A DNA stretch of 64,000 nt, taken from NCBI GenBank assembly GCA_951406725.2, contig OX597827.1:37138001-37202000 (forward strand). The letters are read 5' to 3'. The notes below the pieces were generated by a model. It made no database searches. It worked only from the letters and a program-made list of their open reading frames with translations, and was not told the DNA's origin. How positions within the stretch are numbered: the first letter of the stretch is position 1; each line of letters begins with the position of its first letter. This stretch comes from Octopus vulgaris (taxonomy: Eukaryota). Of the stretch, positions 1-64,000 are shown piece by piece. The position numbers were made by a program, and so were the translations under genes.

Positions 1-105
1 TTTACGAAAAATAACTCCTGGGGTTGATTTGCTTGACTAAACACTTCTTGGTGCTAACCCAGCATAGCTGAAGTGCTACGACTGAAGCAAGTAAATGGAA
101 AAGTG
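1..105 (+). mobile_element. 3' end of SINE family A (degenerate)
   Basis: Matches the 3' part of the intact copies at 1416-1940 and 40603-41018 (..ctggggttgatttgcttgactaa..ggtgct..cagcat..actgaagcaagtaaa). Confidence 0.6.
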
Positions 106-1415
106 AAAGCTATATATATATATATATATAGTGAGAGAGAGAAAGAGAGGCAAATGTTAATGTGTACACACATATGTACATATACCTATGTAGTTTATAT
201 ATATATATATATATATATACACATACACATACATACATATACACTATATACATTTATAGTGGGTTGTGTATGCGTATACATATATACACTCAGTGTATCT
301 ACAAGCACACTCTCAATTGTAGACATACATACTACAAAGCTGAATGTATTTTGATTTTCAGTGTTCTTTGATATTCTTATCGTGTGAGAGAATTCTGGTT
401 TTACTGTTAAATTAACTAAGTGAGCACTGCAGTGCCAGGCTTCCTGGTTCCTTGAAATGTCTAAATTAGCTTCTGAGAAATATCAAATCCAATGATGTGG
501 TTATTACCTGTTTAAAACAATCTACAGCCTATTCTCTGCATCTTTTTCTTACTCTAAAAATGGTAAGACAGTAAAGCTGTTGATCAGCTACAGCATCTTT
601 TCCATTTCAGCCTCTTACCATTTCTGCCATAATATGGAACCAATCAATATGGTCACAGATTGCCATTAACCTTTACTGAAGCACTTTGTTGTAATGGCTG
701 TATCTATAGGTATTGGCTGTCTCCATGGTTAATGTTTTGGGATTCAAGACCAAATTTCATGGCTTGAAAATTTCCTGTGATGCCGCTGCTGCTGTTATTT
801 CTTTTTTCTGTTTTTGTTGTTGTTGTTTTCATTAACTCACACACATCAAACAGATTTATTGCACAGTTTCTAAGCAGCAAATGGTTCTTTTCTCTTACCA
901 TCAAATTACCGTTGACGTGATGACTGTTTCATCTTTATACTAATGCTATATTAAACACGTATATTGAACATGTATATTGCCACAATATATACTTGTGGTG
1001 TTTACATGTGATGTTGATGTTGTTAAACCCCAGGTCAGCACTGAGTAAGCAGATTTAATGGTCAAAGGCACACCAGTTGTGACCCCTTTGTTTCTCATTT
1101 TTTTCTCAAACCGTATTTATTTTTTTTTAGGAAACCAAGAGATGTGATTGAGACTCCCTTCTCAGCTCATGGTCCCTTATGTTTTTCAAAGATAGTGGGA
1201 ATATTTATGATTCAGATTCCATATCATTTCAACTATCTGTGACAATAATGTTTTTGCTTCTTTTCATTATTTTTTTCATGAAATAATCAAGACAGAAAAG
1301 ATAACGACTCTTTTAAAAACCATTCCAGAATGTTGAGATTGATAGATATGGCTGATGTATTCAGTACAAACATAGAGCTATTGTTCAGTGTATAATATTG
1401 TATATATTACAATAA

Positions 1416-1574
1416 GTACAGGAGTGGCTGTGTGGTAAGTAGCTTGCTTACCAACCACATGGTTCTGTGTTCAGTTCCACTGTGTGGCACCCTGGGCAAG
1501 TGTCTTCTACTATAGCCTCAGGCCAACCAAAGCCTTGTGAGTCGATGTGGTAGACGGAAACTGAAAGAAGCCTG

Positions 1575-1630
<56 letters not shown>

Positions 1631-1663
1631 GTATATTATATTATATATATGTATATGTATATG

Positions 1664-1715
<52 letters not shown>

Positions 1716-1940
1716 TATATGTATGTATGTATATGTTTGTGTGTCCGTGTATGGCCTCACCAACATCACTTGACAACCAATGCTGGTGTGTTTACGTCCC
1801 CATAACTTAGTGGTTCAGCAAAATAGACCAATAGAATAAGTACTAGGCTTACAAAAAATAAGTTCTGGGGTCAATTTGTTTGACTAAAGGCGGTGCTCTA
1901 GCATGGCTGCAGTCAAATGGCTGAAACAAATAAAAGAATA
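1416..1940 (+). mobile_element. tRNA-derived SINE family A, full length, with expanded internal (TA)n
   Basis: Head ggagtggctgtgtggtaag (A box) and gttcagttcc (B-box-like); CORE-like ctgggcaagtgtcttc; 3' end ..ctgaaacaaataaaaga; several other copies in the window. Confidence 0.85.
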
Positions 1941-2349
1941 TAATACATATATATAATACAGTATATATAATACAACAATCATCAGCATCATCATTTAACA
2001 TCCATTTTTCCATGCTGGCAGCCTATGACCTATAAGATTAGAACTCAAGAATGTTATGTAACTAAATAAATTTTAGGGAGGTGAGCTGAAGAACTGAATT
2101 TCAAAACTGGAAGAGCTGTGCTCCCAGAGAACACTTTGTGACAGTTGAAGAGACTGTAGCTCCTCCATGAAGAAATGGTGCCACAATATTTCAAGGCTGG
2201 CTGCTTGAATTATGTATGCAATCTTTGCCAGTATGTTGCCTCTGTTTCTGTCTACACATTTCCACTCACAAAGTTTAGGCTGTAAATGACAATTGCCAAA
2301 GATGCAACATAGCAAACTTAAATATAGGACCTTATGATTGCAAAGTGAA

Positions 2350-2380
<31 letters not shown>

Positions 2381-2583
2381 GTGAAGTTGTAAGAGTAAAT
2401 ATATGTTAACATACATACATACATACACATACATACATGAATATGCTTCTATATTTATGTATAATCATGTAAATGTGCATTAACATATACATATGCACAT
2501 GCTCATGCAACATATACAGGCATGCACTTGCACACACACATGCACACATGCACTCATACACACATGCACACATACACACACAG

Positions 2584-2630
<47 letters not shown>

Positions 2631-2659
2631 TATGATACAAAGGACCTCCATATATATTC

Positions 2660-3820
2660 CTCAGCCTACTCTCTATTTTGTACTCTCTGTTACAGCCTTG
2701 ACTCATACAGAGAGCTTCCATCTTTCTGTATTACTATCAGGCAAACTGATCTGTTTTTTTCTTATGTTACTTTGTCCATTTTACGGTTTGGTGCTTTAGC
2801 TGGTTTTCAAACTGAGACCAAAGTACATGACACAACCATTTCCATATCCTACATTATATATTTATATATACTCTTCATTACATCAATCTCTATATGTCTT
2901 CATTTCTCACAAAATTGGGCCATTTCGCCCTCAAAGATTCTTTGCAATACTTTATTTTCAGGCTCTAAAACATTTATCGTTATTTTGTCTTCCCTGCTAT
3001 GGCTCTTGTCCATATATTAAAATATTTTTATTTGTGACATCTGCATTTTCAAACAATTTGCCAATCTATGATTGCCATATATTTAAAAGCAATCCCATTG
3101 TTTGAATTCTTTAATCTCCTTTTAAATTCATATTCTAAAGACCCATTACTTTCTATAAAACTTCTAAGGTATTCCAATAAATTTATTCTTCTAATATGTT
3201 CCCATTCGAGGACACATTTCTTTTATTCTTTGGTTCAGCCTTCATAATTTTAGTTGATATTGATATTTAAGCCCATACTATTTGCTTTCTTCTTTCTGCA
3301 TTGCTATCATGCAAACAGTTCTGTTTTTATCCTTCTGTTACTTTGTTCATTTTACGGTTTGGTGTTTTAGCTGGTTTTCAAACTGAGACCAATGTACATG
3401 ACACAACCATTTCCATATCCTACATTATATATTTATATATACTCTTCATTACATCAGGTTGTATACCATTTATTGCATTTTTTAATGTTCCTTTTCTAAA
3501 TAAACAAAGCAATGTCATCTGCATAATCTAAATCACCAAATACTCTTATAAATCTATTCAGTTCCTCTTTCACCTCTGATTGTTTCCTTTATGATGTATT
3601 TTATTAGAACAACAAACTAGAGAGATGATAGAACAACTTGCAGCACTCCACTCCCAACTTTATTTTAGAGCTGTCTATGCTTACATGACATTCATTTCCC
3701 CATTATTTTGCACACATTAGTTTAACACACTTTTCCTGCAAGCCATACTAACATAGTACTTTCCAAGCTGTTAGTCTATCCACACTATCAAAGGCATTTT
3801 CAAAGTCTGAAAAACCTATT
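2660..3820 (-). mobile_element. Decayed RTE-like LINE reverse transcriptase fragment
   Basis: Minus-strand translation gives DFENAFDSVDR (~3780-3810), SGVLQ (~3640) and GDLDYADDI (~3512-3538); many stops and frameshifts. Confidence 0.7.
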
Positions 3821-3964
3821 TTGTTTGTTTGCTTGTCAGTTTGTTTATGTGTATGTGCATGCACTCACGTTTTTACGCATGCATGGATTTTACTTTTTCT
3901 TCCTTTTAATTTACAGTTAATTTTCATTGGCCACCAGCATTATCACAAGAACATTTTGTTCATC

Positions 3965-4190
3965 GTCCTTTAAATCTTAAGGTCTTGCAAATTTGTATTG
4001 TCAGAGATATTGCGATCATTTGTAGTGTATGAATTAAGGATTTGCATTCTCTGCCCAAAATTCCAAGTACAGCCATACTTTGCTCCAGACAGGTTGGTAT
4101 ATGTCCTGTTGCCCCAATAATAATAGGTATGAAGCTAAAAGTGTGTTGTGGTTATTGGGTTAGCAGACACCATAACAATGGACCATATCA
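3965..4190 (-). mobile_element. C-terminal fragment of an R4/Dong-like (REL endonuclease) non-LTR retrotransposon
   Basis: Minus strand reads FIPIIIGATGHIPTCLEQSMAVLG..LQMIAISLTIQICKTL, resembling the R4-clade terminus (IP.VIGALG..P..L) and the copy at 50757-52075. Confidence 0.55.
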
Positions 4191-4389
4191 GTGTGAACAC
4201 AAACATAGATTTCTTTACCCAGATTTTAAATGGTATGTAATGTGTTTAATAATTTGATTAATTCAAATAAATTTTACAGAACTATAACTGGAGCAAGATA
4301 TGAGTGATAGAACTTTGAAAACAGGACATTCCTCAGATAATGAGCATGACGCATCAGATAAGAAGAAGGTTAGATGGGCATCATATGAA

Positions 4390-5340
4390 AGGAAACTTCT
4401 GCAAAAATTGTGCAATGAAAAGTTTTCTAGTTGGTTGGAGCCTAGGCAAGAATGATACAGCCAAAGGCAAATGCATATTATGCAAGTGTGAAATTACTGG
4501 TAGTTTGAGCCAAATTTTATGATATGAGCAGACAGAAAAACACTGCAAGAATGCAAATGAAGCAAATAAAGCTAAACAGTTGACTAATTATTTTGAGACC
4601 TCATCGTTTTCTTCACATTCCAAGAAAGTAGCAGCAGCTGAATTAAAATACTGAGCATTTGTTGCTGAGCATAATCTCCCAATTTCTATTTTGGATCACT
4701 TACCTGGCCTTGTTGTAAACACCTGTCCAGATTCTAAAATCCCCCAGGATGCAAAGTGTGCCCAAACGAAAGGCATATACATATTTCTTAAAGCCATGAG
4801 CCCCTATGGCTTCAATGCTTTATTAAAAAAACTTCATTCATCAAAATTCTCACTCGTTATTGTTGAAACAACTGATGTTTCAACACTAAAGCAACTTGTC
4901 ATGGTTTCCAAATATTATGATGTTGAAATTCAAAAGACAGTCGATGATTTTCTTACACTTATAGTAATAGAGGATTGCAGTGCTACAGGTATATACAACT
5001 GTCTTCTATCATTTTCAAGTGATCACGCTATTCCTCTGGAAAATTTGATAAGTTTCACCTGTGATAATGCAAATGTCATGATGGGAAGCAAAGGAGGTGT
5101 TCAGCACTTGTTGAAGCAGAACAGGCCAGATCTTTTTGTGCAAGCCTATGTTTGTCATTCTTTATACTTATGTTCATCAAACGCATGCAATGAATTATCG
5201 AATTCTGTCGAAGAATTGACAAGAAGTATTTATGCACACTTTAGTCAGTCCTAAGTGAATCAATGAATTCAAAGGTATGCAAAAAATAGCTTGAATTGAT
5301 CCTCACAAAATCCTGCATGCAAGTTGCACTAGATGGGTTG
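4390..5340 (+). pseudogene. hAT-superfamily transposase remnant (BED finger plus catalytic domain N-half)
   Basis: CILCKCEI..EKH (BED-like), AAAELK*AFVAEHNLP, FSLVIVETTDVS, DNANVMMG, YVCHSL.L, HKILHASCTRW; in-frame stops and frameshifts; ORF 4691-5254 is the longest piece. Confidence 0.85.
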
Positions 5341-5486
5341 TTTGTTTGCATACTTCATGTTGCTTACACAGTTGGTGACATCCTGTACCCATATATGCAT
5401 ATATATGTGTGTATATATATATACATACATACACACATATATTTATATATATCTTTATATATATATATAAATATATATATATATTT

Positions 5487-5535
<49 letters not shown>

Positions 5536-5740
5536 ATGTAGGAGTTTTTCATCAAATGATGTAATACATATGGGGACTCAGTTTGGTTTACCACTAAAAC
5601 TCTGGCTGGAATTGCAACTGGAAAATGTGGTGCTTAAATTTCTTATCAAAGGTTGCTAGAAGTGGTTTCTCCTTGAACAAGTTAATATAGACTAAAATAG
5701 AAAATGAAAAAGTAAAACATTTGGCATCACATTTAATTTA

Positions 5741-5860
5741 AAGGGACCAATAGAATAAGTACTAGGCTTACAAAGAAAAAGTCCTGGGGGTCGATTTGCT
5801 CGACTAAAGGTGGTGCTCCAGCATGGCCACAGTCAAATGACTGAAACAAGTAAAAGAGTA
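5741..5860 (+). mobile_element. SINE family A 3' fragment
   Basis: gaccaatagaataagtactaggcttacaaag..gactgaaacaagtaaaagagta, matching other copies. Confidence 0.8.
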
Positions 5861-6614
5861 GTTAGGATTAATATGCAAAATCTCTCACAGCTGTTTCTAG
5901 AATAGCCATGCATGTGGATCGTAATATTGAGTAAGGATTCCACATGAGTAGATTGTTATCAGAGAAAGAGAGAGAGGGAGAGAGAGAAGTATGAAAATAA
6001 AGTTACAGATAAAAAATAGTCTGTTAGCAGTTCTATTGGTTAAGATTCAATGATAATCCATGGTAAAAGATAATGGAAATTACTAGTTCCATTTTTGTAT
6101 AGAGTGAATTCACTCTCTTATTCCATTATCTTTTGCCATGGATTATCATTGAATCTTCACCTATGGAACTGCTATCAGACTATTTCTACCTATAACTTCA
6201 TTAATTCTTTGATTATGGAACTACCAAACACATATACTTTACATTCTGGTCTATCCTTCATTCCTCAATCTGGAAACAACTAATATCCTCAACAGAGGAT
6301 ATTCTTCATTTCCATATTTTTTTATTTCTCTCTCCTCTCTCCCCAATGATGGAATATTTAGCTTATATGGAATCCTTCCTCAATATCATGATCCACAGAT
6401 TTTACATATTCATCATAACTACTTTGCATGATGTTTATATTCATTTTTTAAAATTAAATTTTTTCAAACGATGCCAAATATTTTGTTTTTTCATTTTCTT
6501 CTTTAATCTATATATACACATATATATTTACACTTGTGTGTGTGTGGGGGGGAGCATGTATGTACATATATGTGTGGGTGTATATCTATATATATATGTG
6601 TAGGTGTGTGGATA

Positions 6615-7010
6615 TATATATATATATATATAAAGCTGAAGTTGTCTGTGTGTGGCAGGTTTGGTAGCCTTCAACTAGTGCTATCTCCTCCAAGACCCTG
6701 AGGTGCAAGTTGACCAAAATTAAGAGTATGATAGAAGAAGGCTTACTCTTCATTCCGTAGAAGATAAGATTCAAATCGGACCATGTTAAAACCAAAAATT
6801 ACTTACATCAAAAAGGTGCTTTTTTTCCTATGAAAATCCCTATTTTTTACGATTTTTTTACTGCTGTGTCGCCATTTTTCGGTGTATTTCAACCAGAAAA
6901 ATGTTCACTTAAAGAGAATAACAAGCTACATAATGCAAAATTTTTACTTTTCAAATATTCCAATTGTAAAGGGTTGAAACAAACCCAAGTAACGCCAGGC
7001 GATACTGCTA

Positions 7011-7011
<1 letters not shown>
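6615..7011 (+). mobile_element. Non-autonomous Helitron-like element
   Basis: Starts in (TA)n-taaa; ends with an imperfect GC hairpin (acccaagtaacgccaggc) then CTAG at 7008-7011 followed by T, the canonical Helitron 3' end. Confidence 0.6.
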
Positions 7012-7057
<46 letters not shown>

Positions 7058-7091
7058 TGTATGTATGTGTATACACAAATATAAATGTGTG

Positions 7092-7372
7092 TGTGCATGA
7101 CCTAGTGGTTTGGATGTTGCACTCATTATTGCTAGATTGTGGGTTCAAATAGCAGACTGGGTGTTATGTCTTTGAGCGAAAAACACTTCAATGCACATTG
7201 ATCTAGTCCATTTAGCTGTAAATGGGTAACCATGCAGCAGAAAGGCCTTCCAATCAGGGGAATTTGGCCTGCTTGTCTAGCCAATATGGTGGCATCATTA
7301 AAAAGTTAGAACAATACAAAGCACATTGTGATCAGTGATGTATAACAATATCCAATAGTCTGGCTGATTCCA
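7092..7372 (+). mobile_element. Degenerate tRNA-derived SINE family D
   Basis: Head gcatgacctagtggtt..gggttcaaat; tail gcattgtga..gatgt..aaca..gatagtctgg shared with 47175-47483. Confidence 0.6.
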
Positions 7373-7432
7373 TGATATTGCATGCATATATGTGTGTATG
7401 TGTGCATATATATATATATATATATGTATGTA

Positions 7433-8110
7433 TCACCTAACGGGATACAGTCATGGATCAGATCTAATTTCGATTCACTAAAAAAAGGATGACGTATTTC
7501 TTCCATGGCCAAACTGTCGTTCCGCTTGGATGGTTTCCTAACAGGATATATTCGTTGAGACTGGGTTTTGATTGGTTTGGAACTATATGACGTCAGTGAA
7601 AAGTGCAAGTGAGGCAGCTAAGCTGAGCTGATATAAACCTAAACAATCACAAAATTCACCAAAACTATACGAACAGACACCAACCAAAAATCATTACAGT
7701 TGCTCCCATTGGAACACAAGGTAAAACCTAAAATGAACTCCTCGCTTTTTCAAGAACAGGAATTTTTTATATTTGACTCTATTGAATGCATGTCACAATT
7801 ATGAACTACTACATCATACTCTTTAAACATATAGCATGGACTTGCTTTATTATATATGAATTTTTTATATTTGACTCTATTGAATATTATATATGAATTT
7901 TTTATATTTGACTCTATTGAATATATGTCACAATTATGAACTATTACATCATACTCTTTAAACATATAGCATGAACTCGCTTTTTTATATATAATTTTTT
8001 TTGATAAGGTTCGTCATTTCAAGAACCGAAACATGTTAAATAAATAATGTATATATAAAAATGAAAATTTGTCTAATATAGCAGCATTTTCAAACTTCAT
8101 TTTTTACAAA
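7433..8110 (+). mobile_element. Penelope-like terminal repeat (pLTR-like) remnant with internal tandem duplications and a hammerhead motif
   Basis: Bounded by (TA)n; three copies of gaattttttatatttgactctattgaat; hammerhead at 8001-8040; CCAAT/CRE/TATA-like motifs at 7570-7637. The Penelope assignment is inferred from the hammerhead. Confidence 0.55.
7995..8046 (+). ncRNA. Minimal type-I hammerhead ribozyme motif, U3:A8 variant
   Basis: ttt-TTGATAA-ggttc(gtcatttcaa)gaacc-GAAA-catg-T-T-aaa: perfect 5-bp stem II, palindromic CATG loop on a 1-bp stem III, weak A/U stem I. Confidence 0.7.
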
Positions 8111-8131
8111 TATATATATATATATATATAT

Positions 8132-9043
8132 TGTTACGGACCACCCTCGCTTGGTCGAACGGAGAATTCGCCACACAGAGAGGACTCGGTGGGGATGGCA
8201 GCGAAGTCGGCGACCGGAGATAACAACAACAAACAGTAGGAAGAGACACAGAGAGAGACGGAAGGCAATTGGCTACATTTAAACACAGTTTATGACAATC
8301 ATTACAACATCAAATACAATGTGATACATCAGGTACATCAAAGTAAATACAAGCAACAGAATCAACAGCATGCAGATGCAATATACAGTCCAGAGACAAT
8401 AGTTCGAATCCAATTAAAACAAATAAGTTCAGATCAAATAATGTTCACGTCACAACAATTCACGCTACAGTTCAAAGTCCTTCAAAGTCTTTACAATCTC
8501 ATTTCTTTAGCACTGTTCTTTATAACACATCAACAAGTCCTTTACTCAATTCACATTGTTCAATTCTTTTACATAAGTAACACAACTCAATAATCAACAC
8601 ATACCGTACAACAGCCAATGCCTCACACCGTAGTCCTATCTGCCTCAGGCCGTAATCCCGTCTGCCTGTCTTTCTCGACGCTGTCACTGTCACTCTCTCC
8701 CTAGTCCTGTAATACTATCTGTCTGTCCTCCTCTACGCTGTCACTATCTAACCTGTCATCTCTCATGATTGTGTGTCTGTCTTTCTCTGCGCTTCCTTCG
8801 TAATCGCATCTGCCTTGTTACTACCTCAATTTCTCCGGCTGGACTCATCTCAGATTCACAGCTCCTGCTTTTATAAGGTAGTTTCTTTGACCCTTCCTTG
8901 ACCGGCAAAAGGGGAGGGGTCTTTCCAAAAGCCATCACTCTTTCGTGAATCCGACAGAACAAAGGACAATAACTTTACATTGTAGACTTCCAGTCTCCAA
9001 GCCAACCAAAGTAGGTCAAGAAGTACTGTCCCTGAACTGAACA
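8132..9043 (-). mobile_element. Putative solo LTR
   Basis: Sharp GC-richer block starting TGTT and ending AACA between microsatellites; TATAAAA on the minus strand near 8870; no clear TSD. Confidence 0.45.
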
Positions 9044-9280
9044 TACGAATGTATGTGTATGTATATCTGTGTATGTCTATGCATATGTATGTATTGATAT
9101 ATGTATGCATACACATATATATGTATGCATATAAATATATGTGTATGTACATGTATATGTCTGTGTGTGTGTATGTTTGCATTTGTATATTCATATATAT
9201 ATATATAAGTATATGTGTTTATATGTATGTATATGTGTGAGTATGTATATATATATATGCACATGCACACACACATATAT

Positions 9281-9535
9281 CATCATCATCATCATCATCA
9301 TTTAACGTCTGTTTTCCATGCTAGCATGGGTTGGACGATTCGATCGGGGTCTGGTAAGCCATGGAAGCTGCACCAGGCTCTAGTCTGATTTGGCAGTGTT
9401 TCTACAGCTGGATGCCCTTCCTAACGCCAACCACTCCATGAGTGTAGTGGGTGTTTTTTACGTGCCACTGGCACAGGGGCCAGAGCGGCCACGATCAGTT
9501 GGTGCTTTTTATGTGCCACCAACATGGACGCCAGT
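9281..9535 (-). mobile_element. RTE LINE 3' UTR (family B), 5'-truncated
   Basis: (GAT)n tail on the minus strand; ggaagggcatccagctgtagaaac block; ~60-bp repeat units; identity with the 20545-21262 copy that joins the RTE ORF end. Confidence 0.85.
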
Positions 9536-9540
9536 GTATA

Positions 9541-9611
<71 letters not shown>

Positions 9612-9622
9612 ATATATATATA

Positions 9623-9683
<61 letters not shown>
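9536..9683. repeat. (TA)n/(TG)n compound microsatellite
   Basis: Directly visible. Confidence 0.95.
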
Positions 9684-9685
<2 letters not shown>

Positions 9686-10169
9686 CACACACATACATAC
9701 ATATATATTATATGTATGCACATGTATAATGTATGTCTGTGAATATATATGTATATATCTGTGTTTATACATGTATGTTTAAATGTGTGCGTACACTCAG
9801 ACATGCACATATGTCTGCATAATATCTCCAGATGCAACTGTAGCTGGTTATTATGTCTAATATTGTTTACACATGAAACTGAAATATCCAATTAACTTGA
9901 CATAATTGGATATTAAGTATGTTGCGATGAGTATAATAAAGTGTTTGTCTGTTGTATGGCCACACTAAGGAGATGTCACAACTTCATTTAACACTCAATT
10001 TATAATGGTGAATCAATGCAAACTTCCCATAATTCATTATTTCTGAATGTTGCTTCATAGTAGCGGTTGTATCTCTTTATCTGCAGATGTTAGGGAAATA
10101 TGCTGGTTATGCCAAGTAGAGAAGTCTAAAAGATATATCTAGATATGCATATGTGTACATATATACATA

Positions 10170-10290
10170 GATGCAAGCATGGCTGTGTGGTAAGAAGCTT
10201 GTTTCCCAATCACATGGTTGAAGGTTCAGTTCCACTGCATAGCATCTTGGGCAAGTGTCTTCTCCCTTGAGTTGACTAAAACCTTGTGCA

Positions 10291-10342
<52 letters not shown>

Positions 10343-10538
10343 TGTGTGTGTCTTTGTGTCTGTGTTTGTCCTCACCATTGCTTGACACCTGGTGCAGGTT
10401 TGTTTTCGTCCTGATCACTTAGTGGTTTGGCACAAGAGACTGATAGATATAAGTACTGGGGTCAATACATTCAACTAAAAACTCTTGAAGGTAGTGCCCC
10501 AGCTTGGCTGCAATCTAATGATTGAAACACATAAAAGC
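10170..10538 (+). mobile_element. SINE family A (diverged; internal (TG)n)
   Basis: gcatggctgtgtggtaagaagc..atcttgggcaagtgtcttc..tgaaacacataaaag. Confidence 0.8.
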
Positions 10539-10545
10539 AAGATGT

Positions 10546-10730
10546 ATCATCATCATCATCATCATCATTTAATGTTCATGTTCCATTCTGGCATGGATTA
10601 GTTAGTTTGACAGGATTCGAAGGTGTCCAAAGAATGCATCACACTTCTGTGTCTGCTTTGGTATAATATCTATGGTTGGATTGCAACTACTTTATAATAT
10701 GTACTGGGTGTTTTCTTGTGCCATGCAACT
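10546..10730 (-). mobile_element. Old RTE 3' UTR (family B-related) fragment
   Basis: (CAT)n followed by tttaatgttcatgttccattctggcatgg, a diverged version of the family B end. Confidence 0.5.
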
Positions 10731-11261
10731 TGCAATACTATGAAGCCTGGTGGGGCAGCTTTGTGCTTGGAGAAATGTGGTTAGAATTTTTGAAACTTCT
10801 TGACAACCTTCCCTCCCACTTCCAAAGTGATTTTGTTCAATTTTATTTTTTTAGCATTACTCACTTAAAAACAATGTGGGGATGCCTTTCCAGTAAGAAA
10901 AAAAAACTGAAAATTTATTAATTTTTTCAACCTCCTCCCCCTCCCCCACTCAATAATGATTTTAGCATATTTTTATAGGAAAAGACGTGAAGGTTAAAAA
11001 AAAAGCAAAAATCTTTGGCTCATGTCAAACTGTCCCACCCAAGCCAGCATGGAAGGCGGACATTAAACTATGATGATGATGTTAACTTCCTTATCTCCAT
11101 TTTCTTTTCTTTTTTTAACTGGATATAAACTATATGCTTAATATATACTTATTGTTTTAAGGGAATTTCATTCCCCCAAAATACTAGGTATTGAGCCAGT
11201 ATTTCCTTGGATGCAACCATCCCTTCACAAAGTTAATATATCCTCTCTCTCTCTCTCTCTC

Positions 11262-11650
11262 TCTTTTACTTGTTTCAGTCATTTGACTGAAGCCATGCTG
11301 GAGCACCACCTTTAGTCAAGCAAATCGACCCCGTGACTTATTCATTGTAAGCCCAGTACTTATTCTATCGGTCTCTTTTGCCGAACCGCTAAGTGATGGG
11401 GACATAAACACACCAGCATCGGTTGTCAAGCAATGCTAGGGGGACAAACACAGACACAGACACACACACATATATATATATATATATACATATATACGAC
11501 AGGCTTCTTTCAGCTTCCGTCTACCAAATCCACTCACAAGGCATTGGTCGGCCCGGGGCTATAGCAGAAGACACTTGCCCAAGATGCCACGCAGTGGGAC
11601 TGAACCCGGAACCATGTGGCTGGTTAGCAAGCTACTTACCACACAGCCAT
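11262..11650 (-). mobile_element. SINE family A, near full length
   Basis: Highly similar to 40603-41018 in the same orientation. Confidence 0.9.
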
Positions 11651-11793
11651 TTAATCCTCTGATTAAATTTTATATATATATTGGAAAATGTGTGAAATGC
11701 TTGGTTCAGTTAGGTATTTTGTTTTGTTTTTGTTTTTGTTTTTCCAGTTTCAGCTTTTTTTTTGAGCTGTGGCCATGCTGGGGCACCGCCATT

Positions 11794-11953
11794 GTGGTGA
11801 AAGAGTACAGCAGGGATCACCACCCCCTGCCGGAGCCTCGTAGAGCTTTTAGGTGTTTTTTCGCTCAATAAACACACACAACGCCCGGTCTGAGAATCGA
11901 AACCGCGATCCTGCGACCGCGAGTCCGCTGCCCTAACCACTAGGCCATTGCGC
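11794..11953 (-). mobile_element. tRNA-derived SINE family D, 5' half
   Basis: Reverse complement gcgcaatggcctagtggttagggcagcggactcgcggtcgcaggatcgcggtttcgattctc matches 47175 onward. Confidence 0.85.
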
Positions 11954-12031
11954 ATATAGGTATATTTGAAAAAGGAAAAGAATGACTTCACTGGTAGTTC
12001 TCATCAATTTAATATTTTAATAATATAATCT

Positions 12032-12079
<48 letters not shown>

Positions 12080-12625
12080 CAGTCATATCAAAGGGAAATG
12101 GAAATTAATAGAAATTTTCACTTCCAGTGGCCTAGCGTGTAAAAATTTAGTCCAAAGACTATGTATTACTCATAAAATACTCATAAAAATACTCACTGGA
12201 AGTGAAAATTTCTATTAATTTCCATTTCCCTTCGAAATGATTAAGTATTATAAGTTTTTGGATAATTTTCGAATTTTGAAAGTTGGCATTTTTTTATTGT
12301 TGATGAGGAGCTGCGCCTGCGCAGTAGATTTGAAAAATTTAGGCTGTATAAACAAGGGATATATTTGATTGCCTCATGTTTATATATTTAATCTGAGGTG
12401 TACCCATTGATAATGATTTCACCTAGCAAATTATCTTATTTGCTAAGCTAAAATCAGAAACCAATTGGTCCAGGAAACTAGATGGTAAAAGTTTATATTT
12501 TTCATTTCATTCCTTTCGGAATTTTATTCTGAATTTTGTGGTTTTAGAACCTAGCTGTTCTTTCTAGCATGATGAATCCTATGAGTGGATTCCTCTTATT
12601 TATATAAATGTACACTGTATTTGAT
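12080..12625 (+). mobile_element. Penelope-like terminal remnant with 39-bp inverted repeat and hammerhead motif(s)
   Basis: IR arms 12091-12129 and 12194-12232; hammerhead-like 12407-12470; bounded by (TA)n. Confidence 0.55.
12400..12478 (+). ncRNA. Hammerhead-like motif, U3:A8 variant, long stem II, stem I degenerate
   Basis: TTGATAA-tgattt..tagcaaat/atttgcta..aaatca-GAAA-ccaattgg-TC: palindromic stem III and GUC cleavage triplet; stem I pairs poorly. Confidence 0.55.
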
Positions 12626-12634
12626 ATATATATA

Positions 12635-12952
12635 TCATCATCATCATCGTTTAACGTCTGTTTTCCATGCTAGCATGGGTTGGACGATTTGACCAGGGTC
12701 TGGGAAGCTGGGAGGCTGCACCAGACTCCAGTCTTATCTGGCAGTGTTTCTACAGATGGATGCCCTTCCTAACACCAACCACTCCATGAGTGTAGTGGGT
12801 GCTTTTTATGTGCCACCGGCACAGGTGTCAGGCAAGGCTGGCAATGACCACGATCGGTTGGTGCTTTTTACGTGCCACCGGCATGGAGGCCAGTCGAGGC
12901 GGCGCTGGCAATGGCCACGTTCGGATGGATCTTTTTATGTGCCACTGGCACT
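12635..12952 (-). mobile_element. RTE LINE 3' UTR (family B)
   Basis: (GAT)n tail, conserved block and repeat units. Confidence 0.85.
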
Positions 12953-13575
12953 GAGAGAGAGAGAGAGCAATGTATATTGCAAAAATTTTCAACATGTGAA
13001 ATATTAGTCCCTTCTTTTCATTGCCTGTTACAGATGCTATTTCTGTGTTCCCTTCTGTTGAAGAGTGTAGGCTCAAAACGTAAAAGACTATCTCATTTCT
13101 CAAGTGTTAAACTAATACATCTGTTTGTTGCTTTGTCTTTGTCGTTTGTTTTTTGTTTTTTTGTAAATTCCATCTATCTATATATATATATATATACATA
13201 CACACACTCACACATATCATTTAATGTATAGAGTATAAAAATAAGAGCTACTAATAGTTTCTTACTTTAGAGACATGGGTCTAGGCAAGTTTTATAACAC
13301 GCCTTGTGTCTCAAAGCAATCTTCAGGCTTTGACCACATGGTCTATTCCATTTGCAAATAAGGATGCTGGTATAAGAGAAATCACAAGAAAGTATAAGAA
13401 GGTAGATGCAAAAAGTGGAAAGATGAATAAAAACAGAAAAAGTAAAGAAAATTACAATTATGTCTCCTTTTACTATAATGACAGTTGTTGTAGAATCATT
13501 CAACGGAGAGGGATCCAAAGTCTGTGAGACACCTACTCAATCCTAAGAGGGTGGTGTCCGCCAGTTTGCAAGAAG

Positions 13576-14235
13576 AAATTTGGGATCTTCGTGGTTTTTG
13601 TCGATGTTTACAATTTTATGCCAATTGTCTTCAAATTTGGTATATGGATTAAGTTTTGTACACTAGTTATGAAAATGAAATTCATTTTCCCTATAAATCC
13701 ATAATTACAAAATTATTAGCCTTAAAAATTTGCCAATTTTGGGTATTTTAGCCAATGTATTTTAGCCAGTGAGTATTTTAGACATCACCATGGCAAAGAA
13801 GTCTGTTTCTATAGTAACCATAGCAAAAAAGCACCACGTGTTCCATAGCTGATTGTGAAGAACTCTGTTTCCATAGTGACCAAAGATGCTGCACATGTGC
13901 ACAGGTGTGTAACCACCACTTGTTCTATAATTGTTTGTTCTCATAACAGATGGAACTCACACTCAACAATTTTAATTTAATGTTTTGACATGCCAATGCC
14001 CCCACCCCCACCCCCTGACGAGAGAAGAGGCAGCAAATGCACTGTTTTCTGATTGGCTGAAAATTCTGAATATTATCAAACTTTGAACACCTGTAACATT
14101 TTTGCAAAAAATTTTCTTGAATAAATGAATAACAAATTCAGATTCAGTGCTAAAAATTATATCTATATGATACATTAAAACAATTTTTTAAAGATAATTG
14201 TAAACAGTGACGAAAACCACAAAGATCTGAAATTT
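13576..14235. mobile_element. Non-autonomous DNA transposon/MITE with ~40-bp terminal inverted repeats
   Basis: Left aaatttgggatcttcgtggtttttgtcgatgtttacaatt versus the reverse complement of right aattgtaaacagtgacgaaaaccacaaagatctgaaattt. Confidence 0.7.
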
Positions 14236-14244
14236 GTCCATATC

Positions 14245-14960
14245 CTTGCATTTGCTGAAATTTTATATCTAAAAAGAATGTGTGACCTTTCAGCTACACT
14301 TAAATTGCATTTTTTGATCCATTAACATATGGCATGGATTTCTCTAAGATTCTCCACCTGATTGTATGTGGTAAGCAGTTGGTCTTCAAAATCCATATAT
14401 GGTTAGCCAACTTAATGGTTTTACTGCTGTTGATGTGCTGGAAAGAAGATAGGTGGTTTGCATAACATCTTTTGAAATCCCCTTCACATAACTTGATGTT
14501 TCTCTTTTTGGTTAAGTTATCTTGAAGCATTACTGTGACTTCTGCCTCATATCCCATATACATGCATACATACATACATGCATGCATGTATGTTCTCTTT
14601 CTCCTTTTAATCTAGAGTAAATTTTAACTGGTCATTTAGTCGGTAGCAAGGTTGTGACTGAAAGTATCTTGTTTTAACCACCATCCTTTAATCTGAAGAA
14701 GATCTTGCAGATTTTTGTAGTCTCAGATACTGTGATCAGTTGTGGCATGTACGTATGCATACATGATGCATGTATGCATGATTAGTATTTAGATGTACTT
14801 CACTATTATATCTTTCTATGCAGTTTGAATTAAAATCCCCTAATAGTAGTAACTATTGTATCCCTATGTGTGTTGAGTATTTGGTTATAATTTCTACTGC
14901 TAATATATCCATATCTCCCAATGTGGTCCCTATCTAAATCAATCTGTATTTGAGTGTGTT
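14245..14960 (-). mobile_element. Penelope-like element fragment (GIY-YIG endonuclease region)
   Basis: ORF 14300-14587 contains LCEGDFKRCYANHLSSF..KLANHIWILK..IRWRILEKSMPY..GSK, the PLE GIY-YIG signature; the upstream extent is uncertain. Confidence 0.65.
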
Positions 14961-16147
14961 TGAAACTATTGTGATATTCATCAATATCTAAAACAAAACT
15001 GTTTCAATAAAACAATGAGAACGAACATTACTTATGTTAACTGTTATATTGTTGTTTTGAAAGAGTTTTCTTTTGGCCGAATTGATTTTAGATTTAGGAA
15101 AACCTGCATTTCTACTGTATTGCACAACACATTTGTAAAAAATTACTTTGAAAAACTTTTCAAAAATAAACCACTAAAAAATAGAAATGGTGACTTCTAA
15201 AATAGTGGAACAGACATACTCAAAGAGAGCATAAACCAATCAAACAGGATAAAAACAGAGGTAGTGAGGTGTTTTCTGGTGCGTTTGATATTTCTTTCTC
15301 GTTTGGATAGTAGTAGTGATGATGATGGTGGTGGTGGTGGTGGTGGTGGTGGTGGTGGTGGTAGCGGTGGTACCAAAACGAAAAAAAAAACTTGAATCAT
15401 ATATAAAAATGTAATTCTTGGCTGCAGCAGCAGGAATGTTTATTTTTGTTTTTCTTCTTTTTTTTTTACTTCAATGGAAATATAGATTTATACTGATCTC
15501 TACTGAAAGATACGTAGAAGAACACGGAAAAGATTACTTTCCAAAACTGAAGCACTTACAATTACCACACACATGCATGCATACACACAATTATACACAC
15601 ACACATGTACACACGCTCAAGTACACACATACATAACGTCACAATCATTTTATAGCCATTTTTTATATTGGCATGTGTTGGCCAAGTCACAAAGCACTAC
15701 ATCTTACATCCACCCCAGCACACATACACACACTCACAGAACACACATATATGCATACACATGCACATGTATACACACTCATATATCTTCTTACACACAC
15801 CTGCTTACACACTCACATACACACATGCATACTCACACACATTTATGCATACACTCTCATACACACACTGACATACAGACATGCACATATACAAACAGCT
15901 CACATACATACACACTCGCATATACAAATGCATACACACATGCATGCATGAGTGTGTGTATACAAGTTCATACACATACCCACCTGCACATATACCCACT
16001 TATGTGCACACACACACATGCATGCACACATACACACACACACATTTACACATGCTCACATACATATCCACTTATGCACAGACACATGCATGTTCACACA
16101 CATACATGCTTGCACACACTCACATAGATACATTCACACACATGTTC

Positions 16148-16320
16148 CTATTCTTTTATTCTTTTATTTGTTTCAGTCATTGTTTCAGACTGCAGCCATG
16201 CAAATCAACCCCAAGTACTTATTTTATCGGCGTCCCTTGCCGAATCACTAAGTTGTGGGGACATAAACACACCAACATCGGTTGTCAAGCGATGCTGGGG
16301 ACACACACACACAAACACAG

Positions 16321-16330
<10 letters not shown>
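16148..16330 (-). mobile_element. SINE family A 3' fragment
   Basis: ttttatttgtttcagtcat..acataaacaccaacatcggttgtcaagc. Confidence 0.75.
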
Positions 16331-16396
<66 letters not shown>

Positions 16397-16429
16397 TCAC
16401 ATAGCCCCCAACAACATTCACATGATTGC

Positions 16430-17733
16430 TACTTTAAAGGAAGATACTCCATCTTTATCAACAATGCAAAAGTGGGTATCTGAATTTTGGAGGGGAAGGG
16501 AAAATCTTGAAGATGACCCAAGCATTGGATGTTCTGCAACTATCACCATATTGAGAAAAATCATTGTATTCACCACATGGTGATGGATGACAAGTGATTG
16601 ATGACAATCAAAAATTCAATGCTATTAGCATAGCCCATGAGAGAGTTGAGACTATTCTGTACAATGAATTGTACACCCAATCTCACTAAGTTTTCTGCTC
16701 AGTGGGTGTCATGTCTTCTGATACCTGATCAAAAATGTACCAGGCTGATCACATCACAAGAAAATCTGACATTGTTTGAGGCAGATTCAACTGGTTTCCC
16801 TGAATGTTTCTTAAGCCGAGATGAGTGTTGGATTCAACACTTTGATCTAGAGACAAAGAGACAATTTGTGAGGTAGAAACACCCAATCTCACGTGTTCCA
16901 AACGTGGCCACAGTCGTTTTATCAGCAAGGTAGGTGATGGCCTCAGTTTTTGGGGGATGCAAAAGGCATTGTGTTTACTGACTATCTTCAAAAGGGCCAC
17001 ACCATCAAAAGAGAGTACTATGCCAACTTGCTGAGGCTGTTATGAAAGGCTATCAAGACTAAATGCCCCAAAAAACTGATGAAAGTGTTCTTTCTTCTTC
17101 AGGCCAATGCTCCAGAATACAAGTCTGTTATATCCTTATGAATAAACAAATACACTGCAACAGTGTAATAGTAATATAATCAAAACAAACAGCAGTAACC
17201 ACATGGAATGTCATGGCAATCTTTTAAGAACCAACAGTTCAACATGCTAACTCGTACTGTAAACTTTGAACTATCAACACACGAACTGTGGAACTTGCAT
17301 GAACTACCTCACTTACTCCGATCGCTACTATTTATGTGTAGTGGTTCAGTCCATTCTTGCTAGGGGGCATCATACTCTCACACAACAAAATCCTTGGTTT
17401 CAGTGGCTGTTGTACATGACTGTGGTTTTGATCTAGTTAATCAACCTCCCTATTCTCTTGATTTGACCCCATCTGACTATGATCTGTTCCCCACCATGAA
17501 AAGACACTTGGCTGGGAACCAGTATCATAGTGATGATGACATCATAACTGCTCTTGATGGCTCTTTTGACCAGCAGGACAAAAGCTTATTCACCAGTGGG
17601 ATCCAAGCACTGCAACACAGATGGAAGAAGTGTGTGGGCCACAAGGAGGTCTATGTTGAAAAATAAACCTCATTTGGTCACATCCTATGAGAATATCTTG
17701 GTCAGCTGATGAACTTTTCAGCTAACCCTTGTA
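16430..17733 (+). pseudogene. Mariner-family transposase remnant with right TIR, interrupted by an insertion
   Basis: KWVSEF.RGRENLEDDP, WVSCLL (WVPxxL), SRDECW (TGDETW), ANAPEYKS, PPYSLDLTPSDYDLF; TIR-like end aacttttcagctaacccttg-TA. Confidence 0.85.
17126..17387. mobile_element. Solo-LTR-like insertion inside the mariner
   Basis: TGTT...AACA termini; flanking 5-bp duplication AAGTC/AAATC; removing it restores mariner motif continuity. Confidence 0.65.
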
Positions 17734-19330
17734 TTATGTTGATTTTTTCAGCTAAAATTCTTCAAGGTGGTGCCTCAGCATGGCTACAGTCCAATTACTG
17801 AAACAAATAAAAAATAAAAGATACCTCCATTCTATCCATCATAAACCTCTTCTTTCTTCTGCAACTCTCAAACCTGTTATTATTCATAAGTCTGATACTT
17901 GCTACGTATGACATCATGGACCTAGCTACAAAGCTACATCCTATCTCTGCTGGAACTACTGCACATTCCTATCCATGTCTTTCTCATACCACTATGTTCT
18001 TCATATTTTAAACACTTCTTTTCATCTGCCTACTTTATATTCTCAAGGAACCATTAACCTTACTAAGACTTTCTTTGTCAGATCAAACTATACAATTATA
18101 TCGTATTACTCCATCATTGCAATCTGTCTTGGAAATATGATTGCTTCCTTCAGATCTGCTCATCTTCTGAGTTATTAACATCATCCAGAAATCAAAGTCT
18201 TGTCTTTCCTTTCTCTACACTCTTCTATTGCTTTTTTTTTTAACCTCCCTTGTGCAAGACAACTAGTTGTATCTTGGTGTTGATTCTCACTACATTGATA
18301 ATGTTGCGTTAATGTTTTAGTGCTGTAGTAAGACTGTTAAATACCTGGTTATGGTACTAGGTGTATTCTACCATATATAACTGATTTGCTGTCGGTATAT
18401 GTTCCTGTGTCAATTAATTGTGTTGATCCACTATTCATTCTATGCCAGAGAAATACATCAATCTCAACAGAAATTGCAAGTTGCTGGCTCCATTCCCCAC
18501 ATAATGCTCTCTACTAACTTTCTTCACTCTGCTGTCACTTATTCTGTACATTATTTTCCTGACACTGTTGTTTTTGTCACTCATTCTTCCTTCTCAATTT
18601 CACAAATTTCTCTGATCCTGACAATATTAATCAACCATTCTTAATCGGAAGAAATATCCATTTGTTATTATATGTCCTCATCCATCCAAGGTGAGTCCTT
18701 CACAGCTCAAGTAATTTCTTTTCATTTCTAGCTAGAAATTGGGCACCTGAACAGATTTCCTTGCATGCAATTTATTTCTTGTCAACATTATAGGCTGTGT
18801 TCAACCAAGTAACAGGATGCAGGAAGAGAAAGATGAGAGGGATAGAAGAGGAAACACTGGAAGTGAGAGAAAGTGAAAAGGAAGAGAGCAATGGGTGATT
18901 GAGATAGATAGATAGATATGTAGGTAGGTAGGTAGGTAGATAGGTAGGTAGGTAGGTAGATGGGTGCGTGGGTGGGTTTTAGTTAGGTAGGTTGGTGGGT
19001 GGTTCGGTAGGCAAATAGGTATGTAGGTAGGTTGATTGATTGATTGAGTGATTGAGTGATGGATACAAAGAATGAGTGGTAAAGATAAAAGTAACATTAG
19101 AGATTGATATTAATGAAGATGTATAGATACATATATATTGATGGCAAGATATATATTCATTGTCTCTCTCCCTCTCTCTCTCACACACACACGCAGTCAT
19201 TTAAATGATCAAACTGGTGATCACTCTGTGAAATAAACAGCAGAACAAATAATTATGATCTATTCCATTTCAAAGTGGATAATGTTTCAGTAGATAATTA
19301 GAATTAATCAATAAGGGAGGCCTCCATAAA

Positions 19331-20500
19331 TATCAAGTCATCCTATAAGTTCTGTCTAATTTTCCCTTTTTTAAAACTGAATGAAATTTAATAGTATTTT
19401 AGAATGTCTAATGGAATTAAAAATTATTTTTATGCATTTGTGTATATTTAAACTAATTAAATATTATTTTACAGAATAATAGAATTAAAATTTCTTTGAT
19501 TAAAACCCTTTCTAACATGGAAGTATCCAAAGAGCATTTGAGGCACATAATGCTTTATGAGAACAAAAAAGGAAACTCTGCAGCCAAGGCAACTAGAAAT
19601 ATACACTCAGATAATGGGAAAGAATGCTTGAATGACAGAACTTGCAGAAGATAATTTGCAAAATTCAGAAGTGGAGATTTCAGCCTTGAAGATAAAGGTC
19701 GAACAGAACATCCAGTTGAGTTTAAGGATAAGCTCCTTGAGGAATTACTTGAAGAAAATCCTGCATTATCAGTTGAAGAATTGGCAATAAAGCTTAGCTG
19801 AAACCATACAACTGTTCATTGTCATCTTCAACAATTTGGAAAGGTTCCTGAACTTAGAAAATGGGTGCATCAGGAATTGTCCAAAAGCAACCATAAATCC
19901 TGAGTTGCCATCTACTCTTCTCTCCATTCTCGCGAACTCATTTCACCCTTTTTGGATAGACTTGTGACTGGTGATGAAAAATGTATCTTCTATTGAAATG
20001 TTAAATGTCATAAACAGTGGCTTGATAGAAGGAAAAAGGCTCAACCACAACCGAGAAGGGAACTTCATGGGAAAAAGGTTCTTCTCACTATCTGGTGGGA
20101 TTGCAAAGGAGTAATTCACTTTGAATTGTTACCACCAAATGCAACAATCGATGCTCAAGTCTACTGTGAGCAATTAAAGTGTTTGAACCAAGCTTTGAAG
20201 AAAAAAGATCCGCTTTAGTGAACCGAAAAGTAGTGATGTTTCATCAGGAAAATACGCAACCCCACACTGCAAAGATCACATCACAGAAGATCGAAGAGCT
20301 TGGTTGGGAAAAAATTCCTCATCCACCTTATTCTCCTGACCTAGCTCCTTCAGACTACCATTTGTTTTGTAGTTTACAGAATCATATGGGGGACATAACT
20401 TTCGCAAGCCAGGAAGAGGTTGAAACTGAACTGACATTTCAGAGTTCTTCGCTTTGAAACCATTCATACAGAGATGTAATGGCTTGTCCAGAAAGTTTGT
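19331..20500 (+). pseudogene. Mariner-family transposase pseudogene, nearly full length
   Basis: ATG at 19517, MEVSKEHLRHIMLYE..; KWVHQEL, LVTGDEK, IWWDCKGV, FHQENTQPH, HPPYSPDLAPSDYHLF; several stops. Confidence 0.9.
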
Positions 20501-20544
20501 ACCGATTTTTAAAGGCAAGAAAAAGGTCAATAAATACTTGGCAT

Positions 20545-21262
20545 TCATCATCATCATCATCATCATTATCATCATCATTGTTTAATGTCCGCTTTCCATG
20601 GGTTGAACGATTTGACTGAGGTCTGGCTAATCAGATGGCTGCACAAGACTCCAATCTGATCTGGCAGAGTTTCTACCACTGGATGCCCTTCCTAACACCA
20701 ACTACCCCAGTGTAGTGGGTGCTTTTACATGCCACCAGCACGAGAGCCAGTCAGGCGGTACTGGCAACGGCCACACTCAAATGGTGCTTTTTATGTGCCA
20801 CCTGCACAGAAGCCAGTCCAGTGGTACTGGCAACGACCTCGCTCGAATGTTTTTCACATGCCTCCAGCACAAGTGCCAGTAAGGCGACACGGTTAACAAT
20901 CACGCTTGAATGGTATTTTTTATGTGCCATCGGCATGGAGGCCAGCTTGTTGCTCTGGCAACGATCACGCTTGTATGGTACTCTTAGTGCTCCATTAGCA
21001 TGGATGCCAGTCATCGAATTTGATTTCGATTTCGATTTCACTTGCCTCAACAGGTCTTCGCATGCAGAGTTTAGTGTCCAATGAAGGAAAGGTACACCCC
21101 TGGCATAGGCCACAAGGTTATAGTCTCACTTGCGCTTGCCAAGTCTTCTCAAGCACAGCATATATCCAAAGGTCCCGGTCACTAGTCATTGCCTCGGTGA
21201 GGCCCAATGTTCAAAGGTCATGCTTCACCACCTCATCCCAGGTTTTCCTGGGTCTACCTCTT
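20545..21262 (-). mobile_element. RTE LINE 3' end: ORF C-terminus plus 3' UTR (family B)
   Basis: Minus strand 21262-21130 reads RGRPRKTWDEVVKHDL*TLGLTEAMTSDRDLW (RTE C-terminal motif), then the ~60-bp repeat array, conserved block and (GAT)n tail. Confidence 0.85.
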
Positions 21263-22704
21263 CAGGTTCAGTGTGTAATGCACCAAAATCTGGATGCCTT
21301 AAGACTTCTGTGACTGAAAAAAATGAAATGTTAGTGGCTATGACATTTGTGAAGAGTCTAAAGAAGTTCACACGATGTGCTTTCTCTGTCCTATGAAGAA
21401 AGGCTGAGGACGCTCGACCTTTATTCTCTTGAAAAACGCCGCCGCCGTGGTGATCTCATTCTCGCCCACAACATCATAAGCGGAAAGTGTAACCTCTCGA
21501 AAGAGCTGTTCTTCACTCCTGCTCCAGAGCGTCAGCTGCGGGGTCATTCCGAAAAGCTCTACCTGCGACGATTTCATCTCAATCGAAGGAGAGGAGCTTT
21601 CTCCGTCTGGGTTGCAGATCCGTGGAACAAGCTGCCAGACGAGATGGTGAAGATGCCGACGACCGCTTTGTTCAAAGCCTCTCTGGACCTCAAGTGGCCT
21701 GAACTCTTTACATGAACACCACCCTGTACTTAACTCCATGTCCCCCTACATGGCCTTGCTATTTGCTTTTGAGCCAAATTAACTAACTAACTAACTAACT
21801 ATCCATACTAAAACATCATTGGAATGCCTAATGCATAAGCTGAAATTAAAACCTTTCTCTCCACAACTGGTACATGGTCTTTTGGAGGATGACCCAGATT
21901 GCTGGCTGCAATTCTGAGAAATGATGCATGACCAAATTACTAATGAGCAACCAGACTATCTGAATAAGATCATCTGGTCAGATGAGGCTTGTTTCAAATT
22001 ATCTAGTAATGTAAACAGGCATAATTGCATGTACTGGGCTAATGAAAATCTGCATTTGACTATAGAATCTCAACTGAACCAGCCTGGCCTTACAGGTTTG
22101 GGTTGCACTTTCAAGCAAAGGTGTTATCGGATCCAGTTTCTTTGATAGAGCTGTAAATGGAGAGAGCTACTAGGAAATGCTTCGTGACATGGTAGTTCCA
22201 CAACTCAGAACCAAAGCTAACTCTGATGAACTGTTCTTTCAACAAGAGGGAGCACCTCCACATTATGCATTGACTGTAAGAGACTACCTTAACCAAGCTT
22301 TTCCACAGCTTTGGTTTGGAAAACTGGGCAGCATCGAATGGCCACCATGTTCACCTGACCTGACACCAATGGATTTCTTTTTTGGGGTGTTATAAAGAAC
22401 AAGATTAATGAGAAGAATCCCAAAACAGTAAATGAATTAAAAGATTACATTTCTGATGCATTCACTGAAATTGATGGAGATCTGAATTTGTGCCACACTG
22501 TGTGTCAGAGTGTTCTGAAGAGGTTTGAAGAATGTTGCAATGTTGAAGGAGGATATTTTGAGCATCTGAGAGATTAAACATTGTCTGTTTAAGATGTGCA
22601 TAAATAATATGATTGTAAGATAGAAATTTTAATGTAATAAAATGTTTTTAAAGAAATTTGAAGTGCGTACATGATAACTGTAAACCTACTTTTAGACCAC
22701 CCTG
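21263..22704 (+). pseudogene. Tc1/mariner DD41D (rosa-type) transposase remnant, split by a CR1 insertion
   Basis: IIWSDEACF, VNRHNC.YW, FQQ(E/D)GAPPH..41 aa..WPPCSPDLTPMD; TIR-like end acttttagaccaccctg-TA. Confidence 0.8.
21387..21800 (+). mobile_element. CR1-clade LINE 3' end with (TAAC)n tail
   Basis: SYEERL..LEKRRRRGDLI..LRGHSEKL..FSV.V..PWNKLP; near-identical to 53341-53760. Confidence 0.9.
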
Positions 22705-22720
22705 TATATATATTCCATTT

Positions 22721-23072
22721 CACGACCGTTGCCAGCACCGCCCCGACTGGCCTCGTGCCGGTGGCACGTAAAAAGCACCATCCGTTCGTGTCCATTGCCA
22801 GCCTCGCCTGGCCCTCGTGCCAGTGGCACATAAAAAGCACCATCCGTTCGTGGCCGTTTGCCAGCTCTGTCTGGCACCTGTGTGGGTGGCACGTAAAAGC
22901 ACCCACTACACTCACGGAGTGGTTGGCGTTAGGAAGGGCATCCAGCCGTAGAAACACTGCCAGATTTGACTGGGCCTGATGAAGCCTTCTGGCTTCACAG
23001 ACCCCAGTAGAACCTTCCAACCCATGCTAGCATGGAAAACGGACGCTAAACGATGATGATGATGATGATGAT
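22721..23072 (+). mobile_element. RTE LINE 3' UTR (family B)
   Basis: Repeat units ggtggcacgtaaaaagcacc, conserved block, (GAT)n tail. Confidence 0.85.
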
Positions 23073-23186
23073 ATATATATATAGGACATGAAGGATTTAA
23101 TTCACGGGTGATCTAAACAAATAGGTATGCTGAGTAAGTGTTATAATTGGTCATCTGTTAGGTTCCAATGTCCTTTTCTCCTAATG

Positions 23187-23225
<39 letters not shown>

Positions 23226-23993
23226 ATGTATTAGTAAAAAGTAAGGGATTACCCCAGAATGATTACCAGTTTGCTCTCAGTTAGGCATTCAAAATATGTT
23301 ATTCAACAGTTAACATATAAGTCCAATAAAGTTCTTATAAAGTAAGAAATTACTTGAATATTTTGTTAGATAATTCTGAATATATTTCCTTAACTCTGTA
23401 GGTTCCCTGGAGTATAAATATTGACAATATTAATAGTAAGAATTATTCGGAAGTAACAATAGCATTACCTTTAATTCTATAATTATATACTGCCTCTTAA
23501 GACTAACACGTGTTTCATTTGCATTGATTAGTAATTGTTGCAATTGCAACCCTATTATAAAAGGGTGTAGAGTCTTCAGGGTCTTAACTTAACTCAGTAT
23601 GGCTGTTTAATGATTTTCTATTGTAAATTCTGCATTGCATAATGTAGAGTTGTTCATTAAGTCAGACGCGAACAATCTTTATTTCCAGTTCTTATTGAAT
23701 AATCATCTTCAATCCATCATTTCAAAGAGAAGATTACATAACACACCACACACACGCATGCATGCATGAGCACATACAGACACATGTACATAAACACATA
23801 GGTACATAGACACATTATATACATGCATGCAATTAGGCATCCATGCTTACACCTATAGAGACACGTACATATATGCAAACCGAAAAATAGGTAGAGGTAC
23901 ATTATCAAACACACAGGTATGTTAAGAATAATGAAACATTTGGAGAAAGAGAAGAGAAAATGAAAGTAAAATTACTGTTTTTCTTTGTTTCAG

Positions 23994-24149
23994 TTGATCT
24001 TCACAGACGTGAAGAATAAACAGATCTTTCTGACCTACAATGAAGCTGAGCATATGATACGAGTTTCCATAGATTTTACACCCAACAGAATTGTACTGCA
24101 CCCAACTATGGAAGACTGGGTTCTTGGGTATGATTTGAAAGCTGGAAAG
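23994..24149 (+). CDS. Internal coding exon of a VPS10-domain receptor (SorCS/sortilin/SORL1 family; closest resemblance SorCS)
   Basis: Polypyrimidine acceptor tttttctttgtttcag|, donor AAG|gtaaga, 156 nt, phase 0/0, open: LIFTDVKNKQIFLTYNEAEHMIRVSIDFTPNRIVLHPTMEDWVLGYDLKAGK. Resembles the SorCS segment ..SSDEGATY..FHPKQEDWILAY.. as I recall it. Confidence 0.8.
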
Positions 24150-24267
24150 GTAAGAATTGTTTACACAGTTTGTCATTACTGTCAACATCATCATTTCATC
24201 ATCACCACCATTGTTGTCAATATCATCATCACCCTCATCATCATCACTATTATCCCTTTCATCAAAA

Positions 24268-25000
24268 TCAAAATCTTGGTTGTTAATTCCAAGTTCACTC
24301 ATCATTTCATCCAGTTGGTTGATGTATACATGTGCTGTAATTGACTTACCAGACCTCATGATGCTTTAATGGATAACACCAGCACTGGACCACCAAACAG
24401 ACACCATTAGCCCTTCCTGGTGAATATTCTTACTTGGATTGTGTTTTGGCACTTTGTCTCTATCCAACAACTGTGCAGAACGCTTGCTATTGTAAAAAGA
24501 AATCCATTTCTTCATGACATGTAACAATACGATGCAAAAATGGTTCACTTTTATGCTGTGACAGCAAAGAACAGCAAGTTTCAAGACATGTCATTTGGTG
24601 CTTGTTCAGTTCATGTGGTACTCACTTGTCCAGCTTCTTTACCTTGCTGATTTATTTCAGATGGTCCAATACAGTTGGAATCAAAACATAAAACCTTGCT
24701 GCTAACTCACACATAGTTTGAGATGTATCTGCTTTCACTACAGTTTCCAGCTCATCATTATCCACCTTGGTCTCAGGTCTACCACAGGGCTGATTTTCAA
24801 GAGTAAAGTCACTAAACCGGAACTTCTCAAACCATGGTTGTACAGTGTTCTCATTTGCACCATCTTCACCAAACACCTCATTCATGTTTTGAGCTGTCTG
24901 AGATGGATGCATTGTTTCCATGACGGAACTCATATTCATAAACAACAGGAATTTTTTTTATCTATCCATGGGTTCACAATAATTGATTTACAAGAGAAAA
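24268..25000 (-). pseudogene. Mariner-family transposase remnant (N-terminal two-thirds)
   Basis: TVQPWFEKFRFSDFTLENQPCGRP, LDK*VPHEL, LMVSVWWSSAGVIH, GKSITAHVYINQLDEM. Confidence 0.85.
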
Positions 25001-25197
25001 CTCACAACATAATCAGAGACTATGAATTGCATTTTGAAAAGTGATGATGTAACTTTTTAATGTTGTAAAACAAAGAATTGTCAGGATAAGACATTAGAGT
25101 TGACAACTGTCAAACTTGGTGCATAAGAAAATTGGACATTTCATTGTTAATGACCTGATACAAATAGGAACAATGCAGTAACAGAATATATTTAGAA

Positions 25198-25250
<53 letters not shown>

Positions 25251-26214
25251 TGTGTGTGTGTGTGTCTGTGTGTGTGTGTGTGTGTGTGTAAAGGTATAAT
25301 ATAAAGATAAGGTATCAATCTAACTGGAAACAGAAAAAAATAGATGGAAAAGTCATTTATGCTTCAAGTCTGCACTCTTCTTCTGTAAGAAAGAATAGAT
25401 AAGGATACCAACATTTTACCACTGACAATGTCTTTTCTATCTTCTCCTTTTTCCTTTCCTCACTTTTTTCTTTTCTTTCCTTTCAGTTTTTTTTCTTTTT
25501 TCTCTTCATTTTAGCAATTTCCATCTTCTATGGTTTTTGAAGATATAACTTCTATCAGGTTTAAAGCTGTTATATTTGTAATGCATGATATACAACAAAT
25601 TCATTAAATTATCTTAATTAACTCTAATGATACAATAGCTAAAACATAACGGCCTTGATGTAACAAAAGATTGAACAAAATAAATTTATTTTCAACATTG
25701 TAAGTTTTAATTGTAGATTTCTTTGGTCGTATGAGCAAGATAATCTATCTAACAATCTCTCTCTTTCTCCCTCTTCTTCTGTGTGTGTGTATATATAGTT
25801 AGTCACACAGATGGTTGGCATGGCATTGGGCACAACCAAATGAGTCAGGTGTGTGTGTAACCATGCAACTGATTTAGACACTTAACCTTCAACTAATTCA
25901 ATCTTTCTTGATGTAAATAGATACACATCATAGAATAGGACCAGTTAACTGTTATAATAGTATTGTTGTACAACTGAGCAGCTTTGTTGGGGGATATACG
26001 AAGACACATACATCTATACGTAAATTGATGTGAGCATTCATGTATAATTATGTTATAGAATGATTGCTTCAAATGCATGTGTATATATGCAAATGTGTGT
26101 ATATGCATGTATGATTTGTATGCATGCATCTTTTTTATGACTGTGTATATACAGAGAAACTGTACAGTTGTGAAGTCTCTATACTTCTGTCTTTCCAAGG
26201 ACTTATCAGCCTCT

Positions 26215-26420
26215 CTAGTGCTGATGCCACAATAAAATACATCTAATACACTGTGTAAAGTGGTTCATGATAGGGAAGGCATTCACTTGTAGAAACTAAA
26301 CCAAATGACATGCACAAGTACTAGTCAATGAGCGCAGTAGCTCTCAATAAGAGATTATTTGAACTGTGACCATCCATCTGAACCATGCTAGCATGGAAAG
26401 TAGATGTAAAATGATGATAT
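26215..26420 (+). mobile_element. Old RTE 3' UTR (family B-related)
   Basis: agtggtt..gggaaggcattcacttgtagaaac..ccatgctagcatggaaagtagatgtaaaatgatgat. Confidence 0.6.
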
Positions 26421-28100
26421 TCCTACACTATGCACACTGTTTAACAACTAGAGTTTCCATCCACAAGGATGCACTCACAAAGTTTTTGTCACCCAGTGTG
26501 TATGTGTATGCACATGTGTGTGCATGTGTGTGTGTGTGTGTGTATACAATTATGTGTTTCATAACATTGCCTGAGATCTTGGGCATGGTCTCAGAGTGAC
26601 AAAAGTTTTTGTGAGTGTCATTGAGTAGATGGAAACTGTTGCAGCTAATCTGGTGGACTGTAACTTTGAAGTCAAAGGGTTAGTTTTGTTGCACAATGTG
26701 TCATTCTGATTCGACTTGAGTATTGCATTAAAGGTACAAATATGCATGAAATGCTCAGCTACTCATGTTATAATTTAATGAATAAGCTGTTTTGTTGACC
26801 GAGCAACCAGGAATAGCCATCATTAAAACAGATGGAAGTTCTGTCATTTTTGTTTTCTTTTTTTTTTGGTTTTTACAAGTATGCTTCCACACATATATAT
26901 GCCTATGGTATATCTATGTGTCTCCACACATACATGATTCATATGACTTCACACAAAGACACACATACATCTGCATACATTTAATGTGTGCGTGTTTGTG
27001 TGTGTATGTCTCTTTTTTTCCTATATATGTATACATATCTGTACTTACACGTCACTAAATTCATCTATACACTGAGATACACATATACTGTCACATATTT
27101 ATTGTAAACGTGTGTGTGTGTGTGTGCCTCTCTGTATTTATGTATGCATATGTAACTGTACATACACATAACTAAGTTCAACTTCACCGATATACAAATA
27201 CACCACTACACATTTAATATATATGTGTATATGTGTGTATGTGTGTATGCCACTGAGTACCTGTGTGAGTGTAAATACATAGTATTAGTGAGCAAGTCTA
27301 TGTAGCCATGATGTGAAACTAATTGGATTTGTTACCGTGTGTTAATTCCACTGAACAGATAATTTCCAGCTGTTAGATTCAACTCCAACTTCTATCACTG
27401 ACAACACACCATCAACCATTAAATGCTGTACCTCTAACACTTAATGGATTGAGGTTCAATACCTACTGGGGCTTTCATTTAATTAGTACTGCTGCTGTGG
27501 TTGAAATCAGGGTGGCAGTGGGGTTGATGATGGGAGCAATGATAGACAATGATGATAGGAGTGAGGGTGATAATGGTAGCAATGATGATGGTGGTAGTGA
27601 TGGTTATCTTGATGATGGCGGTGGTGGTGGTGATAGATAGGGTAATGATGATGGATATGGTGATGATGGTGAAGATGGTGATCATGAACTGCTGCTGTTG
27701 TTACCACTGCTGTAGTGTGACATGAGCCGAGAGAATGACGACTGACAACCTGCAGTTAATGGTAGTGGGGGATGGGTAGATGGATGGAGGTGTAGAAGAG
27801 TCGAAGATGTTAACTCGTTAGATGAGACTAATAGGTAGAGAGTGGTGGGAAATGGTAGGACGTGGAGGAGTGATGGTAGCTTGAGACAATGCAGGGTATT
27901 AGTGTGAAAGTATTCATGTGTGCTTATAGATGTATATGTTAGTTTTTGTGTACATGTCACATTAGCATATGTGTTTGTACGCATATATATATATGTATAT
28001 ATTTATATATGTGTGTGTATGCATTTATGTGTATGTATGTATATGCATATATGTATATATATATATATGTGTGCGTATCTATATATATATATATATATAT

Positions 28101-28329
28101 AGGCGAGCTGGCAGAAACGTTAGCATGCTGGGCGAAATGCATAGCCGTATTTCATCTGTCGTTACGTTTCGAGTTCAAATTCCGCCGAGGTCGACTTTGC
28201 CTTTCATCCTTTCGGGGTCGATAAATTAAGTACCAGTTACCCACTGGGGTCAATATAATCGACTTGATCTGTTTGTCTATCCTTGTTTGTCCCCTCTGTG
28301 TTTAGCCCCTTGTGGGTAGTAAAGAAATA
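28101..28329 (+). mobile_element. tRNA-derived SINE family C (Deu/Nin-like central domain)
   Basis: ggcgagctggcagaa (A box), gagttcaaattcc (B box), gcctttcatcctttcggggtcgataaattaagtacc central block. Confidence 0.8.
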
Positions 28330-28330
28330 T

Positions 28331-28579
28331 ATAACGATGAATAGCTAACGCGAAAACCAATTGGTTCGTTTCAGTCTCTTACCTTATTATTATTATTATT
28401 AACTTCTTATAATCATCAATAATAATGACCTTTTTGACTAGTAATACTCTAAATGTATATATTTGTCACTACCTGTCATAAATAGCCTTTTTATATCTAC
28501 AATATGAATTTTCGTTGATTTTTCATATTTTACCCTTACATTTCCACATGTATTTTATATTTTTTTCAAAACATATTTC

Positions 28580-28583
<4 letters not shown>
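28331..28583 (+). mobile_element. Penelope-like terminal repeat fragment beginning with an A3:U8 hammerhead-like motif
   Basis: aacg-ATGAATA-gctaacgc-gaaaaccaattggt-t-cgtt; the remainder is homologous to the palindrome at 59990-60403. Confidence 0.55.
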
Positions 28584-28644
<61 letters not shown>

Positions 28645-28703
28645 AAGAAAGAGAGAGAGAGATAAATAGATAGATATACATATATATATATACATATATA
28701 CAA

Positions 28704-29151
28704 GTCTGGCAACCGTGTCGGTGGCACGTAAAAGCACCATCCGTTCGCGTCCGTTGCCAGCCTCGGCTGGCCCCCGTGCCGGTGACACGTAAAAGCACCA
28801 TCCATTTCGTGGCCGTTTGCCAGCTCTGTCTGGCCCCGTGTTGGTGGCACGTAAAAGCACCATCCGTTCGTGTTCGTTGTCAGCCTCGGCTGGCCCCCGT
28901 GCCGGTGACACGTAAAAGCACCGTCCGTTCGTGGCTGTTCGCCAGCTCTGTCTGGCACCTGTGCAGGTGGCACGTAAAAAACACCCACTACACTCGCGGA
29001 GTGGTTGGCATTAGGAAGGGCATCCAGCCGTAGAAACACTGCCAGATCTGACTGGGCCTGACGAAGCCTTCCAGCCTCACAGACCCCAGTTGACCCGTCC
29101 AACCCATGCTAGCATGGAAAGCGGACGCTAAATGATGATGATGATGATGAT
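28704..29151 (+). mobile_element. RTE LINE 3' UTR (family B) with ~4-5 tandem ~60-bp units
   Basis: Repeated ggtg(g/a)cacgtaaaagcaccatccgttcg..gccagc..gctggc; (GAT)n tail. Confidence 0.85.
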
Positions 29152-30949
29152 ATTATGTATGTATTTTAATCTTTTATTCTTTTAGCTAGTTTCATTCATT
29201 GGAGTACTGCCTTGAGGACTTATTTTCAAATTTGGTATTTATGCCATTGGTCACCTTCAGGTGAACTTTTAAGTTGCATGGATTTAAATACTCAGCTACA
29301 TGAAATTCTTCTGTCTTTTTTCCCCTATAAATCAGTATACATCTCCGTTAGAACAGGCATCTTTTTCTACAAAAAAAGAGAAAGATTGGGCTAGAAGCTA
29401 GCAATCTCTTCTCACAGATGAACTGATATGTTATTGGAACTGTCTAAGGTTGGGTCAATGTCCAGACAGTCAGTACATTACAGAAATAGATTAAAAAGAA
29501 AAAAAATCTATAAAAAAAACAAGAGTTAACTTATCATTATCATATATAATTCAAGAAGCAGTAAACTGTTGACTTGAAGTAAATATATAATGAAAAATTA
29601 AAAGAAAGAAAAAGGTGCTTCTATAATTAATATTATTTCCATTGTCTTCATATTTGCTAAAGTAGTGATAAATTAATTACTAAATAAATATACTAGGCTA
29701 TGAAAGAAAATATAATTATTTAGTAATAAAGTATTTTTGAGATGCCAGTCAGTTAAAAATCTAAAGGGATTTAATGAAAGGCACAGTATTAAAAAGCTGA
29801 CATCTCACTGCATAGTTATTTCTAGCTTGATTTTTGGAAGCTCTCTGAATTGAATATGTAATCACCAATGTACATTTGGTATTTATGCAAAGTTCACTGT
29901 TGATAATGAACATCTACTATCCATGTTTCTCTGCCATGCTAATCTCATAATTCTTCTAGTCTCTTACTTCTTACACCTGCCTCTTAGAATTTACCATTAC
30001 CAAAGAGATAATAAGCTCTTTGTTAGTGAATGAGGTAACAGCTCCTTGAACTTTTTCCATTCCATTCTGGCTTTGCTGGCAAGACTTTCAGAAGAGTTTT
30101 TGTAATGTTTAAAAGTCTTTGCAATGAATATGGGGAAATAGGAAGAGAGATAGTGACTTTGAAATATGTATAGCGATGTAATAAGGAAAGAGATTATGAC
30201 TTTGAAATACGTGTTAGAGCAAATCTAATAGAGATTATTGATAGGAATGAGAACCAGCTACTAGTCTGAACATCTCAAATAGAGAATATAGCAGCGTCAT
30301 TTTCAAAGAAATTGGTTTCTAGCTATGTCATTATGAAAGAGACAATATCCAATAATGATTTACCCAAGTCTGGATAGAGAATTCAGAATTATTTGATACC
30401 TGCTGTGATATGAAATGTCATGTAATGTCTTATATAGTTTGAGATGAGTAGTATTATTTTGTATCAGATTACTGTAATATAGATATTGAAAGAACAACAA
30501 TGATAATAATAATAATGTTCATTTTAATGGATACAAAAGTTCTGAGATGTTTGGGGCATCAGTATAAGTAGTTGGGGCTTATACACAATGAAAGAATGAA
30601 AACACTGACAAAACCAACAATAATAATTCTTTCTACTAAAAACTACTAATAACCAACAATAACAACAAGAACAATCAGAAATGGACAACAATCGATAATA
30701 ATAAAAATAATCTCTCCAGTATTGGCCACAAGGGCAAAAATTCATACGAAAAGCTATGAAGTTTTTGCTACGGTTTACAAAAGGAAAACATGATATGAAG
30801 TGAGGTTAAAATGCATTTACAAATGAAGTGGATGTGTAAAAAATGTTATACAAAATATATTTTAAATACACATATGCATACATTATGCACACATACATAT
30901 ATACATGTGTGTGTGTGTGTGTATTATTATGATTATTATTATTACTGTT

Positions 30950-31143
30950 AAGGCAGCAAGCTGGCAGAATCTTTAGTACGCTGGACATTGCCTTTACATT
31001 CTGAGTTCAAACTACACTGAAGTTGACATTGCCTATCATCCTTTTGAGGTCAATAAAATAAGTACCAGTTGAGCTCTGGGGTCGATCTAATTGACTTTCT
31101 CCCTCTCCCAAAATTGCTGGCCTTGTGCCAAAATTTGATACCA
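30950..31143 (+). mobile_element. SINE family C
   Basis: aaggcagcaagctggcagaa..gagttcaaa..gcctatcatccttttgaggtcaataaaataagtaccag. Confidence 0.75.
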
Positions 31144-31157
31144 TTATTATTATTGTG

Positions 31158-31703
31158 TGAGAGAGCAGCACATGCCATCAAAATGCCACTGGGGTACAAA
31201 TATACAAAGCCCAATATATGCATCATGACTACCCATCAGATAAGGGAACACTAGGCACATGCATCACAACCATATGTGCACAGTATGGCGTTCTCATGTC
31301 AAGATAAACAGTGCATGACCTTGCAGGTGAGGCTCAGTTAGAATTTTCTTCAGGTTCAGTAGTTCATCCCACTCAAAAGGTCTATGAATAAGTTTTAGGA
31401 TGATGAATGAAACACCCATGTTTCCAGTGGCGAATTATTCAAACCCCAAAGAATTCCTCCCAATACATGGCTGTGATGCTTCCTACTACTTCAGCTCATG
31501 ATCAGAGATGCTCATATTGTCAGCCACTAAGGCACATGCTCAGCTGGTTAAGGTCAAACAACTGACAAGTAACACTGTGGTATTGAACAGATATATTTGC
31601 TGTAGCCCATCTTTTACACCAAGATAAAACAAGTACATGATAACACTTCCAATCAGTTAAGATCAAATGCCATCAGAGGCCACTGCCTGATACTGCATCA
31701 GGG

Positions 31704-31706
<3 letters not shown>
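31158..31706. mobile_element. Unclassified interspersed repeat flanked by (TTA)n
   Basis: Complex GC-richer block with sharp borders into (TTA)n on both sides; short related fragment near 35760-35805. Confidence 0.4.
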
Positions 31707-31767
<61 letters not shown>

Positions 31768-31791
31768 GTTGTTGTTGTTGTTGTTGTTGTT
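31707..31791. repeat. (TTA)n(TTG)n microsatellite
   Basis: Directly visible. Confidence 0.95.
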
Positions 31792-31796
31792 ATCAT

Positions 31797-32095
31797 GAGG
31801 GTACATGGCCTAGTGTTTAGGGTGCTGCACTCATGAACTAGTGATCAGGATTTTAATTCTTAGACTGAGTGATGTGGTATGTTCTTGAGCAAAACACTTC
31901 ATTTCAAGTTGCTCTGTGATCACTTCAACACCTGAAGTGTGGTACTCTGTGCACCTGTTCAGACAACTTCAGTTTGATGGAGAAAGTGAGCTAACATGTG
32001 GCAGGAACTTTTGATCACTATAAATAAATCATTTGTGCAGGTTGTTCAGCAAAAAGCTGAACACTCATACATCGTCTTGGATTGAGGAGTCCATC
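31797..32095 (+). mobile_element. tRNA-derived SINE (family D-like head, CORE-like middle)
   Basis: acatggcctagtgtttagggtgctgcactc head; ttcttgagcaaaacacttcatttcaagttgctc. Confidence 0.6.
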
Positions 32096-32666
32096 ATTGT
32101 TAGGTAGAAATCTTGCAGAATCATTTCATAAATCCATTTTGACACCACCAGCACCCCACTGACTACAGGTCACTTTTTGTTAATTCTGCTTTGACAATTC
32201 TCCTATGTTGCGATGTATATGTTTTGTACATCTCTTATTGTCACTCTTGTTTCTTCCTGTGTGCTGGGCACAAATATATACTCAGAAGTATGTCTGACAA
32301 TTTCAGTATTTTGGTTGTGTCTTCAGTTTTAAAACTACAGCAGATAGTGCCATCACATTTGCCACTTGCCATTTTCAGTTTAGAGAACTTCTCTTGATAT
32401 GTCCTGGGGAACCTTTTGTACTTCTCAGTGCGAGGGAATAAATAGTTCTATTTTTTTGTAAACAGAAATATATGATTTTTCTCTTTGTTCTCTCCTGCAT
32501 TAGCTCTTGTGGTAAAGAAATGTAGTTTGGTTTCACAAAATTCTCACAGTTTCTTCTTCTAACTGTGATAGACTAGAAATTCCATTAGTTTATTTTTAAT
32601 TGAAATCTGTTATATGAATGACCTGCAGTATTTGACTTTGTGTAAAGAGTTGCTATGGCTGTTTGT

Positions 32667-32888
32667 TAAAGCAGCTAGCTAACAGAATCACTAGAGTATC
32701 AGACAAAATATACTTTGGTATATTTATTCCAATTCTTCACATTCTAAGTTCAGATCTTGCTCAGGTCAACTTTTCCTTTCACCCTTTCTGGGTTGATAAA
32801 ATAAAGTACCAGCCAAGTACTGGGTCAATGGTATTACCTACACAGCCTGTCCTCAAAATTGCTAGCTTTGTGCCTAAACTAGAGATCA
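32667..32888 (+). mobile_element. SINE family C (diverged)
   Basis: ttttcctttcaccctttctgggttgataaaataaagtacc block. Confidence 0.65.
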
Positions 32889-33267
32889 TTATTACTACTG
32901 CTCTCATAAATATAGCATATTTGAGTATTTGGGGCATTTTCTTCTATTAATTGTTCACTAAACTTCTTCCCTTGTGCATTTGGTTGTGTTCTGGTCTTGT
33001 GTTGTCTTTTCTGTTATTGTTGTGTTCAGTCTTGTAACATAATTGTATTTGGTAGTCATTATAGGTGTGATGGCATAATTTGAAACAAACCTTTTTCCTT
33101 CTGTTGTCTGAACTCCTGTAACAAGGGTAAATCTTTCTTAGGTAATTATCTTTCTTTTTACAAATACTTCAATGAAAATTTCATTCGGTAATATTTGACG
33201 AGACCATGCTTTGAAGAGAAAGTCACAAATGCATCTTCACATTATGTGAATCAAATACAATAATAAA

Positions 33268-33692
33268 TATTCTTTCAAATTTTGGTACAAGGTTGGTGCT
33301 TGACTGGTACTTATTTTATCATCAACCCTGAAAAGAGGAAAGGTAATATTGACTTTGGTGGAATCTGAACTCAGAATACAAAGAGCTGGAAGTAATGCCG
33401 AACAGTAATTTGTCTGGTGTGCTAGTGACTCTACCAGTTCACTACCTCAATAATAATAATGATGATGATGCCGCCGCTGCCGACAACCTTTTCAGCTCTA
33501 GGTACAAGGCCTGAAATTTGGAGAAGGGGGATAGGTGATTACATTGATCCCAGTGTTCCACTGGTGCTTAATTTATCAACCCCAAAGGTAAAGTCGACCT
33601 CACCAGAATTTGAACTCAGAATGTTGTGACAGGCGAAATACCACTAAGCATTTCACCCAGCATGCTTACAGTTCTGCCAGCTCGCCACCTTA
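33268..33692 (-). mobile_element. Two tandem SINE family C copies (33268-33448 and 33487-33692)
   Basis: Both show ggtacttattttatc..accc..aaagg..gaactcagaat..tctgccagctcgccacctt on the plus strand, the reverse complement of family C. Confidence 0.75.
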
Positions 33693-34734
33693 ATAATAAT
33701 AGTAATGATAATAATAATCATAATAATGATGATGATGATGATGATGACAGTGTTTTTTTTATTTATTGACTGACATGTAAATATTACAGAGACAAATCCC
33801 ACCCCCCAAAAAATGAAGATGTCTGTTAACAGACATGAATAATAAAAGTATAAAAATAAATTAAATTAAACATCTTGTATAAGTGGATGGAATTGCAATG
33901 GTCAGGGAACTTTACAGATTCTGTATTACTGCTACTACCAGAGTTACATATCCTTTCCAAACTGTGTTGTCCTGTCTCCAGACATTTTCATGAAGTAGGG
34001 TCCATTCACACATGCTATACTTACCGTTCACCCTTATATTTCAGCAGATTTATTGGAGAGCAACACCTCTTTCTCCACCCTCATTTCTATAACTTTATCT
34101 CCATTTGAGCCCAACCTCTCTCTCTGCTTTCACCCCACTCTCAATGTCTTGTGGGGTCTGCAAAACTCATGGGTACTGCCCTTCATTCATCATCTTTCAT
34201 CAGTAATAATAAAAAAAATAACAATAATTAGCTGATTCGCTCAGATTTAGGATAAGCATGTGATCAATAAACTTAACCTAAGAACTTGACTTAAATTTAT
34301 TTCATTCCCCACTGGATGATTGAAAATCAAAGTCAACTTCAGCATGATTTGAACTTACAACTGAAATACTGCAAAACATTTAGCTTATCTCTGTCCTGAT
34401 TTTAAATCATGATGGTGGTGAGAGTAGCGGTGGTGGGGGTTGTGGTGGTGATAGTGGTAGTAGTGATGTGGTTGTGGTGATGATGGTGATGATGGTAATG
34501 ATGGTTGTTGTGGTGACAGTGGTAATGATGGTGGAGATCGTTGTCGTCATGGAGAAGAAGATGACAATGGGAAGGTGTATACTACTAAGTAGGTTGTATG
34601 TAAATGATGCATAATCTACTAAGTAGGAATGCTGTTTCTTATTTTCCAACAATATTTGATGAAAATTGATGATACCCTTGAGAATCAGAATACTATCTAT
34701 TGAAAATTCTGTATTCCTCTCTCTTGCTCTCTCT

Positions 34735-34766
<32 letters not shown>

Positions 34767-37647
34767 TGCGCATACACATACACATAAACACAAACAGACA
34801 CACACATGGAATTCTGAACAAACTTTTCCTTAAAACTTTGATTTCTCTAAACTCAACACGACTTTTGTGAACTTAGCAAAAGTCAAAGACTTTAGAATAA
34901 ATTGATCATAGTTAATATTGTCATGTCTACTCAGGTCTTTATCATCATCATCATCATCCTCCCCATCATCATCACCCTCATAATCAGCATTGCTACTATC
35001 ATCCTCACTCCACCACCATCACTATTTATCATCGTCATCATCATCTTTGTTAGTTGATATTTGTAAAAGCTGTCTCTGATCATCAATCTATTTTGGTATG
35101 AGCCCATGAGGGACCTTCTATGTTGTTGTTTTGACCTGTTAGAAATAGAAACCAAATTTCTTTCAGACCAAACAAACTGTCTTAAAAACAAAACAGAGGG
35201 TAGTGTAGTTTAGAGTATGCTGTGTTTTAAAACAAATAGGATGGCTATGACTAGAATGATTATGATTATAGTTCTGATTGATCAGTTCTTTGAATCTAAA
35301 AATCTTTCAAGCTAGGGGAATAACAAAAATGAAAGATGTTTATATTTGTTCTTCAAGATTCTCATGTTAAAATAGATATGATTGTGGCACTTTAAGAGCA
35401 TCATAATGCCAACTAAAACACACACACTGGTTTTAATTCATTTCAGCTTTATGAACTATTGATCAGATAATTAAATTAATTCATTGATTAAGTAGCTATA
35501 GACACCCCAGCATTAAATGTTTTTCATTATTTAATACTATTCTTTGCATTCCAATGTCAAATTTCATCAGGTTTGACTGTCATTCATTTACTTAAAGTCA
35601 ATAAAATAAGTACCAGTAATATACTGTGTCAATTTGATTGATTGTAGCCCCCCCCCACCAAGTTTTATTGCCATATGAGTAATGAGTACATTCTCTGTTC
35701 TGACCTGACTACTTATTTTTAATTATAAAATTCTTATTTATACATATTTTGGCAAACACAGTGCATAAGTGTATATCCAGCTGGTCAAGGTCATGCAATA
35801 GATTAAGTCCTCTGCTACATTTAAACAAGGCAAATTTTGAAATAATTATGTATTTGAATATAAAAGGTATGCAAAAATCAAATATTTATTATCAACATAA
35901 CTAGAGAACCACTGAACTCGAACTGTTTTAAATACCTGCTGTAAGTAATGGTTTATAATGTCATTTGTATGGAGGTGCTGAACCATTGGATTTCGTCAAG
36001 GGCATAATTAACACAACAGCCTACTAAGAGCTCACAGGCTATATTTTGTGATGCAGTATTTCTGTTCTCATAAAACTTGGGACCTACACACTGTGCCAAA
36101 TCAACAGCCACTACTTCTTTTGTTGATCATCACATGAATGTTTCCTTGGCCAGGTAACTCAACTAACTTGAAACCCCTCTGAGGGGCAGTTGGTGTAGTT
36201 ACAAAAAAGGCTAAAATGCTTACGAGCAATGAGACAAACCTGAAAGTTGCTACTGAAGTCACCTAGGTTTCCATCACATCTGAGGAGTGCTAGTTGGATC
36301 CCTATATGCCTTGATATATTGGGACAATCATTGAAACCCAAAGAGTTCCAACCAACTACAAACTGCCATTTTGTAACGTTCACCTCTGAATATTTAGACC
36401 AACTTACTCAATTCTAATGGCAGGTTCTCCATGTTCATACGATTACATTCTAATAATTTGAGATATTAGATTTTTGAGGATCCATGCATAGAAATCAGAG
36501 CTGTTAGATTACATCAAAAAGATATTGGGAATAGATTATTTTAGATTTTGTGATTCTTATACATTTGGGAATTTTCACATTCTGACTTAACTGGCAACAA
36601 ATATCAAAATTCTGCTTAGTATTCTAATTTTTGGATGCTTCACCCTGTGTGTGTGTGTGTGTGTACATATATCTATGTATGTATCTATGCATTTGCATAT
36701 ATAAGTATGCAGATGTGTATGTATGTGTATATATACATGCATGTATGTACATATGCATGGTGTGTGGGAGATGATGGTAATATATGGTAATAAGACATGG
36801 CTATTTGATGTAGAGGAGTTGTGATGGCTGAAGAGAACTGAATCCAAGCTAGATCCATTTGATGTAAAACGTGGTTTGTAAGACAGACACAACATCCTAG
36901 ATAAGGTAGAGAAGAGTATGGTCAGTTACACCTACCAAGTACTTAGTGGGGTAAGTGTAATTGAAAAATGAAAGGCAAAGTTCACCTTGGAACAATATGA
37001 ACTTATAAAATAAAAGCATAGTGAATCTATGTATTTCTGACATTAATATTGACTTAGAAAAAAGGTGAAACATTGTTTAGGTGAGAGAATGGCTGAATAT
37101 AAAATGTATGAGAGTGGGTATGCAGGAAAAATGCTGGTATTGGTATCCACATCTGATGTAAATGACAAGGGATAGGGGAAAATAATTATATTTTTGGTCG
37201 TGAAAATTTGGGACCCAAAAAAGAGTAAGAAGGAGTAATGAGGTCAAGTCCCAGAATCTTAATGAAAATCTGGAATGATTGGTACTGGAATTTATATTGT
37301 CCAACCTATACAGAGGAGCATGAAAAACTGACTAATATGTATGTATATATATATATATATATATGTATATATGAGGTCTGATCAACTCTATGTAGACATT
37401 GAAAATTCTCTTTTTATATACATACAATGTAAAGATATGAGAAGTTTTCATCTGAGTAACTCAAACTAATAGGTATGCACACTGAGTGCTCAATTTTCTA
37501 TGCCACTAAAATTCTAGTTTGAACTGCAATTGAACATGTCATTTTGTGACTACCTTTCTCAAACAGCTAGAAGTGACTTCCCTTTGAGCCAGTAGGTATA
37601 GATTAAAGCAGAAATGTAAAAGCAAACAGTTTGGCAAGATTTGACAA

Positions 37648-38106
37648 GGACATTTAATTTAACTGCATAATAAAAAGATATACATAGTTTCTAACAACTG
37701 TTTCTAGAATATCCCAGCTATTGGAACATAGTGTCAAGTAAAGATTCCATAGGCTGAATATTCCGTCATTGGAGAAGAATAGGTTAATCCTCATCAACAT
37801 ATTATTGTGGTTCATTTTGTCCTGAAAGGGATGAGAAACCAATTAAAAATCCAATTCAAAACCAATTAAGAATCTGATTAATTGGAGTTTTGAATTGGTT
37901 TTCTCCTCTCTTTCATGAACCACAATAATATCAATGATGAGGAATATTCTTCCACTGTTATGTATGCATAACCTATCCCTCTTTGATGATGTTATACTTG
38001 GCCTATGGAATCCTCACTCGACATGATGTTCCAATGGTTGGGATATTCTAAAAACTGCTGTTATAGATGGTATATACCTTTTATTATATAGCTAAATTGA
38101 AAGTCC
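37648..38106. repeat. Old ~220-bp-arm imperfect inverted repeat (Penelope pLTR-like, degenerate hammerhead)
   Basis: Arms ~37648-37868 and ~37877-38106 pair (e.g. gaatatcccagctattggaaca with tgttccaatggttgggatattc); related fragment at 5883-5948. Confidence 0.65.
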
Positions 38107-38622
38107 ACTTCTTTCCATATTTACTGAGGAATTTTCAATTACTAACTGGTTAGAGTAGTTTATTTCCCACATTATGGAACCCTTATTCTCTGAATAAAAG
38201 AATTATTCAGTTATTTTTTTAAAATTATACTCATTAGCAATAAATATATTCTTTGTTTTCATGTGTTTTACACACATGATACTGAGAACAGTAAGATATC
38301 ATGAGATTTTTTTATGGGAATATATGAATATATTCTATGTTCTGCATGTGAAAATGTGTTATGCATTTTTCTAATGGATTCTTTGGCAGGTACATTTTCT
38401 TATTGTAGTGTTCCTCATACTTTTTCTTATGTTGTACTACAACTACTACTCTCATTCAGTTGCTTGACTTATCACAGCATGAAATTCAGAGTTATGGTTG
38501 AAAAAAAAGATTCAACTTCTCATAAAATATTCAAATATACACGTTAAATTTTTTATATTAAGTACTTTTTCTTCATTTGTAAAAACAAGAGTTCACAAAT
38601 ACCTCACCATATGTATGTATAC

Positions 38623-38693
<71 letters not shown>

Positions 38694-39305
38694 TCAAGGA
38701 TACACACTCACATAAAGATGTGTGTGCATTAATCATCTGAATAACTTGATTATCAGACTTATCTTGCAAATTACCAATGTCTATATATAATATCAAATGA
38801 AACAAAATTATATTTCATTGGTGTTTACCATTTCTTTATTCAGTCCCACTAGGCTTGATTATAATATTCTGCTATCTCCCACCCTCTATTTCATTCACTC
38901 TTCCATATACACTCTCTCTACATTTCTCTTTTTCTCTCTATCTCTAGCTCTCTCTCCATCTATCTTTATTTCCTAACATTAAAAAATTTTAATATTTGCA
39001 CTTTATTTACTTATTTATTGTTAATATTTCTACAATACCTTTATCAAATATGTACTTACACATATACTTGCTTACCTACAATTATGCACTCATTCATACA
39101 CATATGTGCACGTGTATGTGTGTACATATGTGTTGTTCAACAGGGCAATGGATTAAGTCTACTACTCACAAACTTGGAACCAAGAAATAGTAAAAAATAA
39201 GCACACACACACATATACACTCACATGTATACAAGCACACACACATATATGTATACATATATATGTGTGTGTTTGTAGTGTGTGTATGTATATGCATGTG
39301 TGTTT

Positions 39306-39350
<45 letters not shown>

Positions 39351-39419
39351 TTCCTAAAATGTGCTGTAGTTTATATTGTAATGAAGATCTGAACTCATCA
39401 AGAAATTGTAAAGCTCATA

Positions 39420-40430
39420 AATTAGATAGATTTAGATAAAAGTTTGGTTAAATTATTTTAGGACTTAATCTTATCACTGTTAATTTTCTTGACACAACAT
39501 TAAGACTGGATTATGATGATTTCAGACTTAATCAAATGCAAATCAAATGTAAAGTTAGTATACATACATAGACAATTGAATTTTCCACCTTATACTTGGA
39601 AGAACTTGCTTAACAATGTTAGCAAATTGGTGTCCTTGATATTTTCCAATAATGATGCTTTTATGGGAGCAGTTGGGTATTATAATGCAGCACTAAGAAA
39701 TAGTGGGTTCTTCAGAAGATTAGATACATAAAAACAACACAGGGAGTACACTGCAAAAGAATAGGAAAAGGAACATTTTATGGTACGATTTACCTGACAG
39801 TAAGAGCTCCATAACTAGGGAATTCTTTTGTTTAATAGATCATCATTTTCTACCAGGGCATAAGTATAATTATCAATTGGATAGGAACTGTGTTAAAGTT
39901 AGTTATTCAGTTTGTGAGAATTTCAAGAGTTATATATCACAAAGCTGAATGAAAGAGGCAAACTGCTGGTCATCAAATGTCTGCAACTGTATAAATTGTG
40001 TGAATTGCCCCCTAGACGGTAACTGTCTGAGAGTAGTTAGTATACAGTGCCAAGGTTGAATCAAACAACAGAGATGAGTCTAAAATATATAGTGGGGTAA
40101 TGGAACTAACATTCAAAAGCCGTTTTTACAAGCACAAACATTCATTTGTAAGCTATGATATAAAAATGCACTATGGCTCTGTTGAAATTTATATAGTGTT
40201 TTACAAAAGTCAAATCTTCGTTAAATCAGAATTACCTGATTGATTGTAGATAAAGCACAACCATACAGGAACAACGGCTTCAAATCAAAAAATGTGGTGT
40301 AAAATTTACTTGAGCAAAAAATTTAAAATTTTGATTCAAGGCAGTTGCAGTTTGAACAAAAGAACTGAAATATTAGGGCCTTATATGCATAGAAATAAGT
40401 ATTTTTTATGTAAATACCAGCTTCTTTGAA
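39420..40430 (+). mobile_element. Penelope-like element (RT thumb plus GIY-YIG), decayed
   Basis: YIHRQLNFPP..YYNAALRNSGF, RKRNILWY, VKVSYS, CNCINCVNCPLDGNCL, IYSGVMELTFKSRFYKHKHSF, LNKRTEILG..HRNK. Confidence 0.85.
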
Positions 40431-40602
40431 TTTCACCCTGGTTTTGAAAAAACAAATGGTTGGTTTCAAAATGCTTAACTGTTAAATGATTTAATATGTG
40501 GGGGTGTATATAAATTGGGTATATGTGTATATATAGATATGTTTATCTGAATTCATACATATACAATTGCATGAATATATATGTACATGTGTATATATAT
40601 AT

Positions 40603-41018
40603 ACTCTTTTACTCTTTTTTACTCTTTTACTTGTTTCAGTCATTTGACTGTGGCCATGCTGGAGCACCGCCTTTAGTCGAGCAAATTGACCCCGGGACTT
40701 ATTCTTTGTAAGCCCAGTACTTATTCTATCGGTCTCTTTTGCCGAACCGCTAAGTGACGGGGACGTAAACACACCAGCATCGGTTGTCAAGCAATTGCTA
40801 GAGGGACAAACACAGACACACAAACATATACATACATATATATATACATATATACGACAGGCTTCTTTCAGTTTCCGTCTACCAAATCCACTCACAAGGC
40901 TTTGGTCGGCCCGAGGCTATAGCAGAAGACACTTGCCCAAGATGCCACGCAGTGGGACTGAACCCAGAACCATGTGGCTGGTTAGCAAGCTACTTACCAC
41001 ACAGCCACTCCTGCGCCT
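40603..41018 (-). mobile_element. SINE family A, full length, young
   Basis: Complete from ggcgcaggagtggctgtgtgg to the (aaaagagt)n tail on the minus strand. Confidence 0.9.
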
Positions 41019-41779
41019 ATGTGTATATAATATATAATATATATAATATATATATATATATATAATATATATAATATATATATATAATATATTAAAGAAT
41101 ATTTTACATTTGTATGTGCAAAATAAATGTGCATATGTGTATATTTATGCATCTGCATAGGTGTATGCAAACACACTTTTTTGCACAGTCATTGTTTTTA
41201 AAAATATCAGAAAAAGTATTAAATATATTTTTAAAATGTATTACATTACTTAAAAAGCAACACAATTTCATGAGGAAAGTTATTAAAGTGACTTCACTTG
41301 TATGAAATTTAAGACGTTAAGAATATTTAACAAAAACCAGAAATGAAATCAAAATTGTGAGTTGAAGCAATGTTTTTGCCTGTGTTGTTCACAAGGTATT
41401 TTTCTTAACAAAAGAACACAAACATAAGCATTTTCTTCTAATTTTCATTTCATATTTCAAAAACATGTTGCAATGGTCAATATTTCTAATGAAAAGCAGG
41501 CTCAGATAATCAGCTGATGATTGGAAACAAGTAACTAAGAGAACAGTTATAATGCATTAATGAATATTCTACATTTGTATTGAGTCCTATGATTTATTGC
41601 TTCTGGTGAATCAAAATATATACAGTCCAATGATTGCTTAGCTGGCCAAAACTTTGAAGTCACTGTCAATTCTACTCTTGTTAAAGAATGATAATTTTGA
41701 ACACTACAAAAATATGGAGTCACCCTTCAGATTCATCTAAAATTGTTCGTATTGTAACTGAACATAAAAACAGACATTG

Positions 41780-41822
<43 letters not shown>

Positions 41823-41874
41823 TGTACTTGCATAGCAAGTGATTTGATCTGAGATCGTGTGCTGAAACGAAAAC

Positions 41875-42156
41875 AATTGCAGCGTGGAAGGTGTTTGTAA
41901 GCAATTTAAGAAACACACAAAAGCCGTTCGATTCCCTTCAACATTTAAGTTTAATTTGTCAAAATATTTTCGTTGCTAAAATCCGGGACCTGTTCACTGA
42001 CAAAAATCCGAGATGCAGCATGGATTTTTGTCAGTGAACAGGTCGCGGATTTTAGCGCCGAAAATATTTTGACAAATTAAACTTAAATGTTGAAGTGAAT
42101 CGAACGGCTTTTGTGTGTTTCTTAAATGGCTTACAAACACCTTCCACGCTGCAATT
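41875..42156. repeat. Near-perfect 135-bp inverted repeat (12-nt loop) with mirrored G3:C8 hammerhead motifs
   Basis: Arms 41875-42009 and 42022-42156; flanked by (TA)n. Confidence 0.9.
42027..42076 (+). ncRNA. Minimal type-I hammerhead ribozyme motif, G3:C8 variant (mirror copy 41955-42004 on minus)
   Basis: tttgtca-GTGAACA-ggtcgc(ggatttta)gcgcc-GAAA-atat-T-T-tgacaaa: 7-bp stem I, palindromic ATAT loop. Confidence 0.7.
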
Positions 42157-42349
42157 ATATATATATATATATATATATATATCCATCCCTGACAGTGATA
42201 TATTTTGTTTGTGTGCATGTTTGTGTGTATACACACACACACACACACTTACTTATATATCTATATATATTATAGATGTATGTATGTATGTATGTATGTA
42301 TATATATATATATTTATATATATATACACACATACATACATTGATATAG

Positions 42350-42423
42350 ATATTTAAAATTTTGACTCAAGGCAGTAACAGCTTGAACAAAAGAACTGAA
42401 GTTTTAGGGTCTTGTAAGCATAG
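42350..42423 (+). mobile_element. Penelope-like 3' fragment
   Basis: LNKRTEVLGSCKH; nucleotide match to 40322-40392. Confidence 0.65.
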
Positions 42424-42899
42424 TCCTAGATACACCTGGCAATACACTCTTAAAAGACATCAAAACTCACTATATGTACATATTGTATATCTCTTTACTG
42501 CCATGGAGTTATATGACCATGGATACTCAACAAAAAATGCCCCAACTTATCTAATGAGCTTTTCATGGAGATTCTGTTGGAGATGATAGATCTTGTCTAA
42601 TGTATAAGATAGAAAGCCTTTTCTTCAGCCAAGCTAAGCCACTTCAGAATCTAAACACTTTATTCTTAGATCAAGTTCCCACACAGGATCAAGGAGCTTG
42701 AGGCCTTTAAATGTGACTTCTTTAATATCATACTCTAGCTGAAATCCCAAAAGTCCTCTACTTCTTTCCATAGTAAACTTAGGACCGATGTTCATGAACT
42801 TCAGACTTCTGATAGGACCTAATTTTTTATCAGACATGACAAAGAATTTGTATAGAGTAGATAACATTACACATACACAGCTATTCAACAACAGCATCA

Positions 42900-44430
42900 C
42901 ACAAATATACCAGAAAGCAATCCTTCAAGCCTTTGAAACTAAAGAAATAGCTTAACCATGCAGCCAATGAAATCCCTTTTAAACTAGGCATCATGGATAG
43001 AGTAGAGACCCTAGTATTAATAAGATACCTTTATAACAATTAAAGACCACAAACCAAACTTTACCTTTAACTCTCAAATGTCATCTGATCAACCCTCTGA
43101 ATTCATAGATTGACTTGGTAAGCAAGTAACTGATCAAGAAGATCAATGATGACAGGAGAGCCTCTAGCCTTGCCTTTTGACACAATACCAGTGTGGCCAA
43201 TCACATGGTTTAAAACCAATTGCAGTGCAGTTGACCAAGGATTATCCAAATCAGTATAGGGGAGTTTTACCTATCTATACTGAGGAAGCATTGCATTTTG
43301 CTCAGACCTACACTGAGATTAGAGATGAGACCATATTCATTTTAGGGATCAGTCCAGGCCAAGTACATAGACACAAAAGGTTTCAATGTAATGATAGATG
43401 CCGTCAAAAGTGCTGATGTGGCAGACCTTATTGGCTTTTTTTTCTTGGATTTATTTAAGAAGAAATTTCCCTCTACTAGATTTAGCCTCTTTAGAGATAA
43501 TGATTTGACAATGGTTACACACTCATTAGGCTTACGAAGAACCTAAACCATACTCTGAATTCTCTTGGCCTCAAGGTTACAGTATACACTAAACTTAAGA
43601 TTGTTCTATTTCTTGGTGTGACCCTTGATATAGACTCTTTTCAAAGCCAAATGAAAGGCTAGCATACATTAACACACCTTATCCATCCATAGTGTTCAGG
43701 AACCTAGTAGAGAGGTTCAGTAGAAGAATCTCCAGTCAGTCTTCAAGTAAAGAGATTTTTTATGATGCTGCCAGTGGTATTAGGGATGAGATTAGTTATA
43801 CATCTGACCCTAATCCCACTAAGAAAATGCTACTGGAAAGTGTTGTGGTTCACCCACCATTCTAAATCATAAAAAACTTTTGTGGTTAAGATTTTTTTTA
43901 GCTTAGTGGATAAACTCTTTCCTCATATGAATAGGTTCTGTAAAATATTTGACAGAAACACTTTGAGAGTTTCTTTCAGCTGTGTGCTCAATATAAAGAA
44001 AATATATGTCTCACACCTGAGACAGAGGCAGGATGTTCATGAAGAGGCACCTTCATGTCCCTTTAATGCAAACAAACAGTTGCATTTTAGGTGGAGGTAA
44101 TGTCAGAAGACCCTAGCATTCAGTGAAATGTAAGGAAGTATGTGTTCTTTCAGAATCAGATTTAACAAAAATGAGTCCTATAATATCCAGGAGAGACACA
44201 ATGTCACAATTCTGCCTAGACCTTTATGGTTGTTGAAGGAATACATCACAGATTACATCATGTGGAGAAACCTGGCAAAATGCAAGCTTTATTTTAGCAG
44301 TTGCAGAAAGTGCAAGATATGCCTAGCCAAGAATAGAATTATGTTAAAAACTTTTCTCCATTGAGATACCTAATTGATCTGCAGGAGTGAAATTTTTTAT
44401 TGATCTCCACATGAGAGAAGATTCATGGTT
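42900..44430 (+). mobile_element. Penelope-like element, decayed (RT plus GIY-YIG)
   Basis: FITIKDHKPNF..CHLINP, SADVADLIG, FSLFRDNDL (YRDD), FLGVTLD, KIFDRNTLRVSFSC, CKICL. Confidence 0.8.
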
Positions 44431-44627
44431 GCTTACCTACAGGCTCCACTATGCTTATAAATGCTAGGATCTCTACAAATCAGTTGTTTAAAAATTACAG
44501 ATAAGAATTTTACTTTATGCTTAATAGAAGCTTAGATACTTTACATCGCAATAGTTAATCATTTACTTATTATATTAAACACTTTAATAGGAATTAACCT
44601 TATTATATAATAATTTTAAAATTATTA

Positions 44628-45960
44628 TTATAAATAATTGAAATATTTGAATGTCTTTCTAAATTTATGATAATATCTTAAAGTAAAGTGCCTATTAAAA
44701 TTCAATAAAATTAATTTAGAAGTAACTATATAATACATTTCTTTGAGGCAAAGATCACAAGTAGAATTACCAATATTATACAATGGTGCATAGCTAATAT
44801 TGGACCACTTTAAATCATATTTAATATTCTTATCCAAATGCATTTACTAAAATTAGTAGAATTACATTTTCTTCTATATTTAAAGGAATTAGAATGATCA
44901 TAAAATCTAGATTTCCATCTATTAGCAGAAGAACCAATATACCAAAACCTATAATGTCTGGTTATTACTTTACATTGATATTCTATATTCATCTGTAAAC
45001 ACTGTTTTTCTGAAGGGCATAGAGTTTTGTTTACATAATTATACATGGATTTATTCACTTGTAAATTGCACTCATAGTTGAAAGAATTTCTATTAGCACC
45101 CACCTGCAAATAGGTGTTAAAGTTGGATTATAATAATTATCATTATTAGAATTAATATTAACAGCATTTTGATCAATTAAAGAATCTAAACCTTGTTCCA
45201 AATGATTATCAATTACATTACTTTCAGTAGACTTATAATCAGTTCTACGATTATCAATAGATTTAAAATTTAGGTATTCTCTAATTCTCTGTTTATTGTG
45301 TGCTGCAATAATCTCAGATAAATTCCTAGTAGTTGAATACAAAAAAAGGACTTAATGATCCCTAGTATATTCATTTTCTATAGTAATAGAATAGTAATAG
45401 ACCAAGACGCTTAAAGAATCTATAAAGATGTTTTCTACATCTTTCTAAACTGACCATATATGAAATCTATATATAAGGAAAAGAGTGTCATCTCTATATA
45501 ATCAACCTCTTTATTCTGGAAATTCAGTATGTATACAATAAAAAATATAATAAAAAATGAACTAAATCGGTAACATGGGCTGAATCACTTGATCCCATGG
45601 TGATATTGATAAAATCAGGTCTACCAAATCTAGTCCAATATTACCCATCGAATTCAATAACGATTTTTCTAGCCTCTAGTATTATATGAACCTCACTTTT
45701 TGATAAATCTGAATTCTTCATAGTAAAAAGTAAAACTTTATTCAGTAGGGTAGGGTTGATAGATGAGTTATGATTAGAAATACCCAACTGAATAAACTTA
45801 GTATGTTGTTTACCATTAATGCTAGAGAACCAATCAATAACATTCAAAGAATTTGACCATAAAGATAACCTAATACATTGTTTAAACCTAGGAATATGTT
45901 TATCAATAATAAATGTACTAATCTTACTATGATTTGAAATGAAGGTTAATTCCTATAAAA
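44628..45960 (-). mobile_element. Penelope-like element, decayed, tail-to-tail with 42900-44430
   Basis: WSNSLNVIDWF..FIQL, ITMGSSDSA, CPSEKQCL..YQC..YIGSSANRWKSRFYDHSNSF, KWS..YNIGNSTCDLCLKE. Confidence 0.85.
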
Positions 45961-46462
45961 GGATTTAATATGTTAAATAAATTGGTAATCAATTATTACA
46001 TCATAAAGTATCTAAGTCTCTACTAACCATTATATAGAATTATAATCTGTAGTTTTTATTCTTTAGTTATCTATTAAGCATAGAGTAAGATTCTTGTGTA
46101 TAATTTTTATTCTTTAGTTATCCAGTGACGTCAATAATTGAATATAAAAATATTCATCTTTTAGGTTATATTTTTTAGATTATTTTTTAAAATCATATTC
46201 TATGTAGATTTCAAATTGTCAAAAAATATACAATTAGTATGGTATTTTTTATCTTTTATTTTTATAAAGTAAATTCAATGACGTCACTATGGGTTGAATG
46301 AATGAATGTCTTAAGTTAAACCTGATTTAGGCATTTCTTTTTGTTAGCGTTTATTAATGGCTAAAAGTTTTTGGATGTTCAGTTGGAATTTCACCAATTT
46401 GTATTATTACCTTGATAATATTGTGTTGACATATATTTTCGAAGTTATTATAAATTTTAATA

Positions 46463-46501
<39 letters not shown>

Positions 46502-46604
46502 TGTGTGTGTGTGTGTATCTATATATATGCATGTATTAAGTTAGACTTGGCTCAGGCCAATACCAGCCAAAATCTATCAAAGTATATCTATATACATATA
46601 GTAT

Positions 46605-46913
46605 AGATTATTTGGCAACAGAATGTAGTAGTCCTGTTTAGGGGCAATTGTTACTGTTATTTAGCCCCAGGAAACATCGTCTCCAGCTGACTATATGATT
46701 CACTATCTGCGTCCTTATATTTTTGAACAAGAGAGTTTACCGTCCTCACTCAGTTCAAAGCAATATTTGCATACTAATGGTTCCTGGGTTATTTCCCTTC
46801 ATGAGCACAGAATAACTGTGTCGTATAGTCAGCTGGAGATGATGTTTCCTGGGGCTAAATAACAGTAACATTCGTCCTAACCAGGACTGCCACATTATGT
46901 TGGCAAATAATCT
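46605..46913. repeat. ~93-bp-arm inverted repeat with ~120-nt spacer
   Basis: Arms 46605-46698 and 46821-46913 (tgttactgttatttagccccaggaaacatc with gatgtttcctggggctaaataacagtaaca). Confidence 0.85.
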
Positions 46914-47174
46914 TTAATCTAGAGTACTGTTACTGAATGTCTCTTGTTCAGAGATTTAGAAATAATAATTTTCTATTTATATATATATGCATGTATATGT
47001 GTGTGTGTGCGTGTATGAGTGTGTGTATGTATTTATATAAGCATACGTATGTATGTATATATAAAAGCATGTATATATTAATGTAATTGAAACAATTGTT
47101 GCATTTTGGAGGTGCGATCTAAAATAAAGATATGATTTTCTTCATACATATTATTTGTATTATATATATATAGT

Positions 47175-47475
47175 GGAGGCGCAATGGCCCAGTGGTTAGG
47201 GCAGCGGACTCGCAGTCGTAGGATTGTGGTTTCGATTCCCAGACCAGGTGTTGTGAGTGTTTATAGGGCGAAAACACCTAAAGCTCCACGACGCTCCGGC
47301 AGGGGGGGTGGCGATCCCTGCTGTACTCTTTCGTCACAAATTTCTCTAATTTTTTCTTCTGTTGGCCTGCTCGCTTAGCCAGTGGGGTGGCGTCATTTGA
47401 AGGAAAAAAACAATGCTGAGCGCATTGTGACCAGCGATGTGTAGCAACATCTGATAGCCTGGTCGGTCACGTGAT

Positions 47476-47483
<8 letters not shown>
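47175..47483 (+). mobile_element. tRNA-derived SINE family D, full length
   Basis: tRNA-like head ggcgcaatggcccagtggttagggcagcggactcg..ggtttcgattccc; body ends tcacgtgatcacgtga; inserted in (TA)n. Confidence 0.85.
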
Positions 47484-47524
<41 letters not shown>

Positions 47525-47824
47525 ACACCTATATATATGTGTGTGTGTTTGTGTATACATTTTACAGACAAGAAAGTAATAGTTCAAATGCAGTATAGTC
47601 GTGAAAATGGCAGAAAGATTGGGTATTTACCCTTATAAGATGGAAAAAGTTGTGAGCAGACAGCCACGGGACTTGTACCCACATCCACACTAACTGGCCC
47701 ACTGACAACAATCTCTTTCAAATTAAGCGTGAAATATAGCTTTTGGAATGCAACAACATTTTGTTTCTACAAACTTTGGGAGTGTCACTGTGTATCATAT
47801 TTTACAGACAAGAAAGTAATAATA

Positions 47825-49110
47825 TTAACACATACTGATCCCCAAGTCTCTCACAGCCTATGGCTCTGAGAGTACAGTGCCTTTGGGCAGTGGTGCTTTT
47901 GTGAGTTGATAGTGCAGTGCTTGAAATTTTCCAGCATTAAACTGCATGTTCTGTACTTTAGCCCACCTGTATATTACTTTCAGGTCCTGTCGCAAGCTTG
48001 TGACATCATCTGGATTCTTTATTGCCTGTAATAATTTTGTATCATAGCTAGTGACAGTGGCCATTTGAGTGACTATGAGCATGTCTAAGTGAGCTATTAT
48101 AAACAGTAATAGTTTCAAGACAGTTTCCTGGGGAACACCACTTAGAATTTGAGTTTCTTCAGAGAAGGCAACTGCCTAACTTATATCCTTTGGGAATTCA
48201 TGCAGTCACTCTCTCAGTTTATCAACTATGTCAAGGTCTCACAGCTTCTCATATCATGTCATGATCTATCTTATTAAATGCTTTTGTGAAGGCAAGATAT
48301 ATCCCATTGACATCAAGCAACTGTTTCAAAATTTTGTTCTAGGGCTGTAAGAGCTGTGTGGGGCAGCTTCTTCCTGGATGTAAGCCATGCTATCTATTAT
48401 TCAGTAAGTCATTTTTTTTTAGGAATATTATCAGTTTGATTCTGATGATTCATTTCATTACTTTACTGATGTGTGAAGCCAGAGAGATTGGCCTGTAGTT
48501 TTTGGCCTCTGCTCTACTTCCACCTTTGTGGATAGGGCATATAATGCCACCTTTTAGCTTTTTAGGAAGTTTACCACTTGCAAGGAATTTCTGGAAAAGT
48601 ATCTGAAGTGGTTTCACTAAAGCCTACTTACATGATTTGAGGAGAATAACTGGGAAGCTATCAGGACCAGTCGCTGAGCTTGAGCTCATTTTATCTATGG
48701 CCACTGTTATATCTGCCTCTTCAATGCCGATATAATCATCTGTAGGTTTGCAGTATTAAAGAATTCAGCCAGGTTTTTATCTGCATGTGTCCCAGTGGGG
48801 AGGTGAAGACACTTTGAAACTGTTCACTGAGCACTTCACTTGCTCTTTTTGGGTTCACAGACAGTGAGCTATTCCCTTGGAACACCAGTCCTATTTTATA
48901 TTGTACAGTGGCTGTTTCCTTTGCAAATATATAGAAAGCTTTAGGGTTTGTTTTTATGCTTTCTACAGCTCTGTTTCCTCTCCCTGCTCTTTCCTTTCCA
49001 TGAGCGAGTTTGAGTTTGTTTTCGATTTCCAGGAGTGTCCATCTTAAAATAGATTTCTCTCTTTCCTTCAGTTGCCTACTCAGCCAGTTTGAAACTTTTT
49101 ATATGCATCT
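47825..49110 (-). mobile_element. Older CR1-group LINE RT fragment
   Basis: NPKAFY, ATGPD, YRPISL.SHISKVM, GRSC.TQLL, F.KAF, SGVPQ, DTKL, W...NMQFNAGKFQ, RDLG. Confidence 0.8.
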
Positions 49111-49140
49111 CTGGAGATCTTGTTTGTTGGTATGCTGGCC

Positions 49141-49198
<58 letters not shown>

Positions 49199-49205
49199 AT
49201 GTGTG

Positions 49206-49250
<45 letters not shown>

Positions 49251-50756
49251 GGGAGTATATCCAAACTTACAGGGAAAAATTAGATTTAGGATTAAATCAA
49301 ATTTCACAGTATAAATATAAATTAAATTAATAGTGGTTTTATTTCTAATTTAATTTTATATATATATAGATGAAGTGCACAAACCTGTGAGGAATAAAGT
49401 ATACACATGTACAATTACATTTAACATGTATGTGCATTTAAATGTAGAAAGACCTTTTGCTTCTCATGAGGAAGTTCTCTTCATGGACAATATATGAAAA
49501 TTCATTTGGTTATGAATGACATCAATGGCTCATAGGATGCATGTGTTTCTGCATTGTTATACTTTATCAGCTACGTATGTATGTATGTATGTATGTATGT
49601 ATGTTTGAATGTATGTATGCATGCATGCACACACACTCACGCATGCACACACGCACACAGATGCAATTATGTTTAAAACAACTAGGATTATATAAGATAA
49701 GGTTCAAGGAAATGTGAATGTGTTCATTACTTCTGTTAAAACAATTAAGATAATTTGTAACTTTATAAACCATTATAAAAGGTGTTTACTTAAAACTGTA
49801 TAAATATACAGATATATAAGCATTTGTGTTAAAAAATGGAACCCGCCCAGAAATCAATATATAAGGTAGGATTTATTTGTCTAAAATATTTGTGATAAGA
49901 ACAAGAATAAAAAGGTTATGAAAGATGCAGATATATAAACAATCTCATAAATGTTTGTGTAATTTCAATAAAATTTATGTGTGTAAACCAGCTGTTGTTA
50001 CTGAAAGCAATTTTTTAGTATATTAAGCTATGACATTATGAAATAAAACCAAGATTGTTTTACTTACAAATATTAAAATAGAAGCAAATTTTGATCAAGA
50101 ACAAGTGATGTAATTGAAAACAATATAGTTAAGTAACTGTATCTCACTGAAGATTTCTATTGGTAGATGTGTGAAATCGTGAAGGGAAAATTTTCGGCAA
50201 TTGGTACTGAAAAGCATCTAATTATGTTTAAGAGAAATTATGAAAACATACAGAGTGAGAACAACTTGGGTGGGTTAGATTTAAAAAGGAATGTTGGTAT
50301 TGAACTTTGATCAGTAAATCTTGGGCAAATTAAGACGTACAAACTTATGTAAATTTCATTTCAAAATATGGTTAATGAAACATATATGCCTCAGGGCAGT
50401 TTCCTACTAGTTGTTGAATGACATTTACACATTTAATTTACAATCTGTGTAATTTTTCTGATATTTCTACATCTAATTTTTCCTTGAACCCTTTATTTGT
50501 TTAATAGTACTCACTTGCAGAGAAATGTGCTCTGCTCAATTTGTTTCCTCATAACTTTCTAAAAAGGGATATTTATTAATGAAAGCTTCTTCAAATAAAT
50601 TTCAGATGTGTAGCAAATCACATCGAACATAGGAGTGGAATGAGAACATAGATACCATGCTCAAACCTTTTGGTAATGTGTTGTGTCTTGTGGTGCACTT
50701 TTAGAGTGTATGTCTTTCTGTCTGTCTGTCTGTCAGTCAGTCAATCAGTCAGTCAT

Positions 50757-52075
50757 TATTCAATTTAATCCAAGATTTCTTGCAGATAGAAAAAAAAACA
50801 GTTTCTAACCTAGATGCAAGGTTCTTTCATTGGAATTGCAACATCAACGACAAGGTATTTTTGTTTGTATATATGTATGTGTGTATGTATGTATGTATGT
50901 ATGTATGTATGTATGTATGTATGTACGTACGTTCGTTTGTTCGTTCATTCGTTCAGATTTGTATGTTTTATGTATATATTCTCATGCATATAGTTACATA
51001 TCTGGACATGCTCATATATATTTAAATAATAAACTGGAAAGTTTTGCAGAATTTTACAGTTCCAGTGATGGATTGGATCTGTAGTCTTCGAATTAGCTTT
51101 CTCCTCTCTGGTTTTGAGAAGCCTAATTTCTCAAGATTGTTATTTAGGCTGTGTGTTACATATAAACCTGAACTTGTAATCTGGATAGAGTAACTGCAGG
51201 TTTCTCAGTAGTTCAGCATATTTCTCAATAGTTCTCTTTTTCACTGATCTTCAGCTTTATGTTAACATCCACTGGGCAGCTAAGTTCCACAACTGTGCAC
51301 AGTTTCTCTTCTCTATCCCAAATCATTATATCAGGTCTGTAGTGCTTATATTTTATTGAGGTCTTCACTGGTGCATTCCACCAGTATTCCTTTTCATTAA
51401 TAGTGGCTATGGCTTGTTTTTATTTCTTTGTCCTCGGGATTATCCTTCTGATGGAGTTCATTATAGAGTGTCCTAGCTAGACTGTCATGTCTCATTGGCA
51501 CATATATTACCATGATGACATTTTCAGGCAATTGCTTATGATGTAGGTGATATCTTCAGTGTGAACTCCACAAAGTCTGCATCGTTTGTTGCATTTTATA
51601 GCTTACCCTGCATCTCAATCTCTTTTGTGCATCAGGTACTTGGTTGATATTTCCTGTTCCTGGAGTGCAAATGCATACCCTTCAAAGTGGGAGGTAGTAG
51701 TCCGGCTATTGGTCCATGATAGATTGCTTTGATAATTGATGTTACTATCATCACAGAGCTTTCTACAAATATATCCATGCATAGTTTTCTGCTCATATAG
51801 GCTCATCCTTTCATGTTGCAGTAGAGTCATGTGACTTCTTTGGGCATGTATTCTAGGTTATCAGATAAAGAATGTTGCTCAAGGAGCTGCCTTCCAAGTC
51901 TTATGATATTATCAACCTCATGTATGCAAACTTGGTGAAGGGATGCACTTCGATGCTTGGTAGTTAAAAGATGTTGCTGAAGGGATATGATGGGACATTC
52001 AAAGGCATTTTGGATTGATGTTAAGCCTTCCCACCTTAAGCAGAGGTGATCTATATCATTGTTTATGTGGAAATT
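50757..52075 (-). mobile_element. R4/Dong-like non-LTR retrotransposon, 5'-truncated (zinc knuckle plus REL endonuclease)
   Basis: MHG..EGYAFALQEQ, CRLCGVHTEDIT.IISNC, RHD, HYRPDIMIWDREEK..VVELSCP, EKENY; ORF ends ~51025; 3' UTR runs to a (TGAC)n repeat. Confidence 0.85.
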
Positions 52076-52122
52076 ATGTGTGCTGTATGTATATATGTAT
52101 GTATGTATATATGTACGTATAT

Positions 52123-52500
52123 GTCAGGTCACTTTCGAGTGCTACTGGTAACATGTAACCCAGTACAACCTGTTGCATGGTCGGGTCATTGGCGACTAAA
52201 CCGGCAACCCCACCAAGCTTGCTTGGTGAAGAGGGTGTTTATTGGACACCCTGCAGGATGAAAAATAAAATCCATCAAAGGGCGGAGGAACTCTTGAGAG
52301 TCAACAGCCATCTAATAAATGTCTTAAGGCTGTATCATACGTGGGGACATAGAAATAATCGGACTGACTACCCGATCGCGCGGTTAAACCATTGGGAGTG
52401 AAGGACTCCTAGCCTTTGTTAGGGCATCCTTCTAGGAGAAGGTAACTCAGGTAACTGGGATAACTCCGACATAAAACCTGCGGCTCAGTGGTTACCGATG
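52123..52500 (+). other. GC-rich, multi-hairpin element (probable retroelement 5' UTR)
   Basis: Hairpins tactgg/ccagta, caccaagc/gcttggtg, agggtgt/acaccct, actct/agagt, acagcc/ggctgt, atcgg/ccgat, ggagt/actcc, ccttct/agaagg. Confidence 0.5.
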
Positions 52501-53340
52501 ATGTTGACTTGTTCTTCTTTTCAGATTATGGCTGCTGTTGCTTTGTGAGTGGGATTGACTCAGTGCACAGCCTTTCCTCACTTTGAAAAAAAAATCTTCT
52601 TGCACAGGCATTGCATGATAACAACATTGATTAAGCTTTGTGCAATGGCCATACTCGATAACGAGGGGGCAGCCACCATGTATGTACGTACATACATACA
52701 TATGTATGTGAGTGAGTGTATAGACTGATGGGTGGATAGAAGGACAGATATATATTTCTATATGTAATGTCTGCAGAAAAATGCAGTGGAAATTGAAATA
52801 TTTAGTAGAACGAAACACTTAATTTTTGTGCAAAGAATCCTAATATTTAGTTATTCATGTATGCACTATCAATTTTACTACAGTTTTCTCTTGAGAACTA
52901 TTGGCTATTTGGTGAAACATTGAAATTATTAATTAGAAAGCACCATAAATGAAACATTATCAAATTAAAAGAAATTGTGTAAAAATGAATATATAGATGA
53001 TCCTAATCCTGAGCATTGATTAAAAAAGTTAGAGAATAGAATTCCATATGACTTTGGAGTTAGCTTGATTTATAATTGTCAGTATAAAGCTTTGTAACAA
53101 ATAGAATTTAAAAAAAATTTTATATGGAAAAGCATGGTGGTTAACTTTAAACTTCAAATTTGACTTAACAGCTTTTCTGTTTTGGTTTCTAAACAAGGTG
53201 TGTATTGATAAAATATTTGATTTCTATCAACAAATTTTTTCCAGCCATCAAAACAAAGCACTCAGGTGAACCTTCTACACAAAAATAAAACACCATTGGA
53301 ATCCAATTTCAACACTTATTACTAACAGAAGGAGACATAG

Positions 53341-54345
53341 AGTTAGTTAGTTAGTTAGTTAGTTAATTTGGCTCAAAAGCAAATAGCAAGGCCATGTAGG
53401 GGGACATGGAGTTAAGTACAGGGTGGTGTTCATGTAAAGAGTTCAGGCCACTTGAGGTCCAGGGAGGCTTTGAACAAAGCGGTCGTCGGCATCTTTACCA
53501 TCTCGTCTGGCAGCTTGTTCCACGGATCCGCAACCCGGACGGAGAAAGCTCCTCTCCTTCGATTGAGATGAAATCGTCGCAGGTAGAGCTTTTCGGAATG
53601 ACCCCGCAGCCAACGCTCTGGAGCAGGAGTGAAGGACAGCTCTTTCGAGAGGTTACACTTTCCGCTTATGATGTTGTGGGTGAGAATGAGATCACCACGG
53701 CGGCGGCGTTTTTCAAGAGAATAAAGGTCGAGCGTCCTCAGCCTTTCTTCGTAGGACAAATTTTTGAGACCATGAACCATGCGGGTAGCCAGCTTCTGGA
53801 CTCTTTCGAGATGCTGTATGTCTTTGAGGAGATAAGGAGAAGAGGCTTGAATCCCATACTCCAATATGGGTCTCACCAGCGTGACATAGAGTGGTAGGAA
53901 TATGGCTGCTGTGAGCATTCCGAATGACCGTCGAATCAAGAACAGAATTCCGCGTGCTTTGTTGGCAGCATGGACGCACTGGGCCGAAGGCGAAAAGGAG
54001 GAATCCACCAAGATACCTAGGTCCTTTACCTGATCGGTCCTCTCCAGCAGCAGACGACCCGGCTCAAAATCAAGTTGAGTTGCAAGAGTAGAGCCGACAG
54101 GCAGATGACAGCACTTTGACACGTTCAGACACAGGTCCCAATCGTTAGACCACTTCCAAATTTGGTGGAGGCATCGACGAAGATCCTCTATACTACTGCG
54201 AGGAGCGACCAGTTTGATATCGTCGGCAAATAGAAGGGTGTGTTGCGTGAGGTCGTCGGGCAAGTCATTTATGAAGACTAAGAACAACAAGGGCCCAAGC
54301 ACTGAACCTTGAGGCACGCCACTGCTCGCACTGGAGACGTCGGAG
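53341..54345 (-). mobile_element. Young CR1-clade LINE, 5'-truncated, with open RT C-terminal frame and (TAAC)n tail
   Basis: SGVPQGSVLGPLLFLVFINDL, FADDIKL, KDLG, LVRPILEY, RRGDLI; no stops from 54345 to 53430. Confidence 0.95.
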
Positions 54346-54957
54346 TAATATAGTCTGCTGTTAAACTTGCAAGTTTTAATACTGATTTTTACATACTCCC
54401 ACTGAAACACTTTCCTCTAAAACACAAGCACCAAATTTTCCTAAGATAAAAAATTATAATGAATAAAATAAAATTAAAATCACATGTGCAACCACCTATA
54501 ACTTTGTACATCAAACTTAACAAATGCTAGACATTGAAGCTAAACCCCAGACATATATACTACCTAAATACTTCTACTTGTTATAGTATTAACATTAAAA
54601 ATTGTCTGTCTGAAGGAAATTATAAAGCTAAAAATTGGTTTACTATGTCAGTTTTAACACTAACATAACTTCAATTTTGTATATGAGTTTCATTGCTTAA
54701 TTCATTCAAACTGAAATTTTATCAGCACATATGTTTTGGTGACAGGATGAAAACACTGACACTTCACTATTGGATCATAATTGGAACTTAAACTGAATCA
54801 ATATACCATTTAATATGAAATGGCAAATTTATGTATTTGTTTTGCAAGAAAATTTTATCTTACACCAACAAGCAATGTTCAGAATCACATGAAATTATCT
54901 TTTCAAACCTTCCACTTAATCAACAATCAGACTTAGTCTTAGCTCATAGACAGTTTT

Positions 54958-55140
54958 GTATGTATGTATGTATGTATGTATGTATGTATGTATGTATGTA
55001 TGTATGTATGTATGTATGTATGTATGTATGTATGTATGTATGTATGTATGTATGTATGTATGTATGTATGTATGTATGTATGTATGCATGCATGCATGCA
55101 TGCATGCATGTATGTATGTATGTATGTACGTACGTACATA
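54958..55140. repeat. (TATG)n/(CATG)n microsatellite
   Basis: Directly visible. Confidence 0.95.
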
Positions 55141-55531
55141 CGTATATGTCAGGTCACTTTTTATTTCTTTGTCCTCAGGATTATCCTTCTGATGGAGTTC
55201 ATTATAGAGTGTCCTAGCTAGACTGTTCAAGGAAATTTTAGCACACTAAAACACTTTAAAACACTTTAAGCCTATTATATTTCCAAACAACTAAAAATCT
55301 GTGGAACACAACCTCACACATATTTATCATATTAAAAATTTTTTAGTATAATAATACTATATTTTAAATCTATTTTATCTTCATGTACATTGTAAATGCT
55401 TTCAATATTAAATTCTTTGTTACCGACAGCAACAGTACAATTTTGCTAATAATTATTACTGCATTCTTAGACAATAGAAAATAGCTTTTTTGTTGTTATA
55501 ATATATAAAAAGGAATATACAACACTAAATA

Positions 55532-55750
55532 ATCTTTTCTACTATAGGCACAAGGCCTGAAATTTTTGCAGAGTGGGAGACAGTTTATTACATTGACCCC
55601 AGTGCTTGACTGGCATTTATTTCATCATCCTTGGAAGGATAAAAGGCAGTATCAACCTCAGCAAAATTTGATCTCAGAAAGAAAAGACGGATGAAATGCC
55701 ACTAAGCATTTTACCTGGTGTGCTAACAATTCTGCCAGCTCACCACCTTA
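55532..55750 (-). mobile_element. SINE family C (diverged)
   Basis: Similar to 33487-33692. Confidence 0.75.
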
Positions 55751-57302
55751 CACAACACTAAATAATAAACCCAGCATTTTTATTATAATAAGGTTCCACC
55801 TGACCCCACTCATTTTATCATTTAAACCTAGACTCAGTTTCTACTCAACTAGTTTTTATACCCATGAATAAATTAGCTACCTGCAAATTTCTATTATTTT
55901 TAATGTAATTTCATCTATGTATTTTTTCATTTCTTCCATGACAGCTTTTTTCTTTTAATTACTTATAAATCAATTGATTAAATAGGTACATACCACATAA
56001 TTATTTCAGCTCATACAATCTTCATTTCACTTTGGTTAAACAGCTAATTACTCCCCTTGACATTCTTCCATTATCTTTACTCCTCCCACTTAAATTTTAT
56101 TTCAACTTTGTTTAATCCACTTCAAAATTACTTATGATAATTTAATCCACCTTAAAGATACCATTTAATAATTTATATTTTATCAGTCATTCTAAAGCAA
56201 TGACACCTACATACTTCCTTCAACTTTGATGGTATTTTGCATATATTTTTTGCTTTGTATATCAGTGTTCATATAAGTTATTTATACACCCTTTTATCCA
56301 CATTTTAATCTTTTGTAGACCAATACTATTTTAATCCTCATTTTTATACCTTATAATCTTTTATCATCAATCATATATCCCAATGTAATTTATATTCCAG
56401 CATAACTTAAACTCCAGTGTAACTTATATTTCAATATAAAATATTCTAATATAACTTGCCTTTCAGTGCAGTCATTATTACACTCTTTTATTTGGATGTC
56501 ATGTGTTTTATGTTTTTTTCTTATTTAATAATTCTATTGTTCTAGTATAAAACATGTTTCTCTCAATAACAAACAGTAGTTTATAAATATAAATTTGGCA
56601 CAACCTCTGTAAAAGCTGTTATTTTATGATATGGACATTTTATATTCATCTTTCTCCTTCATATGTGTGTGTGTGTACAGGCGTGGTTGTGTTGTTGAAA
56701 ATTTACTTCTCAACCATATGGTTTCAGGTTCAGCCTTACTGCATTACTACATAATATCTTGGGCAAGCTCCTGGCCATGTGTGTATGTGTGTTTTTCTTT
56801 TTTTGGGTGTGTGGAAAGGGAGACAACAGGGCCCGAGCATTGCCAGGTCACTGTCATCTCTCTTGCCACACACACCTCAAGCCAAATTCTTCCTCTTCTA
56901 GTCAGTTCAGCATGCCTTGGCCTTTTAACTCAGGTATGTCTATCTTTTTCCAGCTTTTTTCTCTCCTTATCTATTCTCTCTGTAGAAAAGTTCACACTCA
57001 AAGTATTAAAGACGTTTTCCATTTTTCCTGAACATCAACCTAATACACTTTGACCTCATCGTTGTGTTTTCTTCAATTTTGGACCATATATTTTATACGC
57101 TCATGTGGTCATCCCAGTGTGATCTTCACTGATTAAACCTTCTCCTTTCTTGGACTCCCATCTCCTTTATGACTTATTTCTTGGATTATTGCCACCTCTC
57201 AAAGACTACCTTACCATCAAACTCCATCCAAATTACCACTTGAACTTTATACTACTTGGACTACCACCTTCCTGAATCCAACTCTGCACTCTCGTTTGTG
57301 TG

Positions 57303-57342
<40 letters not shown>

Positions 57343-57363
57343 GTATGTAGGTATGTATGTATG

Positions 57364-57397
<34 letters not shown>

Positions 57398-57456
57398 TAT
57401 ATATATAATGTATGTATATGTGTATATATATATATGTATATATGTATGTATGTATA

Positions 57457-58182
57457 TCTCTATATATAAAACTGAAATGCGTTTTTACCGCTTGGATAAC
57501 TTTCAATGCCACTACATCCCGTCCGATTCACTCCAAAATTTACAGGGACATGTAGAATGAGGTGATGATGCTCCTGGGCTACCTTAGAAATCCCTATCTT
57601 AAAAGGTGTGGTTGCTAGGGGCCATCTTCCTCACTCACGCTATTTCCTCCAATACCCTCTCACTCCTCTTCATATTTAACTTTGAGAATTCCACTACCGT
57701 TATTTAAAGTATCTGTCACTCTCGCTATTTCCTCTCTTTTTCACTGACTCTGTTTCCTACCTTCCCATCACTTCAGTGGCGTTCTTTTAAGTATCTGTCT
57801 GTCACCAACAACACACGAGCATGAGAACAAATATTATGAATCAGATATTCTTGCGTTCATTTATATGTGTGTGTGTTCTATATATAAATATCTATATATA
57901 CAAAGTGTATATATCTGTATTTATGTATATTAAACTTTTTCATACTTTTTCATAGTTATATATATTTTTAAACAAATTATAAATATAATTTAATAATTTT
58001 CATTTTCAATTTAAATAATTTTTATTTTTCAATTTTATATTTTATATATTTTCTATATTATATTTTTTTTATGTTTTTGTTTTTGGTTTTTCACTTTTTG
58101 ATTTGCCTATTAGTGGTTTTATCTCTAATTTAATTTATACAGATATATATCTCATTTGTATATATTTATATATATAATGCGT

Positions 58183-58255
<73 letters not shown>

Positions 58256-59445
58256 GTGTGCATTACGTAGTCAGTCGATTCAGCTGAAAATATGCACACC
58301 TATGTTAAAAGTGCTGGCAAGTTTGCATGACAACTATTTTTTTCCTCTAATGAAAGGCGTCACCTCTAGGACAAAATTCCTCATCTTATAAAATGTGGCC
58401 CCAGTAGACCCGAATGAAATCGGGTTATATTAACCAAAATGTGAAAAGGGGTCTAAATAGGGCTGGAAGGGGATTAAAATTTCAAGGAGCGGGTGTTTAG
58501 GAATTCTCTGTTACATCAAGCTAAAAAATTTGCGCCAGCCTTTTAATTGTCAATGTGTTGCCGACCATGATAAAGAAGTTTTGAATGCTTGCCATGGTGA
58601 GTCTACTGTCGTGAGAAAGAATCACTTCAAAACTTGGTGTTTACGAATTTTCTTTTACATCAAGTTCAAAATTTTACGCCAGCCGTTAAACTGTCAATAC
58701 GTTGTTGTCCGTCGTTAAGAAATTCCAGCCATGGTGACTCTACTATCCTCAGATTCTATCCCTTCAAACTTTGGTTTCCAATATTTTATTATTTTTATTC
58801 AGCTCGCAAGTTCGTCTGTCCCTTTTAAATGTTAGTGTTTTGCTGTCTGCCTTGAAGCAGACCTTTCCGTTGCCACTGCCTGATATTTATGATTGATCTT
58901 TCTAAATATATTATTTCTCAACTTACTCAAGATCTTCTGTTGTTTATAAATGGGAGAGAGATAGATAAAGATAGAGAGTAAGAGAAAGCGAGGGAGAGAC
59001 TGAGAGAAAAGAAAAGTAAGAGAGTGGGAAAGTGAGAGAGAAAGGAGAGAGAAACAAAGACGGACAATCATCATCATCATCATCGTTTAACGTCCGTTTT
59101 CCGTGCTAGCACGGGTTGGACAGTGTGACCGGGGTCTGGGAAGCCAGGAGGCTGCACCAGGCTCCAGTCTGATCTGGCAGTGTTTCTACAGGTGGATGAC
59201 CTTCCTAACGCCAACCACTCTGTGAGTGTAGTGGGTGCTTTTTCGTGCCACCGGCACAGGTGCCAGGGGGGGCTCACAGCGGCAACGATCGGTTGGTGCT
59301 TTTTACGTGCCATCGGCACAGAAGCAAGTCAAGGCGGCGCTGCAATCGGCCACGTTCGGATGGTGCATTTTACGTGCTGAAAGGAAGCAACAGAAAGTAA
59401 CAACCACACTCTTACCCGCGCGTAGAGCGGGTCACCTTCAGCTAG
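57457..59445 (+). mobile_element. Non-autonomous Helitron with nested RTE 3' UTR
   Basis: A|TC..tatatataaa 5' start; 3' hairpin acccgc/gcgggt (59414-59432), then CTAG (59442-59445)|T. Continuity of the interior is assumed. Confidence 0.65.
59068..59377 (-). mobile_element. RTE LINE 3' UTR (family B) inserted in the Helitron
   Basis: (CAT)n and the conserved family B block. Confidence 0.85.
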
Positions 59446-59526
59446 TATATATAATATATATGTATATATATGTATATATATATATATATATGTATATATA
59501 TGTATATATATACATGTATATATATG

Positions 59527-59557
<31 letters not shown>

Positions 59558-59619
59558 ATATGTATCTATATATATGTAAGTATATATGTATATATATATA
59601 TATATATATGTGTATATAT

Positions 59620-59981
59620 AAACACCATCCGATCGTGGCCGTTCGCCAGCCTCATCTGGCACTTGTGTCGGTGGCACATAAAAACACCATCCGAGCGTGG
59701 CCGTCTGCCAGCCTCGTCTGGCACCTGTGTCGGTGGCACATAAAAAACACCATCCGAGCGTGGCCGTGTGCCAGCCTCGTCTGGCACCTGTGTCGGTGGC
59801 ACATAAAATCACCCACTACACTCTCGGAGTGGTTGGCGTTAGGAAGGGCATCCAGCTGTAGAAACACTGCCAGATCTGACGGGCCTGGTGCAGCCTTCGG
59901 GCTCCGCAGACCCCAGTTGAACCGTCCAACCCATGCTAGCATGGAAAGCGGACGTTAAATGATGATGATGATGATGATGAT
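59620..59981 (+). mobile_element. RTE LINE 3' UTR (family B), three near-identical ~60-bp units
   Basis: caccatccga(t/g)cgtggccg..gccagcctcgtctggcacctgtgtcggtggcacataaaa repeated three times; (GAT)n tail. Confidence 0.9.
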
Positions 59982-59989
59982 ATATATAT

Positions 59990-60403
59990 AGTAGAAATAT
60001 ATTACAAAAAGAAAATATAAAATACACGTGGAAATGTAAGGGTAAAATATGAAAAATCTACGAAAATGCACATTGTAAATAAAAAAAGGCTTTTTATGAA
60101 AGGTAATGACAAATATATACATTTAGATGGACTGACGTAGTAATAAAAGTCATTATTATGAGATGATAATAAAGTCAGAAAACAAAGCGAACCATGGTTT
60201 CCGCAAAGCTAAGCGATGAATAGCTTTGCGGAAACTATGGTTCGCTTTGTTTTCTGACTTTATTATCATCTTATAATCATCTCATAATAATGACTTTTAT
60301 TACTACCTCAGTCCATCTAAATGTATATATTTGTCGTTACCTGTCATAAAAAGCCCTTTTTTATTTACAATGTGCATTTTCATTGATTTTTCATATCTTA
60401 CCC
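59990..60403. repeat. Penelope-like fold-back palindrome (~175-bp arms) with an A3:U8 hammerhead-like motif at its centre
   Basis: Arms 60039-60211 and 60221-60403; motif aagcg-ATGAATA-gctttgcg-GAAA-c(t/c)atgg-T-T-cgctt at 60211-60247. Confidence 0.8.
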
Positions 60404-60404
60404 C

Positions 60405-60481
<77 letters not shown>

Positions 60482-60495
60482 TGTATGTATGTATG

Positions 60496-60544
<49 letters not shown>

Positions 60545-60547
<3 letters not shown>

Positions 60548-60960
60548 CAGCTGAAAGACAATGGAGCTCTACACATAATATCATGGAAGCTTCTTGAAAA
60601 TTCAGGCCCCTACATAAATGAGACTAAACATTATAAACTGCATAGCCAAACAGATGAGGATACTAAAGGACTCCCTTAACCCAGGGAACATCCTTAACTC
60701 CAGGACAGAAGTCTTCTGACCCTGCTTGTTCCTCAGGAAATCCCTGCTGGCAGTCAAAGGGAAACAATCTCTTGTTATTGTCAGAGTAGCAAAGTATTTT
60801 CTTCTTCCATTTTCTAGAGAGGCCACTTGCTAGAGAAGCCATAGGCCAAGGGTCTGAAGAAATACTGTAAAGCTAAGCACTTTGTGGATGTGAAACTCAG
60901 GGTAACCCACATCTATCTTTATTTATATACTCTACTGCTCTATCACTTAGAATATGCTTT
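60545..60960 (+). mobile_element. Penelope-like 3' end (GIY-YIG C-terminus) with downstream hammerhead
   Basis: [26 protein letters not shown]; hammerhead at 60850-60908. Confidence 0.7.
60850..60908 (+). ncRNA. Type-I hammerhead motif with canonical C3:G8 core
   Basis: gggt-CTGAAGA-(imperfect long stem II)-GAAA-ctcagg-GTA-accc; stem I gggt/accc. Confidence 0.6.
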
Positions 60961-60987
60961 TTGTTTTGGATTTGTGATTTACTGACG

Positions 60988-61035
<48 letters not shown>

Positions 61036-61064
61036 ATGCGCACATGTGTGTATCTATTTATATA

Positions 61065-62462
61065 GAAGGCTGCTGCTTCTGTCTCTTAGAGTGAAAGACA
61101 TATTGTATGATGTTTGTGTGAAAACAGCTGTGCAACAGGGTAGTGAAATGTGGGCTGTGAATCCAGAAGATATTTGAAGATCAGTGCTTTTTACATGCAG
61201 ATGAATAAGGAGAGTTGTATAAAGAAATGCTGATTGCTAAATGTGGATGGAACTTATGGAAGAGGGAGACCTAGGAAGACGTGGGACAAAATAGTGAAGT
61301 CTAACTTCAGGTAGTTGATCCTCATGGAGAAGATGACAAAATACTGAGATGAATGGTGATTTGCTGTTCTTGAGAAGAGCTATCCATCTCAGTAAAAAGG
61401 AGGTCCTAGAGGCACATCATTTATATTTATGCCTGTGAAGCCTTTCCAGCCACACCCACCCTTCCCTTACACCACTAAGTATGGCAGCATTTCTCAGCTA
61501 CTATAATTATATGACAGTAGTATTGTACATGTTCCTTTTCCTTTTTGTACTACCAGTAATTCCTCTTCTTGGAACTACTTCTCCTGCCACCCATCCTGTT
61601 CTCCCAATATCATCCCTTATCACTGCATGTCCACTGAATGCTCCTTTCCTTTGAACACTCTCTAATATCTGCCATCAATGCCCTTTTTTTCTATCTCACT
61701 ATATCCACCACTGTCTTCTGTCTCTGTCTACCTCTGTCCTTGTTCCTCTGCACCTTCTCTCTACTCCAAACTTCTTCCTATTTCCCATCTATCAACACTT
61801 TTATTATACTGTTGTTCTCCATTTTCATGTATTATCACCAATTACCCTTTGCTCCATCACCCATTCTTATCTTCTTTACATTCCCCCAAACTGAGACTCC
61901 CCATTGCCCATGATTCCATCAATGACCATCATTGCTTTTGCTTCTGTATTCATTTCTACTGTCTGTTTCTTTCTTTCCTTTCACATTATCACAAACCTAC
62001 CTCCCCACTTAGCCTTCCTTGATTCCTTGCCCTATTCTGTTTCTGTCCAACTTCTTGTACTCTGCAAGTACACCCTGATACATCATATTCACCATCATTT
62101 CTCTCTTTCCTACAGGGGTAGCCATGTATCTCTTTTACAGCAAGACACTTGTTCCTGTCCCTCTTTCTTACTTTAGCCTCCCTATACCTAGCAAAAATCA
62201 CCTCCCTCAATACTGCACTTCCACACACACTTTGTAAAGAGGTCTTGTCTTGTGAGTTATTTGGTGACATCACTACTGCAGGTACCACAAAAATGTTCCC
62301 GATTTACTGAGAAAAGTGGTTGACATCAGCAAAATATTCAACTGTAGAAACCTTACCAGAACCCAAAATAGACATTAGAAACTAATACAGAGCTTAGGCT
62401 AGTCAGATCCTGTTGAACCATCCAACCCATGCTTGCATAGGATATAAACATTAAATGATGAT
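61065..62462 (+). mobile_element. Older RTE LINE 3' portion (ORF end, long pyrimidine-rich 3' UTR, family B-like terminus)
   Basis: LSLRVKDILYDVCVKTAVQQGSEMW, GRGRPRKTWD; terminus ..ctgtagaaacc..ccaacccatgc..aaatgatgat. Continuity of the middle is assumed. Confidence 0.6.
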
Positions 62463-63953
62463 CAGGAGGAGGAGGATAATTTCCATTACTGTTTAATGAG
62501 GAATTTTTAATTACCAACTGGTTAAAATAGTTTATGTCCCACTAAATGAATTTACCATAGCTTTAAATATAGTTAATTAAAAAGCAGCACTTATTCATCA
62601 ACACTAAAACTTTATAAACAATTGCAACCTTTCTTGTAATTGCTTAGTTTATACAATGGATACTGAAAATAATAAAACGTCCTGTGCTATTGCATGGAAT
62701 GGATGACTACATCACATCTTCTGAGCACGAAAATTGAATACTTGGATATGAAATGCATTTTCCAAGTTTGTTTTTGCAACTAATTCTAATTAGATTTCCT
62801 GTTGCTGTTTTGTCTCAAGTCTTGTTAGAGCTTACTCATGACATTTCAGTCATGACCATCCCATGGTCATATGTATTTTTATTCTTTTAAAAGCAGTAAA
62901 GTGTGATTTTGGAGAGATTTGTCTGCTACTTCTAGCAGGGTAAACAACTGCATGTTGGTTATCTTTGCAGCAGCTACAGGTGAATAAATATTTGTGAGCC
63001 ACCCCACAATCTACCTTTCTTTGAGAATCTGTCTCTCTGTCTGTGTCTCTCTGTCTGCCTGCTTGTCAGTCTGCCCATCTGTCATTCTGTTTTGTTTATT
63101 GTTTGTTTATCTGGCTTATTGCATGTCTGCCACTGGATGTAGACAAAAATAAATAACCAAAACAAAAGATCTCTGTCTATGCCTCTGATTTCTGCTGTTG
63201 CTCCAGTTCTTGTCATTGTTGCATCAACAGCAGTAGAGTTAATGGTGGTGATGGCAATGGTTGTACTGCTGCTAGCTATAGTAGTGGTTGTAGTAATAGT
63301 AGTACATTACTACAACTGTTGAAAACCTCAAAACTTACATGTCTGTTTTCCACCTTATTACTATCTCTACTACTGCCGGTATCTTTCAGATACAGTTCAC
63401 TTCATCATTTCAACTAGAACATTCCTTCACTACCACCACCCCTTACTTCCTTCTGAAAATTCTGATATATATATACATATATAGATGAATGTATGTGTAT
63501 GGATATATGTGTATGAATGTATGTGTATGCTTACATACACATATATACATATATGTGTGTCTTTCTCTCTATATATATGCATGCATGTATGTACATTTGT
63601 ATATGTGACAAACACATTTATGATATATATGTGTGTATATGCAAATATGCATGTGTACACACAGATACATATATATATATATATATATATACACATACAC
63701 ACATATGTATATACATGTATATATGCATATACACACACATATATACATATATGCAAATAAATAAAAGTACATTTAAATATATATGCATATATGTGTATGC
63801 GTGTGTGTGTGCTCATGTGTGTGTGTTTAACTTTGTATTTGTGACAGTTCTCCACTGACAGCATGGTCTGACATATTGGCAAAAATATCCAGGAGATACT
63901 AGAAAAGTTTTGTGTCAATCTTTCCCTGGGCTGTCTTGTTTAATTTTTTATCA

Positions 63954-63993
<40 letters not shown>

Positions 63994-64000
63994 TTACTAA

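Follow-up and report, generated by a model that had tools for sequence, protein, structure and literature searches.

Six hammerhead-like motifs and one mirror copy lie in the window (the whole 64,000-nt stretch of Octopus vulgaris DNA analysed here), in the 3' ends of Penelope-like elements (PLEs) and in one retrozyme-like repeat (Table 1). All six heptamers named by the original prediction are present (6/6), each followed by stem II, GAAA, a short palindrome or near-palindrome and UH. The motifs had been taken to sit in unrelated repeats, and they do fall into five high-copy repeat families, here named after the pair at core positions 3 and 8 or after a motif position, but 28337 and 60216 represent a single lineage and 8001 is a relative of it. 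The assignment to PLE-type minimal type I hammerheads held: the motifs are predicted self-cutting RNAs of this kind, and in four of the five families the motifs lie downstream of, and in physical linkage with, PLE RT/endonuclease genes or, in 60854, a putative endonuclease ORF end. The families also carry the insertion marks of 5' truncation, an inverted 5' copy, tail extension and microsatellite targets, features that have been described for PLEs (PMC8557442). Most copies in the window are themselves decayed.

Table 1. Repeat units and hammerhead motifs in the window (positions of the window)
Feature	Position	Strand	Details
5'-truncated PLE 3' end, family 8001	7436..8111	+	between (TA)n runs; boundaries approximate
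U3:A8 hammerhead motif, family 8001	7998..8040	+	core 8001-8007; weak all-AU stem I, 3 contiguous pairs; 5-bp stem II; GAAA 8028-8031; palindrome ACAUGU; U17 = 8037
Retrozyme-like non-coding unit	12077..12622	+	inverted 5' piece; boundaries approximate
Hammerhead motif, family 12407	12403..12474	+	U3:A8 in window copy; stem I broken; long stem II; GAAA 12457-12460; palindrome ACCAAUUGGU; C17 = 12470
3' end of A3:U8 PLE, subfamily b	28333..28583	+	truncated at stem I; ends in (TA)n
A3:U8 hammerhead motif, subfamily b	28333..28370	+	2-bp stem II; G-A-A-A-A, one extra A; palindrome ACCAAUUGGU; U17 = 28366
Inverted copy of G3:C8 PLE end	41820..42012	-	mirror copy of the 42034 motif, N3 = 41997; ~45-nt tail; stem II damaged
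3' end of G3:C8 PLE	42019..42157	+	ends in (TA)n
G3:C8 hammerhead motif	42027..42076	+	7-bp stem I; 5-bp stem II with one mismatch in window copy; extra G after A9; GAAA 42060-42063; palindrome AAUAUU; U17 = 42069
Palindromic insertion, A3:U8 PLE subfamily a	60016..60409		plus arm = PLE 3' end; minus arm begins at U8-A9, without the 5' core
A3:U8 hammerhead motif, subfamily a	60211..60247	+	5-bp stem I; 2-bp stem II; G-G-A-A-A, one extra base; palindrome ACCAUGGU, in window copy ACUAUGGU; U17 = 60242
Old, decayed PLE 3' end	60545..60975	+	broken C-terminus of endonuclease-like ORF, 60548-60752
Canonical C3:G8 hammerhead motif, decayed	60850..60908	+	extra A after A9; long stem II; GAAA 60892-60895; near-palindrome with odd central base; A17 = 60904

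Textbooks describe C3:G8 as a tertiary pair within the hammerhead core, and the original prediction held that all four Watson-Crick combinations occur at this position. This is true of four families, each fixed for its own pair; the 12407 family is the exception, being mostly U•G. In the majority of copies of the G3:C8, 8001, 60854 and 12407 families we find U4 G5 A6, A9, G12 A13 A14 A15.1, U16.1 and H17, while the A3:U8 lineage departs from the GAAA consensus, with G-N-AAA in most copies. Family representatives have stems I and II and a small palindromic stem III, with the exceptions of a stem I of 3 pairs in 8001, a stem II of 2 bp in the A3:U8 lineage, and an odd central base in 60854; the palindromic stem-III loops that had been claimed are present, but that of 60854 is an imperfect palindrome (ACCCAGGGU). 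The target homodimer fold scores below two monomers in 9/10 families, under an energy model of a kind that does not score the hammerhead core and in a fold set in which 12407 is represented by an untypical copy with a broken stem I and 60854 is unmatched.

In the G3:C8 family the pair is G:C in 95 of the first-listed 100 of 6,024 genomic matches. The end of a PLE ORF stands about 1 kb upstream of the motif in 26/30 loci (one partial), and one motif is preceded by an unbroken 839-aa frame, a putative PLE protein. Elements end at (TA)n in 43 of 113 cases and with a tail in 42, the other 28 ending otherwise. Its closest relative found is a C3:G8 family with a 51% identical protein, which has weak RVT_1 and GIY-YIG Pfam matches below the cut-off; among the first-listed 100 of its 3,336 copies the pair is C:G in 98 and position 9 is C (A9C) in 96. 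There is no C3:G8 copy among the 6,024 matches of the G3:C8 family, and double changes within it number 14/6,024, of which 6 are A:U, accounted for by two transitions and not forming one subfamily. Copies with G8, mostly as G3.G8, number 227. These G.G copies share the old-type diagnostic bases and have a median divergence of 7.6%, versus 2.8% in a comparison set biased to close copies. We rejected G.G as a proven swap intermediate, as G:C is the pair in 96 of the first-listed 100 copies of the old type and the tree lacks resolution. No change above 3% at position 3 or 8 appeared in contigs from four other organisms' runs, a weak result since few of the contigs span the core, and none of the runs listed as holding this family is on record as RNA.

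The elements at 28337 and 60216 share 90% protein identity and are subfamilies of one A3:U8 lineage, in which the pair is A:U in 95 of the first-listed 100 of 247 genomic matches and within-family double changes at 3:8 number zero. Pfam finds RVT_1 and GIY-YIG in this lineage, and the ORF is present at 13/30 and 2/30 loci; at the former, related to 28337, its end lies directly upstream on the same strand. The original prediction named family consensuses without conserved UGA/GAAA or 3:8 complementarity as its refutation, and by this standard it is refuted in part. The commonest A3:U8 subfamily has no GAAA (among the first-listed 100 copies of the lineage, 61 read GUAAA and 30 GAAA), and nearly all copies of the lineage have an extra base at G12; complementarity stands in four of the five families, and 12407 is non-complementary (U•G) in 58/100. 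Stem I of the A3:U8 lineage covaries, one pair reading A:U in 22, G:C in 20, G•U in 1 and A.A in 2 of 45 motif matches (overlapping loci recounted). Position 17 is U, A or C, also at 60242 when compared with other assemblies; one search pattern demands non-G there, but the 45-match pattern and the comparison of assemblies leave the position free.

The closest relative found to this lineage is a young U3:A8 family with a 60-64% identical protein, U:A in 38/38 motifs and the same 2-bp GC/GC stem II. The 8001 family has U:A in 98/99 genomic matches. In its longer copies there is an array of CCAAT/TGACGTC repeats and, upstream of the array, an RT-EN ORF (2 loci) whose protein is 54-58% identical to that of the A3:U8 lineage. 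In the EN tree A:U is nested within U:A (p-AU 0.032), and in the RT tree the two U:A families form a group (84/91): the trees disagree on polarity, and the change may have run either way. The canonical 60854 family is C:G in 52/57 matches, and in 16/30 loci the same ORF end, which we take from its motifs to be endonuclease-like, stands upstream, with no RT piece among the recovered sequence and no GIY-YIG match in Pfam for the ORF piece.

The repeat unit of the 12407 family is short, non-coding and arranged in tandem, and it bears a type I hammerhead motif. Tandem copies of its unit of about 480 bp are spaced 477 and 481 bp apart; no ORF was found in the 12077..12622 unit, and the longest frames at 30 loci of the family include no PLE ORF. 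A hand tally of the first-listed 100 of 102 copies gives U•G 58, U:A 35, C:G 5 and U.U 2, so that 40/100 are Watson-Crick.

Could motifs this short have arisen by chance in AT-rich repeats? Taken by itself, the loose motif does not exceed chance: it occurs 310 times in the window, 86 times (28%) with a Watson-Crick 3:8 pair. The six window copies also yield 0 matches to a strict, stem-requiring descriptor and 3/6 to a relaxed one (8001, 28337 and 60216), and the best 150 of 323 weak Rfam matches in the window, all below gathering score, include no hammerhead, only microsatellite-driven miRNA. But in genome stretches sampled at even spacing (1 Mb in total) 12/13 strict matches are Watson-Crick at 3:8 (7 C:G, 4 U:A, 1 G:C and 1 G.G in all), while the controls, 3 shuffles and 5 decoy cores, gave 0-2 matches each; the relaxed descriptor gives 44/66. 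Family majorities keep the intact architecture, and the motifs occupy the expected position in PLE ends. Chance is therefore refuted at the family level for five of the six sites, and we give it almost no weight. The repeat finder, swamped by microsatellites in the window, was informative for inverted arms only (41875-42156 and 60034-60409). The sole RT frame in the window (53430-54416) was rejected as a PLE source: it looks like a CR1/L2-type LINE rather than a PLE, and it is unlinked to the motifs.

We propose, with a probability of roughly 0.7, that the six sites are motifs of four PLE families and a retrozyme-like repeat with a lineage-fixed 3:8 pair, in which pairing has likely been selected over base identity. 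PLE hammerheads act as dimers, and U3-A8 occurs naturally in PLEs of S. mansoni (PMC4209133). A monomer stem III of one to three pairs would be too weak; in a tandem transcript two copies could swap strands, so that the 5' strand of either copy pairs with the 3' strand of its partner and the palindrome becomes an intermolecular stem III. The element's own protein would probably help, as in the anole PLE, where cleavage is protein-assisted and C3G/G8C partly rescues the hammerhead (PMC11167929), and the cut would fall after H17. Selection for dimer self-cleavage would then see 3:8 pairing and not base identity: G8 acts through its 2'-OH (PMC8495972; PMC6155905), and because this group and not the base is what it supplies, a Watson-Crick pair of any kind would keep it in position. 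Swaps by transition would pass through U•G, as in the mixed 12407 population, and mirror swaps would need a mismatched intermediate; the G.G minority of the G3:C8 family could have arisen in either direction. The G3:C8 and U3:A8 families are likely to be active, and activity of the A3:U8 family is doubtful.

It is also conceivable, though in our view unlikely, that the motifs are homologues of PLE hammerheads kept as a folded signal or as passengers, with catalysis relaxed and 3:8 states drifting through bursts from single masters. Catalysis may be relaxed because other core deviations that one would expect to harm it are fixed as well, such as A9C in the 3,336-copy family, and GUAAA predominates in A3:U8 copies; such points also weigh against our main proposal. 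Mismatched cores can apparently spread, given the U•G majority in 12407 and the 227 G8 copies, most of them G.G, of the G3:C8 family. Cleavage is moreover dispensable for insertion in vitro, with no reads ending at the cut site (PMC11167929), and Naiads thrive without canonical hammerheads (PMC8557442). Drift on its own, however, should favour the fixation of single mismatches over that of double transversions, whereas seven non-C:G families are Watson-Crick (5 U:A, 1 G:C and 1 A:U) and none of the clean families has a fixed non-wobble mismatch; the remaining non-C:G clusters are U•G (12407 and a doubtful 3-copy cluster), a microsatellite artefact and a mixed 2-hit cluster. Avoidance of G at H17 and covariation in stem I also argue against drift.

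The palindromes had further been suggested to be family-specific dimerisation codes; such codes would be selected as a guard against cross-activation or poisoning between families. Many different palindromes exist, and for most families computed self-pairing beats cross-pairing with a foreign palindrome, but such self-specificity is automatic for any palindrome by construction, and the strand-swapped stem I already sets most families apart. Palindromes are common to different families and differ inside one lineage: ACCAAUUGGU occurs in both 28337 and 12407, ACCGGU in two U:A families, and others recur among unrelated matches, while the two palindromes of the A3:U8 lineage cross-pair (computed -6.3, versus -11.2 and -13.0 kcal/mol for self-pairing) and that of G3:C8 is barely stable (-0.2). 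We regard a selected code as very improbable.

These families bear on a question approached so far with mutants. Przybilski and Hammann reportedly found in 2007 that all four pairs are tolerated at 3:8. Exchangeability of base identity is known from lab mutants and, in the accessible literature, nature is known for C:G and U:A only; PLE dimer hammerheads and natural U3:A8 are already published, and we found the G-C and A-U forms in print only as lab-made mutants. A lab G3-C8 variant is mentioned in PMC3884650. We found no natural G3:C8 or A3:U8 in the searchable text of the literature outside the 2017 survey of Lunse, Weinberg and Breaker, and the accessible text of PMC13725137, PMC2920678, PMC10085705 and PMC6155905 has nothing on natural 3:8 swaps. 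The G:C (>6,000 copies) and A:U families, each beside a mirror-pair relative, provide the natural covariation that completes the exchangeability argument. They also offer ready-made constructs for asking whether PLE hammerheads are selected for catalysis, a question that arises because cleavage is dispensable for insertion in vitro. As had been anticipated, a CUGANGA search misses much of this set, three of the four Watson-Crick 3:8 states escaping it, and descriptors fixed on CUGANGA or GAAA undercount PLE hammerheads. A bolder reading, possible but to our minds rather less probable than its negation, is that one genome holds active hammerheads with every 3:8 pair, including the first natural G3:C8 and A3:U8, frozen U•G and G.G intermediates and a tolerated G12 insert and A9C. 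If so, protein-assisted PLE hammerheads would have a core much looser than the textbook consensus, and a large part of them would escape searches built on the consensus, perhaps also in elements described as lacking hammerheads.

The motifs resemble the metazoan PLE pLTR hammerheads (Cervera and de la Pena 2014, PMC4209133): both have a type I layout with a palindromic, small stem III and an additional base after A9, both lie in the ends of PLEs, and both come in diverse families, many to a genome, with inverted as well as single copies and natural U3:A8. They differ from them, as described in that paper's accessible text, in the family-fixed G3:C8 and A3:U8, the extra base at G12, A9C and the U•G majority. 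With the natural core variants of Perreault et al. 2011 (PMC3088659) they share U3-A8 covariation, 2-bp stems II and weak stems III; there, as far as the accessible text goes, only U3-A8 is named at 3:8 and the insertion lies inside GAAA (U13a), after A13, whereas here it adjoins G12. The swapped pair partly rescues the engineered C3G/G8C anole Poseidon PLE ribozyme (Frangieh et al. 2024, PMC11167929), a lab mutant, and here the swap is the natural state, in families with thousands of copies. Short stem III, predicted cleavage as dimers and PLE association are shared with the dimer-cleaving variants of Lunse, Weinberg and Breaker (RNA Biol 14:1499; cited in PMC6765202). The 12407 family, known here from DNA alone, differs from metazoan non-LTR retrozymes (PMC7229834; bioRxiv 10.64898/2026.07.22.740005) in its mixed U•G / U:A / C:G core and is like them in its short non-coding tandem unit, type I hammerhead and PLE-like insertion marks.

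All six heptamers of the original prediction are present in the window. Behind each come a stem II, GAAA, a short stretch that is palindromic or nearly so, and UH. The genome measures 2.8 Gb, and the window, on its contig C14, is 35% G+C and rich in microsatellites; a loose pattern without stems matches 310 times within these 64 kb, 86 times (28%) with a Watson-Crick pair at 3:8, and alone is worthless for discrimination. A strict descriptor that requires the stems, run on segments spread evenly across the genome (1 Mb in total), gave 13 matches, 12 of them Watson-Crick at 3:8 (7 C:G, 4 U:A, 1 G:C) and the last a G.G that groups with C:G copies, while each of the controls, three shuffles and five decoy cores, yielded 0-2 matches. 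The six copies in the window all fail the strict descriptor; a relaxed one accepts three of them. Decayed or unusual copies are in the majority (the copy at 12407 has lost stem I), so the 3:8 question must be put to families, not single copies.

The six sites had 1,314, 1,958, 1,168, 501, 1,504 and 1,038 first-look candidate relatives, hundreds to thousands each. Using exact-context patterns with positions 3 and 8 left free, and counting rows by hand, we found the 42034 family to be G:C (95 copies among the first 100 of 6,024 matches), 28337/60216 A:U (95 among the first 100 of 247), 8001 U:A (98/99) and 60854 C:G (52/57). All four Watson-Crick states, as predicted, are therefore real at the family level, but 12407 does not represent a U:A family: the first 100 of its 102 matches hold 58 U•G, 35 U:A, 5 C:G and 2 U.U.

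Coordinates of motifs and neighboring features (window positions unless a locus is named)
Feature	Position	Strand	Remark
U3:A8 family	8001		
Retrozyme-like unit	12407		
A3:U8 lineage	28337, 60216		
G3:C8 family	42034		
Mirror of 42034	41997	-	
C3:G8 family	60854		
Further C3:G8 hammerhead-like motifs, absent from the original prediction	13326, 51254	-	long stem II, near-palindromic stem III
LINE RT fragment	53430-54416	-	
Inverted copy of its 3' part	21387-21801		415 nt, 98% identical, 31.5 kb distant
G3:C8 head-to-tail array	L002 (G000:C28:5211076-5213589)		at least 15 units of ~170 bp, each motif + (TA)n spacer
C3:G8 relative of the G3:C8 element	L281:1-700	-	young PLE family

An ORF that matches Pfam RVT_1 and GIY-YIG stops ~180 nt upstream of the A3:U8 motif, at 13/30 loci of the 28337 set and 2/30 of the 60216 set; with proteins 90% identical, these sets represent two subfamilies of a single element. 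The G3:C8 motif follows the end of a Penelope-like element (PLE) ORF by ~1 kb in 26/30 loci, one of which has an unbroken 839-aa frame. Upstream of the 8001 motif come a 1.1-kb non-coding region and then a reverse transcriptase-endonuclease (RT-EN) ORF whose product shares 54-58% identity with the A3:U8 protein. Separate families thus exist, but the repeats are not all "apparently unrelated", as had been proposed, given these protein identities. The 8001-family 3' region (L064, L085, L090) also carries, upstream of the motif, CCAAT-box and CRE-like TGACGTC words repeated in tandem, possibly an internal promoter. The 60854 motif lies, in 16/30 loci and likewise in the window, downstream of a C-terminus that we take from its motifs to be endonuclease-like and that a Pfam search did not name. 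At three loci of this type (L102, L111, L112) a long Asn/Ser/Thr-rich insertion splits the halves of an apparent GIY-YIG motif in the endonuclease-like frame. We found no ORF in the 12407 family, only tandem units of ~480 bp, and so regard it as retrozyme-like. The families resemble published PLE insertions (PMC8557442) in their inverted 5' copies, their (TA)n targets and the ~45-nt tail that some ends carry; the inverted copies account both for the mirror of 42034, at 41997, and for the palindrome that surrounds 60216. The array in the table is a candidate for a PLE end that has become a satellite, and would be an ideal natural dimer substrate.

PLE dimer hammerheads, their within-genome diversity and natural U3:A8 are already described in PMC4209133 and PMC3088659. 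Our literature searches for natural G3:C8 and A3:U8, which leave out a large 2017 survey, a 2007 four-pair study and figure alignments, returned only laboratory mutants. We conclude that the natural G3:C8 and A3:U8 families are a real variant of known PLE hammerheads, with putative cleavage; the finding would weigh more if both prove active.

The covariation claimed for 3:8 is practically lacking within families (double changes number 0 in the A3:U8 lineage and 14 in 6,024 G3:C8 copies) but evident between lineages, where the closest relatives found carry the mirror pairs. The closest A3:U8 relative (60-64% identity) has U3:A8 with the same 2-bp GC/GC stem II in 38/38 motifs, and the closest G3:C8 relative (51% identity) has C3:G8 (3,336 exact matches genome-wide, of which 98 among the first 100 show this pair). 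In ~2 Mb of sequence examined, non-C:G clusters comprise seven Watson-Crick ones (five U:A, one G:C, one A:U), U•G (12407 and one doubtful cluster), one microsatellite artefact and one mixed pair, the young U:A family closest to the A3:U8 element being a singleton there. A very young PLE family (L338-L367, L371) with a 40-nt U3:A8 motif and frames >800 aa has 150/150 scored matches identical over 123 aa, and was probably active recently. The trees disagree on the direction of change between U:A and A:U: A:U nests inside U:A in the EN tree (p-AU 0.032) but not in the RT tree. In the A3:U8 lineage position 17 is U, A or C and stem I covaries, as would be expected of a hammerhead under selection.

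Several findings sit poorly with a strict catalytic reading. After stem II, the first 100 of 247 A3:U8 copies have GAAA in 30 and GUAAA in 61, with G then U, G, A or C in 86. The simplest register would keep G12 and insert one variable base after it; in the alternative register the general base would be lost. A natural ribozyme in PMC3088659 tolerates an insertion, U13a, inside GAAA, but at another position than the extra base directly after G12 here. The C3:G8 relative of the G3:C8 element has C at position 9 in 96 of its first 100 copies, A in 3 and U in 1; to our knowledge A9 is universally conserved in hammerheads. Within the G3:C8 family, 227 copies carry G8, mostly as G3.G8 (including L375-L394). 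They look older, yet the first 100 old-type copies are 96/100 G:C. The smaller contigs, C15 onward, hold more than half of the G8 copies. According to PMC11167929, a PLE hammerhead requires the element's own protein for cutting, C3G/G8C gives partial rescue, and cutting is dispensable for insertion in vitro.

We infer, from PMC4209133 and PMC6765202, that stem III is too short in the monomer, so that two copies in a tandem transcript would exchange strands, with the palindrome as their shared helix. In computed folds the target dimer scores below two monomers in 9/10 families. G8 works via its 2'-OH according to PMC8495972 and PMC6155905, so the 3:8 pair may be a clamp of exchangeable base identity. 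Transition-type swaps would pass via U•G, and the 12407 family, with U•G, U:A and C:G cores side by side, looks like a snapshot of such a compensatory swap through the wobble; C.A is absent from the first 100 of 102 copies tallied, and one was seen separately. Mirror swaps would have to go through a mismatch, a step that could be permitted if selection acts only weakly on a helper function. The idea that the palindromes are family-specific dimerisation codes finds no support: ACCAAUUGGU is common to 28337 and 12407, ACCGGU to two U:A families, and palindromes that differ within one lineage still cross-pair. Any palindrome pairs with itself by nature, so self-specificity can arise without selection for a code; strand-swapped stem I pairing alone keeps most families apart.
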